A stretch of 32,000 bases of DNA from an uncultured archaeon. Lineage in GTDB: Archaea; Iainarchaeota; Iainarchaeia; Iainarchaeales; Iainarchaeaceae. Below, piece by piece: positions 1-32,000 of this stretch. A program made the position numbers and the translations under genes. How positions within the stretch are numbered: the first letter of the stretch is position 1; each line of letters begins with the position of its first letter. The stretch is from the NCBI GenBank assembly GCA_964577555.1, contig CAZNZM010000004.1, positions 87,671 to 119,670 on the forward strand. Direction: 5' to 3'. The notes beneath the pieces are model-generated. The model did not search any database, had not been told where the DNA came from, and saw only the letters and a program-made list of their open reading frames with translations.

Positions 1-1
1 T

Positions 2-1162
2 TTAGGATTCGACTTAAAAACAGGGTTGAACCTAGGCGTAGTAGACCACCATAACGTTCCAGTAAAATTAAATCTTTCAAGGACTTTACAAAAACACTTG
101 GCTATATTGGCAATGTCAGGAGCTGGAAAAAGCTATTTTACCTCAGTCCTTTTAGAAGAATTGCTTTCAAGAAAAAAAGAAGACGGCAGAATAGCAATAA
201 TAGTCATGGACGCCCACGGAGAATACCGTTCCTTTGCAGACCCAGTCACCGACCAAAAATACGTGGACTTCTCACCAATGACAAGATACATAAAAGGCTC
301 AGAAATACAAATCGGAGTACCAAAACTCACAACCACATTTATATCATCAATTCTGCCAGGAATGTCACAAGCACAAGAACGAGACCTTGCACGCATTATT
401 GACAAATTAAAAAAAGAAATGAAAGAAGGAGCCGGGCCTTTTGACTTTTCTTCAATAAAAGCAGAAATTTACACAGACCAAGAAATGAAAGAAAACACTA
501 AACAAGCACTCGCAGGATGGATAAACTCTCTAGAACAAATAGGCATTTTCTCAAAAGTTGACAGCCCATCAATTACAGATCTCATAACACCAGGAAAATT
601 AACCATAATAGATTTAAGCGATATAATTGACTTGAAAAAAAAACAAATCATAGTATCTTATTACGCACAAAAACTATTCAGCAACAGACGAATTGGCAAA
701 ATTTGCCCATTCAACCTAATAATTGAAGAAGCACACCAATTCGCACCTGAAAAAGTTTCCAGAGAAAATGCAATAAGCAAAAAAATCATTGAAACAATAG
801 CAAGGGAAGGCAGAAAATTCGGAGCATCAATATGCCTCATATCACAAAGACCAACACACTTATCTACAACAGCTCTAAGCCAATGCAACACACACATAAT
901 ATTAAGAGTAACAAACCCATACGATGTAGAAAACATAGGAAAATTAAGCGAAGGACTTGACAAAAGAAGCCTAGACATGATAACAACACTAAGAGTAGGA
1001 GAAGCTCTAATAGTAGGAGAAGCAGTAAACTACCCAGTATTCTTCAAGGTTAGAAAAAGACTATCACAAGAATCAAGACACGAAACCACTTTAGAAAAAG
1101 CTGCAAGAGAATTCGAAGAAAGACAAACACAAAAACAAAAAGACATAGAAAACTACATCTGA
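2..1162 (+). CDS. HerA-like (DUF87) P-loop ATPase, 5' end cut by window edge
   Basis: Frame is open from position 2 with no stop before the ORF-track start at 26. Walker A 'AMSGAGKS', Walker B-like 'LIIEEAHQF', 'ISQRP' segment typical of HerA/DUF87 ATPases. TGA stop at 1160-1162. Confidence 0.8.
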   Translation, partial: LGFDLKTGLNLGVVDHHNVPVKLNLSRTLQKHLAILAMSGAGKSYFTSVLLEELLSRKKEDGRIAIIVMDAHGEYRSFADPVTDQKYVDFSPMTRYIKGSEIQIGVPKLTTTFISSILPGMSQAQERDLARIIDKLKKEMKEGAGPFDFSSIKAEIYTDQEMKENTKQALAGWINSLEQIGIFSKVDSPSITDLITPGKLTIIDLSDIIDLKKKQIIVSYYAQKLFSNRRIGKICPFNLIIEEAHQFAPEKVSRENAISKKIIETIAREGRKFGASICLISQRPTHLSTTALSQCNTHIILRVTNPYDVENIGKLSEGLDKRSLDMITTLRVGEALIVGEAVNYPVFFKVRKRLSQESRHETTLEKAAREFEERQTQKQKDIENYI

Positions 1163-1312
1163 CAAAAAAAAACAACAAAAACAAAACTCACAAAAAAAAC
1201 AAGCCACAAAAAAAATCAAAATTTTCATAAAAAAATAAAAGAATTGACACGCAAAAACAAAAAAACAACACAAACAACAACCTAAAAAAAACAAAAATAC
1301 AAAACAAGCTTA
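1163..1312 (+). repeat. A-tract spacer with embedded cores (locus 0), partial copy of the 'ctcacaaaaaaaacaagccac' module
   Basis: 1187-1207 'ctcacaaaaaaaacaagccac' parallels 23146-23167 and 5497-5516. 'aattgacacgc' at 1241-1251. Confidence 0.5.
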
Positions 1313-1321
1313 ACAGAAACG

Positions 1322-1329
1322 TATTTAAA
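1322..1329 (+). promoter_or_regulatory. TATA-like box for the 1352-5179 operon (leaderless or near-leaderless)
   Basis: 'tatttaaa' lies about 25 nt upstream of ATG 1352. No Shine-Dalgarno in between. Confidence 0.4.
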
Positions 1330-1351
1330 GTAAAAAGTTATTCAATTTTTC

Positions 1352-1750
1352 ATGAAAGCTATTTTTGAAGTCAAAACAATGCAAACACAATGGAAACCAC
1401 CATTCAAAAAAACTTCAACAGAAAACCAATTTAAAGTTTCAGAAGGGGAAAGCTTTGACCATATTAATGCAAACGGCAATGACGAAGACATATTCCAACT
1501 CATAAAAATAAAAGGAGACAAAGCACTAATAAAGCACAGCAGAGTATTCACAATAAAAAATCCAGCCACGGCACAAGTAGAAAAAGACAGAGGATTATGG
1601 CTCACAATTGAAAAAAGCGAAGCACTAACATATTTATGGGGAGAGCAAGGAATAACAAAAATAATAACCTACAAAGGAATTTCTGAAGAACTTGACGAAC
1701 AAACAAAACAAGAAATAGCGGAAGATCTAATTATTCAACAGGCGCAATAA
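1352..1750 (+). CDS. hypothetical protein (132 aa)
   Basis: Intact ORF at the head of a tightly packed + strand operon, with normal non-repetitive composition. No motif recognised. Confidence 0.6.
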   Translation: MKAIFEVKTMQTQWKPPFKKTSTENQFKVSEGESFDHINANGNDEDIFQLIKIKGDKALIKHSRVFTIKNPATAQVEKDRGLWLTIEKSEALTYLWGEQGITKIITYKGISEELDEQTKQEIAEDLIIQQAQ

Positions 1751-1751
1751 A

Positions 1752-2015
1752 ATGACACAAAGAATATACCAAATTGACTCATACGCCAAAGAATGCGAAG
1801 CCACTATAACAAAAGCCGAAGAAAAATTTGCATACTTGGACAAAACAATATTCTACCCCCAAAGCGGAGGACAACCAAGCGATACAGGAAAAATAATAGA
1901 CCAAAAAGGCAACGAATACAAAGTAATTTCTGCAAAAAACAACGGAGAAGACATTATTTTAGAATTGGATAAAGAAGGAATATCAGAAGGAAAAGCAAAA
2001 TGCATACTAGACTGA
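1752..2015 (+). CDS. alaX: AlaX-type alanyl-tRNA editing protein, N-terminal fragment (ends at in-frame TGA 2013-2015)
   Basis: 'IYQIDSYAKECEATI...LDKTIFYPQSGGQPSDTGKI' matches the N-domain of AlaX-M / AlaRS-type proteins. Same reading frame as 2034-2456. Confidence 0.8.
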   Translation: MTQRIYQIDSYAKECEATITKAEEKFAYLDKTIFYPQSGGQPSDTGKIIDQKGNEYKVISAKNNGEDIILELDKEGISEGKAKCILD

Positions 2016-2033
2016 GACAGGCGATACAAACTA

Positions 2034-2456
2034 ATGAAAATGCACACATCATCACATATACTTTCAGCAATAATAAACCAAGAAACACAAGCACTAATTA
2101 CAGGAAACCAACTAGAAGAACAAGAATCCAGAATGGATTTCAACGCAAAAAAAATCGACAAAGAAACAATTGAAAAAATAGAAACCAAAGCAAACCAAAT
2201 AATAACAAGCAACATAGAAATCAAAATATCCTTTGAAAGAAAAGAAATAGCAATGCAAAGGCCAGAACTATTCAAACTAAAAGACGTTCTGCCAAAAAAC
2301 ATTCCGATATTTAGAATAGTTTCAATAGGAAACTTTGACATACAAGCAGACGGAGGAACACACGTCAAAAACACAAAAGAAATAGGAAAAATAAAAATAA
2401 CAAACTTCAAAAACAAAGGAGCGGAAAACAAAAGAATATACTGGCAACTAATCTAA
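2034..2456 (+). CDS. alaX: AlaX-type alanyl-tRNA editing protein, C-terminal fragment (editing core)
   Basis: 'MHTSSHIL' is the HxxxH zinc motif. 'ADGGTHVKNTKEIG' corresponds to the CxxxH motif with Asp in place of Cys. In frame with 1752-2015. Confidence 0.8.
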   Translation: MKMHTSSHILSAIINQETQALITGNQLEEQESRMDFNAKKIDKETIEKIETKANQIITSNIEIKISFERKEIAMQRPELFKLKDVLPKNIPIFRIVSIGNFDIQADGGTHVKNTKEIGKIKITNFKNKGAENKRIYWQLI

Positions 2457-2516
2457 AATACACAAACCTAAAAAACAAAAGATTAAAATTAAATTAACCT
2501 ACACGCTAATTCAAAC

Positions 2517-2867
2517 ATGGAATACAAACAAATAATAATAATAAGAAATGACTTAAAAATGGGAAAAGGAAAAATAGCAGCACAAGCCGCACACGCAAGC
2601 TTAGAAGCATACGAAAAAACACTTAAAGAAAAACCGGAATGGGTTTCAACATGGAAAAAAACAGGGCAAGCAAAAATAGTGCTCAAAACACAAACAAAAA
2701 AAGAACTAACAGAACTATTTGAAAATATAAAAAAAGAAGTCCCAGCAACAATGATAAAAGACGCTGGAAAAACACAAATAGAAGCAGGAGAACCAACAGC
2801 AATAGGAATAGGACCATGCCCAGAAACAAAAGTTAATAAATTCACAAAAAACCTAAAACTATTATGA
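2517..2867 (+). CDS. pth2: peptidyl-tRNA hydrolase, archaeal/eukaryotic Pth2 type
   Basis: 'IIIRNDLKMGKGKIAAQAAHASL', 'KIVLK', 'IKDAGKTQIEAGEPTAIGIGP' and a C-terminal 'LKLL' are hallmarks of the Pth2 family. Confidence 0.95.
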   Translation: MEYKQIIIIRNDLKMGKGKIAAQAAHASLEAYEKTLKEKPEWVSTWKKTGQAKIVLKTQTKKELTELFENIKKEVPATMIKDAGKTQIEAGEPTAIGIGPCPETKVNKFTKNLKLL

Positions 2868-3088
2868 AAAAAAATAAAACAACTTACCTAATAATAGGAA
2901 TTCTAACAATAATAATTACAATTACACTAGTCATAACATTAAACGACATGAAAAAAATATTTTTCACAAACAAATTATTTTCAAACCTTAACCCATCCTG
3001 GATTTTCATAATAATAGGAACCATGACAATATGCGGAGCATACTTATTCAGCATAGCCACAAAAATATTAAAAGAAACAACGAGGTAA
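2864..3088 (+). CDS. small membrane protein (74 aa, two predicted TM helices)
   Basis: ATGA start/stop overlap with pth2. Two hydrophobic stretches. No homology recognised. Confidence 0.5.
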   Translation: MKKNKTTYLIIGILTIIITITLVITLNDMKKIFFTNKLFSNLNPSWIFIIIGTMTICGAYLFSIATKILKETTR

Positions 3089-3093
3089 AAAAA

Positions 3094-3852
3094 ATGAAAA
3101 ACTGGGAAACAATAAAAAAAGTAATAAAAGATTCAGACATTGTCATTGAAGTAATAGACGCAAGATTCCCAGAATTAAGCAGAAACACGCAACTTGAAGA
3201 AATAATAAAAAAATCAAAAAAAAAACTTCTCATAGTAATAAACAAATCCGACTTAATATCCAAAAAAAAAGCACAAAAAATAAAAAACAAAATAAAAGAA
3301 AACGCAATATTTATTTCTGCAAAAAAAAGAACAGGAACAATAATTCTAAAAAAAACAATAAAAAAACTTGCTAAAAACGAAAAAACAAAAATAGCAATAA
3401 CAGGATACCCAAACACAGGAAAAAGCAGCATAATAAACATGCTAAAAGGAAAAAAAAGCGCACCAGTATCACCAACAGCAGGATTCACAAAAGGAATGCA
3501 AAACATAAAAATAGACTCAAAAATAATGATGATAGACACTCCAGGAGTAATACCAATAGAAGAATACAATGAAACCAAAATGGCGATAATATCAGCAAAA
3601 AACGTACAATCAATAAAAGACTTAGAATCAACAGGAATAGAAATAGCAGAAACACTGCTAAAAGACAACAAAACAGAAATAGAAAACCACTATGGAATAA
3701 AAGCGGACAACGGCGAAGAACTACTCATAAAAATAGCTGAAAAAAGAAAACTACTCAAAAAAGGAGGAGAATACAACCTTAACGAAGCGGCCAGAATACT
3801 AATAACAGACATGCAAAGAGGCACATTAAAAATAAAAAAAGGAAAAACATGA
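3094..3852 (+). CDS. circularly permuted ribosome-biogenesis GTPase (YlqF/RbgA/MMR1-HSR1 family)
   Basis: Permuted motif order G4 'NKSD', G1 'GYPNTGKSS', G3 'DTPG'. ATG 3094 lies just after the stop of the preceding ORF. The ORF-track start at 3031 overlaps that ORF and is unlikely. Confidence 0.85.
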   Translation: MKNWETIKKVIKDSDIVIEVIDARFPELSRNTQLEEIIKKSKKKLLIVINKSDLISKKKAQKIKNKIKENAIFISAKKRTGTIILKKTIKKLAKNEKTKIAITGYPNTGKSSIINMLKGKKSAPVSPTAGFTKGMQNIKIDSKIMMIDTPGVIPIEEYNETKMAIISAKNVQSIKDLESTGIEIAETLLKDNKTEIENHYGIKADNGEELLIKIAEKRKLLKKGGEYNLNEAARILITDMQRGTLKIKKGKT

Positions 3853-3859
3853 ATAAGTC

Positions 3860-4525
3860 ATGATATCACAGACATACAAAGAACCAATACAAGTATTTAT
3901 TGCAATTTATGCAATATTTGGAATAATAATATTTTACATAATATTTTCAAACCAAGGATTTGAAATACAGGAAAAATTCAATCAAAACACGAAACAAAAA
4001 GAATATTTCCTACAAAACCTCACAAAAAGAAAAATAAACGACATAAACATCACATACTTAGACAACAAAAACCAAAAAATACTCAAAAACGAGACAATAA
4101 AAGAACTTATGCCTGAAGAAAAAAAAACACTTAACATAGAATCAATTTCAGCATCAGAAATAAAAATCATAGCAACAAGTACATTCTACAACCAAGCAGA
4201 AAAAATCATTCTGTTTGAAACACAAAAACCTACAATAAAAACAACATACCCTAGCACAGTAAAATTCGGACAAAGATTCAACTTTATATTAGAATACTGC
4301 AACAACGACAATACAGAAACACAAAAAACAACAATTGAAGAAAACCACGACAAAATATTTTTCTTGGAAAAACCGATAACAAAAACACTCCAAGTAAAAA
4401 CAGGAGAATGTGAAAAAATAACATATAACTTTTTAGCAGCACACAGAGGAGAAACCAAAATATATTTTAATGTAATAACCCCAAATACTAACCAACAAAT
4501 AGAAGAAATAATAAGAGTTGAATAA
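3860..4525 (+). CDS. hypothetical N-terminally membrane-anchored protein (221 aa)
   Basis: N-terminal hydrophobic helix 'VFIAIYAIFGIIIFYIIF' followed by a beta-rich-looking extracytoplasmic region. In an operon. Confidence 0.6.
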   Translation: MISQTYKEPIQVFIAIYAIFGIIIFYIIFSNQGFEIQEKFNQNTKQKEYFLQNLTKRKINDINITYLDNKNQKILKNETIKELMPEEKKTLNIESISASEIKIIATSTFYNQAEKIILFETQKPTIKTTYPSTVKFGQRFNFILEYCNNDNTETQKTTIEENHDKIFFLEKPITKTLQVKTGECEKITYNFLAAHRGETKIYFNVITPNTNQQIEEIIRVE

Positions 4526-4528
4526 ACT

Positions 4529-5179
4529 ATGAAGCAAAACAGCAGCATAATAGAAATAATAGAAAAAATGGTCAGGGACGGCGAACCAGAAGAAAAAATA
4601 TTAAAAACACTCCTCGAGCTCGGCGTGGAACCTGAAAAAGCAAAAAAACTGCTTCTGTTGGGGCAAGCAGATACATTTTCACTACTTAAAAGAGAAATAA
4701 GAAACATAGTACACGATGAATTAGAAAAAGAAAAACCAATGCTCAAAAAATTCATAGAAGAAGAAACAATACAAGCAAACTACGAAGCAAGACAAGAACT
4801 GACAAAAGCAGTAATAAGCGACCTAAAAGAATATGAAAAAGACATTTCAGGATACAACAAAACATTCCAAGAAAAAATTGAAGAAAATGTCAGAAAAATA
4901 ACCGAAATGAACGACAAACTAAAAATAAAACTAAACGAAATGGGAGAAAACCTTAGACAAGTACAAATAGACATGGATGAAATGAGAATAAAAGGAATAG
5001 GGTCAAGAAACAAACTAATAAGCAACGCACTCTGGCTATTAGGACTATTTTTCGGAGTTGGAACATTCTACATTTTCATCACAAGTTTCGGACAAGCACT
5101 AACAATCGACAACATAATAGTAATGATAACAATGGCGCTAATCACAATAACAATGCTTTTTGTGGCAACAATAATATGA
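4529..5179 (+). CDS. hypothetical coiled-coil protein with C-terminal TM helices (216 aa)
   Basis: N-terminal 'LLELGVEPEKAKKLL' UBA-like helix pair (a weak impression), long K/E heptad-like middle, two C-terminal hydrophobic helices. Confidence 0.6.
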   Translation: MKQNSSIIEIIEKMVRDGEPEEKILKTLLELGVEPEKAKKLLLLGQADTFSLLKREIRNIVHDELEKEKPMLKKFIEEETIQANYEARQELTKAVISDLKEYEKDISGYNKTFQEKIEENVRKITEMNDKLKIKLNEMGENLRQVQIDMDEMRIKGIGSRNKLISNALWLLGLFFGVGTFYIFITSFGQALTIDNIIVMITMALITITMLFVATII

Positions 5180-5640
5180 AAAAGCCAAAAACAAGTTCAA
5201 AAAAAACAAACAAAAAAATTAATTGAAAACTAAAAATGAAAACACGCTTCACTAAAAAAAACGGCTCTACAAGAAAAAGACCATAAACGATTGAATTTTA
5301 AAATTAAAAATTGACAAAAAAAACTTGGCTAAAAAAAAACAGACAAACAAAAATTCAAAAAAAACAAAAAAACGGCTCACAAAAACAAACAACAAAAAAA
5401 ACCAACCAAAAAAAAATAAGAAAAAAAATGACTTGCAAAAAAACAAAAAAAAATAACAAAAAAACTTGACAAGCAACATCAAAAAAACAAAATTGGCTTG
5501 CAAAAAAACAAGCCACAACAAAATAATTGACAAAAAAAATCGTCCAACAAAAAAACCAAAAAAACCGCAAAAAAATGGCTCACAAAAAACAAAAAAATAA
5601 TGACAAAAAAAGGCTCGCCAAAACAAATTTAAAAAAAATA
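5180..5640 (+). repeat. A-tract modular repeat locus A
   Basis: Cores at 5311-5316 (ttgaca), 5324-5330 (cttggct), 5373-5380 (cggctcac), 5429-5436 (tgacttgc), 5465-5474 (cttgacaagc), 5493-5501 (ttggcttgc), 5576-5583 (tggctcac) and 5612-5619 (ggctcgcc), each flanked by A6-A9 runs. 5488-5583 is near-identical to 23137-23233. Confidence 0.85.
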
Positions 5641-5646
5641 AAAAAA
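5631..5646 (-). terminator. oligo-T tract terminator candidate for the minus-strand hjc unit
   Basis: Read on the minus strand, T7 and T8 runs follow directly after the stop of the 5770-5648 ORF. Oligo-T is the known archaeal termination signal. Confidence 0.45.
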
Positions 5647-5647
5647 T

Positions 5648-5770
5648 TCAAGCTTTCTCATAATCCTTCAAATTCTTTAAAGCGTTCTCAAGCAAAATTT
5701 TTTTCCTCAAACTTTTTTCCTTAGAAATCAACCGGTCGATTTCACTTATAATCATTTCAATTTCCAACAT
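5648..5770 (-). CDS. candidate small protein (40 aa, amphipathic helix), below the ORF-track size cutoff
   Basis: My translation is MLEIEMIISEIDRLISKEKSLRKKILLENALKNLKDYEKA. The ORF limits coincide with the only non-A-tract island in the 640-bp spacer. It lies 50 nt downstream of hjc on the same strand and is followed by T-runs. Confidence 0.35.
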   Translation of the reverse strand: MLEIEMIISEIDRLISKEKSLRKKILLENALKNLKDYEKA

Positions 5771-5820
5771 ATTACTAATAAATCATTCGAGCAATTTAAA
5801 AATAAAAGCAAAAAAAATAA

Positions 5821-6222
5821 TCAACGCAAAGTGCTTTGCAAACCACAAAGAACATCAATAGAAACACCAAACTTTCTCGCCTTTTCAAACGAAATAGTAT
5901 AATACTTTCCCTTGGCAAAATCAGAAGCCTTAAGAAAAAACCAGCCTTTATTAGGATACTTCCAAGCAATATAAGTTTCACTGCCAGCAATCCTCTCCCA
6001 CTTTATGAGGTCATTCATTTGAATGGAACTAATAGCTAAATAAGGAGCTCTCCAAGCCTTACATTCTATTGAAATATTCCTGCCATTACCAAGCACAATA
6101 AGGTCAGGGCTAGGCAAATGATTCTTGCCAGAACCAGCACTGCGAACAACAGCAAAACCGCGTTCAGCAAAAAGCTCCATAAGTTCACGCTCAGCACTTG
6201 CCCCTTTATTATAACGAGCCAT
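5821..6222 (-). CDS. hjc: Holliday junction resolvase Hjc
   Basis: 'GASAERELMELFAERGFAVVRSAGSG', 'PDLIV' and 'IECK' match the archaeal Hjc nuclease motifs (E...D...E-x-K). Confidence 0.9.
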   Translation of the reverse strand: MARYNKGASAERELMELFAERGFAVVRSAGSGKNHLPSPDLIVLGNGRNISIECKAWRAPYLAISSIQMNDLIKWERIAGSETYIAWKYPNKGWFFLKASDFAKGKYYTISFEKARKFGVSIDVLCGLQSTLR

Positions 6223-6243
6223 AAAAAAACTAACAACACTTTC

Positions 6244-6253
6244 ATTTAAAATT
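6244..6253 (-). promoter_or_regulatory. TATA-like box for hjc (leaderless)
   Basis: Minus strand reads 'attttaaatg', centred about 27 nt upstream of the hjc ATG (6222). Confidence 0.45.
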
Positions 6254-6446
6254 TGAAGCCCGACAAAAAAACCAAAACAAAAACAAAAAAACAGAGCCTA
6301 CAAGGTTTGACGAAAAATTAAACAGAAAAAGGCACAACGTCACATTAATATACTTTTTCCAAGCAAAAATAAATACAAGCCCAAAAGGGCATTATGCTTA
6401 GAGAATCAGGATTTAAGCTTTTGAAACAAAAAAAATTGGTTATTGC

Positions 6447-6728
6447 GTGACACAAAAAATCGCAAAAATAGAATTGGAAACAATCCCTAATTCAGACAAA
6501 TTCAGAATTATGGGTTTCAATCCATGGACAGGAAGACTAAGAGTCAAAATAAAATCAAAAGCTCAAAAAGGAGAAGCTAATAAAGAACTTTTATTAGAAT
6601 TTCAAAAAATATTCAAAAACGAAGCACAAATCCTTTCAGGAGAAAAAAGCAGAAAAAAAACAATACTGCTAAAAAACATCTCGGAAAAGGAAGCAAAAGA
6701 AACACTTACAAAAAAAAGCAAATCCTGA
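6447..6728 (+). CDS. DUF167 / YggU-family (UPF0235) protein
   Basis: 'RLRVKIKSKAQKGEANKELLLEFQKIF...ILSGEKSRKKTILL' matches the DUF167 signature (GKAN...SG..SR.K). GTG start at 6447. Confidence 0.75.
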   Translation: MTQKIAKIELETIPNSDKFRIMGFNPWTGRLRVKIKSKAQKGEANKELLLEFQKIFKNEAQILSGEKSRKKTILLKNISEKEAKETLTKKSKS

Positions 6729-6752
6729 TTCTAAAAACCAAAAAAAAAGGAG

Positions 6753-8171
6753 ATGGAAAAAATGGCAAAAACATACATAAATGCTGTAAAATACGCAATC
6801 AAAATGAGTTTTGAAGTCGACGGAATAGTTGATAAACCAGACATAATAGGCGCAATATTCGGACAAAGCGAAGGACTGCTTGGAGACGAAATGGACCTCA
6901 AAGAACTGCAAAAAAACGGAAAACTTGGAAGAATAGAAATCAATCACACAACATCAATGGGAAAAACAAAAGGCGAAGTCCTAATACCTTCCTCGCTTGA
7001 CATGGCCGAAACAAGCCTTTTAGCAGCAGGAATAGAAACAGTAGACAAAGTAGGCCCATGCGAAGCAAAATTCAAATTAATCGACATAGAAGACACAAGA
7101 ACAGAAAAAAGACAAGAAATAAAAGACAGGGCAAAAGAAATACTAAAAATGCTAATGGAAAAATCATCACCAGAAACACAAACACTTTCAGACGAAATAA
7201 GAGAAAACGCAAGAGCGGCTGACATAATAGAATACGGCCCCGACAAACTACCAGCAGGTCCAGATGTTGAAACAAGCGAAGAAATAATAATAGTTGAAGG
7301 AAGAGCAGACGTACTCAACATGCTCAAAAACCAAATAAAAAATGTAATAGGAATGAATGGCTCAAACATATCTCCAAGCCTTGCACAACTAACCAAAACA
7401 AAAACAGTAACAGCATTCGTTGACGGCGACAGAGGAGGAATACTCAACGCAAGAAAACTTATGCAAATAGCAAAAGTGGATTTTATAGCACAAGCACCAA
7501 CCGGAAAAGAAGTAGAAGAACTCACAAGAAAAGAAATACTGCTTTCACTAAAAAAGAAAAAACCAGCAACAGAAATAGAAGACACAAACACCCAACAAAA
7601 AGAATATCAAGGACACATATTCAAAGAAAGAATAACAGAAAACCAATATAACAGAAGACACCCAAGAAAAAATATGTACAGAGAAACAGAAAGTTACTAC
7701 AAAAAAAACCAAGAATACAACCTAAATATAAGAAATAAAAGAGGAAGACGCATAAACACAAGAAGCACGACAAGATATGCACCATCAATAAGCAGAAACC
7801 AAAAACCACAAACAAATTGGGTGCAAAAAATAGAAAGAGTACCATTCAACATTGACAACACGGAACCAAAAACAACACCACAAAAACTGTCACAAGACGA
7901 AGAAGCAATATTCAAACCGTTTTTTGAACAACTTAAAGGAACAATGACTGCAAAAATACTCGGCAAAAAAAACGAAATAATCAAAGAAGCAAAAGTAAAA
8001 GACTTAATAAAAGAGCTACCAGAAATCAAAGAAGCCAACGCAATAATATTCGACGGAGTAATAACAAAAAGACTAATAGAAGCCGCAGAAAAATCCGGAA
8101 TAAAATACATAATCGGAGCCAAAAAAGGAAAAATAGAAAATAACAACAATGTAAAAACAATAACACTATAA
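6753..8171 (+). CDS. dnaG: archaeal DnaG (TOPRIM primase-like, exosome-associated)
   Basis: 'KYAIKMSFEVDGIVDKPDIIGAIFGQSEGLLGDEMDLKELQKNGKLGRIEI' and TOPRIM 'IIIVEGRADVLN...VDGDRGG'. The alternative start ATG 6762 has better spacing from GGAG at 6749-6752. Confidence 0.95.
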   Translation: MEKMAKTYINAVKYAIKMSFEVDGIVDKPDIIGAIFGQSEGLLGDEMDLKELQKNGKLGRIEINHTTSMGKTKGEVLIPSSLDMAETSLLAAGIETVDKVGPCEAKFKLIDIEDTRTEKRQEIKDRAKEILKMLMEKSSPETQTLSDEIRENARAADIIEYGPDKLPAGPDVETSEEIIIVEGRADVLNMLKNQIKNVIGMNGSNISPSLAQLTKTKTVTAFVDGDRGGILNARKLMQIAKVDFIAQAPTGKEVEELTRKEILLSLKKKKPATEIEDTNTQQKEYQGHIFKERITENQYNRRHPRKNMYRETESYYKKNQEYNLNIRNKRGRRINTRSTTRYAPSISRNQKPQTNWVQKIERVPFNIDNTEPKTTPQKLSQDEEAIFKPFFEQLKGTMTAKILGKKNEIIKEAKVKDLIKELPEIKEANAIIFDGVITKRLIEAAEKSGIKYIIGAKKGKIENNNNVKTITL

Positions 8172-8250
8172 AACAAAAACCTAAATACAAACAACCTCCA
8201 ATTTCAAAATAAAAAAAAGCAACAACAATAAAATTCCAAAAAAATAAATT

Positions 8251-8712
8251 TCACTTCTTCCTCTTTGCAAAAGGCCTGGCTACTTCAACGACTTGCTTAG
8301 ACTCCTTCAAATCCCTTATATTTTCCTCTATAGGAATTATAACCCTATCAGACTTATAAAACATCCAACCAACAAACAAAACTGCAAGCCAAAAGAAAAC
8401 ATTGGCAATAGGCACCAAAAGACCCTGCCAAAATTGCCTAATAGTAAGCTCCCTCGAAGAAGGCCTCACAACAACGCCTGTAGAATCATACAAATTTTTA
8501 GCACAAACAGCAAACTCCGCCTTCCCATCATAAGTCGAATAATCAATATTCTGCGCACACTCTTTATAAGCCTTTAAATTATCCCAAGAATCAAACATTA
8601 CTGCAGTTGAATGAATAAACATCAACAACGCCCATACAACAACAAAAGCACCCACAAGCTTTGGAGTATGAACATCCCTACCAGCAATCCTAAAATAAAT
8701 AAGCTTCCTCAT
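8251..8712 (-). CDS. hypothetical membrane protein (153 aa, two TM helices, Cys-containing loop)
   Basis: Intact minus-strand ORF with an ordinary, non-lysine-rich composition. TM helices 'LVGAFVVVWALLMFI' and 'VFFWLAVLFVGWMF'. 'tttatatat' TATA-like box upstream on the minus strand. Confidence 0.6.
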   Translation of the reverse strand: MRKLIYFRIAGRDVHTPKLVGAFVVVWALLMFIHSTAVMFDSWDNLKAYKECAQNIDYSTYDGKAEFAVCAKNLYDSTGVVVRPSSRELTIRQFWQGLLVPIANVFFWLAVLFVGWMFYKSDRVIIPIEENIRDLKESKQVVEVARPFAKRKK

Positions 8713-8874
8713 CTAAACCTATTTTAATACATTAATTTAATATATAAATCTTGCCAAAGACCCCAAAATTATCAAAAAAACCTTTGCTAAAAAAAAACAC
8801 AAATAAAACACGCAATATAAAGTTTTTGCTGGAATAAGTCACATAACTTTATAAAAAACAACAAAAAAAATAAA

Positions 8875-8947
8875 GGGCCGGTGGTCTAGCGGTTATGACA
8901 CATCGTTTACACCGATGAGGTCGCAGGTTCGACTCCTGCCCGGCCCA
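8875..8947 (+). tRNA. tRNA-Val (anticodon TAC)
   Basis: Acceptor GGGCCGG/CCGGCCC, anticodon arm CATCG-TTTACAC-CGATG, T-arm GCAGG-TTCGACT-CCTGC, discriminator A. No encoded CCA. 'ctttataaaa' box about 24 nt upstream. Confidence 0.9.
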
Positions 8948-8949
8948 AT

Positions 8950-9120
8950 AAAAAAAACAAAACTGCTACAAAAAAAACAAAAAAAATTTAACCTAAAAAA
9001 TCGGCTGCAAAAAACACTGACAATACAAAAAAAATCCAAAAATAACAAAAACCATAAAAACTTAAAAACAACTTAAAAAAAAATTCAAAAACAATAATAA
9101 TAAGCAAAATAATAATCAGT
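8950..9120 (+). repeat. A-tract spacer with embedded cores (locus B, weak)
   Basis: 'aaaactgctacaaaaaaaac' and 'aaaaatcggctgcaaaaaac' (core 9001-9008) follow the same A-run/core/A-run pattern. Confidence 0.4.
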
Positions 9121-9123
9121 AAA

Positions 9124-10782
9124 ATGAAAAAAAACATAATTGCACTAATCATGCTAATAAACATAGCAACAATAACACAATCAAACGAAATAATTCCAAA
9201 CACTATAAAATCTGCAGACTTTACAATTCATACAGAAACAAAAGGAAACTTCTACGGAAAAATAACAAACGGAGACACCCTAGAAATAAAAATACTACAA
9301 CCACAAAATAACGAAACACAAAAAATAATAGAAGAAGAAAGCTACTTAGAAATAGGAAATGACAAAATACTGCCAACAAAAACAAATGAAAAAGAACTCC
9401 AATACCTAACATTCAAAATAAGCAACTTATTAAAATACGCAAAAACACCTGAATTCAAAATAAAAAACACTGTAAGAGTGAAAAAAACAACTGACATAAA
9501 AATAGGAAAAGATTACAACCTGACAAAAACAATAAACAAATACGAAGAATACAAAAAGCCAAGCGAATATGTTGAATCAAACGATCCAACACTGCAAAGC
9601 AAAGCAACACTTGAATTTACTTCAGACTCATGGATAGAAAATGCAATACAAATATCGGAATGGATTAACTCAAACATAAAATACGACTTTGAAAATTATT
9701 ACAACGAAACATACAGCGCAAAACAAACCTACAACAACAAAGCAGGAGTATGCGACGAATTCGCAAACCTAACAATAGCATTCGGCAGAATAAAAGGAAT
9801 ACCTGCAAAATATGTCGCAGGAATAAGCTTTGACGGCCAAAGATTCGCAAACCACGGTTGGGCAGAATTTTACAACCCTGAAACCGGCTGGATTCCAATA
9901 GATACAACTTTTGCAGAAACAGGATACGTAGATGCGGCACACATAGAATACTCAAAATCGAAAGATGCGAATAAAAACCCAGACATGATAATAATAACAA
10001 ACAGCAAATACCAAATAGAAGCCTATGCAACAACATCAGAACCAGAAGTAACAATAAACTCAATAGAAAGATTCTCAAGAATGACAAAAATAACAGATGA
10101 AACCCCAGAAAAAGTATCCCCAAACGAACAATTCGAAATCAAAGCAACAATACAAAACATCTCAAACAATGACGGAATATTTCCAATAAAACTAATAATA
10201 CACCCTGATTTCAAAACAACAAACACACAAAAACTAATACACTTAAAAGCTGGAGAAACCAAAAAAATAAGTTGGAAAACAACAGCACCAAACGAAAACA
10301 CCGAAGAAACAGACTACACTTACAAAACGATAATAGCCACAATAGACGGAAACATAGAAAAAACAATAACCGTAACAGGAAAAAAAGACGAAACAAAAAA
10401 GGAAATATCAATAATAGACATAAACCCAGAAATAAAAGAAAATAAAATAAAAATCACTATAACACTGGAAAACCCAAACCAAACCCAAAAAATAAAAATA
10501 AAATTCCTAAAAGAAAACGAAACAATAGAAAAAGAATACGAACTGCCAAACCAATCATATTACAAAATTGAAGAAACTTTTGACAACACCAATACAGACA
10601 CAATAGAAATCAAAATATACTTAAAAGAAGAAAAAACATACAAAATAACAATTCCAAAACAAAAAGAAGAAACAAACCAAGAAGAACAAACAACGCTTAT
10701 AGCAAAAATAACAGCTACAATAATTATAACAATTACAACAATAATAATTACAGCACTATTAATTGCAAAATCAAGACAATAA
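9124..10782 (+). CDS. transglutaminase-like (Cys-His-Asp) surface protein with N-terminal signal/TM and C-terminal TM anchor
   Basis: 'AGVCDEFANLTIAFGRIKGIPAKYVAG', 'HGWAEFY' and 'WIPIDTT' form the transglutaminase-like core triad. Beta-rich CARDB-like region downstream. C-terminal 'IIITITTIIITALLIA' anchor. Confidence 0.8.
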   Translation: MKKNIIALIMLINIATITQSNEIIPNTIKSADFTIHTETKGNFYGKITNGDTLEIKILQPQNNETQKIIEEESYLEIGNDKILPTKTNEKELQYLTFKISNLLKYAKTPEFKIKNTVRVKKTTDIKIGKDYNLTKTINKYEEYKKPSEYVESNDPTLQSKATLEFTSDSWIENAIQISEWINSNIKYDFENYYNETYSAKQTYNNKAGVCDEFANLTIAFGRIKGIPAKYVAGISFDGQRFANHGWAEFYNPETGWIPIDTTFAETGYVDAAHIEYSKSKDANKNPDMIIITNSKYQIEAYATTSEPEVTINSIERFSRMTKITDETPEKVSPNEQFEIKATIQNISNNDGIFPIKLIIHPDFKTTNTQKLIHLKAGETKKISWKTTAPNENTEETDYTYKTIIATIDGNIEKTITVTGKKDETKKEISIIDINPEIKENKIKITITLENPNQTQKIKIKFLKENETIEKEYELPNQSYYKIEETFDNTNTDTIEIKIYLKEEKTYKITIPKQKEETNQEEQTTLIAKITATIIITITTIIITALLIAKSRQ

Positions 10783-10836
10783 AAAAAACCAAAAATTGTT
10801 GGGTTTAAAAGAATTTGCCAAAAAAGATCTTTGCAA

Positions 10837-10908
10837 GCGACCGTAGTCTAGTGGTTATGATTCGACCTTGCCAAGGTCGGGGCCCGGGTTCAATTCCCGG
10901 CGGTCGCA
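10837..10908 (+). tRNA. tRNA-Gly (anticodon GCC)
   Basis: Acceptor GCGACCG/CGGTCGC, anticodon arm CGACC-TTGCCAA-GGTCG, T-arm CCGGG-TTCAATT-CCCGG, discriminator A. 'ggtttaaaag' box about 28 nt upstream. Confidence 0.9.
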
Positions 10909-11528
10909 CCTTTCAAATCAAACTCAGATTTAATTATTCTCACAACTTGCGCCTTAACACTTCCAATATCCTTTGACGCATCAATAAAAAAAATTTTTTC
11001 AAAAGGAAAAACAGACTTCAAATCCAAAAAACCACGCCTCACCTTTTCCAAAAAATCTTCCCTCTCAAAAACATCAACATGATTACGCCTGCCTATCCTC
11101 TTCAAAGCATCAGCAACAGGCAAATCCAAAATAAAAACCAAATCAGGAGAAGGTAAACCAGCATGCAAATCAAAAATTTTTTTCAAAGAAATGCCTTGCA
11201 AAGCCTGATAAACAAAAGTACTATACTTGAACCTATCAGACAAAATTATTTTGCCCTCACTCAAAGCAGGAATTATTTCCTTTTCAACATGCTCTCTCCG
11301 GTCATATACATACAATTCAAGAAACTGATTTGCATTAACAATTGGATCAACATTTGACTTAAGCAATTCCCTAACCTTCTTGCCAAAAAAACCATTAGTA
11401 GGCTCGGCAGTTACGATAATTTTTGACCTAGAAACCCCCATTTCAGTAAACCAAACCTTTATCTCACGAGCCAAAGTCCCCTTTCCAGAACCATCAATGC
11501 CGTCAAATACAATCCAAAAACCCTTCAT
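10890..11528 (-). CDS. tmk: thymidylate kinase
   Basis: 'FWIVFDGIDGSGKGT' P-loop, 'DRFKYSTFVYQ' and a LID-like 'RIGRRNHVDVFE'. ATG 11528 preferred over TTG 11534. The last 6 codons and stop overlap the tRNA-Gly 3' end. Confidence 0.9.
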   Translation of the reverse strand: MKGFWIVFDGIDGSGKGTLAREIKVWFTEMGVSRSKIIVTAEPTNGFFGKKVRELLKSNVDPIVNANQFLELYVYDRREHVEKEIIPALSEGKIILSDRFKYSTFVYQALQGISLKKIFDLHAGLPSPDLVFILDLPVADALKRIGRRNHVDVFEREDFLEKVRRGFLDLKSVFPFEKIFFIDASKDIGSVKAQVVRIIKSEFDLKGATAGN

Positions 11529-11662
11529 CACCAAAAATTAAAATGAAAAAGATTAATTAAACCCCCTTATTAAAAAAGAAAACCACAAAAAAAATCAAAT
11601 AAAAAGCCATGTTAAGACTTTTAACCATTTCCAATTCATTTTAATTTATAAAACAAAAAAAA

Positions 11663-11733
11663 GCACCTGTGGGGTAGCGGTAGCCTTAGAGCCTTCCAAG
11701 CTCTCGGCCCGGGTTCAAATCCCGGCGGGTGCA
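11663..11733 (+). tRNA. tRNA-Gly (anticodon TCC)
   Basis: Acceptor GCACCTG/CGGGTGC (one G-U pair), anticodon arm AGAGC-CTTCCAA-GCTCT, T-arm CCGGG-TTCAAAT-CCCGG, discriminator A. Confidence 0.9.
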
Positions 11734-11758
11734 ATAAACTTCAACTAAAAAGTAAAAG

Positions 11759-12085
11759 ATGAAAAAAATGAAACCTAAAAAAATACAAATTCTCGGACTT
11801 GAAAGAATTTACAGACTTTTTGAACTGGCTGAAAAAGAATTTGAAAAACACCCAGAAAGAAGCAAAAGATACATAGAAATAGCAAGAGAAATAGTAAAAA
11901 AAAGCAGGACAAGAATTCCAGACGAACTAAAAACAAAATTCTGCAAAAAATGCAACGCATTCCTAAAAGAAGAAAAAAACTCGCAAATACAAAAACAAAA
12001 CAACATGAAAATAATAAAATGCCTAGAATGCGGCTTCACAAGAAAAACAGGAAAAAAACCCAAAAAAACAGATTGTATAAAATAA
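11759..12085 (+). CDS. rnp4: RNase P protein component 4 (Rpp21/Rpr2 family)
   Basis: 'RIYRLFELAEKEF...PERSKRYIEIAREIVKKSRTRIPDELKTKFCKKCNAFL...KCLECGF' shows the helical N-domain plus CxxC...CxxC zinc ribbon of Rpp21. Confidence 0.85.
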   Translation: MKKMKPKKIQILGLERIYRLFELAEKEFEKHPERSKRYIEIAREIVKKSRTRIPDELKTKFCKKCNAFLKEEKNSQIQKQNNMKIIKCLECGFTRKTGKKPKKTDCIK

Positions 12086-12530
12086 AAAAAAACAAAAAAA
12101 ATGAAACCAACAAACCAAAAAAAAAACAAAACTTCAAACAAAAAAAATACCAAACAAAAAATATCAAAAAAATGCCTAACAAAAAAATAAAAAAAATAAA
12201 ATAGATCAAAAAAAACTACTTGCAAAAAAACAAAACCCAATTAAAAAAACAACAAAAAAAACAAATTGAAAAAAAATAAATGAGAAAAAAAATTAAGGCA
12301 CACAAAGACAAAACAAAAAATAAATACCCAAAAAAATGAAATCAAACAAAAAAAATAAAGTTGCCAAAAAAAATGGCTTGCAAAAACAAAAAGAAAAAAA
12401 AGCAATTTGAATTTTCTTAAAAACAAAAAAAACACAAAAATCGGTCGACAAAAAAATGCCAAAAAAAACGAGACAAAGAAAAAAATGACACAAAAAAAAT
12501 AATTAGAAAATGGAAAAGACAAAGCCTCTA
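12086..12530 (+). repeat. A-tract modular repeat locus C
   Basis: 12216-12268 'ctacttgcaaaaaaacaaaacccaattaaaaaaacaac...' is a partial copy of the 18642-18737 / 23374-23456 module. Also 'tggcttgc' 12374-12381, 'tcggtcgacaaaaaaatgcc' and 'aatgacacaaaaaaaat'. Confidence 0.7.
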
Positions 12531-12537
12531 AAACAAG

Positions 12538-12548
12538 CTTTTTAAATG
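12538..12548 (+). promoter_or_regulatory. TATA-like box for the S19e-FtsY ribosomal operon
   Basis: 'ctttttaaatg' is the first T-containing element after about 450 bp of A-tract DNA and lies about 125 nt upstream of ATG 12674. Confidence 0.4.
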
Positions 12549-12596
12549 TTTTTTGAGAAACATTAATAACTTCTAATTTTAATTAATTGGAAGTTT

Positions 12597-12656
12597 TTTC
12601 GCTTACGCGAAATAAAACGCAATTCAGTTTTCCCCGAAAGGGGGCTCAAAAACTGA
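12597..12656 (+). promoter_or_regulatory. structured 5' leader: two hairpins upstream of the S19e Shine-Dalgarno
   Basis: H1 is tttcgc-ttac-gcgaaa (12597-12612). H2 is tcagtttt-cccc-gaaa-gggg-(gctca)-aaaactga (12624-12656) with a GNRA-type GAAA loop. SD 'aaggtg' at 12661-12666. Confidence 0.45.
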
Positions 12657-12673
12657 AAAAAAGGTGTGAACAA

Positions 12674-13240
12674 ATGGGAATTTACGACGTGCCAGCATCA
12701 ATACTGTTGGCAGAAATAGCAAAAGACCTCAAAACAAAAATAAAACAACCAGAATTTACAAAATACATAAAAACCGGAGCCCATAAGGAAAGAGCACCAT
12801 ACAACCCAGACTGGTTTTACACAAGAATGGCAAGTATACTATACAGAGTTTATAAAGACGGACAAACAGGAACAGGAGCACTCAGAACATATTATGGCGG
12901 AAGACGAAACAAAGGCGTCAAACCGGAAAAAAAAGTAAAAGCAGGAGGAAAAGCAATAAGGCTCGGTTTACAATTGCTTGAAAAGGAAGGACTAATAAAA
13001 AAAGGCAAAAAAGGAAGAACAATCACCACAAAAGGAGAAAAATACCTCTTCCAAAAAGCAAAAGAAGCCAACAACATTTTTACTGAACAAATTAAAAAAC
13101 AAGAAGAAGCAAAAATAGAAAAAGCAAAAAGAAGAGAAGAACTAAAGACAAAAAAACAAGAAACGACAACATTACAAAACAAAACAATCAAAGAGGAAAA
13201 AAATGACGAACGAAGAAGATCTGAAGCAAAAAAAGCTTGA
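12674..13240 (+). CDS. rps19e: 30S ribosomal protein S19e with K/E-rich C-terminal tail
   Basis: 'VYDVPA..LLAEIAKDLK', 'PDWFYTRMASILYRVY' and 'GALRTYYGGRRNKG' are the eS19 signature. Start at ATG 12674 preceded by 'aaggtg'. The ORF-track start at 12587 covers the leader hairpins. Confidence 0.92.
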   Translation: MGIYDVPASILLAEIAKDLKTKIKQPEFTKYIKTGAHKERAPYNPDWFYTRMASILYRVYKDGQTGTGALRTYYGGRRNKGVKPEKKVKAGGKAIRLGLQLLEKEGLIKKGKKGRTITTKGEKYLFQKAKEANNIFTEQIKKQEEAKIEKAKRREELKTKKQETTTLQNKTIKEEKNDERRRSEAKKA

Positions 13241-13523
13241 GGAACTAAAAGAAGCTTATCAAAAACAACAGGAGGCACAACAAAAACAATTGGAAGCTGA
13301 AATACAAGCCAATTCCATTCTAAAAAAAATAGTGGATGAAGCAGGCATTGAAAGACTCAACAATGTCAAGCTTGTGAACAAAGAGCTTTATTTCAGCACA
13401 TTTCAAACAATAATGCAAATGGTGCAAAACGGATACATAAGAAAAAAACTCAACGAAGCACAAATAAAAGAAATCCTAATGCGCCTAAAACCAGAAAAAG
13501 AAATCAAAATAAAAAGAAAGTGA
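13203..13523 (+). CDS. PDCD5/TFAR19-family dsDNA-binding protein
   Basis: 'QQKQLEAEIQANSILKKIVDEAGIERLNNVKLVNKELY...' fits the family, and its position directly after rps19e is the conserved archaeal arrangement. Confidence 0.8.
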   Translation: MTNEEDLKQKKLEELKEAYQKQQEAQQKQLEAEIQANSILKKIVDEAGIERLNNVKLVNKELYFSTFQTIMQMVQNGYIRKKLNEAQIKEILMRLKPEKEIKIKRK

Positions 13524-13527
13524 TAAC

Positions 13528-13815
13528 ATGGGAAGAAAAACACAAGAAGAAAAAGAATTTCTGATTTCACAAAGAAAAAAAACCGGGCCAGGTCTTACAA
13601 ACGCACCAGTCTGGATAATGCAAAAAGCAGGCAAAAGAATATACAACAAAAAAGCAAGAAAACACTGGAGAGAAACACACTTTGGACAAGAATTCAAGAA
13701 AAAACTAAAAGAACAAGGAAAAATAAAAAACACCAAAAAACCAAAAAGCGGCCACAAAAACAAAAGTGCAAAATTTAAACCAAAAAGATTCTACAACACG
13801 AGGGAATCAAAATGA
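13528..13815 (+). CDS. rpl39e: 50S ribosomal protein L39e with long basic C-terminal extension
   Basis: 'NAPVWIMQKAGKRIYNKKARKHWRET' resembles the eL39 core (VP.W...K....H.KRRHWRR). Synteny upstream of rpl31e. ATGA overlap with the next gene. Confidence 0.8.
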   Translation: MGRKTQEEKEFLISQRKKTGPGLTNAPVWIMQKAGKRIYNKKARKHWRETHFGQEFKKKLKEQGKIKNTKKPKSGHKNKSAKFKPKRFYNTRESK

Positions 13816-14243
13816 AAGGAGAGCAAGCAAATTACAACATATCGCTAGCAAAAGCATTTCTATATCCCCCAAAAAAAAGAATAATAAAAGCAATAGGTGT
13901 TATAAAAAAATTTGCAAAAAAACACACAAGAGCAAAAACAATAAATATAGCAAACGAAGTCAATGAGTACCTGCATAAAAATTCGAAAAACTTGCCAAGA
14001 AAAGTCAATGCAATCCTATTCAAAGAAAACGACAAAATAACAATATTCATGCAAAACGGAAAAGAACTAAAAACATACCTAAAAAAAAGAGAAGAAGAAA
14101 AGAAAAAAAAAGAAGAGAAAAAAGAAGAACAAAAAAAAGAAAAAAACGAAAAAGAAGAAACAGATAAAATAAAACTTGAAGAAAAAAAGAAAAAAGAAGA
14201 AGCCGCGGAAGCCTCACAAATAAAAAGAAAAACAAACAAGTGA
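13812..14243 (+). CDS. rpl31e: 50S ribosomal protein L31e with K/E-rich C-terminal tail
   Basis: 'YNISLAKAFLYPPKKRIIKAIGVIKKFAKKHT...INIANEVNEYLHKNSKNLPRKVNA' fits the eL31 pattern. Synteny L39e-L31e-aIF6. Confidence 0.88.
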   Translation: MKGEQANYNISLAKAFLYPPKKRIIKAIGVIKKFAKKHTRAKTINIANEVNEYLHKNSKNLPRKVNAILFKENDKITIFMQNGKELKTYLKKREEEKKKKEEKKEEQKKEKNEKEETDKIKLEEKKKKEEAAEASQIKRKTNK

Positions 14244-14248
14244 ACAGA

Positions 14249-14917
14249 ATGAACTTTGCAAAGGGTACCATAAAAAACAGCCCTTACACAGGCGTCTTTG
14301 CAACAGTAACAGACGACATAGCAATAGTGCCATTCTCAATTACAGAAAAAGAAGAGAAAACAATTGAAAAAACCCTGGAAGTGGAAGTTATCAAAGCAAG
14401 CATAGGGGAAACCTCCATGATAGGAATACTGGCAAAAGGAATTGGAAAAAAAATTGTTGTTTCATCACTCGCAGAAAACAATGAAATAAAAGCACTAGAA
14501 CACAAGGGAATAGAAATAATAAAAATAGACGCAAATGGATTCACATCAACAGGAAACTTGCTCTGCATGAATCAAAAAGCAGGGATAGCAAGCCAACTAT
14601 TAGGAAAAAAAAACATTGAAAAAATATCAAAATTCTTCAAAATAAAATTCAAAACACGAACAATTGCAGGATCAGAACTAGTTGGAGCAGCCACAACAGT
14701 AACAAATAAAGGTTTTATCTGCAATCCAAATATTAAGCCAAAAGAATTCAAAGAACTTCAAAAAATATTCGGAACACAAGGAAAACCAACTACAGCCAAT
14801 TTTGGCGACTTGTTTGTAGGAAACAGCGTAATAGCAAACAGCAAAGGGGCAATAGCAGGAGAAAACACGTCGGGAATAGAAATGCTCAAAATTGATGAAG
14901 GCTTAAGAGGAGATTAA
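14249..14917 (+). CDS. eif6: translation initiation factor 6 (aIF6)
   Basis: 'NSPYTGVFATVTDDIAIVP' and pentein-repeat-like segments ('GNLLCMNQKAGIAS', 'VGNSVIANSKGAIAG'). ATG 14249 preferred over GTG 14240. Confidence 0.92.
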   Translation: MNFAKGTIKNSPYTGVFATVTDDIAIVPFSITEKEEKTIEKTLEVEVIKASIGETSMIGILAKGIGKKIVVSSLAENNEIKALEHKGIEIIKIDANGFTSTGNLLCMNQKAGIASQLLGKKNIEKISKFFKIKFKTRTIAGSELVGAATTVTNKGFICNPNIKPKEFKELQKIFGTQGKPTTANFGDLFVGNSVIANSKGAIAGENTSGIEMLKIDEGLRGD

Positions 14918-15103
14918 ATGGAAGAAAAAACATACTTAGTAAATTGCGAAATAAAAACAAAAGAAAAAATTACAAAATTAAAAACAAAAGTCAAATCAAA
15001 AAATGAAAAACTGGCAAAAGAAAAAGCAATGGCAAATATAGGCTCAAGACACAAAATAAACCGACACAAAATCAAAATAACTTCAATAGAAGAGGCCAAG
15101 TGA
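14918..15103 (+). CDS. rplX: 50S ribosomal protein LX (L18Ae/eL20 family)
   Basis: 'KNEKLAKEKAMANIGSRHKINRHKIKI' matches the LX signature (GSRHK). Synteny between eif6 and pfdA. Confidence 0.85.
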   Translation: MEEKTYLVNCEIKTKEKITKLKTKVKSKNEKLAKEKAMANIGSRHKINRHKIKITSIEEAK

Positions 15104-15111
15104 AAAAAAAC

Positions 15112-15558
15112 ATGACGGAAGAAAAAACAATAAGATTAACAGGAAACCAAATACTACAACTTCTGGCACAAGAACAAGAAAAACTTCGGCAAATAAACGC
15201 CACAATTGCTACATATCAAAACATGAAAAATGAACTAATCAACGCCAAAGAAACCCTCAAAGAAATATCAAAAGCAAAAAAAGGAACAAAAATGCTAATC
15301 ACGATAGGCGCGGGAATATTAGTCAACGCAACAATTGACGAAACAGAAAAAGCGATGTTACCAATGGTAGGAAACGTATTCAAAGAAAAAAAAATACCAG
15401 AGCTAATAAAAACACTTGAAACAAGAATAATAGAAGTAGAAAATGCAATAGAAAAAAATGGAAACGAGCAAATAAGAACAATCGAAAGAGTAAACAAATT
15501 AGAAAACATACTAAACGCAGGAAGAAAAGCACTCCAACAACAAAAAATAAACCAATAA
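15112..15558 (+). CDS. pfdA: prefoldin alpha subunit
   Basis: Coiled coil, then a two-hairpin region ('MLITIGAGILVNATIDETEKAMLPMVGNVFKE'), then coiled coil. Conserved position before ftsY. ATG 15112 preferred over GTG 15100. Confidence 0.85.
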   Translation: MTEEKTIRLTGNQILQLLAQEQEKLRQINATIATYQNMKNELINAKETLKEISKAKKGTKMLITIGAGILVNATIDETEKAMLPMVGNVFKEKKIPELIKTLETRIIEVENAIEKNGNEQIRTIERVNKLENILNAGRKALQQQKINQ

Positions 15559-15584
15559 AATACTAACTACAAATAAATCATCTA

Positions 15585-16889
15585 ATGTTCGACTTCCTAA
15601 AGAAAAAAATAACAAATTTTACAGACAAACTCAAAGAAGTACTACAAACAAAAAAAGAAGAAACAACAGAACAAAAAAAACAAATTGAACCTGAAAAAGA
15701 ACAAAAAGAACCAGAACAAACAATTAAAATAGAAAAAAACGAAAAAGAAACACAAGAAACAGAACAAAAACAAACTGAAAAAAAAGAAACAACACAACAA
15801 ATTCAAAAAACGTTGAAAGAACCAGAAAAATTTGAAAACTTAAAAGAAAAAACACAAACAAACATAGAACAAAAACATGAAACAAAACAAGAATCAAAAA
15901 CACAACCAATAGAAAAAAAAACATTCACAGAAATCATAAAAGGAATTTTCACGCAAAAACAGCCAACTGAAAAAAAAACAACACAAATAATTGAAGATAA
16001 AAGAGAACTCAAAGCAAAAACAGGAATACTGCAGAAAGTCACAAGCGCAGTAACTGGCAAAATAAAAATAAACGAAAAAGACACACAAAACTTTTTTGAC
16101 GAACTAGAACTAAGCCTCTTAGAAGCAGATGTAGAACAAGAAACAGCAACAGCAATAGTAAAACAACTCAAAAACCAATTAATCGGAAAAGAAATTTCCG
16201 CAAAAGAAGACCTAACCAGCTACCTTAACAATGAAATAAGAAAAGCGCTTTCAAAAGTAATGGAAACAGAAAAAATAAACATATCACAAATTGAAAAAAA
16301 ACCATTAAAAATATTATTCGTTGGCCCAAATGGTGCAGGAAAAACAACAACAATAGCAAAAATAGCAAACTACTTCCTGAAAACAAACAAAAGCGTTATA
16401 ATGGCTGCGGGTGACACTTTCAGGGCCGCATCAATAGAACAACTAGAAACACACGCAAACAAACTTGGGGTAAAAATAGTAAAACAAAACTATGGTTCAG
16501 ACCCAGCAGCAGTAGCATTCGACGCAGTAAAAGCAGCCGAAGCAAAAAACATAGATGTAGTACTTATAGACACTGCAGGAAGACAAGAAACAAACAAAAA
16601 CCTAATTGAAGAACTAAAAAAAATAGACAGAGTAATAAAACCAGACATAAAACTTTACGTAGGAGAAGCATATACAGGACAGGCATTACTAGAACAAGCA
16701 AGCGAATTCAACAAAGCAATAGGTATAGATGGATTCATACTTACAAAAATAGACGCAGACGCAAAAGGTGGAACAGCAATTTCACTACTTTACACACTCA
16801 AAAAACCAATAGTTTTCATAGGAACCGGACAAAACTATGACGATTTAATAGAATTCAAACCAGAATTCATAATAGACAGAATAATATAA
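15585..16889 (+). CDS. ftsY: signal recognition particle receptor FtsY
   Basis: NG domain motifs 'ILFVGPNGAGKTTTIAKIA', 'DTFRAASIEQL', 'DTAGR' and 'TKIDADAKGG'. Long K/E/T/Q-rich A-domain at the N-terminus. Confidence 0.95.
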   Translation: MFDFLKKKITNFTDKLKEVLQTKKEETTEQKKQIEPEKEQKEPEQTIKIEKNEKETQETEQKQTEKKETTQQIQKTLKEPEKFENLKEKTQTNIEQKHETKQESKTQPIEKKTFTEIIKGIFTQKQPTEKKTTQIIEDKRELKAKTGILQKVTSAVTGKIKINEKDTQNFFDELELSLLEADVEQETATAIVKQLKNQLIGKEISAKEDLTSYLNNEIRKALSKVMETEKINISQIEKKPLKILFVGPNGAGKTTTIAKIANYFLKTNKSVIMAAGDTFRAASIEQLETHANKLGVKIVKQNYGSDPAAVAFDAVKAAEAKNIDVVLIDTAGRQETNKNLIEELKKIDRVIKPDIKLYVGEAYTGQALLEQASEFNKAIGIDGFILTKIDADAKGGTAISLLYTLKKPIVFIGTGQNYDDLIEFKPEFIIDRII

Positions 16890-17020
16890 AATATAAAAAA
16901 ACTAAAAGCAAAAAAATTAAAAACTGTTAAAAACAAAAATGCAACATGCAACTAAAAAAAACACTTAAAAGTATAATTTTATAAACATTTATTGGTGTTC
17001 AATCATTAGCGGGATTCAAC

Positions 17021-17305
17021 ATGAAAGTATCGGAACTTAAACCAAAATCAGCAGTGCCAGAAATAACATTAGAAATTGTTTCCAAAGGAGAACCAAGAAA
17101 ATGGTTAAATGAAAGAGGGGCAGGAACAGTATGCAACTGCGCAGCAAAAGACGATACAGGGGAAATATCCTTAAGTTTATGGAACGAACAATGCGACACA
17201 GTAAATGAAGGTGATAAAATTATAATAAAAGACGGATGGTGCAACGAATACAAAGGGCAATTACAAATATCAACTGGAAAAAAAGGAAAAATTGAAAAAA
17301 TTTGA
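17021..17305 (+). CDS. single OB-fold ssDNA-binding protein (short RPA/SSB-like)
   Basis: 'VCNCAAKDDTGEISLSLWNEQCDTVNEGDKIIIKDGWCNEYKGQLQISTGKKGKIEKI' fits the archaeal mini-RPA/SSB OB-fold pattern. Confidence 0.7.
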   Translation: MKVSELKPKSAVPEITLEIVSKGEPRKWLNERGAGTVCNCAAKDDTGEISLSLWNEQCDTVNEGDKIIIKDGWCNEYKGQLQISTGKKGKIEKI

Positions 17306-17482
17306 AACATAAAAAAAACAAAAAAAACTGAAACAAAACTTGGCTTAAATCAATACAAAAGAAAAAACATTTTTCAATTAAAATAAAAAATTATCCAAAT
17401 AATAAGCAGGTTAAAACAACAAAAAAAATCCAAAAACCAAACAAAAAATAAAAAAAGAAAGTAAAAAAAAACTAATAAAAAG

Positions 17483-17489
17483 TTTTTTT
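17483..17489 (+). terminator. oligo-T (T7) terminator candidate downstream of the SSB gene
   Basis: One of very few T-runs on the + strand. A second one (T8) lies at 17590-17597. Confidence 0.3.
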
Positions 17490-17630
17490 AACAAAATAAG
17501 TTATAAAAAGCCAATAAATTGAAAAATAAAACATTTTAACGTTTAAAACGGTAAAAAAAAGGAATAATTAGGTTTTAATGTTTGAATCGTTTTTTTTGTT
17601 AGACTTTGAAAATCGATGCGTTTAAATATT

Positions 17631-17755
17631 ACCTCAACAGGATATTATAAAGGGTTGGATTCAACTATAGCTACTTTTTCAAATGGATTTAAGCATTTGA
17701 TTAGACGGCTGGGTTGAATTTCATGATTTAATCATAAATAAGGAGGAAAATAAAG
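17631..17755 (+). promoter_or_regulatory. TATA-like box plus about 95-nt structured leader of the TRAM gene
   Basis: 'tttaaatat' at 17631-17639. P1 pairs 17659-17665 (attcaac) with 17713-17719 (gttgaat) and encloses hairpin 17679-17685/17694-17700 (tcaaatg/catttga). Hairpin 17723-17735 (atgat-tta-atcat) abuts SD 'aggagg' at 17741-17746. Confidence 0.4.
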
Positions 17756-18067
17756 ATGGAGAGAAATAACAGAAGAAACAGGTTTGGACCAATACCAGTG
17801 AAAGAAGGAGAAGAACAAGAAGTAACAATAGAAGGAATAGGAGAAAAAGGAGACGGCATAGCAAAAGTACAAGGCTATGTTATAATTGTTCCTAACACCC
17901 AAAAAGGAGAAAGAGTAAAAGTAAAAATCAAAGCAGTAAGAGGCAAAGTAAGCTTTGCAGAAGTAATAGAAAAACTTGGAACTGCGACACAAGAACAAAA
18001 CCAAGAATCAAAAAACGAAGAAAATCAAAGCCTTGAAAATAACTCTGACGAAGAAAACCAAAACTAA
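17756..18067 (+). CDS. TRAM domain RNA-binding protein with acidic/N-rich C-terminal tail
   Basis: 'PVKEGEEQEVTIEGIGEKGDGIAKVQGYVIIVPNTQKGERVKVKIKAVRGKVSFAEVI' is a canonical stand-alone TRAM domain. Strong SD. Confidence 0.9.
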   Translation: MERNNRRNRFGPIPVKEGEEQEVTIEGIGEKGDGIAKVQGYVIIVPNTQKGERVKVKIKAVRGKVSFAEVIEKLGTATQEQNQESKNEENQSLENNSDEENQN

Positions 18068-18128
18068 AAAATAATATTTATGTATTAAATCAATTTTAAT
18101 GCAAATACAAAAAAAAGGAGGGTTGGAA

Positions 18129-18335
18129 ATGGCAAGCTTAAGCGAACTAATAGGAATTGAACCAAGCGAAGAACTAAGAACAAAACTTCTAAAACAAGAA
18201 TTCAAACTCAGGAAAAAACAACCTGAAGCATGGACAAAAACAAAATACAGGCCATACGCAAACTTCAGGGCAAAGAAAAAAGAAGAAATTACAAACGAAA
18301 ACAACACAAAAAAAATAGCAATAATTGAAGCATAA
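18129..18335 (+). CDS. hypothetical small basic protein (68 aa)
   Basis: ATG 18129 is preceded by 'aaggaggg' at optimal spacing. No motif recognised. Confidence 0.55.
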   Translation: MASLSELIGIEPSEELRTKLLKQEFKLRKKQPEAWTKTKYRPYANFRAKKKEEITNENNTKKIAIIEA

Positions 18336-18367
18336 ACAAAAAAATAATTTAATGCATACTAAATATT

Positions 18368-18388
18368 CTCGGCACTAAAAGTGCCGGG
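18368..18388 (+). terminator. GC-rich stem-loop downstream of the 68-aa gene (terminator-like or processing site)
   Basis: ctcggcact-aaa-agtgccggg gives a 9-bp stem including one G-U pair, followed by 'cttt'. It stands out in the AT-rich context. Confidence 0.35.
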
Positions 18389-18390
18389 CT

Positions 18391-18870
18391 TTACAAAAAC
18401 AAAATAAAAAAACCCAACTATCAGTATCTTAAAACACAAAAATTTTTTGCTAGCCAAACTTGAAAAAAAAGGAAAAAACTAAAACCTGACACACAAAAAC
18501 AAAAAAATAAAATTAACCAAACAAAAACGAATAACAAAAAATCACTAAAACTACAAAACAAAAAAAAAAGACACAAAATAAAGTTAAATTTCAAAAAAAA
18601 AATAATAAAAATAGCATAAAAAAAATTGGCATACAAAAAAAGGCTCGCCAAAAACAAACAACAAAAAAAACAAAATCCAATTAAAAAAAACAAAAAATAA
18701 TGACAAAAAAAACTTGGCTAGCAATATCAAAAAAAACAGCACACAAAAACAAAAAAAACAACTTGACAAAAAAAACAATTAAAAATTAAAAACTGATTTT
18801 ACAAAACAAAACAGCCACCAACAAAATTTCGAAAAACATCAAAAAAGCAAAGTAAACCAAAAGAATTATC
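18391..18870 (+). repeat. A-tract modular repeat locus D
   Basis: 18642-18737 'ggctcgccaaaaacaaacaacaaaaaaaacaaaatccaattaaaaaaaacaaaaaataatgacaaaaaaaacttggctagcaatatcaaaaaaaac' aligns with 23374-23456. Also 'ttgctagcc' 18448-18456 and 'cttgacaaaaaaaac' around 18762. Confidence 0.8.
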
Positions 18871-18930
18871 TGCACTAACCCCTAAAAATGCCGAAAACAA
18901 TGCAATTTGCTTATTAAAAATACATTACAC

Positions 18931-18945
18931 ATTTAATTTTAAAAG
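18931..18945 (+). promoter_or_regulatory. TATA-like box for the srp54 operon (leaderless)
   Basis: 'atttaattttaaaag' is centred about 25 nt upstream of ATG 18962. No SD. Confidence 0.45.
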
Positions 18946-18961
18946 CAAAGAGTGATAAAAA

Positions 18962-20311
18962 ATGGGTTTAGGCGAAAGCCTCAGAAAAGCAGTCGAAAAA
19001 ATAAGAAATTCAAGCACTCTGGACAGAGAAACAGTAAAAGAAGCAATCAAGGAACTACAAAGAGCATTAATCTCGGCAGACGTAGAAATAACATTAGTAC
19101 TAAAACTAAGCAAAGAAATAGAAGAAGAAGCATTCAAAGACCTACCAGAAGGAATAAGCAGAAAAGAACACGTAATCAAAACAACACACGACAAACTTAC
19201 AGAAATGCTAGGAGGCACGACAAAACCGCCACAACAACCAAAAAGAATACTCTTGTTAGGTTTATTCGGGCAAGGAAAAACCACGACAGCAGGAAAATTG
19301 GCAAAATGGTACTCAAAAAGAGGAAATAAAGTAGGGTTGATAGGAGCCGATGTTTTCAGACCTGCGGCAATAGAACAATTAAGAACAATCGCGGAAAAAG
19401 CAAAAGCGGAGTTTTATGGCGATGAAAAAGAAAAAAGCGCCGCAAAAATAGCAAAAACAGGAATTGAAAAACTAAAAAATTGCGACATAATAATATGCGA
19501 CTCGGCAGGCAGAAGCGCACTAGACCAGGAACTAATAAAAGAAATAAAAGAAATAAACGAAGCATTCAAACCAGAACAAAAATGGCTTGTAATAAGCGCC
19601 GATGTAGGACAAATAGCCAAAAAACAAGCAAATGCATTCCATGAAGCAATCGGAATAAACGGCGTAATACTGACAAAAACAGACGGCTCTGCAAAAGGAG
19701 GAGGAGCACTCGCAGCATGCAAAGCAACAGGAGCCAACGTTTATTTCATAGGCACAGGAGAAAAAATAGATGACTTCCAAGAATTCGATTCAACAAGATA
19801 CTTGAGCAGAATAATGGGCTATGGCGACCTGCAAGCACTACTTGAAAAAGCAAAAGAAATACAAGAAGACCAAGGAATAGAAGAACAAGAATTAATACTA
19901 AAAGACTTCAACCTGGCCAATTTCTACAAACAACTCAAAACAGCAAGAAAAATGGGGCCAATAAACAAAATAATGGAAATGTTAGGGCTAAGCCAAAAAA
20001 TGCCAAAAGAACTAATGGAACTAGGAGAACAAAAACTAGACAAATACGGTTATATGATAGACTCAATGACAAAATACGAAAAAGAACACCCAGAACTAAT
20101 TAACAAAAGCAGAATAGCAAGAATTGCAAAAGGAAGCGGAACAACACAAGAAGAAGTAAGAGAACTACTAAAAAACTTCAAAAAAATGAAAAAAATGTTC
20201 AAACAACTAAGCAACATAGACACTGAAAAAATTGAAAAAGGCGATGCCGAAGCACTGCAAAAAAAACTTTACAACACATTCAAAAAAAAGAAAAAATTCA
20301 AAATAAGGTGA
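18962..20311 (+). CDS. srp54: signal recognition particle protein SRP54
   Basis: 'LLLGLFGQGKTTTAGKLA', 'DVFRPAAIEQL', 'DSAGR' and 'TKTDGSAKGGGAL', then the Met-rich M domain 'MGPINKIMEMLGL' and a basic C-terminus. Confidence 0.97.
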   Translation: MGLGESLRKAVEKIRNSSTLDRETVKEAIKELQRALISADVEITLVLKLSKEIEEEAFKDLPEGISRKEHVIKTTHDKLTEMLGGTTKPPQQPKRILLLGLFGQGKTTTAGKLAKWYSKRGNKVGLIGADVFRPAAIEQLRTIAEKAKAEFYGDEKEKSAAKIAKTGIEKLKNCDIIICDSAGRSALDQELIKEIKEINEAFKPEQKWLVISADVGQIAKKQANAFHEAIGINGVILTKTDGSAKGGGALAACKATGANVYFIGTGEKIDDFQEFDSTRYLSRIMGYGDLQALLEKAKEIQEDQGIEEQELILKDFNLANFYKQLKTARKMGPINKIMEMLGLSQKMPKELMELGEQKLDKYGYMIDSMTKYEKEHPELINKSRIARIAKGSGTTQEEVRELLKNFKKMKKMFKQLSNIDTEKIEKGDAEALQKKLYNTFKKKKKFKIR

Positions 20312-20315
20312 AAAA

Positions 20316-21119
20316 TTGGAAGAAATCATATTCACAATAAGACAAATAGCAATCATAACTGCAACCGCAATAGGCTCATACACAGACTACAAAACAGGAT
20401 ACATATACAATTGGATAACATACCCCCTAATCATAATAGGAATAATCCTAAACATATACGAACAACAATACACAGGATTGGCAATAGGAATAATAGTATA
20501 TGCAATTGGGTGGCTAAGCTACATCACAGGAAAATTAGGAGGAGGAGACGTAAAAATATACACTGGCATAGCATTGACAATGCCATTTTACAATGGAACC
20601 CCGTTTATAATACCAACAATACTTTTCTCATCACTAATAGGCCTTACAATCATATCATTATACTACATTATAAAATACGCCAAAAAAGGCATAGACTACA
20701 AATTAAACAAAGACGGAATAAAAAAAGCAATCATATTAACAGCAATACTCGCACTATATTTCATAATTTTAATAAAAACAAAAATAATCAGCCAAACACT
20801 AATTTTTATAATAACAATTCCAATGATATGCGGAACTCTCTACCTGGCATTCGAAAAAGGAATTAAAAAAGAATTCTTTCTGACAAAAATAAAAATAGAA
20901 CAAGCTGAAGAAGACGAAATAATAGCAATCGAATACATAGATAAAAAAACAAAAGAAAAAATAAAAAACATAAAACCACTAATGCAAAAAGATGAAATAG
21001 AAAAACTCAAAGAAAAAGGAATCAAAGAAATACCAGTATATAGAAACCTTCCAAGATTCGGACCATTCATTTTCATAGGAACAATAACATCAATTCTTTA
21101 CCCAAACCCATTCTTATAA
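20316..21119 (+). CDS. A24-family aspartic prepilin/preflagellin peptidase with cytoplasmic K/E-rich C-terminal region
   Basis: Catalytic Asp contexts 'TDYKTGYI' and 'GGGDVK'. Multiple TM helices. TTG start at 20316. Confidence 0.8.
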   Translation: MEEIIFTIRQIAIITATAIGSYTDYKTGYIYNWITYPLIIIGIILNIYEQQYTGLAIGIIVYAIGWLSYITGKLGGGDVKIYTGIALTMPFYNGTPFIIPTILFSSLIGLTIISLYYIIKYAKKGIDYKLNKDGIKKAIILTAILALYFIILIKTKIISQTLIFIITIPMICGTLYLAFEKGIKKEFFLTKIKIEQAEEDEIIAIEYIDKKTKEKIKNIKPLMQKDEIEKLKEKGIKEIPVYRNLPRFGPFIFIGTITSILYPNPFL

Positions 21120-21135
21120 AACAGGAGACACAAAA

Positions 21136-22197
21136 GTGAACCAAAAAGAAAAATTCATGAAAGAAGCACTTAAAATAGCAGAAAAAGGAACAGGATTAGT
21201 ACCACCAAATCCGATAGTAGGAGCAATCATAGTAAAAGACGGAAAAATAGTTGGAAAAGGTTGGCACAAAAAATACGGAGAAAAACACGCAGAAGCAAAC
21301 GCAATAGAAAACGCGGGAAAAAAAGCAAAAGGAGCAGAACTATACGTAACACTTGAACCATGCAACCATTACGGCAAACAACCACCATGCACAAAACTCA
21401 TAATCAAAGCAGGAATAAAAAAAGTGTATGCAGCAATAAAAGACCCAAACAAAAAATCCAAATCAGGCGGAAAAGAACTACAAAAAAAAGGAATACCAAT
21501 AGAATTCGGACTATGCGCAGACAAAGCAACAGAGCAAAACGAAATATTCATTAAAAACATGAAAACAAAAAAACCATTCATAGCACTTAAAATGGCAATG
21601 ACAAAAAATGGCTATATAACTTGGGGCAACGGAAAAAGAAAAAAAATTTCAGGAAAAAAAGCAATGGAATACTCGCAAAAACTCAGAAAAAAATACGACG
21701 CAATCCTAGTAGGAGTAAACACTATAATAAAAGACAATCCAAGGCTTATATACAAAAAAAACCAAAAATACAACCCTGCCAGAATAATACTTGACCCGAA
21801 AGCAAGATCCCCGCCAAATTCAAAAATATTCAAACAAAAAGGAAAAACAATAATAGTTTGCACAAAAAAAGCAAACAAAGAAAAAATAAAAAAACTAGAA
21901 AAAAGAAACGTTGAAATACTCATTGCAAAAGAAAAAAAAGGAAAAATAAACCTTGAATGGCTACAAAAAAAATTATATGAAAAAGGAATAACTTCAATAA
22001 TCATAGAAGGGGGAAAAAAAACAGCACTCGAATTTCTTAAAACAAAATTAATAGATAAATTCTACGCAATAATATCAAACAAAAAAATCAAAACAGGATT
22101 AAAAATATTCAAACTCAAAAACTCGGAAATGGAAATAACAGAAATAAAAAAACTTGGAAAAGACACTCTAATAATACTTAAAAGGTGCTTGAAATGA
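21136..22197 (+). CDS. ribD: bifunctional riboflavin biosynthesis protein RibD (pyrimidine deaminase / uracil reductase)
   Basis: Deaminase motifs 'KHAEANAI' and 'LEPCNHYGKQPPC'. Reductase domain 'PFIALKMAMTKNG' and 'AILVGVNTIIKDNPRL'. GTG 21136, or ATG 21157. Confidence 0.9.
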   Translation: MNQKEKFMKEALKIAEKGTGLVPPNPIVGAIIVKDGKIVGKGWHKKYGEKHAEANAIENAGKKAKGAELYVTLEPCNHYGKQPPCTKLIIKAGIKKVYAAIKDPNKKSKSGGKELQKKGIPIEFGLCADKATEQNEIFIKNMKTKKPFIALKMAMTKNGYITWGNGKRKKISGKKAMEYSQKLRKKYDAILVGVNTIIKDNPRLIYKKNQKYNPARIILDPKARSPPNSKIFKQKGKTIIVCTKKANKEKIKKLEKRNVEILIAKEKKGKINLEWLQKKLYEKGITSIIIEGGKKTALEFLKTKLIDKFYAIISNKKIKTGLKIFKLKNSEMEITEIKKLGKDTLIILKRCLK

Positions 22198-23090
22198 AAA
22201 TAGCAATAACCGGCAGCGAAGGAATGATTGGCAAAGAACTTACAAAAAACCTAGAAAGAAAAAACCACAAAATAATCAAATGCACAAAACAAGAATGCAA
22301 CATACTTGACATTGAAAAACTTAGAAAAAAATTCAAAGGTTGCAAGATAATTATACACCTTGCCGCACAACTTGACGAAAAAGCAAAAGACTTGTGGGAA
22401 GTAAATGTAAAAGGAACAGAAAATTGCCTCGAAGCGGCAGCAACAAATGGAATTGAACAATTTATTTACATAAGCAGCGTAGGCGTTTTTGGACTACAAA
22501 AAGGGCTAAAAGACGAATCAACAGAACCAAAACCAGAAACACTATACGAAAAAAGCAAATTAGAAGCTGAAAAAAAAGTTCTATCATACCAAGAAGTTTT
22601 CCACATAACAATATTGAGGCCTGCAATAGTAGTTGGAAACAATAAATATTGGAACCAAATAATCAAACTCATAAAAAAAGGTTTCCCAATTATTGGCAAC
22701 GGAAAAAACCATTGGCAAACAATCTCCACAGAAGATGTTGCAAATGCAATTGAATTCTGCATAGGCAACGAAAACACATACGGAGAAACATTCATAATAG
22801 CTGAAAAAAAACCGAAAACACTTGAAGAAATCGTAAAAATAATAAGAAACGAATTGGAAATAAAAGGAAAAATAATAAAAATACCAGAATGGCTTGGAAA
22901 AATATTGGCAAAAATAAACACCATAATAAAATTCAACAACATACTCAACATAGAATACATTAAAAGGTTGCAAGCTGACAGGCACTATTCAATTTCAAAA
23001 ATTGAAAAAATAGGATGGAAACCAAAAAACAATTTTGAAGAAACAATAAAAAAAGTCATAGAACAAATGAAAAAAGACAACCAATTATAA
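22194..23090 (+). CDS. NAD-dependent epimerase/dehydratase family protein
   Basis: Rossmann 'MKIAITGSEGMIGKEL', 'YISSVGVFG' and 'YEKSK' (the YxxxK catalytic motif). ATGA overlap with the ribD stop. Confidence 0.85.
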   Translation: MKIAITGSEGMIGKELTKNLERKNHKIIKCTKQECNILDIEKLRKKFKGCKIIIHLAAQLDEKAKDLWEVNVKGTENCLEAAATNGIEQFIYISSVGVFGLQKGLKDESTEPKPETLYEKSKLEAEKKVLSYQEVFHITILRPAIVVGNNKYWNQIIKLIKKGFPIIGNGKNHWQTISTEDVANAIEFCIGNENTYGETFIIAEKKPKTLEEIVKIIRNELEIKGKIIKIPEWLGKILAKINTIIKFNNILNIEYIKRLQADRHYSISKIEKIGWKPKNNFEETIKKVIEQMKKDNQL

Positions 23091-23530
23091 AAAAAATATC
23101 GCCAAAACAAAAAAACCAATCAAAAAAATAAGAAAACAAAATTGGCTCACAAAAAAACAAGCCACAACAAAATAATTGACAAAAAAAATCGTCCAACAAA
23201 AAAACCAAAAAAAACCACAAAAAAATGGCTCACCAAAAAAAACAAAAATTGTCTAAAAAAAGGCTCACAAAAAACAACAAAAAAACAGCCCGCAAAACAA
23301 ATCCAAAAATAAAAAAAACAACCAGACAAAACAAAAAACAAAATTAATTACAAAAAAAAGACCACAAAAAAAATTGGCTCACAAAAAAAACAAAACCAAA
23401 TTAAAAAAAACAAAAAAATAACAAAAAAACTTGACAAGCAACATCAAAAAAAACAAGCCATGAAAAAAAATTCAAATAAAAAACAAATCACTCCTCAAAA
23501 AAATGGCTAGCCAAAAAAAAGACGTAAAAA
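23091..23530 (+). repeat. A-tract modular repeat locus E
   Basis: Cores at 23142-23150, 23226-23233, 23262-23268 and 23374-23382 (ggctcac types), 23430-23439 (cttgacaagc) and 23504-23513 (tggctagcca, a perfect palindrome). 23137-23233 is near-identical to 5488-5583. Confidence 0.85.
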
Positions 23531-23567
23531 AAGATTGATTAAAATAAAATCATTGAAAAATAATCAC

Positions 23568-24368
23568 TCACTCTTTCTCAGACTTTTCTAATTTTTCCTT
23601 GCCGGCCTTTCTAACAGCCGCAACTATTCTTTGCAATATAGACTTTGCTTTGACAAAATCATTGCTGTGATTCTCTATTGCAGTGCCTATATGCACAATA
23701 TCAGCCCCGGCTTTAATGCAATCATAAGCGTATTTCTCATCTCTAACCCCGCCAGCAATTATGAGAGGAACATCAATCATTTTTTTAGTTAACGAAATCA
23801 TCTCAACCGGAACCGGACTATCAGCACCACCACCAGATTCAAGAATAACAAGGTGAGCCCCCATATATTGCCCTCCAAGAGCAGTTATGCCGGCAAGATA
23901 AGGCAAATCACGAGGAATTGGCTGAGCCCTGCCAACCCAACCAACAGCCCTGCCAGGTTCAACAATTATATAAGAAGTTGGAATTACTTCCAAACCAGTC
24001 TTCTTCAAAGGATAAGCAGCAACAATTTGAGCCCCGCTTATATAATAAGGGTCATTGCTATTAAGCATAGACATAAAATAAATAGCATCAGCATGTTTGC
24101 TAATACTTGCAATATTGCCTGGAAACAAAATAACAGGCAACTTGGAATTGGCTTTCACCTGATTAATGGTGCTATCCAAAAGTTCCCCCTGGGCACCAAC
24201 AGAACCGCCAACAGCAATAGCATCAACCCCTGATTCCTCAGCCACCTTTGCTATTTTGCCAGCAACAACAGGCTCTTGATTTGGCGGATCAACAACCAAA
24301 AAAACCAAACCGCCCTTCTCCTCAATTCCTTTCAATATGCTTTTGTATACTTTCCCAAAATGGTTCAT
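23568..24368 (-). CDS. geranylgeranylglyceryl phosphate synthase (PcrB/GGGPS family)
   Basis: 'VDAIAVGGS', 'PVILFPGN', 'YIIVEPG' and 'LIIAGGVRD' fit the GGGPS TIM-barrel family. Confidence 0.88.
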   Translation of the reverse strand: MNHFGKVYKSILKGIEEKGGLVFLVVDPPNQEPVVAGKIAKVAEESGVDAIAVGGSVGAQGELLDSTINQVKANSKLPVILFPGNIASISKHADAIYFMSMLNSNDPYYISGAQIVAAYPLKKTGLEVIPTSYIIVEPGRAVGWVGRAQPIPRDLPYLAGITALGGQYMGAHLVILESGGGADSPVPVEMISLTKKMIDVPLIIAGGVRDEKYAYDCIKAGADIVHIGTAIENHSNDFVKAKSILQRIVAAVRKAGKEKLEKSEKE

Positions 24369-24402
24369 GGAACAACTATGTCCAAAAGCCTATATAAATT
24401 TT

Positions 24403-25062
24403 TCAGATGCCACTATTTTCCAATTCAACAAGACAATACTTTATGTTTTCCGCCTGCTTTTTCTCCAAAACAGACCCATGCCCAGGATAAAGATATTTAA
24501 AATCCAAACAAGACAACTTACGAATACTTGCAATCAAATCACTCCTATTTCCGCTTGGCAAATCAAACCTGCCAAAAGCACCATTAAACAAAGTATCACC
24601 AGAAAACAAAACCCCGCTTTCTTCATCATAAAAACAAACACTGCCCTTAGTATGCCCCGGAGTATCAATAACCTTGAAAACAAAATCAACTATTTCAAAA
24701 ACCTGCCCAGGCTTATAAAAAAAATCTATTTCAGGATAAAAATCCTGCATAAAACTCGAAGACACAGTAAAATAATCGGATTTGGCATTAACAAGCAACC
24801 CATCATGCAAACTCATCCACTTTTCAGCACGAGGAAACAAAACCGCACCACCAATATGATCGGCATGCCCATGAGTAAAAAGAATCTTATGAATATCAAT
24901 AGGCTTCAAACCCAATTCAGCCAAAGCCTTTTGAATATTAAAAGAATCAGACACAAGACCTGAATCAATAAGCACATTCTCAGAACCCCGCACAAGATAA
25001 ATATTAGAGCCTGAAGAACCAAAAGACAACAAATAAATAGAACCAAACAAACTCCTCAACAT
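24403..25062 (-). CDS. MBL-fold metallo-hydrolase
   Basis: 'FTHGHADHIGG' (the HxHxDH motif), 'DTPGHTKGS' and 'PGHG'. Confidence 0.88.
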   Translation of the reverse strand: MLRSLFGSIYLLSFGSSGSNIYLVRGSENVLIDSGLVSDSFNIQKALAELGLKPIDIHKILFTHGHADHIGGAVLFPRAEKWMSLHDGLLVNAKSDYFTVSSSFMQDFYPEIDFFYKPGQVFEIVDFVFKVIDTPGHTKGSVCFYDEESGVLFSGDTLFNGAFGRFDLPSGNRSDLIASIRKLSCLDFKYLYPGHGSVLEKKQAENIKYCLVELENSGI

Positions 25063-25078
25063 AATACAAATACTAAAC

Positions 25079-25093
25079 GCAATATTTAATTGC
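25079..25093. promoter_or_regulatory. symmetric AT-core element in a 53-bp divergent spacer, a candidate shared/bidirectional TATA region
   Basis: 'gcaat-attta-attgc' is centred 24 nt from the minus-strand ATG (25062) and 30 nt from the plus-strand ATG (25116). Neither gene has an SD. Confidence 0.4.
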
Positions 25094-25115
25094 TGAACGT
25101 ATTTTCTTAAAGTAC

Positions 25116-25940
25116 ATGACTCAAGAAAACCTAAAAAAAATAATTACAAAAATATCAGAAAAAACAGGAAAAACAACAGAAGAAATAAACGAACTAATAA
25201 GAGCAAAAAAAAACAAATTTTCAGGACTATTGACAGAATTTGGCGCAGCATTCCTCATAGCCAAAGAACACGGAATAGAACTTGAAAACGAACCAAAAAA
25301 AAGCACAAAAATAACAGAATTGAAACCAGGAATGAACAACATAGACATAATATGCAAAATAAAAATAATATTTCCTGTTAAAGAATTTGAAAAAAACGGA
25401 AAAAAAAGAAAATTACAAAACATGATAATAGAAGACGATACAGGAGAAACAATAGCCACACTATGGAACGGAGACATAGAAAAACTAAAAAATATAAATG
25501 CAACAAAAGGAGAAAAAATAAAAATTACAAACTGCTACGTCTCAGAATACAACAACAAAACACAAATAAGCCTCAATTACAACAGCACAATTAATAGAGA
25601 AGAAAACACAAACACAGAAAAACAATTCAAAAAACTCAAAGAACTTGAACCAGGCCTGCAAAACATAGACATCAAAGCAGAAATTAGAAAAATATTCGGA
25701 ATGAGAAACTTTGACACTCCAAAAGCAAAAGGAAAACTAATAACATTTATACTAGGCGACGAAGAAACCGAAATAAAGGCGACAGCATGGAACGAAAAAG
25801 CAGATGAAATAGCAAAAATACTTGAAGACGAAACAATCATAATTGAAAACGCATACACAAAACAAGGAATCAACGACAACACAGAAATAAACCTTGGAAA
25901 AAACGCCAGAATAATAAGGCTGAAAAAAAACCAAAACTAA
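25116..25940 (+). CDS. replication protein A-like ssDNA-binding protein (two OB folds)
   Basis: N-terminal 'FSGLLTEFGAAFLIAKEHGIEL' helix typical of euryarchaeal-type RPA. Two repeats of the form 'I..K...IFP.K.F......K.....I.DDTGE..ATLWN...'. Confidence 0.8.
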   Translation: MTQENLKKIITKISEKTGKTTEEINELIRAKKNKFSGLLTEFGAAFLIAKEHGIELENEPKKSTKITELKPGMNNIDIICKIKIIFPVKEFEKNGKKRKLQNMIIEDDTGETIATLWNGDIEKLKNINATKGEKIKITNCYVSEYNNKTQISLNYNSTINREENTNTEKQFKKLKELEPGLQNIDIKAEIRKIFGMRNFDTPKAKGKLITFILGDEETEIKATAWNEKADEIAKILEDETIIIENAYTKQGINDNTEINLGKNARIIRLKKNQN

Positions 25941-26074
25941 AAAAAACACACCGGCAAAGAACTACAAATTAATTTATAAATACATAAAAAAAACAATCAA
26001 TTAAAGCATAGGGAAAAGGCAAGCTAAAGCCAAAAAGCGAAGCCAAAAAAAACCTGATGCAGGAGGAATCAAAA

Positions 26075-27028
26075 ATGGCGAAACAAATTAAAGAAATACA
26101 AGATCTGCCAGGAATAGGACAACAAGCGGCAGAAAAACTAATTAATGCAGGATACAAAACACTTGAATCAATTGCAGTAGCATCACCAGCCGAACTAATA
26201 GAAATAGCAGGACTAGGTGAAGGAACCGCAACAAAAGCAATCAACGCGGCAAGAGACGCACTAGAAATGGGATACGAATCAGCTGCAGAAATAGCAGAAA
26301 AAAGAAAACATGTTGGAAGACTTACAACAGGAAGCAAAGAAGTAGACAACCTTTTAGGCGGAGGAATTGAAACACAAAGCATAACAGAAATATACGGAAA
26401 ATACGCAAGCGGAAAAACACAATGGTGCTTCCAAACAGCAGTAACAGTACAACTCCCAAAAGAAAAAGGAGGATTAGAAGGAGCATGCCTTTACATTGAT
26501 TCAGAAAACAGTTTCAGACCAGAAAGAATCCAAGCAATTGCAGAAGCACAAGGACTTGACCCAGAAAAAGTACTAAAAAACATTTACGTAGCACGCGCAT
26601 ACAACTCGGACCACCAAATACTATTAGCAGAAAAAGCTGGAGAAATCATAAAAGAAAAAAACATAAAACTAGTAATAGTTGACTCCTTAACATCCCAATT
26701 CAGAGCAGAATTCGTAGGCAGAGGAACACTCGCGGAAAGACAACAAAAACTCAACAAACACATGAGAACACTACAAAAACTCGCAGAAATGAACAATATA
26801 GTAGTACTAGTAACAAATCAAGTAATGGAAAGACCAGACATACTGTTTGGGGACCCAACAGCACCAATAGGAGGCAACATAGTAGGACATGCAAGCAAAA
26901 CAAGATTATATCTAAGAAAAAGCAAAGAAGACAAAAGAGTAGCAAAACTAGTAGACAGCCCACACCTCCCAGACGGAGAAGCAATCTACAAAGTAACGGA
27001 AAAAGGAATAGAAGACGTAGAAGACTAA
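26075..27028 (+). CDS. radA: DNA repair and recombination protein RadA
   Basis: HhH 'LPGIGQQAAEKLINAGYKTLESIAVASPAEL', Walker A 'GKYASGKTQ', 'LVIVDSLTSQFRAEF'. ATG 26075 preceded by 'aggagg'. Confidence 0.96.
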   Translation: MAKQIKEIQDLPGIGQQAAEKLINAGYKTLESIAVASPAELIEIAGLGEGTATKAINAARDALEMGYESAAEIAEKRKHVGRLTTGSKEVDNLLGGGIETQSITEIYGKYASGKTQWCFQTAVTVQLPKEKGGLEGACLYIDSENSFRPERIQAIAEAQGLDPEKVLKNIYVARAYNSDHQILLAEKAGEIIKEKNIKLVIVDSLTSQFRAEFVGRGTLAERQQKLNKHMRTLQKLAEMNNIVVLVTNQVMERPDILFGDPTAPIGGNIVGHASKTRLYLRKSKEDKRVAKLVDSPHLPDGEAIYKVTEKGIEDVED

Positions 27029-27178
27029 AAAAAACAATAAAAACTCTCCAACAAAAAAAACAAGAACGATTTAATAAAAAAAATAAAAACAGGTTTCTAT
27101 AGAGTAAAAATACAAAAAAAGAAAAAAACAAACCAGATTATTTTTTATTAATGACTCGCCCAATACTTTTTGAACAAC

Positions 27179-27427
27179 ATGAAAAACAATAAAAACACAA
27201 AAATAACGATTTATACAACCCCCACATGCATATATTGCAAACTTACAAAAGAATTTTTTAAACAAAATGACATAAAATTCAAAGAATACAACGTAGCAAA
27301 AGACCTAAAAAAAGCCAAAGAAATGATTGAAAAATCGGGACAACAAGGAGTTCCGGTAATTGACATAAACGGCAAAATCATCATAGGATTCAACAAAAAC
27401 GAATTAAAAGAAGCCTTGAATTTATAA
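27179..27427 (+). CDS. glutaredoxin-like protein (NrdH/YruB-type, CxxC = CIYC)
   Basis: 'ITIYTTPTCIYCKLTKEFF', 'GVPVIDINGKIIIGFN'. Confidence 0.85.
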   Translation: MKNNKNTKITIYTTPTCIYCKLTKEFFKQNDIKFKEYNVAKDLKKAKEMIEKSGQQGVPVIDINGKIIIGFNKNELKEALNL

Positions 27428-27437
27428 AGTGATTTTT

Positions 27438-28355
27438 ATGGAAAAATACGATCTTTTAATAATAGGCTCAGGAATAACAGGGTACTCCGCAGCAATATAC
27501 GCGGCACGCTTCAAAATGAACACAATAGTAATAGGAGAACTACCTGGCGGCCTCATAACAACAACCCACCTAGTTGAAAACTGGCCAGGAATAATTTCAA
27601 TCAGCGGCTTAGAACTAGCAGAAAACCTCAAAAAACACGCAGAAGCAAACGGAGTGCCTATTATAAACGACAAAGTCATAGACATAAAACAAAAAACAGA
27701 CTCAACTTTTCAAGTAAAAACTTCAAATGGACAAGAATTTTCCACAAAAACAATATTATTCGCTACAGGAACTACAAGAAGAAAACTAGGAATCAAAGGC
27801 GAAAAAGAATTTGAAAACAAAGGAGTAAGCTATTGCGCAGTTTGCGACGGAGCACTATTCAAAAACAAAACAGTCGCAGTAATAGGAGGATCTGACAGCG
27901 CTGCAAAAGAATCACTTTACCTAGCAGAACACGCTTCAAAAGTATATATTATATACAGAGGAGAAAAAATAAGAGCAGAACCAATAAACTACGAAAGAGT
28001 AACTCAAAACAAAAAAATTGAAATAATCACCAAAAAAAACGTCATTGAAATTTATGGAGACCGAATAGTCCAAGGAGTAAAATTCAAAGAAGGCGGAGAA
28101 CTAAAACTTGACGGAGTCTTCATAGAAATAGGAGCAGACCCAAACAGCGAACTAGCTGCCAAACTCGGAGTCTCACTAAACGAAAAAAAAGAAATCATAA
28201 TAGACATTGACAGCAAAACAAACATACCTGGAATTTATGCGGCGGGGGACGTTGCCAACAGACATTTTAAACAAGCAATAACAGGATCTGCTGAAGGAGT
28301 AATAGCGGCTTTTTCAGCATACGAATACATAAACACGCCAAAAAACAAAAATTAA
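27438..28355 (+). CDS. trxB: thioredoxin-disulfide reductase
   Basis: 'DLLIIGSGITGYSAAIYAAR', redox-active 'CAVCDG', 'VAVIGGSDSAAKE', 'GIYAAGDV'. Confidence 0.93.
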   Translation: MEKYDLLIIGSGITGYSAAIYAARFKMNTIVIGELPGGLITTTHLVENWPGIISISGLELAENLKKHAEANGVPIINDKVIDIKQKTDSTFQVKTSNGQEFSTKTILFATGTTRRKLGIKGEKEFENKGVSYCAVCDGALFKNKTVAVIGGSDSAAKESLYLAEHASKVYIIYRGEKIRAEPINYERVTQNKKIEIITKKNVIEIYGDRIVQGVKFKEGGELKLDGVFIEIGADPNSELAAKLGVSLNEKKEIIIDIDSKTNIPGIYAAGDVANRHFKQAITGSAEGVIAAFSAYEYINTPKNKN

Positions 28356-28363
28356 GTGATATT

Positions 28364-28735
28364 GTGCCATCAATTGCAATAATCGGAGCTTCAAACAACA
28401 AAGACAAATTCGGAAACAAATGCGTGAGAGCATACCTAAGCATTGGCTGGAAAGTCTTCCCAATAAACCCAAAAGAAAAAAACATAGAAGGATTAAAAAG
28501 CTATTCATCGATAACCGAATTACCAACAAAACCAGACAGAGTCTCAATATATCTTCCGCCAAACACAACAATCTCTTTAATACCTGAATTGCTCAAAGCC
28601 AAAATAAAAAACATTATACTTAACCCCGGCGCAGAATCAGAAGAACTCATAAAAGCACTTAACAAAAACGGAATAAAAACAACACTTGCGTGCAGTATAA
28701 GACTTGAAGGACTAAACCCAAACGACTTTCCATAA
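28364..28735 (+). CDS. CoA-binding domain protein (YccU/YneT-like)
   Basis: 'IAIIGASNNKDKFGNKCVRAYLSIGWKVFPINPK...IEGLKSYSSITELP' is the typical CoA_binding_2 signature. GTG start. Confidence 0.8.
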   Translation: MPSIAIIGASNNKDKFGNKCVRAYLSIGWKVFPINPKEKNIEGLKSYSSITELPTKPDRVSIYLPPNTTISLIPELLKAKIKNIILNPGAESEELIKALNKNGIKTTLACSIRLEGLNPNDFP

Positions 28736-28790
28736 ACCAAAAACCACATTTAATAAAAATATTTAGACTTAACCCAACCAAAATCATAAC

Positions 28791-29792
28791 ATGCAAAGAT
28801 TTTCACTAAATGAAATAACAGAACAGGAAATATTCAAAACAATCTCAAAAGCAATAACAGAAACAGAATTTTCAACTTTTACAATAGGAATAACCTCAAA
28901 AAACCCTGAATTAAAAAACAGCTTCAGCCAAAAAATCAAAGAATACATGACAACAACACTTTCTAAAAAATTCACAAACAAAAATTTCGAACTGTACATC
29001 CTAATCAACATTGACAAAGGAATTTTAGAAATAAAAACAACACCAATTTTCATATATGGACACTACAACAAATTCTCCAGAAACATTGCACAAACATTCC
29101 ACTATTGCTTCAAATGCAAAGGAAAAGGATGCAAATACTGTAAAGGCACAGGCAAACTCTCAGAACATTCAGTTCAAGAAATTTTAGAAAAGTATTTTAT
29201 TCCGGCATTTAAAGCCACAAAATCAAAATTTCACGGATGCGGCAGAGAAGACGTGGACGTCAGAATGCTTGGTTCAGGCAGACCATTCATAATAGAACTA
29301 ATCAACCCAATAAAAAGAAATTTTGACTTGGCTTTGCTTGAAAAAAAAATAAATTCAAAACACAAAAAAATAATTTCCATATCAAATTTAAGATTTTCCG
29401 AGAAAAAAGAAGTTGAGCGCATCAAAAACTCAGAATTTGAAAAAATATACTCGGCATTGTGTCATTATGAAGGTAATTTAAAAGAAACAACACTTCATGG
29501 GTTAATAGGCAAAGAATACCTAATTTTTCAAAGAACACCTCAAAGAGTGGAAAAGCGCAGAACTGACAAAGAAAGAATAAAAAAGGCAAAATTACTATCA
29601 GCAAAAATAATAGGAAAAAACCTTTTTTCAATTGAAATAAAATCCTCACATGGACTTTATATAAAAGAATTCATTTCAGGCGACAACGGAAGAACAAAAC
29701 CAAGCATTTCAGAACTTCTAGGAGTAAAATGTGTTTGCAAAGAACTGGATGTTTTAGAAATACTCATCGAACAAAACACAAATAAAAAATAA
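28791..29792 (+). CDS. pus10: tRNA pseudouridine synthase Pus10
   Basis: 'CFKCKGKGCKYCKGTGK' followed by 'FHGCGREDVDVRMLGSGRPFIIEL' (the catalytic Asp motif of Pus10). Short N-terminal region. Confidence 0.88.
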   Translation: MQRFSLNEITEQEIFKTISKAITETEFSTFTIGITSKNPELKNSFSQKIKEYMTTTLSKKFTNKNFELYILINIDKGILEIKTTPIFIYGHYNKFSRNIAQTFHYCFKCKGKGCKYCKGTGKLSEHSVQEILEKYFIPAFKATKSKFHGCGREDVDVRMLGSGRPFIIELINPIKRNFDLALLEKKINSKHKKIISISNLRFSEKKEVERIKNSEFEKIYSALCHYEGNLKETTLHGLIGKEYLIFQRTPQRVEKRRTDKERIKKAKLLSAKIIGKNLFSIEIKSSHGLYIKEFISGDNGRTKPSISELLGVKCVCKELDVLEILIEQNTNKK

Positions 29793-29995
29793 AAATTGAC
29801 AAAAAAACAACAAAAAAATTGTCTCGCAAAAAAATAAACAAATCAAAAAAACAAAAAAAACAATAAAAAATTAAGAAAAAAATGACTTACAAAAAAAAAC
29901 AAAATTCAATTAAAAAAAATAATTGACAAAAAAAAAGAAAAACGACAAAAAAACAAAAACTAATTATAAAATTAAAAAAAAATGGCTCAAAAAGG
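29793..29995 (+). repeat. A-tract modular repeat locus F
   Basis: 'aaaaattgacaaaaaaac', 'ttgtctcgc' 29819-29827, and 29883-29937 'tgacttacaaaaaaaaacaaaattcaattaaaaaaaataattgacaaaaaaaaag', a partial copy of the locus D/E module. Confidence 0.7.
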
Positions 29996-30035
29996 CTTTT
30001 ATAAAAAATTAAAAGCAAAAGAAAAAACTTCAAAA

Positions 30036-30902
30036 TCAAACCTTTTTAAGCTCCGATTCCAACAATTTTTTCACATCGGTAAAAGAATATGCTCCTACCA
30101 AAGTGCTTCCATTAATAAAAAATGTAGGAGTTCCTGAAACACCTAAAGATCTTCCAGCAGCAGTATCAGATTCCAGCCTAGAATCATATTTTCTTGAAGA
30201 AAGACAAGAATCCAATTTGGCCGGATCAGCACCAGCCTTTTTAGCAAGCTCCTTCATCTTCTCAAGATTATTTGTCTCATCTTGAACCTCAAAAGCAAGA
30301 TCATGATACTTCCAGAATATGTCGGAGCTCTGCTCATTAGCACACAAACCAACTTTCATTGCTTCTTGACCAGTACCATGCCCGGGGAAATACTTAAATG
30401 CAAACCTTGCCTTTCCGGTTTTTACATACTCGTTTATTATTCCTTGCACAGGAGGAGTCCAATTAGGATCTCTTTGCTTCATAAAATCAACATATTTTTT
30501 AGAAGCACCAGAAGCAGCACCACAATAAGGACAAGAAAAATCAGAAAACTCTACTATAGTAAGAGGAGCGTCAGGATTACCAATTACAGGGCCTTCATCA
30601 GCAAGTTGTTTCAAAGTGGCTTTTAAATTCTCAGGATTCTGGGAACCATTATCTCCATTATAATTATCATTAACCACGTCTCCGCCATCAGAACCGGAAT
30701 TCTGAACATTAATCTGCAACTTGCTTATACTATTTGAAATGTTATTCAATTTATTGCTCAAATCAAATCCGACAAAAATCAAAGATACTGAAAGTATAAG
30801 AGCTGAAACAACCAAAGCAATAGGAATATAAAGAGAATCCATGCCGGAACTAGATTCAACCGATGACCCTTCTCTCTCGTGACGCAAAAATAACCCCTCC
30901 AA
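30036..30902 (-). CDS. membrane-anchored DsbA-family thiol:disulfide oxidoreductase
   Basis: TM helix 'IALVVSALILSVSLIFVGF', N/G/D/S-rich linker, thioredoxin fold with 'FSDFSCPYCG' and 'GVSGTPTFFING'. Start is TTG 30902 or ATG 30842. Confidence 0.85.
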   Translation of the reverse strand: MEGLFLRHEREGSSVESSSGMDSLYIPIALVVSALILSVSLIFVGFDLSNKLNNISNSISKLQINVQNSGSDGGDVVNDNYNGDNGSQNPENLKATLKQLADEGPVIGNPDAPLTIVEFSDFSCPYCGAASGASKKYVDFMKQRDPNWTPPVQGIINEYVKTGKARFAFKYFPGHGTGQEAMKVGLCANEQSSDIFWKYHDLAFEVQDETNNLEKMKELAKKAGADPAKLDSCLSSRKYDSRLESDTAAGRSLGVSGTPTFFINGSTLVGAYSFTDVKKLLESELKKV

Positions 30903-30991
30903 TAAAAAATGCCTTTAGAAAATAACCTCCAGAAACTTATTTAAACAAAACTATTTAATTAGCCAACAACAAAAAAACAGAAAAAAAATAT

Positions 30992-31648
30992 TCAATTAAT
31001 TTTTGAGACAATCAATTGAGAAAGCTCCTCAAAACTGTTAAAAGAAGCCTTGACACCATTAATATAAATAGTCGGAGTAGAATTGAGACCCAAAGAAGAA
31101 CGAGCATAATAATTATCAGCATCTACCTTTCCAGACGTTTCGCCCGAAACAATACAAGAGGAAAACTTTTTCTCATCAACACCAATGTCCCTTGCAAAAG
31201 AAACAAGATTTTCAAGCCCTAACTTGTCCTGATTCATAAACATAACATCATGCATTTCCCAAAACTTTCCCTGCAAACCAGCACACTCAGCAGCCATGGC
31301 AGCAGTCTTAGCATTTCCATGAATTTCTGAAAGAGGCAAATGCCTAAAAGTAAGCTTTATTTTATCAGGATATTTCTCAACCAAATCATTCAAGATCGGA
31401 GCAACCTTGCCACAAAAAGGACATTGAAAATCGGAAAAAACAACTACGCGAACCTTTGCACTACTTGAGCCTTTCGAATGCCCGCCATTTTCAAGAGCAT
31501 CAAGATCCAAAACAGGACGTGGCTGGGAAAAAACAAAATAAACCAAGCCAAAAAAAATTAAGATAAGAACAAAAGAAAGAACCGTATAAATATTGCTTCC
31601 ACTTTCAACAACCCTTGACCTTCTAACCTTGTCTTTCAACTTTGACAT
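30992..31648 (-). CDS. membrane-anchored DsbA-family thiol:disulfide oxidoreductase (paralog)
   Basis: TM helix 'VLSFVLILIFFGLVYFVF', 'FSDFQCPFCG', 'GLNSTPTIYING'. ATG 31648 with 'ggttataaaaaatatt' about 30 nt upstream on the minus strand. Confidence 0.85.
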   Translation of the reverse strand: MSKLKDKVRRSRVVESGSNIYTVLSFVLILIFFGLVYFVFSQPRPVLDLDALENGGHSKGSSSAKVRVVVFSDFQCPFCGKVAPILNDLVEKYPDKIKLTFRHLPLSEIHGNAKTAAMAAECAGLQGKFWEMHDVMFMNQDKLGLENLVSFARDIGVDEKKFSSCIVSGETSGKVDADNYYARSSLGLNSTPTIYINGVKASFNSFEELSQLIVSKIN

Positions 31649-31680
31649 GAAAATATAAAACACCCCGAATATTTTTTATA

Positions 31681-32000
31681 ACCACCACCAAAAAAAACAA
31701 AAAAGAAAAAAAAATAAAAAAACACAAACAAAAAACGAATTATAAAAAAAACGGCTAGCTAAAAAAAAATTATGACACAACAAAAATAAGCATACTAAAA
31801 AACAAGTTTACAAAAAAAATTTTAATGACAAAACAAAAGACAAAAAAAAACAAAAATCGCCAAAAAAATCAGCTCACAAAAAAAAACAACTTTGACAAAA
31901 AAAATGCCAAAAAAAACAAAAATAACAAAAAAAATCACCCCACAAAAAAAAACGGCTCGCCAAAAAAAAACAAACAAAAAAAACGACTTGCAAAAAAATG
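31681..32000 (+). repeat. A-tract modular repeat locus G (runs off the window edge)
   Basis: Cores 'cggctagc' 31752-31759, 'tcagctcac' 31869-31877, 'ctttgacaaaaaaaatgcc', 'cggctcgcc' 31953-31961 and 'cgacttgc' 31984-31991, all between A7-A9 runs. Confidence 0.75.

Follow-up and report, generated by a model that had tools for sequence, protein, structure and literature searches.

One-stranded A-tract arrays in the spacers of an uncultured archaeon look like near-neutral repeat DNA on a strand-asymmetric background

Results and discussion

Large spacers in the analysed stretch of DNA from a tiny, Candidatus Iainarchaeum-like archaeon (DPANN; 32,000 nt, hereafter the window) are filled with arrays of A-runs alternating with short cores, which with moderate confidence may be regarded as intergenic repeat DNA that is specific to this lineage and evolves almost neutrally under three forces: (i) an extreme strand-asymmetric, neighbour-dependent mutation pressure, which drives unconstrained + strand positions towards A, leaving G almost only before C or GC and T mainly beside T, (ii) a homopolymer ceiling, under which A-runs pile up at 7–8 nt and almost never pass 9–10 nt, and (iii) duplication, deletion and copying of segments between spacers, in which A-tracts would serve as short homologies and by which modules of 35–320 nt would be spread and homogenised within the genome. 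The 'cores' GGCTCRC, TTGGCT and TTGAC would represent G/T/C islands surviving between A-tracts, recurring because they are copied within modules and because they are chains of mutationally favoured dinucleotides (TT, TG, GG, GC). Overall, the arrays look like fast-evolving, self-copying filler with no proven set of binding or polarity signals.

Extent, placement and grammar of the arrays

The nine array-bearing spacers sum to 2885 nt (9.0 % of the window), with compositional ranges of 63–70 % A, 10–19 % C, 9–20 % T and 3–8 % G; in all of them the A-rich strand is the + strand. Three arrays lie between convergent genes: 5180..5640 (23 A-runs of at least 7 nt in the spacer 5180-5650, local 37-nt tandem periodicity), 23091..23530 (between genes for an epimerase and GGGP synthase; 22 such runs) and 29793..29995 (between those for Pus10 and DsbA). 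Three occupy tandem spacers: 1163..1312 (+ to +; 69 % A; with the ...CTCAC-A8-CAAGCCAC pair present in decayed form), 12086..12530 (22 A-runs of at least 7 nt, 37-nt periodicity) and 18391..18870 (upstream of the SRP54 promoter at about 18925–18940). The array at 12086..12530 stops just short of the S19e promoter (T-rich box 12539-12555; promoter-like T runs at 12539 and 12549). The array at 31681..32000, upstream of the minus-strand DsbA gene, is located in a divergent spacer as judged from the sister species. Of the remaining two, 8950..9120 (66 % A) extends from tRNA-Val to the next + gene, and 17306..17520 is weaker (64 % A, 20 % T; only 6 A-runs of at least 7 nt in the whole spacer 17306-17755). 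A preliminary description had assigned the arrays to unusually long spacers at operon boundaries: the length is real and large spacers are indeed filled, but tandem and divergent spacers are involved as well, and not operon ends alone.

The same grammar is present beyond the spacers listed there, i.e., in a small array at 27029..27169 (+; 4 A-runs of at least 7 nt in 141 nt), at 8172-8250 and in the 10 kb preceding the window, where what had been called as a 77-aa 'gene' turned out to be array sequence. The arrays are not assembly noise: the assemblies made independently by JGI and Logan show 100 % identity over those arrays that they cover. The alternation of A-runs with cores is likewise real, but the proposed core length of 6–10 nt applies to only 35 % of the 186 inter-run cores; single bases, usually C, account for 15 %.

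Among the 141 A-runs of at least 6 nt in the nine spacers, 20 are 6, 44 are 7, 59 are 8, 15 are 9 and 3 are 10 nt long, and none reaches 11 nt. Runs of 7–8 nt number 134 in all intergenic DNA, compared to about 25 expected from a geometric distribution; A-run length is capped in coding DNA too. The mode is again 8 in the sister species (15, 16, 22, 2 and 0 runs of 6, 7, 8, 9 and 10 nt, respectively). This distribution may be due to slippage that is biased towards contraction once a run exceeds about 8 nt. Helical phasing of the A-tracts is lacking, since the spacing of successive tracts is broad (mode 14–18 nt) with no periodicity of 10–11 nt; the absence of the latter speaks against phased A-tract curved DNA.

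Core motifs

All 26 core positions named in the preliminary description are correct to within 1–2 nt. Enrichment over dinucleotide-preserving shuffles had been set beforehand as the check, and the observed counts were never reached in 1000 shuffles: GGCT occurs 19 times in the arrays (1.6 expected), GGCT[CTA][GA]C 14 times (0.15), TTGAC 10 times (0.86) and TGAC followed by A5 9 times (0.6). The strict strand lock also holds, with the A-rich strand always on + and no inverse copies: GAGCC, GTGAG, GTCAA and GTCA are each absent from the arrays, and the A-flanked motif is found 7–9 times in forward and never in reverse orientation over 40.7 kb.

Coding DNA displays a context effect of only about 2-fold, whereas GGCT, GGCTC and GCTCAC are enriched 12- to 40-fold in the arrays. 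In coding DNA, GGCT has an observed/expected ratio (O/E) of 1.27–1.29, a mild + strand excess of TGGCT and TTGGC is seen in both gene orientations (O/E 2.0–2.5; their reverse complements 0.7–1.0), with only pentamers such as TGGCT attaining about 2.3–2.5, and GCTCAC is not over-represented (4 vs 2.6 expected in + genes, 0 vs 1.6 in minus genes). The 7-8-mer cores are confined to spacers without enrichment in genes, arguing against the earlier proposal of a KOPS- or Chi-like polar signal acting genome-wide.

Strand-wide compositional asymmetry

Across the entire window (1..32000), the + strand is A-rich whatever the gene orientation (A 49.3 %, T 18.5 %, C 18.1 %, G 14.1 %). Every 1-kb bin has a positive AT skew, and the skew is monotonic across the whole 40.7 kb (contig positions 23533-64232), which contain no origin, terminus or skew switch. 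Read on the + strand, four-fold sites have A.658 and T.130 in + genes (n=2802) and A.647 and T.128 in minus genes (n=1040), yielding an AT skew of +0.67 in both orientations. Correspondingly, third codon positions are A.51–.76 in + genes and T.47–.59 on the coding strand of minus genes of at least 133 aa. Neutral-site composition follows the DNA strand rather than the coding strand, likewise in the sister species (L210 and L212). The asymmetry extends to proteins, K/N/I/E/T residues amounting to 49 % in + genes vs 28 % in minus genes; 30 of the 37 scored protein genes are carried on the A-rich strand.

Spacers (A.65, C.16, T.12, G.06) resemble four-fold sites (A.65–.66, C.12–.14, T.13, G.08–.11) in composition, and neighbour biases are common to both. 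Dinucleotide odds in the arrays are 2.4 for GC, GG and TT, 2.6 for TG and.57 for GA. At four-fold sites of both gene orientations, the probability of G is.16–.25 if the next base is C vs.04–.05 if it is A, and.14–.27 before CC, CA, GC or CT vs.02–.04 before AA, AT or AG. Thus, an asymmetric, context-dependent bias exists; its cause may be linked to replication or repair, e.g., an unusual, perhaps unidirectional, mode of replication or a lost repair function. Since one strand is A-rich at synonymous sites over 40.7 kb, any unconstrained DNA can be expected to show A-tracts on + only. The strand lock would follow from strand-asymmetric mutation pressure and does not belong to the motif as such; the polarity of the cores is fully accounted for by base composition and hence provides no evidence for a polar signal.

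Paralogous modules

Core positions had been listed one by one; the positions are right, but many copies are not independent, belonging to longer paralogous modules of 50–140 nt that are 88–96 % identical between spacers 5–18 kb apart. The array at 5180..5640 comprises modules x (5357-5443), B (5438-5487) and A (5484-5623), and that at 23091..23530 has the order A, x, B and a partial A'. Module A is 91 % identical over 142 nt (5484-5623 vs 23133-23273) and module B 96 % over 50 nt (5438-5487 vs 23403-23452). A further segment is 88 % identical over 78 nt (18661-18738 vs 23381-23455); the copy at 18661-18738 has the less decayed core CTTGGCTAGCAATATC, and the other two copies have CTTGACAAGCAACATC. 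Within 31681..32000, an internal duplication is 85 % identical (31893-31953 vs 31826-31887). The modules follow one another in permuted order, indels have A-tracts as their limits, and local tandem periods are 35–37 nt. Differences between paralogues (15 A/C, 14 A/G, 7 C/T and nine A-run indels) do not spare the cores.

At several loci, similarity between copies exceeds chance over stretches of tens to hundreds of nt, as in a repeat family. No significant inverted repeats, defined unit ends, hairpins or terminal inverted repeats of the REP or MITE kind were found in the arrays. Paralogy, A-tract-bounded indels and species-specific dominant modules are thus observed, and copying between spacers by way of the A-tracts would be the mechanism that generates them.

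Arrays in related genomes

In a set of 89 related loci, the source organism is the only one with arrays; they are also present in its sister species (81 % nucleotide identity), where they use the same vocabulary and lie at the same junctions (Pus10|DsbA, DsbA upstream, M48|tRNA, Rad50 downstream). The junction between epimerase and GGGP synthase measures 477 bp here compared to 13 bp (L087) and 32 bp (L088) in more distant relatives, gene order being the same, and 203 bp without an array in L006. Absence from relatives with identical gene order, considered beforehand as speaking against a functional element, is therefore found for L087 and L088, but not for the sister species, which has retained the arrays.

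Between source and sister species, the arrays diverge faster than four-fold sites, with identities of non-A bases of.24 (G),.41 (C) and.39 (T) vs.43,.54 and.59, respectively, low-complexity alignments understating conservation in the arrays; the adjacent tRNA and aS21 promoter are conserved at about 100 %. The orthologue of 29793..29995 in the sister species (L210) is alignable mainly via A-runs, only a TGGCTCAAAAAGGCTTTT block beside the DsbA stop being conserved in this Pus10|DsbA spacer. In the orthologue of 31681..32000, three cores have kept their positions but show G/A differences. Within the sister species, spacers are about 13 times more polymorphic than coding DNA (5 differences in a 473-nt spacer vs 3 in coding sequence of about 3.7 kb); 4 of the 5 substitutions are G/A on + (direction unpolarised). 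A composite YGGCTYRC(C)-A4-5-CAAACAAC is common to both species at non-orthologous places, and each species has its own dominant module, indicating concerted evolution.

Three observations stand against near-neutral repeat DNA. About 9 % of a streamlined genome is much DNA to be functionless, and the persistence of arrays at the same junctions since the split of the two species suggests that either selection maintains a spacer there or the process generating arrays is very active. The core enrichment far exceeds the context effect in coding DNA. Finally, the vocabulary shared at non-orthologous sites would look alike under binding-site turnover. No region of opposite skew lies in the DNA covered, and the arrays are seen on a single skew background.

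Alternative explanations

Transcription insulation is an unlikely explanation of the arrays. On the minus strand, A7-9 corresponds to T7-9, an archaeal intrinsic terminator, by which minus-strand or antisense transcription might be stopped, while for + operons a long untranslated, unstructured A/C-rich RNA could give FttA/aCPSF1 room for termination before the next gene; + operons would rely on such factor-dependent termination because T-tracts cannot be kept on the A-rich strand. The RNA-DNA hybrid has a length of 8, equal to the tract-length mode in these arrays. Archaeal termination efficacy is set by U-tracts (PMC8716108). Consistent with insulation, intergenic + strand T-runs of at least 5 nt mostly lie 3–93 nt upstream of starts and are TATA-box-like, few following + gene stops, the largest arrays follow + operon ends (four between convergent genes), folding predictions give no structure for array RNA of the + strand (z −0.8 to −1.2) and arrays are kept at the same junctions in the sister species. 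A T-tract of at least 5 nt (non-template strand) just downstream is present for every minus-strand gene, trivially, and for few + strand genes. However, 1–3 tracts would suffice where the arrays carry 11–25, relatives manage with 13–32 bp at the same convergent junction, and arrays also occur in a divergent spacer and within blocks of minus-strand genes, whose operons would be cut by T8. The known action of FttA is helped by U-tracts, not by A-tracts (PMC8716108). The dedicated oligo-U terminator array suggested earlier is unlikely, since arrays of 11–25 tracts are present in tandem and divergent spacers too.

Equally doubtful are homotypic arrays of recognition sites for a nucleoid protein, transcription factor or DNA methyltransferase, with a quasi-palindromic core GGC-YN-GCC (GGCTAGCC, GGCTCGCC, GGCTTGCC) between stiff A-tracts, in which selection, or protection of modified cytosines from deamination, would keep site number while individual sites turn over. 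The strong core enrichment, the vocabulary common to two species at non-orthologous positions and the retention of arrays at the same junctions agree with such sites, as do a perfect palindrome (TGGCTAGCCA at 23505) and GGC..GCC outer symmetry in several cores; site-specific protection could also yield the retention of G before C or GC even at four-fold sites. However, most copies are non-palindromic GGCTCAC, a palindromic site would need no strand lock, core-to-core spacing is irregular (35–129 nt), the 7-8-mers are not enriched in coding DNA, and none of the window's genes is singled out as encoding a candidate protein. Cores change freely between paralogues (mostly A/G and A/C) and orthologues, faster than four-fold sites, and in the sister-species comparison sites in orthologous arrays are not conserved above neutral flanks; the binding-site arrays considered in the preliminary description thus gain no support. 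With a methyltransferase, GGCNNGCC would be a candidate site for modification.

Non-autonomous mobile or promoter-carrying modules, inserting into spacers in one orientation with the A-tracts as part of the element, appear improbable. Compatible with them are the segments of 88–96 % identity in spacers 5–18 kb apart, at least four copies of GAC-A7-TTTAATTTTTAAAAY-A8-TAAATTGCCC-A6-CTTGAC-A7-CTTGGCTC in the sister species, the resemblance of the T-rich box of this repeat to the real SRP54 promoter ATTTAATTTTAAAAG, and breaks of short-read assemblies inside arrays. Against this, the modules have permuted order and A-tracts as boundaries, neither terminal inverted repeats, target-site duplications nor defined ends were found, the 40.7 kb contain no transposase or integrase, and uniform orientation is not what transposition would give.

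Against a structured non-coding RNA speak the weak folding scores of the arrays, on the minus strand (z −2.6, −2.1, +0.6) as on the + strand, and the lack of an Rfam family match (tRNAs only at the gathering threshold, nothing at E ≤ 1 in 17200-19000).

Comparison with known systems

KOPS and Chi are likewise short G-containing oligomers on one strand only, but they occur throughout coding DNA with a skew exceeding that of composition, unlike the 7-8-mers described here, which are confined to spacers, are not enriched in genes and have a polarity that base composition fully explains. Archaeal oligo-T intrinsic terminators, with or without FttA/aCPSF1 (PMC8716108), share the minus-strand T7-9 of terminator length downstream of minus genes; in contrast to these, the present spacers contain tens of tracts each, also upstream of genes and between + genes, and + genes are almost without T-tracts after their stops.

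The arrays share with REP/BIME, BOX and MIRU-type minisatellites short modular units confined to intergenic DNA, modules common to many loci with variable copy number and order, and concerted evolution within species. They differ in lacking a palindromic or hairpin unit and any relation to reading frame, and in being 65 % A, of very low complexity and single orientation, with homopolymer tracts as unit boundaries. Mononucleotide microsatellites and poly(A) of AT-rich reduced genomes also accumulate tracts under AT-biased mutation, with length change as the commonest polymorphism; the tracts described here are, by contrast, one-stranded and narrow in length; in two species, 8 is the mode and lengths end sharply at 9–10.

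The remarkable feature of this DNA is the strand asymmetry itself, the magnitude of its AT skew being, to our knowledge, above that of bacterial skews. As in replication-associated asymmetries, one strand is A+C-rich and the other T+G-rich, and the bias reshapes protein composition. As in bacterial GC/AT skew, the heavy and light strands of vertebrate mtDNA and the CPR bacterium Ch65, neutral-site composition is set by strand and not by gene direction. Ch65 has a G/C disparity of single polarity (C 29.8 % vs G 15 %) and no A/T disparity (PMC7143001), whereas the host in the present case is an archaeon and the magnitude is far larger, with a four-fold AT skew of +0.67.

Strand compositional asymmetry

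The + strand of the window contains 49 % A versus 18.5 % T, with a positive AT skew throughout all 1-kb bins, even those occupied by minus-strand genes. Third codon positions carry A at frequencies of.51–.76 in + genes; in minus genes of at least 133 aa, T accounts for.47–.59 of third positions on the coding strand, corresponding to A on the + strand, and upstream of the window a block of five minus-strand genes has the same third-position bias. Pooled four-fold sites, read on the + strand, comprise A.658, C.135, G.077 and T.130 in + genes (n = 2802) and A.647, C.118, G.107 and T.128 in minus genes (n = 1040), yielding an AT skew of +0.67 in both gene orientations. Since the skew is equal in both orientations, the bias acts at the level of the DNA strand and not at that of transcription or codon usage. 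The encoded proteins differ in composition (49 % K/N/I/E/T and 24 % F/L/V/G/S for + genes vs 28 and 40 %, respectively, for minus genes). Among + strand gene products of the window and the upstream region L003:1–8649, K amounts to.14, I to.12 and E to.10.

Spacer composition matches that of the four-fold sites and has the same neighbour dependence. G occurs mainly before C or GC (P(G).14–.27 before CC, CA, GC and CT vs.02–.04 before AA, AT and AG), a dependence seen in both gene orientations, and T clusters beside T. The word TTGGCT strings together the favoured dinucleotides TT, TG, GG and GC (array odds 2.4–2.6 each); TGGCT and TTGGC are mildly over-represented on the + strand inside genes of either orientation (O/E 2.0–2.5), their reverse complements are not. 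Under such a strand-level, context-dependent bias, unconstrained DNA must look A-tract-rich on the + strand only, with similar islands of G, T and C. The strand lock noticed in the preliminary description was borne out in that inverse copies of the cores (the GGCTC- or TTGAC-type islands between A-runs) were not found; it belongs, however, to the DNA strand and not to the motif. Pure cytosine deamination was not adopted as cause of the skew, since the A/T asymmetry of 0.67 far exceeds the four-fold G/C asymmetry (−0.05 to −0.27), and A/C differences between paralogues are as frequent as A/G.

The Grx-TrxR-CoA-binding-Pus10 block (27170–29792) is inverted relative to the DsbA genes as compared to loci L087, L088 and L211; with arrays on both flanks, it has third-position A of.51–.57 vs.63–.69 typical of the window, as if the inversion were recent and its composition still equilibrating. 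In the relative JBBISX010000044.1 (L006), RadA (1559–2518) is inverted relative to the RibD-epimerase block (2774–6187) and A-rich on its own coding strand (third-position A.44, T.18), whereas in the adjoining genes it is the opposite strand that is rich in A; here, too, the inversion seems recent, with the composition still short of equilibrium.

Grammar and paralogous modules of the arrays

The nine long A-tract spacers (arrays; 1163–1312, 5180–5640 and onwards to 31681–32000) amount to 2885 nt, i.e., 9 % of the window, and consist of 63–70 % A. Parsed at A-runs of at least 5, a spacer reads, e.g., 'A8 ttggctcac A8 caaaaccaaatt A8 c A7 taac A7 cttgacaagcaacatc A8'. All core positions listed in the preliminary description are correct, and the cores are enriched over dinucleotide-preserving shuffles: GGCT was observed 19 times (1.6 expected), GGCT[CTA][GA]C 14 times (0.15 expected) and TTGAC 10 times (0.86 expected), with these counts attained in none of 1000 shuffles. 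Intergenic A-runs of 6, 7, 8, 9 and 10 nt number 31, 57, 77, 18 and 3, respectively, with none longer, where a geometric distribution would predict 16 runs of 7 nt and 9 of 8 nt. Tract spacing is broad (mode 14–18 nt) and unphased, and helical phasing or curvature of the A-tracts was rejected.

The cores belong to longer modules that occur in paralogous copies. Direct matches connect 5484–5623 with 23133–23273 (91 % over 142 nt), 5438–5487 with 23403–23452 (96 % over 50 nt) and 18661–18738 with 23381–23455 (88 % over 78 nt), and 31893–31953 is a direct local duplicate of 31826–31887. All matches of at least 50 nt are direct, the sole minus-strand match being a low-complexity one of 34 nt. Module order is permuted (x-B-A in the spacer at 5180 vs A-x-B-A' in that at 23091), A-tracts bound the indels between module copies, and Tandem Repeats Finder detected local periods of 35–37 nt in three arrays. 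Unpolarised differences between copies comprise 15 A/C, 14 A/G, 7 C/T and 4 A/T as well as nine one-base A-run indels, and the cores vary too (TGGCTTGC vs TGGCTCAC, GGCTCGCC vs GGCTCACA, CTTGGCTAGCAATATC vs CTTGACAAGCAACATC).

An assembly or sequencing artefact as source of the arrays is ruled out, since they are base-for-base identical in independent assemblies (two JGI samples, one SRA run). Assemblies of the source organism end inside arrays at window positions 5476 (L004) and 18735 (L216), and one of the sister species (L210) inside the orthologue of 29793–29995, consistent with dispersed repeats breaking short-read assembly graphs. Coding potential was likewise rejected, as called ORFs are unconserved and A-runs differ by 1-nt indels both between paralogues and between strains. 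The publicly annotated genes of 40–77 aa within or largely over arrays (L003:3031–3264 upstream of the window; 23260–23382, 5139–5297 and 5355–5552 in the window) lack conservation in the sister species, and it is almost certain that they are spurious. The A-poor minus strand of the arrays, where stop codons are rare, consequently also holds long ORFs (e.g., 5267–5626, 119 aa).

Neither Rfam searches, run with the gathering as well as E-value thresholds, nor the folding of single sequences (three paralogous modules, each on both strands) revealed a convincing structured RNA. A G+C-rich hairpin (ctcggcac-taaaa-gtgccggg followed by cttt; 18360–18392) just past a 78-aa gene ending at 18335 has no counterpart elsewhere in the spacers; it may act as a terminator-like stem or as one bound by a protein, and 17200–19000 yielded no Rfam match. 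Elsewhere, tRNA-Gly(GCC) (10837–10910, + strand) and the minus-strand ORF for thymidylate kinase (10890–11534) share about 21 nt at the 3' end of the latter; the public call of 212 aa is N-terminally shorter than the 214-aa ORF, and the overlap persists.

A metagenome-wide scan for AAAAAANGGCTCRCMAAAA returned at least 120 stretches with one match per locus, none from the source lineage among the matches listed. The few high-skew ones among these are unrelated purine-rich contigs (L151, L191, L202, L193; 48–52 % G+C) with one extreme strand and many A- and G-runs, three of them having A.35–.37, G.31–.34 and T.14–.15, and L193 being milder; they were matched by chance.

Occurrence in related archaea

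The window corresponds to positions 32182–64181 of the 64,232-bp JGI metagenome contig Ga0484859_0000471, and 40.7 kb of source DNA were read (the window, 8.6 kb upstream and 51 bases past its end). The source genome is represented in JGI samples 3300043177 and 3300043267 and in SRR12686701. It encodes the archaeal housekeeping proteins RadA, SRP54, FtsY, DnaG, S19e, eIF6, GGGP synthase and Pus10, with RadA sharing 94–77 % identity with MAGs labelled Candidatus Iainarchaeum or Diapherotrites (DPANN archaea). Exact-protein look-ups (RadA, a 132-aa protein, TRAM) retrieved only 100 % identical same-strain contigs, carrying no information on variation, and the sequences of the DsbA paralogues offered nothing by which further contigs of this genome could be recognized.

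RibD homologues (nearest 69 % identical) were used solely as outgroups. In two of these distant relatives, L087 and L088 (RibD 59–60 % identical to that of the window), the gene order SRP54, A24 peptidase, RibD, epimerase, GGGP synthase is shared, but the convergent epimerase-GGGP synthase gap measures 13 and 32 bp, respectively, vs 477 bp in the window. These two relatives have little or no skew (four-fold AT skew.26 and.11 in L087). An OrfB_IS605/Cas12f-like TnpB gene adjoins the SRP54 operon in a distant relative (L088:1279–2670, L089:7–1353) and is absent from the window. The relative JBBISX010000044.1 (RadA 94 % identical) likewise has a strong strand-level bias, but its 203-bp spacer is not an array.

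A sister species (JGI samples 3300035183/3300036768; SRR11727984), located via DsbA and Rad50 searches and compared over about 9 kb of DNA, shares 81 % DNA identity with the source (for DsbA, the search table gives 85 % identity to the query; Rad50 93 % at the amino acid level). Its four-fold AT skew is.71, with values of −.54 and −.60 at a locus in reversed orientation. Arrays are present at 4 of 4 comparable junctions, with A-runs of 6, 7, 8, 9 and 10 nt numbering 15, 16, 22, 2 and 0, i.e., with the A8 mode and stop of the source, and with the words cttggctc, ctggctcgc, cggcttgc and cttgac in common. Non-A bases of the window are retained in the orthologous arrays at.24 (G),.41 (C) and.39 (T), vs.43,.54 and.59 at four-fold sites of the flanking DsbA, bearing in mind that low-complexity DNA alignments understate conservation. 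Conservation reaches about 100 % for both the tRNA and the promoter of aS21 (ACCTTTTTAAAACTTGCC...GGTG) in the M48-tRNA-aS21 spacer, whereas the adjoining array aligns through its A's alone. Between two strains of the sister species, this 473-nt spacer differs at 5 sites (two substitutions, three A-run indels), and about 3.7 kb of genes at 3; 4 of 5 substitutions are G/A on the + strand (unpolarised). The dominant module of the sister species, GAC-A7-TTTAATTTTTAAAAY-A8-TAAATTGCCC-A6-CTTGAC-A7-CTTGGCTC, occurs in at least 4 copies; each of the two species has a dominant module of its own, as is typical of concerted evolution.

Origin and possible function of the arrays

The simplest account fitting all evidence, which we favour by a narrow balance of judgement, is that the arrays are near-neutral repeat DNA shaped by three forces. 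The first is the extreme one-sided, context-dependent mutation pressure evident at four-fold sites; the second a ceiling on homopolymer length as visible in the run distribution, presumably because slippage favours contraction beyond about 8 nt; and the third duplication, deletion and copying between spacers, probably via the A-tracts, with the paralogous modules as products. Real loose ends are that 9 % filler is much for a streamlined genome and that the arrays have kept their junctions ever since the divergence of the two species. Moreover, GGCT-type words are 12- to 40-fold enriched in arrays vs a 2-fold context effect in genes, and the composite YGGCTYRC(C)-A4-5-CAAACAAC recurs in both species. 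These loose ends keep two functional alternatives open.

The cores may serve as sites for a protein or a methyltransferase (GGCNNGCC being a candidate methylation site), as several are framed symmetrically by GGC..GCC and the one at 23505, TGGCTAGCCA, is perfectly palindromic; such a function is nevertheless considered unlikely. Equally improbable appears a function as insulator or terminator. The minus strand of the arrays carries T7–9 tracts of terminator length, and U-tracts play a role in termination (PMC8716108). Intergenic + strand T-runs of at least 5 are mostly TATA-like elements 3–93 nt upstream of starts (e.g., 1346, 2960, 12539, 12549, 27141, 31672); since few follow the stops of + genes, these genes largely lack canonical archaeal oligo-T terminators, and + operons may rely on long untranslated, unstructured RNA for factor-dependent termination. 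However, arrays hold 11–25 tracts where few suffice, and are also located between divergent genes and inside blocks of minus-strand genes. Still less probable is a mobile-element family or promoter-carrying module (putative promoter box TTTAATTTTTAAAA), as ends, inverted repeats, target duplications and any transposase are lacking. A KOPS/Chi-like polar motif, as initially proposed, is unsupported because the 7–8-mers are not enriched in coding DNA.

Compared to the near-neutral account, a bolder proposal starts from the neutral-site, orientation-independent AT skew of about 0.67 in an Iainarchaeia clade made up of the source organism together with its sister species (3300035183/3300036768) and, with a weaker bias, JBBISX01; the arrays would here be adaptive and not filler, which we regard as rather doubtful. 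Were most of the chromosome to have the skew in a single polarity, its replication or repair would have to be unusual, e.g., unidirectional or strand-displacement-like replication or a lost repair pathway. Oligo-T terminators would then not be maintainable on the gene-rich strand, and A8-tract arrays would be retained as a replacement terminator/insulator system or as protected methylation sites.

Implications and comparison with known systems

A genome-wide asymmetry would provide a natural experiment on the limit of one-sided mutation pressure on a cellular genome, with proteins of the two strands grossly different in amino acid make-up, + genes nearly without canonical T-tract terminators and about 9 % of the DNA being A-tract array. 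The lineage would make the cause of archaeal strand bias (replication mode, deamination, lost repair) directly testable. In practical terms, arrays break short-read assemblies and yield spurious gene calls of 40–77 aa, and the skewed composition will mislead binning and codon-based tools.

The strand asymmetry, and not the motif family, would be the part surprising to a specialist. The closest known phenomenon is strand compositional asymmetry as in a CPR bacterium with 29.8 % C vs 15 % G along the whole chromosome but no A/T disparity, ascribed to possibly unidirectional replication (PMC7143001). In the literature searched, no archaeon with a comparable A/T asymmetry was described, which is not proof of novelty. 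From this limited search, we know of no cellular genome with an asymmetry as strong as an AT skew of about 0.67. REP/BIME, BOX and MIRU are families of intergenic repeats. The arrays behave like these families, but differ from them in having no palindromic unit and a single orientation.

Follow-up and report, generated by a model that had tools for sequence, protein, structure and literature searches.

Two intergenic spacers in the genome of an uncultured archaeon, 17.6 kb apart, share a non-coding segment of 96 bp that is nearly identical in both. An earlier note on this DNA held that such identity implies either recent copying or selection. The question raised by the locus is which of the two accounts for the shared segment, and what kind of DNA surrounds it. 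We analyzed the whole stretch of 32,000 nucleotides that contains both spacers (the window), together with related contigs.

The shared segment and its two loci

The window corresponds to the second half of the JGI metagenome contig Ga0484859_0000471 (64,232 bp). The archaeal core genes found in the window are Hjc, archaeal DnaG, RadA, SRP54, FtsY, S19e, eIF6 and GGGP synthase (GGGPS). Since the GGGP synthase has its closest named homologues in Candidatus Diapherotrites / Iainarchaeum MAGs, the host is placed among the DPANN archaea (Diapherotrites/Iainarchaeota). The two spacers, called A and E, their parts and their neighbors are as follows, in window coordinates.

4529-5179, plus strand: 216-aa gene, the last gene of the plus-strand operon before spacer A
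5180-5647, plus strand: spacer A, a 468-bp A-run/word spacer from the 216-aa gene (plus) to the operon of the 40-aa ORF and Hjc (minus)
5438-5487, plus strand: block 2, copy A, reading C-A9-TAAC-A7-CTTGACAAGCAACATC-A7, with an exact shared stretch at 5447-5487
5488-5583, plus strand: block 1 core, copy A, with looser similarity over 5484-5623 and an exact shared stretch at 5501-5564
5488-5508, plus strand: 21-nt unit CAAAATTGGCTTGCAAAAAAA, delimited by a three-way alignment, with the direct repeat AAAAAAACAA on its flanks
5494-5515, minus strand: hairpin TGGCTTG/CAAGCCA with a T7 loop, followed by ATTTTGTTTT, terminator-like in shape
5648-5770, minus strand: conserved 40-aa ORF, located downstream of Hjc and immediately next to spacer A
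18661-18738, plus strand: third, diverged copy of block 2, left flank included, in the spacer that lies upstream of SRP54
22185-23090, plus strand: NAD-dependent epimerase gene, the last plus-strand gene before spacer E
23091-23567, plus strand: spacer E, a 477-bp A-run/word spacer from the epimerase (plus) to GGGP synthase (minus), a lineage-specific mosaic
23137-23233, plus strand: block 1 core, copy E1, extended to 23133-23273, with a minus-strand hairpin at 23143-23164
23235-23274, plus strand: patch in E1 that matches contig L022 (reverse complement, 1973-2012; window-equivalent 32127-32166) at 95% over 40 bp
23403-23460, plus strand: block 2, copy E2, joined straight to CAAGCCA
23568-24368, minus strand: GGGP synthase (PcrB) gene, with its 3' end towards spacer E

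Both loci thus occupy the gap between the end of a plus-strand operon and the 3' end of a minus-strand gene, as the earlier note had described; at locus A, this gene is the 40-aa ORF. By hand count, 39 of its 40 residues are identical in the sister lineage described below and 29 of 40 in a more distant relative (L014), and the ORF had no Pfam match.

Realignment of the 96-bp core (5488-5583 against 23137-23233) returned exactly the differences listed before: TG to CA, G to A and one extra A in an A-run, that is, three substitutions and one indel. The looser similarity said to continue to about 5624 and 23275 was also recovered, as a BLASTN local alignment of 5484-5623 with 23133-23273 at 90.8% over 142 bp. 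Block 2 was 96% identical over 50 bp (5438-5487 against 23403-23452). It lies directly upstream of block 1 in spacer A and about 180 bp downstream of it in spacer E, where it is joined directly to CAAGCCA without CAAAATTGGCTTGCAAAAAAA, again as reported. The longest exact shared stretches were 64 nt (5501-5564 and 23150-23213) and 41 nt (5447-5487 and 23412-23452), and the junctions seen at the boundaries of the alignments fall in A-runs. The pair is dispersed rather than tandem, and two copies of block 1 were counted within the ~39 kb of genome inspected.

Because the sequence is of low complexity, three nulls were used to judge this similarity. The local score of spacer A against spacer E was 94, about 29 standard deviations above dinucleotide shuffles (21.3 ± 2.5, maximum 30). 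Shuffles that preserved the words and A-runs reached 39.5 ± 4.8 (maximum 66). Other pairs of real spacers scored 15-31, except for 18308-18961 against spacer E (45), which reflects the third, diverged copy of block 2. No null matched the observed score, and the composition-matched shuffles that might have undone the match did not do so.

Composition of spacer E and the 21-nt unit

Spacer E has a mosaic make-up: its pieces come from at least three other spacers and meet within A-runs. The part at 23133-23248 was closest to spacer A (94% over 116 bp). The patch at 23235-23274, in turn, was nearer to the spacer just past the window end than to spacer A, and the part at 23381-23455 matched 18661-18738, upstream of SRP54, at 88% over 78 bp. 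This third copy also matched 5437-5487 in spacer A at 88% over 52 bp. In addition, 23207-23247 and 23354-23395 repeat each other inside spacer E. Since the boundaries of similarity differ from piece to piece, the shared DNA has the character of a mosaic rather than of a unit.

The 21-nt unit CAAAATTGGCTTGCAAAAAAA was present in spacer A and E1 and missing from E2, in agreement with the earlier note. It was missing from the third copy as well (18672-18775), so that an insertion in the A/E1 type is more likely than a deletion. The unit spans exactly one period, with a AAAAAAACAA direct repeat on either side, and the TGGCTTG within it is the reverse complement of the adjacent CAAGCCA. This layout would be the footprint expected of slippage or of fold-back template switching.

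Orthologous spacers in related genomes

The orthologous spacers were compared in a sister lineage (L006 and L017-L020, from sample 3300010938 and others), in which GGGPS is 94% identical in protein sequence and the BLAST-aligned blocks are 86-92% identical in nucleotide sequence. In L006, the gap between the epimerase and GGGP synthase genes was only 21 bp, and the 477-bp spacer E was missing. The two genes overlap in L009 and L010 (GGGPS, 81%), and a different gene lies between them in L007. The absence of spacer E from the sister and the outgroups indicates that it was gained in the lineage of the window. The two cores differ at ~4% of positions, against a nucleotide divergence of ~8-14% between the lineages in aligned blocks. 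An empty-site comparison with the sister at locus E showed no target duplication or terminal repeats, and the junction shares only an A-run.

At locus A, the sister has an A-run spacer of the same style, and its homology with the window goes no further than the 40-aa ORF. The best score between the sister and window versions of spacer A was 27-29, while the other spacer pairs in the same table scored 14-26, which indicates that the spacer has been almost wholly restructured in the sister. A weak match of 78% in the sister has the same order of words (CAAGCC ... GAC ... TCnnCnAAC ... TGGCTCnC). This match, which is not significant alone, may represent block 1 in a diverged orthologous form. The two lineages also differ in the spacer that follows tRNA-Val, where the window has ~145 bp more than the sister.

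Turnover was also evident within the sister lineage. The genes of L017, L018 and L020 are 99.2-99.7% identical, yet the three contigs have three spacer architectures. The L018 spacer contains a 180-bp tandem duplication (2.1 copies, 97-98%). A segment of 86 bp is common to L017 and L020 and missing in L018, and the left part of the L020 spacer differs. In the distant relatives L007, L009, L014 and L015, the intergenic regions were ordinary and had a much weaker strand skew.

Of the two explanations put forward in the earlier note, these results favor copying: spacer E is missing in the relatives, the A/E identity (~96%) exceeds that of the sister genes (~86-92%), and the junctions lie in A-runs. 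Selection fares poorly, since spacer A can hardly be aligned with its orthologue in the sister. We consider it probable that recent non-allelic copying among hypervariable, lineage-specific A-run spacers explains the near-identical segments. The best reading of the 96-bp core is that it has no function of its own and that its identity reflects its youth.

Coding potential, hairpin and termination signals

No Pfam match was found for open reading frames on either strand of the block. A protein-coding reading of the block was rejected on this ground, together with the 1-nt indel in the A-run, which shifts the frame after KKPKK, and the absence of the block from the sister. A search of Rfam at E<=1 in 5100-5900, 23000-23650 and 17300-18970 gave no match, and at the gathering threshold the whole window gave three tRNAs only. 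A reading of the block as an array of sigma-70 promoters was rejected as well: its TTGACA words score as -35 boxes, which are meaningless in an archaeon. The actual promoters here are TATA boxes that lie outside the A-run arrays, ~30 nt before start codons.

The hairpin at 5494-5515 had been described as broken in copy E. This holds on the plus strand, where E has a weakened form of the TGGCTTG/CAAGCCA stem seen in copy A. It fails on the minus strand, where the two changes in E give U·G and G·U pairs and where both copies form a stem of 8 pairs with AUUUUGUUUU after it. The minus-strand fold z-scores were -2.9 and -3.3, and the plus-strand fold was near the shuffle expectation (z of -1.2 to -1.9). 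With two sequences, a stem retained through G·U pairs is compatible with structure and is not evidence for it. A scan for terminator-like sites (hairpin plus T-tail) picked both copies, with one site found against 0.3 expected.

On the minus strand, the stop codons of both the 40-aa ORF and GGGPS are followed directly by T7-8 tracts, and these two sites thus have the at least five T residues just downstream that mark a candidate archaeal oligo-T terminator. Tracts of 5-6 T suffice for archaeal termination in vitro, and the four consecutive T-tracts after a histone gene of Pyrococcus furiosus are stacked terminators (PMC2253867). The strength of the U-tract correlates with termination efficacy (PMC8716108).

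The shared block could accordingly be thought of as a selected functional element, either a minus-strand terminator or insulator or a protein-binding array for the YGGCTYRC and TTGAC words. Each copy is found in a convergent gap, downstream of a minus-strand gene, and retains the 8-pair minus-strand hairpin with ATTTTGTTTT, with the low fold scores given above. The words are strongly enriched and strictly oriented. Archaeal RNA polymerase stops at tracts of at least 5 T, and stacked oligo-dT terminators are known (PMC2253867; PMC8716108). However, the block is not conserved in the orthologous spacer of the sister, where spacer E does not exist at all. The distance from the stop codon also differs, at 65-160 nt for locus A and 335-430 nt for locus E, and at E many T7-8 tracts precede the block and would already terminate transcription. 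The G·U-compatible changes in two sequences provide no covariation evidence, and the form of the word in E, TGGCTCAC, is simply its commonest form; moreover, similar spacers are also found between tandem plus-strand genes. A selected element is, on balance, distinctly unlikely, and recent copying remains the preferred reading of the shared block.

Tests for mobility

The block might instead be a small non-autonomous mobile element, MITE-like or REP/BIME-like, present in two spacers. It is a dispersed, near-identical, non-coding copy, it is modular like the bacterial interspersed mosaic elements, and it is located at operon ends. Against this, neither copy is bracketed by terminal inverted repeats, no target-site duplication is present at E, and at its ends the similarity trails off in A-runs. 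The 39 kb inspected contained no transposase or RAYT gene. REP units are G+C-rich imperfect palindromes linked to RAYT transposases, and BIME/REP sequences are extragenic, enterobacterial, and often located at operon ends or between convergent genes. No REP-type imperfect palindrome of ~35 nt was found in the block, whose sole stem is of 7-8 bp.

An exact scan with the 23-nt core of the block returned none of the related contigs in the metagenome collection, a scan that did not return the source contig either; its one match (L016) was a chance match in a bacterial gene. The same scan found nothing in the viral collection, nor in the genome-representative collection, in which close relatives are lacking. 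A viral link was considered and rejected: three viral contigs match the degenerate pattern A7-YGGCTYRC-A7, as isolated chance occurrences in ordinary sequence. We regard a mobile element as very unlikely. Because the defining features of REP and MITE elements are not found, the duplication is classed as an ordinary recent segmental copy.

Support for the duplication from independent assemblies

A contig from another JGI sample (L013) was 100% identical to the window over 5138-9894, all of locus A included. Logan contigs of SRR12686701, also 100% identical to the window, ended at 5476 (L005), 5535 (L012) and 23423 (L002), each exactly 30 nt (k-1) into an exact shared stretch. A de Bruijn graph of k=31 branches where a stretch longer than k has two contexts. 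These ends therefore show the same repeat in the reads, as found by an independent assembler. The gene order at both loci is syntenic with that of the relatives on both sides. An identical Hjc was also found on a second long NCBI contig (119,670 bp). Hjc, the 216-aa protein, GGGPS and DsbA were each listed for two contigs of 50-200 kb, which suggests that this contig carries all four proteins together.

An artefact of assembly, in which low-complexity sequence was joined chimerically or collapsed, is extremely unlikely as the source of the duplication. In its favor, A-rich DNA of low complexity is hard to assemble, short-read contigs of other assemblies stop within these spacers, and the full length of spacer E, left junction included, comes from one assembly only. 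Against it, locus A is identical in the contig of another sample, the three Logan ends require that the reads contain two genomic contexts, substitutions and indels distinguish the copies, and the flanks of both loci are syntenic with relatives. The duplication is real, with support for both loci from independent assemblies.

The A-run spacers as a class

Spacers A and E belong to a set of about 10 long intergenic spacers, which on the plus strand are ~66% A, 17% C, 10% T and 6% G. The A-rich strand of the long spacers is the plus strand whatever the orientation of the flanking genes, and spacers of the same style also lie between tandem plus-strand genes. In these spacers, runs of seven or eight A residues alternate with short oriented words (YGGCTYRC and TTGAC). 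The distribution of run lengths is bimodal, peaks at 7-8 and falls off sharply at 9-10; runs of 5, 6, 7, 8, 9 and 10 A were counted 43, 23, 49, 62, 15 and 3 times, respectively. The sister lineage has the same pattern of run lengths.

All 10 occurrences of A6-YGGCTYRC-A6 are on the plus strand, and none was found in shuffles. In 3.2 kb of spacer, GGCT occurs 21 times, TGAC 19 times and GTCA not at all, which by hand calculation is far from the expectation from composition. The form of the word in E1, TGGCTCAC, is the commonest form elsewhere. Tandem arrays in the spacers of the window were weak only, with periods of 35-37 and 63-66 bp and 69-79% matches, and no regular repeat family of the kind that makes a CRISPR array was found in the spacers. 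The spacing of the A-tracts is broad (12-17 bp), and helical phasing at 10-11 bp is absent; curved DNA through phased A-tracts was rejected for lack of this periodicity.

The polarity extends beyond the spacers. The plus strand of the window is 49% A and 18.5% T. Plus-strand genes have 10 runs of at least six A per kb and 0.18 runs of at least six T per kb, and minus-strand genes have 2.4 and 1.5 per kb, respectively. These densities indicate that the polarity is partly a property of the DNA strand, beyond coding sense. Among the aligned sites, 316 have A in the window and G in the sister and 155 show the reverse; the T/C differences are symmetric (237 versus 234). This is a drift towards A that is asymmetric between the strands.

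Short-read contigs of other assemblies were seen to break inside the A-run spacers. The spacers also attract spurious gene calls of 40-119 aa, for K-rich or F-rich 'proteins'; their plus-strand open reading frames are K-rich and their minus-strand ones F-rich, and some are called as genes in the source annotation.

The peak in run length, the oriented words and the retained minus-strand hairpin look non-random and could reflect selection at the level of the class. No description of such spacers in DPANN archaea was found in the full-text literature searched, and absence from the literature at large is not proven.

Discussion

The duplication is an ordinary recent segmental copy, and the surrounding class of spacers is the curious part. 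Read from the junction sequences, the mechanism of copying may be outlined as follows. The A-runs would serve as microhomology for slippage, template switching or ectopic recombination. By these routes, spacers would grow, shrink and exchange pieces, and turnover would run faster than point substitution. Spacer E would have arisen in the 21-bp gap after the split from the sister, with blocks 1 and 2 derived from an A-type spacer and its other patches from at least two further spacers. We infer that the copying ran from A to E.

We class the spacer family as low-complexity intergenic repeat DNA of a kind that, in the literature searched, is apparently undescribed for DPANN archaea. It resembles minisatellite-like DNA in the structural polymorphism of near-identical strains (the 180-bp duplication and the indels), in the weak periodicities of 35-37 and 63-66 bp, in the direct-repeat junctions, and in a turnover that is rapid relative to the flanking genes. 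Unlike minisatellite-like DNA, however, the spacers have no single unit and exchange pieces between loci up to 17.6 kb apart in the window, their A-runs are held tightly at 7-8 nt, and the A residues are on one strand whatever the orientation of the genes. The likeness to BIME/REP sequences lies in variable mosaics of a few short motifs that recur at many loci and at operon ends, whereas the spacers are 66% A, have one 7-bp hairpin in the block and belong to an archaeal host.

Two further comparisons are drawn from sequence only. Like stacked oligo-dT terminators, the spacers form on the minus strand a series of T7-8 tracts just downstream of minus-strand genes. They differ in having dozens of tracts per spacer over 250-650 bp, and between tandem plus-strand genes the tracts are on the wrong strand. 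Like the poly(dA:dT) tracts of chromatin and nucleoid DNA, the spacers concentrate long A-tracts in intergenic DNA, but they are without 10-11 bp phasing. In Thermococcus, A-tracts are found at Smc/TrmBL2 boundary sites (PMC11840125).

If the spacers have a role, the most plausible one from their sequence would be that of stacked oligo-T terminators or insulators against transcription in the minus direction, from convergent genes or antisense. A terminator role leaves unexplained the size of the spacers and their presence between tandem plus-strand genes.

A wider reading, which we consider unlikely, is that the A-run/word spacers form a class of archaeal intergenic DNA that propagates itself and has not been described before, either generated or kept up by a dedicated activity or selected for a genome-wide role. 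The features that fit this reading are the strand polarity, the A-runs at 7-8 nt, the oriented words, the birth of spacers in 20-bp gaps and the reshuffling within <1% divergence. Fold-back or template-switching synthesis by a primase-polymerase could be an example of the generator. The role could be to block all transcription in the minus direction or to provide genome-encoded A-rich 3' tails that exosome subunits with a preference for poly(A) (PMC7667871) would recognise. If this reading is true, the 96-bp duplicate would be a snapshot of propagation.

For practical work, A-run spacers break short-read assemblies and draw false gene calls. DPANN genomes are usually described as compact and streamlined; here, a narrow lineage of Diapherotrites has gained hundreds of base pairs of strand-polar filler between essential genes. 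Spacer E is a dated and mechanistically readable case of the birth of non-coding DNA in a prokaryote. If the spacers act in termination, insulation or RNA decay, they would represent a new archaeal regulatory landscape; if they have no role, they would be a clean case of neutral low-complexity expansion.

Oriented words and A-run lengths in the spacers

The intergenic spacers are built from A-runs alternating with short oriented words. A-run lengths were counted in spacers of the window (1163-1351, 5180-5647, 8948-9123, 12086-12540, 18308-18900, 23091-23567, 29793-30035 and 31680-32000). Their distribution was bimodal; it peaked at 7-8 nt and fell off sharply at 9-10, and the counts did not follow a geometric distribution. 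The spacers of the sister lineage, a related archaeon, had the same length pattern.

The word A6-YGGCTYRC-A6 was found 10 times in the window, each time on the + strand, and never in 100 shuffles.

Occurrences of A6-YGGCTYRC-A6
5367-5387, + strand
5423-5443, + strand
5570-5590, + strand
12368-12388, + strand
23220-23240, + strand
23369-23389, + strand
23498-23518, + strand
29877-29897, + strand
31947-31967, + strand
31978-31998, + strand

TTGAC-A8 was a second oriented word, with spacer counts of 19 for TGAC and 0 for GTCA. Although the sister spacers could not be aligned with those of the window, similar words were present in them.

Spacer expansion and duplication

The spacer after tRNA-Val (8948-9092) was about 145 bp longer in the window than in the sister lineage, where the promoter region of the transglutaminase-like gene comes almost immediately after tRNA-Val. 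By this sequence comparison, it is a second lineage-specific spacer expansion. In the sister strain L018, the spacer at the locus next to the Hjc gene (L018 4441-4814) carried a 180-bp tandem duplication (2.1 copies, 97% matches), with its junction within an A-run that was lengthened to 12. The duplication was absent from two other sister strains, L017 and L020, in which the adjacent genes were 99.2-99.7% identical to those of L018.

Small open reading frames

Directly downstream of Hjc lies a small conserved ORF that the source contig annotation does not call:
5648-5770, - strand, 40-aa ORF, sequence MLEIEMIISEIDRLISKEKSLRKKILLENALKNLKDYEKA

Counted from the printed sequences, 39 of its 40 residues were identical in the sister lineage, and 29 of 40 in a relative with a 78%-identical Hjc. 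A Pfam search of the ORF gave no match. Judged from sequence, the ORF probably encodes a real small protein that is co-transcribed with Hjc.

Other frames in the A-rich spacers were rejected as genes:
5311-5469, + strand, lysine-rich call of 52 aa in the source annotation
5527-5724, + strand, lysine-rich call of 65 aa in the source annotation
23225-23347, + strand, lysine-rich call of 40 aa in the source annotation
5267-5626, - strand, Phe-rich open ORF of 119 aa, opposite in strand to the lysine-rich calls

Since these had no homologues and their frames were not conserved, they are composition artefacts.

A-rich coding stretches and other features

Low-complexity A-rich stretches also occurred within coding regions (14075-14206, 15625-15941 and 7545-7610), among them K/E-rich runs in the L31e-like gene and in FtsY (N-terminal part), as well as an insert in DnaG. 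Possibly these stretches are an in-frame counterpart to the spacer-building process.

Two further regions of note were 17483-17755 and 18360-18400. Upstream of the TRAM gene, a 445-bp gap differed from the A-run type, with mixed sequence and T7 and T8 runs. A clean hairpin, CGGCACT-AAAA-GTGCCG, lay at about 18370-18390. An Rfam search of both regions at E<=1 gave no match; they may hold an unannotated small RNA. The thymidylate kinase ORF (10890-11534, - strand) and tRNA-Gly(GCC) (10837-10910, + strand) shared about 20 nt, at the 3' end of the ORF.

Strand asymmetry

Across the window (1-32000) and the upstream sequence on contig L004 (1-5472), strand asymmetry was extreme: the + strand contained 49% A versus 18.5% T, with C exceeding G. 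The asymmetry was present in all spacers independently of gene orientation, and within minus-strand genes it was still there but weakened. Where the window aligned with the sister lineage, 316 sites had A in the window and G in the sister, twice as many as the 155 sites with the reverse. T/C differences were symmetric. The pattern suggests that a strand-specific drift towards A is still under way.

Follow-up and report, generated by a model that had tools for sequence, protein, structure and literature searches.

A mosaic family of intergenic repeats in the A-rich spacers of an Iainarchaeota genome

Introduction

In Escherichia coli and its relatives, REP units combine with short linker motifs into BIMEs, bacterial interspersed mosaic elements that occupy intergenic sites, often following the 3' ends of genes. 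They are mosaics of a limited number of short motifs in partly conserved order, their modules are gained and lost between loci, and they are lineage-specific, with tens to hundreds of copies. All of this also holds for the family of repeats described here, which occupies the spacers of an uncultured archaeon of the Iainarchaeaceae. Unlike BIMEs, however, the family has neither a palindromic REP hairpin nor a RAYT/Y1 transposase, its motifs are separated by runs of seven or eight adenines (A7-8), its host is archaeal, and it keeps a single polarity tied to strand skew where BIMEs alternate in orientation.

Several other classes of DNA invite comparison. MITEs are recognized by terminal inverted repeats, a target-site duplication and defined ends; none of these was seen in the family, whose breakpoints vary, and inverted ends could not be accommodated in DNA so strictly A-rich on one strand. 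Descent from IS200/IS605 elements would call for TnpA (Y1) or TnpB and for subterminal hairpins, and retroposed A-tailed sequences would call for a reverse transcriptase (PF00078); none was found here. Minisatellite-like or low-complexity intergenic DNA resembles the family in its local tandem blocks and in the loss of units between A-runs, but here spacers of different contigs also have blocks in common, up to 98% identical, which slippage alone is insufficient to produce.

Two further systems bear on function and on origin. Archaeal transcription termination uses tracts of at least four U, more tracts giving stronger termination, and aCPSF1/FttA binds U-rich RNA (PMC8716108, PMC11616081). 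The spacers described here share with such terminators T7-8 runs on their T-rich strand, above the U4 minimum, and the genome encodes a beta-CASP protein. The terminators have one or two tracts, however, whereas each spacer has 10-40 candidate tracts; moreover, the genes that might use such spacers as terminators show no excess of them at their 3' ends, and orthologous sites in relatives lack them. With regard to origin, template switching between diverged repeats during break-induced replication in yeast gives rise to mosaics with junctions in short shared stretches (PMC4215184); the process was shown experimentally in yeast, whereas here we infer it from the mosaic pattern and the polarity alone. 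Our search of the literature found no description of spacers of this kind in DPANN or Iainarchaeota-type genomes.

Results

The window and its islands

The genome is archaeal and roughly 1 Mb in size; its assembly comprises 979 kb in 15 contigs, with a completeness of 95.5%. The window, by which we mean the whole stretch of 32,000 nucleotides analysed (C4:87671-119670), has an AT skew of about +0.5 on its + strand. The flanking genes, which were positioned with a codon-model gene caller, are archaeal housekeeping genes (SRP54, Hjc, PcrB/GGGP synthase, Pus10, TRAM and OB-fold proteins), and Rfam 15 at gathering threshold returned only three tRNAs in the window and no match to the modules of loci D and E. 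Two adjacent open reading frames on the + strand, 1752-2015 and 2034-2456, were called as two genes.

Islands were defined as non-coding stretches with at least 66% A on one strand, and there are 107 of them, totalling 39 kb or 4% of the genome. Two A-rich stretches in the window (14048-14205 and 15620-15941) could pass for spacers, and an open-frame test tells them apart: they are coding, with open frames rich in Lys, Glu and Gln codons, and sit inside the genes at 13812-14243 and 15585-16889, respectively. The features of the repeat-bearing spacers are collected in Table 1.

Table 1. Coordinates of repeat-derived features (window numbering, except where a contig is named).
Feature	Position	Strand	Remarks
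GGCTCGCC core, upstream of D composite	18642..18649	+	direct reading
Sub-module 1, D copy, CAAAATCCAATTAAAAAAAA	18671..18690	+	
Linker CAAAAAATAATGAC + A8 between sub-modules, D	18691..18712	+	four-copy alignment
Sub-module 2, D copy, CTTGGCTAGCAATATCAAAAA	18713..18733	+	same sequence as C1:58512 copy
Whole repeat-derived patch in D	18661..18810	+	covered by up to 6 other islands, score at least 40
TTGGCTCAC core, upstream of E composite	23374..23382	+	direct reading
Sub-module 1, E copy, CAAAACCAAATTAAAAAAAA	23391..23410	+	
Sub-module 2, E copy, CTTGACAAGCAACATCAAAAA	23430..23450	+	same sequence as B copy
Repeat-derived part of E spacer	23104..23480	+	up to 9 partner islands
Repeat-derived part of locus B	5306..5625	+	sub-module 2 at 5465-5485, without sub-module 1
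Sub-module 1, locus C, 1 mismatch	12231..12250	+	CTACTTGC + A7 before copy
Repeat-derived patch, locus C	12118-12276		
Sub-module 1, locus F	29900..29919	+	followed by TAATTGAC-A9 (alternative downstream module)
Repeat-derived patch, locus F	29773-29940		
Repeat-derived island at contig end	31700..31986	+	
Islands at contig ends, examples	C4:1-162, C4:119337-119656, C10:1-549, C7:44-446		

A composite module in loci D and E

The first-pass annotation had aligned 18671-18740 in locus D with 23391-23458 in locus E. The strings it named for the two loci lie exactly at these coordinates, and the alignment was reproduced with 88.5% identity over 78 columns and a raw score of 47. For comparison, islands were simulated from Markov models that had been fitted to the real ones; over about 5,700 island pairs the top score was 45-50 at order 5 and 47-67 at order 3. 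Taken alone, the D-E pair is of moderate significance, which we estimate at roughly 1e-3 per pair. A GGCTC(G/A)C core with an A-run had been placed ahead of the module. Such a core is present, but at D it is CAAACAAC + A8 that directly precedes sub-module 1, and the GGCTCGCC core sits 21 nt further upstream; GGCTCRC-type cores number 134 in the islands.

The counts of the individual words are far more telling than this one alignment. Sub-module 1 (CAAAAYYMAATTAAAAAAAA) had been reported to recur at 12231, 18671, 23391 and 29900, and all four matches were recovered with at most one mismatch, against 0.13 in shuffles of the whole window. Its 19-mer CAAAAYYMAATTAAAAAAA has ten copies in the genome, all on the A-rich strand (one on C1, three on C2, five on C4 and one on C10), and nine of them fall within the 39 kb of islands, where island-trained Markov models of order 2-4 predict 0.03-0.08. 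The 12-mer core CAAAATCCAATT of the D copy is found also in the copies at C2:7572, C2:7277 and C10:211. Sub-module 2 (CTTGRCWAGCAAYATCAAAAA) has four genomic copies, at C1:58512 and at 5465, 18713 and 23430 of the window, with an expectation of 0.0, and three of the four come after a copy of sub-module 1. Its variants pair as D with C1:58512 and E with B, and differ at 4 of 16 core positions. Thus the recurrent words far exceed an A-rich Markov background in a genome-wide survey (9 against 0.03-0.08, and 4 against 0.0), they are not limited to one region of one contig, sub-module 1 being present on four, and the contention that the spacers are not generic poly-A holds.

Aligning the four copies of sub-module 2 reveals the order of the composite: an 8-mer core (TGGCTCAC, CTACTTGC or TGACTTGC), A7-8, sub-module 1, A7-8, a variable linker (C-A6-TAAYGAC or TGAC-A8-TAATTGAC), A7-8, sub-module 2 and A8. 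The complete order occurs at three sites, D, E and C1:58512, among which the length of the linker varies. Gain or loss of modules between loci, as originally proposed, is borne out by locus B, which lacks sub-module 1, and by seven copies of sub-module 1 that enter another chain, continuing with TAATTGAC-A9-GAATTC-A8-G-A5-TGAC-A7-TGGCTCGCC. Sub-module 1 therefore has at least two contexts, of which the composite is one. Predicted folds were no better than those of shuffled sequences for the - strand of D (z = +0.55) and for both strands of E (z = -0.08 and -0.83); the + strand of D reached z = -2.45 through a long-range pairing of GGCTCGCC with TTGGCTAGC that is absent in E.

A wider mosaic family

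When the islands were split at A-runs of at least 5 nt, 2,580 cores were obtained, among them TGGCTCAC, CTTGACAAG and TTGGCTAGC. With 1,318 distinct cores, about half of all cores being unique, the vocabulary can hardly be called small, as the earlier description had it. The order of neighbours is kept above chance, in that repeated neighbouring core pairs account for 502 tokens, against 150 +/- 13 with the cores shuffled; the modules have no fixed ends. At the level of whole islands, 193 pairs score at least 50, compared to 0-25 in simulations, and identity is 93-98% over 100-285 nt in the best of them, some with the two islands on different contigs.

Each island is only partly repeat-derived, and three of the nine non-coding islands of the window (at 1115, 9007 and 17263) have no partner at all. 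In the D spacer (18336-18961), everything outside the repeat-derived patch, including the left 320 nt, is unique A-rich DNA, and the best partners of D are C1:58440-58736 (91.5% over 82 nt) and C1:137421-138110 (93.7% over 63 nt). The E spacer (23091-23567), which separates an epimerase gene (+) from PcrB (-), is 90.8% identical to locus B over 142 nt, and a comparison of locus B with C2:121274 shows a TTCAATT-A8 unit to be absent between two A-runs. The breakpoints of homology differ for every pair, so that common termini are absent, and they lie mostly inside A-runs; this last point is weak evidence, since local alignments of A-rich DNA tend to stop there anyway. Tandem Repeats Finder (TRF) detected tandem organization on a local scale at E, F, B, C and the contig-end island, in 2-3 copies with 70-80% matches and a period of 35-37 or 63-66 nt, the D composite itself being non-tandem. 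Taken together, the D/E stretch is best read as one recombinant arrangement of a species-specific, non-autonomous mosaic repeat family in A-rich spacers.

Polarity, strand skew and A-run length

Contigs C2-C4 carry 91 A-rich or T-rich islands, every one of which has the polarity of its contig's skew; the counts of GGCTCRC on these contigs are 33:1, 2:32 and 1:33. On contig C1 the polarity of the islands flips with the sign of the AT skew at about 150 kb. The skew there passes from +0.1 to -0.3 to -0.5 over approximately 148-152 kb, and this switch may mark an origin or terminus of replication, or it may reflect a join in the scaffold. The density of islands tracks the local skew measured outside them (rho 0.57, p = 3e-6).

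The A-runs of the islands peak at 7-8 nt, the counts for lengths 5 to 10 being 424, 281, 652, 818, 281 and 41. Two genomes of the same genus (G001 and G002), whose spacers are A-rich with almost no repeated cores, have the ceiling at 9-10 nt as well but a mere shoulder at 7-8, the A7-8 peak being far stronger here than in relatives. The abrupt stop at 9-10 nt in three members of the genus suggests a homopolymer length ceiling in the lineage. A weak quasi-period of about 15 nt was seen in the islands of this genome only and is absent in a relative. Helical phasing of A-tracts (DNA curvature) was considered and rejected, because this sole periodicity is no multiple of the helical repeat.

Islands and the ends of genes

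Islands adjoin the 3' ends of genes with a median gap of 0-7 nt, and leave 45-75 nt before gene starts. When each island was placed in its A-rich orientation and the left-hand gene was scored for a sense strand that is the A-rich strand (an A-sense gene), 63 of 82 were of this kind (odds ratio 2.7, p = 2e-4). Islands are commonest in convergent gene pairs (21%), where their median distance from the T-sense gene is 0 nt, and their frequency at the 3' ends of T-sense genes is 13%, against 12% upstream of A-sense genes. The - strand of the islands at the window loci carries T7-8 runs and thus the four or more consecutive T of an archaeal U-tract terminator.

Genome-wide, a T5+ run lies within 50 nt of the stop codon in 23-28% of A-sense genes and in 73-87% of T-sense genes, and in the latter its median distance from the stop is 13-20 nt, whether an island follows or not. 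Examples in the window of A-sense stops with no oligo-T nearby are those at 5179, 12085, 23090 and 29792.

In the D spacer, a GC-rich hairpin, CGGCAC-TAAAA-GTGCCG followed by GGCTTT, is found at 18371-18387, 35 nt past the stop of a 78-residue open reading frame, and a T6 run (18444-18449) lies 70 nt beyond it, upstream of the repeat patch. Hairpin and T6 run together may mark the end of the transcript of this frame.

Relatives and independent samples

The modules appear to be confined to this species. The word GGCTCRCMAAAAAA occurs 117 times in the genome, compared with 0-3 copies per genome in 30 relatives, of which four belong to the same genus, and no module word was found above chance in these relatives or in the public collections searched. 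The one match to sub-module 1 in a relative, at G001:C81, is in an unremarkable spacer where the neighbouring modules are absent, and was judged to be chance. Scans of metagenome contigs for sub-module 2 and of genome contigs for sub-module 1 + GAC-A7 gave only unrelated matches that are not A-rich; the coverage of these scans may not have extended to records from the genome of the window itself. BLAST of the E island against relatives returned other A-rich spacers at 66-76% identity, which we attribute to composition and not to homology.

On a syntenic contig of the same genus, the length of the spacer is kept in 29 of the 31 gene pairs that are adjacent in both genomes. The two exceptions are precisely the pairs with island spacers (D, 626 against about 231 nt; E, 477 against about 0 nt). 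In four more relatives the 3'-3' gap between the epimerase gene and PcrB is about 40-185 nt or less, and in all the E spacer is absent or short in five relatives. From these comparisons, the islands are a derived expansion, and the same neighbouring genes do without them elsewhere.

Wherever they overlap the window, sequences from two JGI samples (3300043177 and 3300043267) and from the Logan run SRR12686701 are 100% identical to it. Two of these assemblies cover D fully and one covers E fully, and among the three there is no variation of module content over D and E; such identical assemblies lend no population support to ongoing gain or loss of modules. Logan contigs (k=31) end or start at 18735, 18746, 23179 and 23423: at D one contig ends at 18735 and the next begins at 18746, and at E one begins at 23423. 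These breaks fall at or inside modules common to other loci, as expected if the modules are true repeats in the reads. Of the 30 contig ends in the assembly, 10 are no more than 300 nt from an island, whereas such DNA makes up only 4% of the genome. Since islands break assembly, their true amount is probably underestimated.

Discussion

The best reading of these data, and in our judgement probably the correct one, is that the D/E family arose through templated copying of patches together with slippage at A-runs, and that it has no sequence-specific function. Both the copying and the lack of function are what we infer from the patterns described, no copying event having been observed. The spacers would originate by an extreme, strand-asymmetric drift towards A, in which A-runs would accumulate at lengths of 7-8 nt, held below a limit of about 9-10. 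Blocks comprising a single unit or several, each unit a core with its A-run, would then be copied between spacers by DNA synthesis primed by homology or microhomology, candidate processes being gene conversion and template switching during repair or replication, and would be duplicated or deleted locally through slippage between A-runs. Because an A-rich strand can anneal only to a T-rich one, the copies would keep the polarity of the recipient spacer without any need for a transposase. Islands would lie where extra DNA is tolerated, directly behind the 3' ends of genes, and the stacks of T7-8 on the other strand would be a by-product. Copying with slippage explains mosaics whose breakpoints vary, a polarity that is absolute and the missing mobilizing enzyme, as well as words that are absent in relatives and islands that are absent at orthologous sites. 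The modules themselves most likely have no sequence-specific function. The A-sense enrichment and the sharp peak at 7-8 nt are not predicted by a purely neutral model, however, and some selection on the length or position of the tracts is therefore possible.

Selection could have acted on transcription. The islands might be one-way barriers, in which stacks of U7-8 encoded on the T-rich strand are recognized by aCPSF1/FttA and halt an antisense polymerase entering the 3' end of an A-strand gene, the cores being passengers. This would agree with the literature on U-tract termination, with a beta-CASP domain in a 639-residue open frame of aCPSF1-like size, with the peak of A-runs at 7-8 nt and the placement of islands at gene 3' ends, behind A-sense genes and in convergent pairs, and with the scarcity of T5+ near A-sense stops and its regular presence near T-sense stops. 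Yet T-sense genes possess their own T5+ irrespective of islands, islands are in no excess at T-sense 3' ends relative to positions upstream of A-sense genes, in relatives the same convergent pair persists without an island, its genes 0-185 nt apart, and 10-40 tracts per island far exceed the two reported as sufficient; we consider barriers of this sort rather unlikely. A version that joins selection to copying, which we hold to be improbable, would make the arrays of core + A7-8 a polarity-locked punctuation that lets sense polymerases pass and stops antisense ones. One strand could not keep oligo-T, so that its genes would mostly be without terminators of their own, and the arrays would be renewed by transposase-free templated copying; hence the words would turn over between species while the length and position of the tracts are kept. 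The cores could also be arrays of sites for a DNA-binding protein, or phased A-tracts could organize chromatin, for example as histone-free linkers. Short dyads do occur among the cores (CTTG-A-CAAG, GCTAGC within TTGGCTAGC, GGC-N2-GCC), the genome encodes a histone-fold gene, and the quasi-period of 15 nt is absent in a relative; but this period is no multiple of the helical repeat, relatives of the same genus keep the same genes without the cores, orthologous sites are without islands, and a site array is hard to reconcile with cores of which about half are unique or with a sub-module 2 whose variants differ at a quarter of their core positions, all of which makes such roles quite improbable.

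The dispersal of copies over many contigs, some 93-98% identical, recalls non-autonomous mobile elements of the MITE, REP/RAYT or IS200/IS605 type, moved by an enzyme acting on single-stranded DNA at the replication fork. Insertion of the IS200/IS605 type is known for a strict polarity relative to strand skew, and the modules display just such a polarity. A search of the genome for three families of mobilizing enzymes, however, gave no match to Y1 transposase/RAYT (PF01797), although the genome is 95.5% complete and an identical search did detect the family in 6 of 14 control genomes, and none to reverse transcriptase (PF00078) or TnpB (PF07282). Together with breakpoints that differ in every pair and the lack of common ends, of terminal inverted repeats and of stable hairpins, this leaves mobility of that type very improbable. 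The modules may alternatively act as RNA, in stability or factor binding, if transcription of the upstream gene runs on into the island to give a long A/C-rich 3' tail, or if promoter-like AATTAAAAAAAA words start transcription there. That islands start 0-7 nt past A-sense stop codons and that A-sense genes mostly have no nearby oligo-T would fit such tails, but between the upstream gene and the D patch there intervene the hairpin and T6 run described above, no conserved structure was seen, and FttA prefers U-rich to A/C-rich RNA, so that we regard a role at the RNA level as highly improbable. The related idea that A/C-rich island RNA is a loading site for FttA/aCPSF1 was excluded, as the factor binds U-rich RNA (PMC8716108, PMC11616081). 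Finally, the resemblance could be a chance product of low complexity or an artefact of assembly, given that the D-E pair scores at the upper edge of the Markov simulations and that islands break assemblies. The word counts, the third full copy on another contig, the identical sequence in assemblies from other samples and the synteny of the flanking genes with relatives refute this, and its probability is close to nil.

If templated copying and slippage are indeed responsible, the family would be a natural example of dispersed repeats that spread without a transposase, and copying between spacers so extreme in strand composition would be enough to explain their strict single polarity. This bears on how reduced archaeal genomes may still gain non-coding DNA, here 4% of the total. 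The fact that 10 of 30 contig ends lie in or near islands also matters for the assembly of such genomes. A side result may outweigh the modules themselves: A-sense genes are mostly without the oligo-T thought to be needed for archaeal termination, and the organism would thus be a natural test case for how transcription ends in archaea without U-tracts.

Among the genes around locus D, two members of the SRP-GTPase family lie 2 kb apart, an FtsY-like gene (15585-16889, 434 residues) and SRP54 (18962-20311, 449 residues), and this arrangement is retained in other assemblies.
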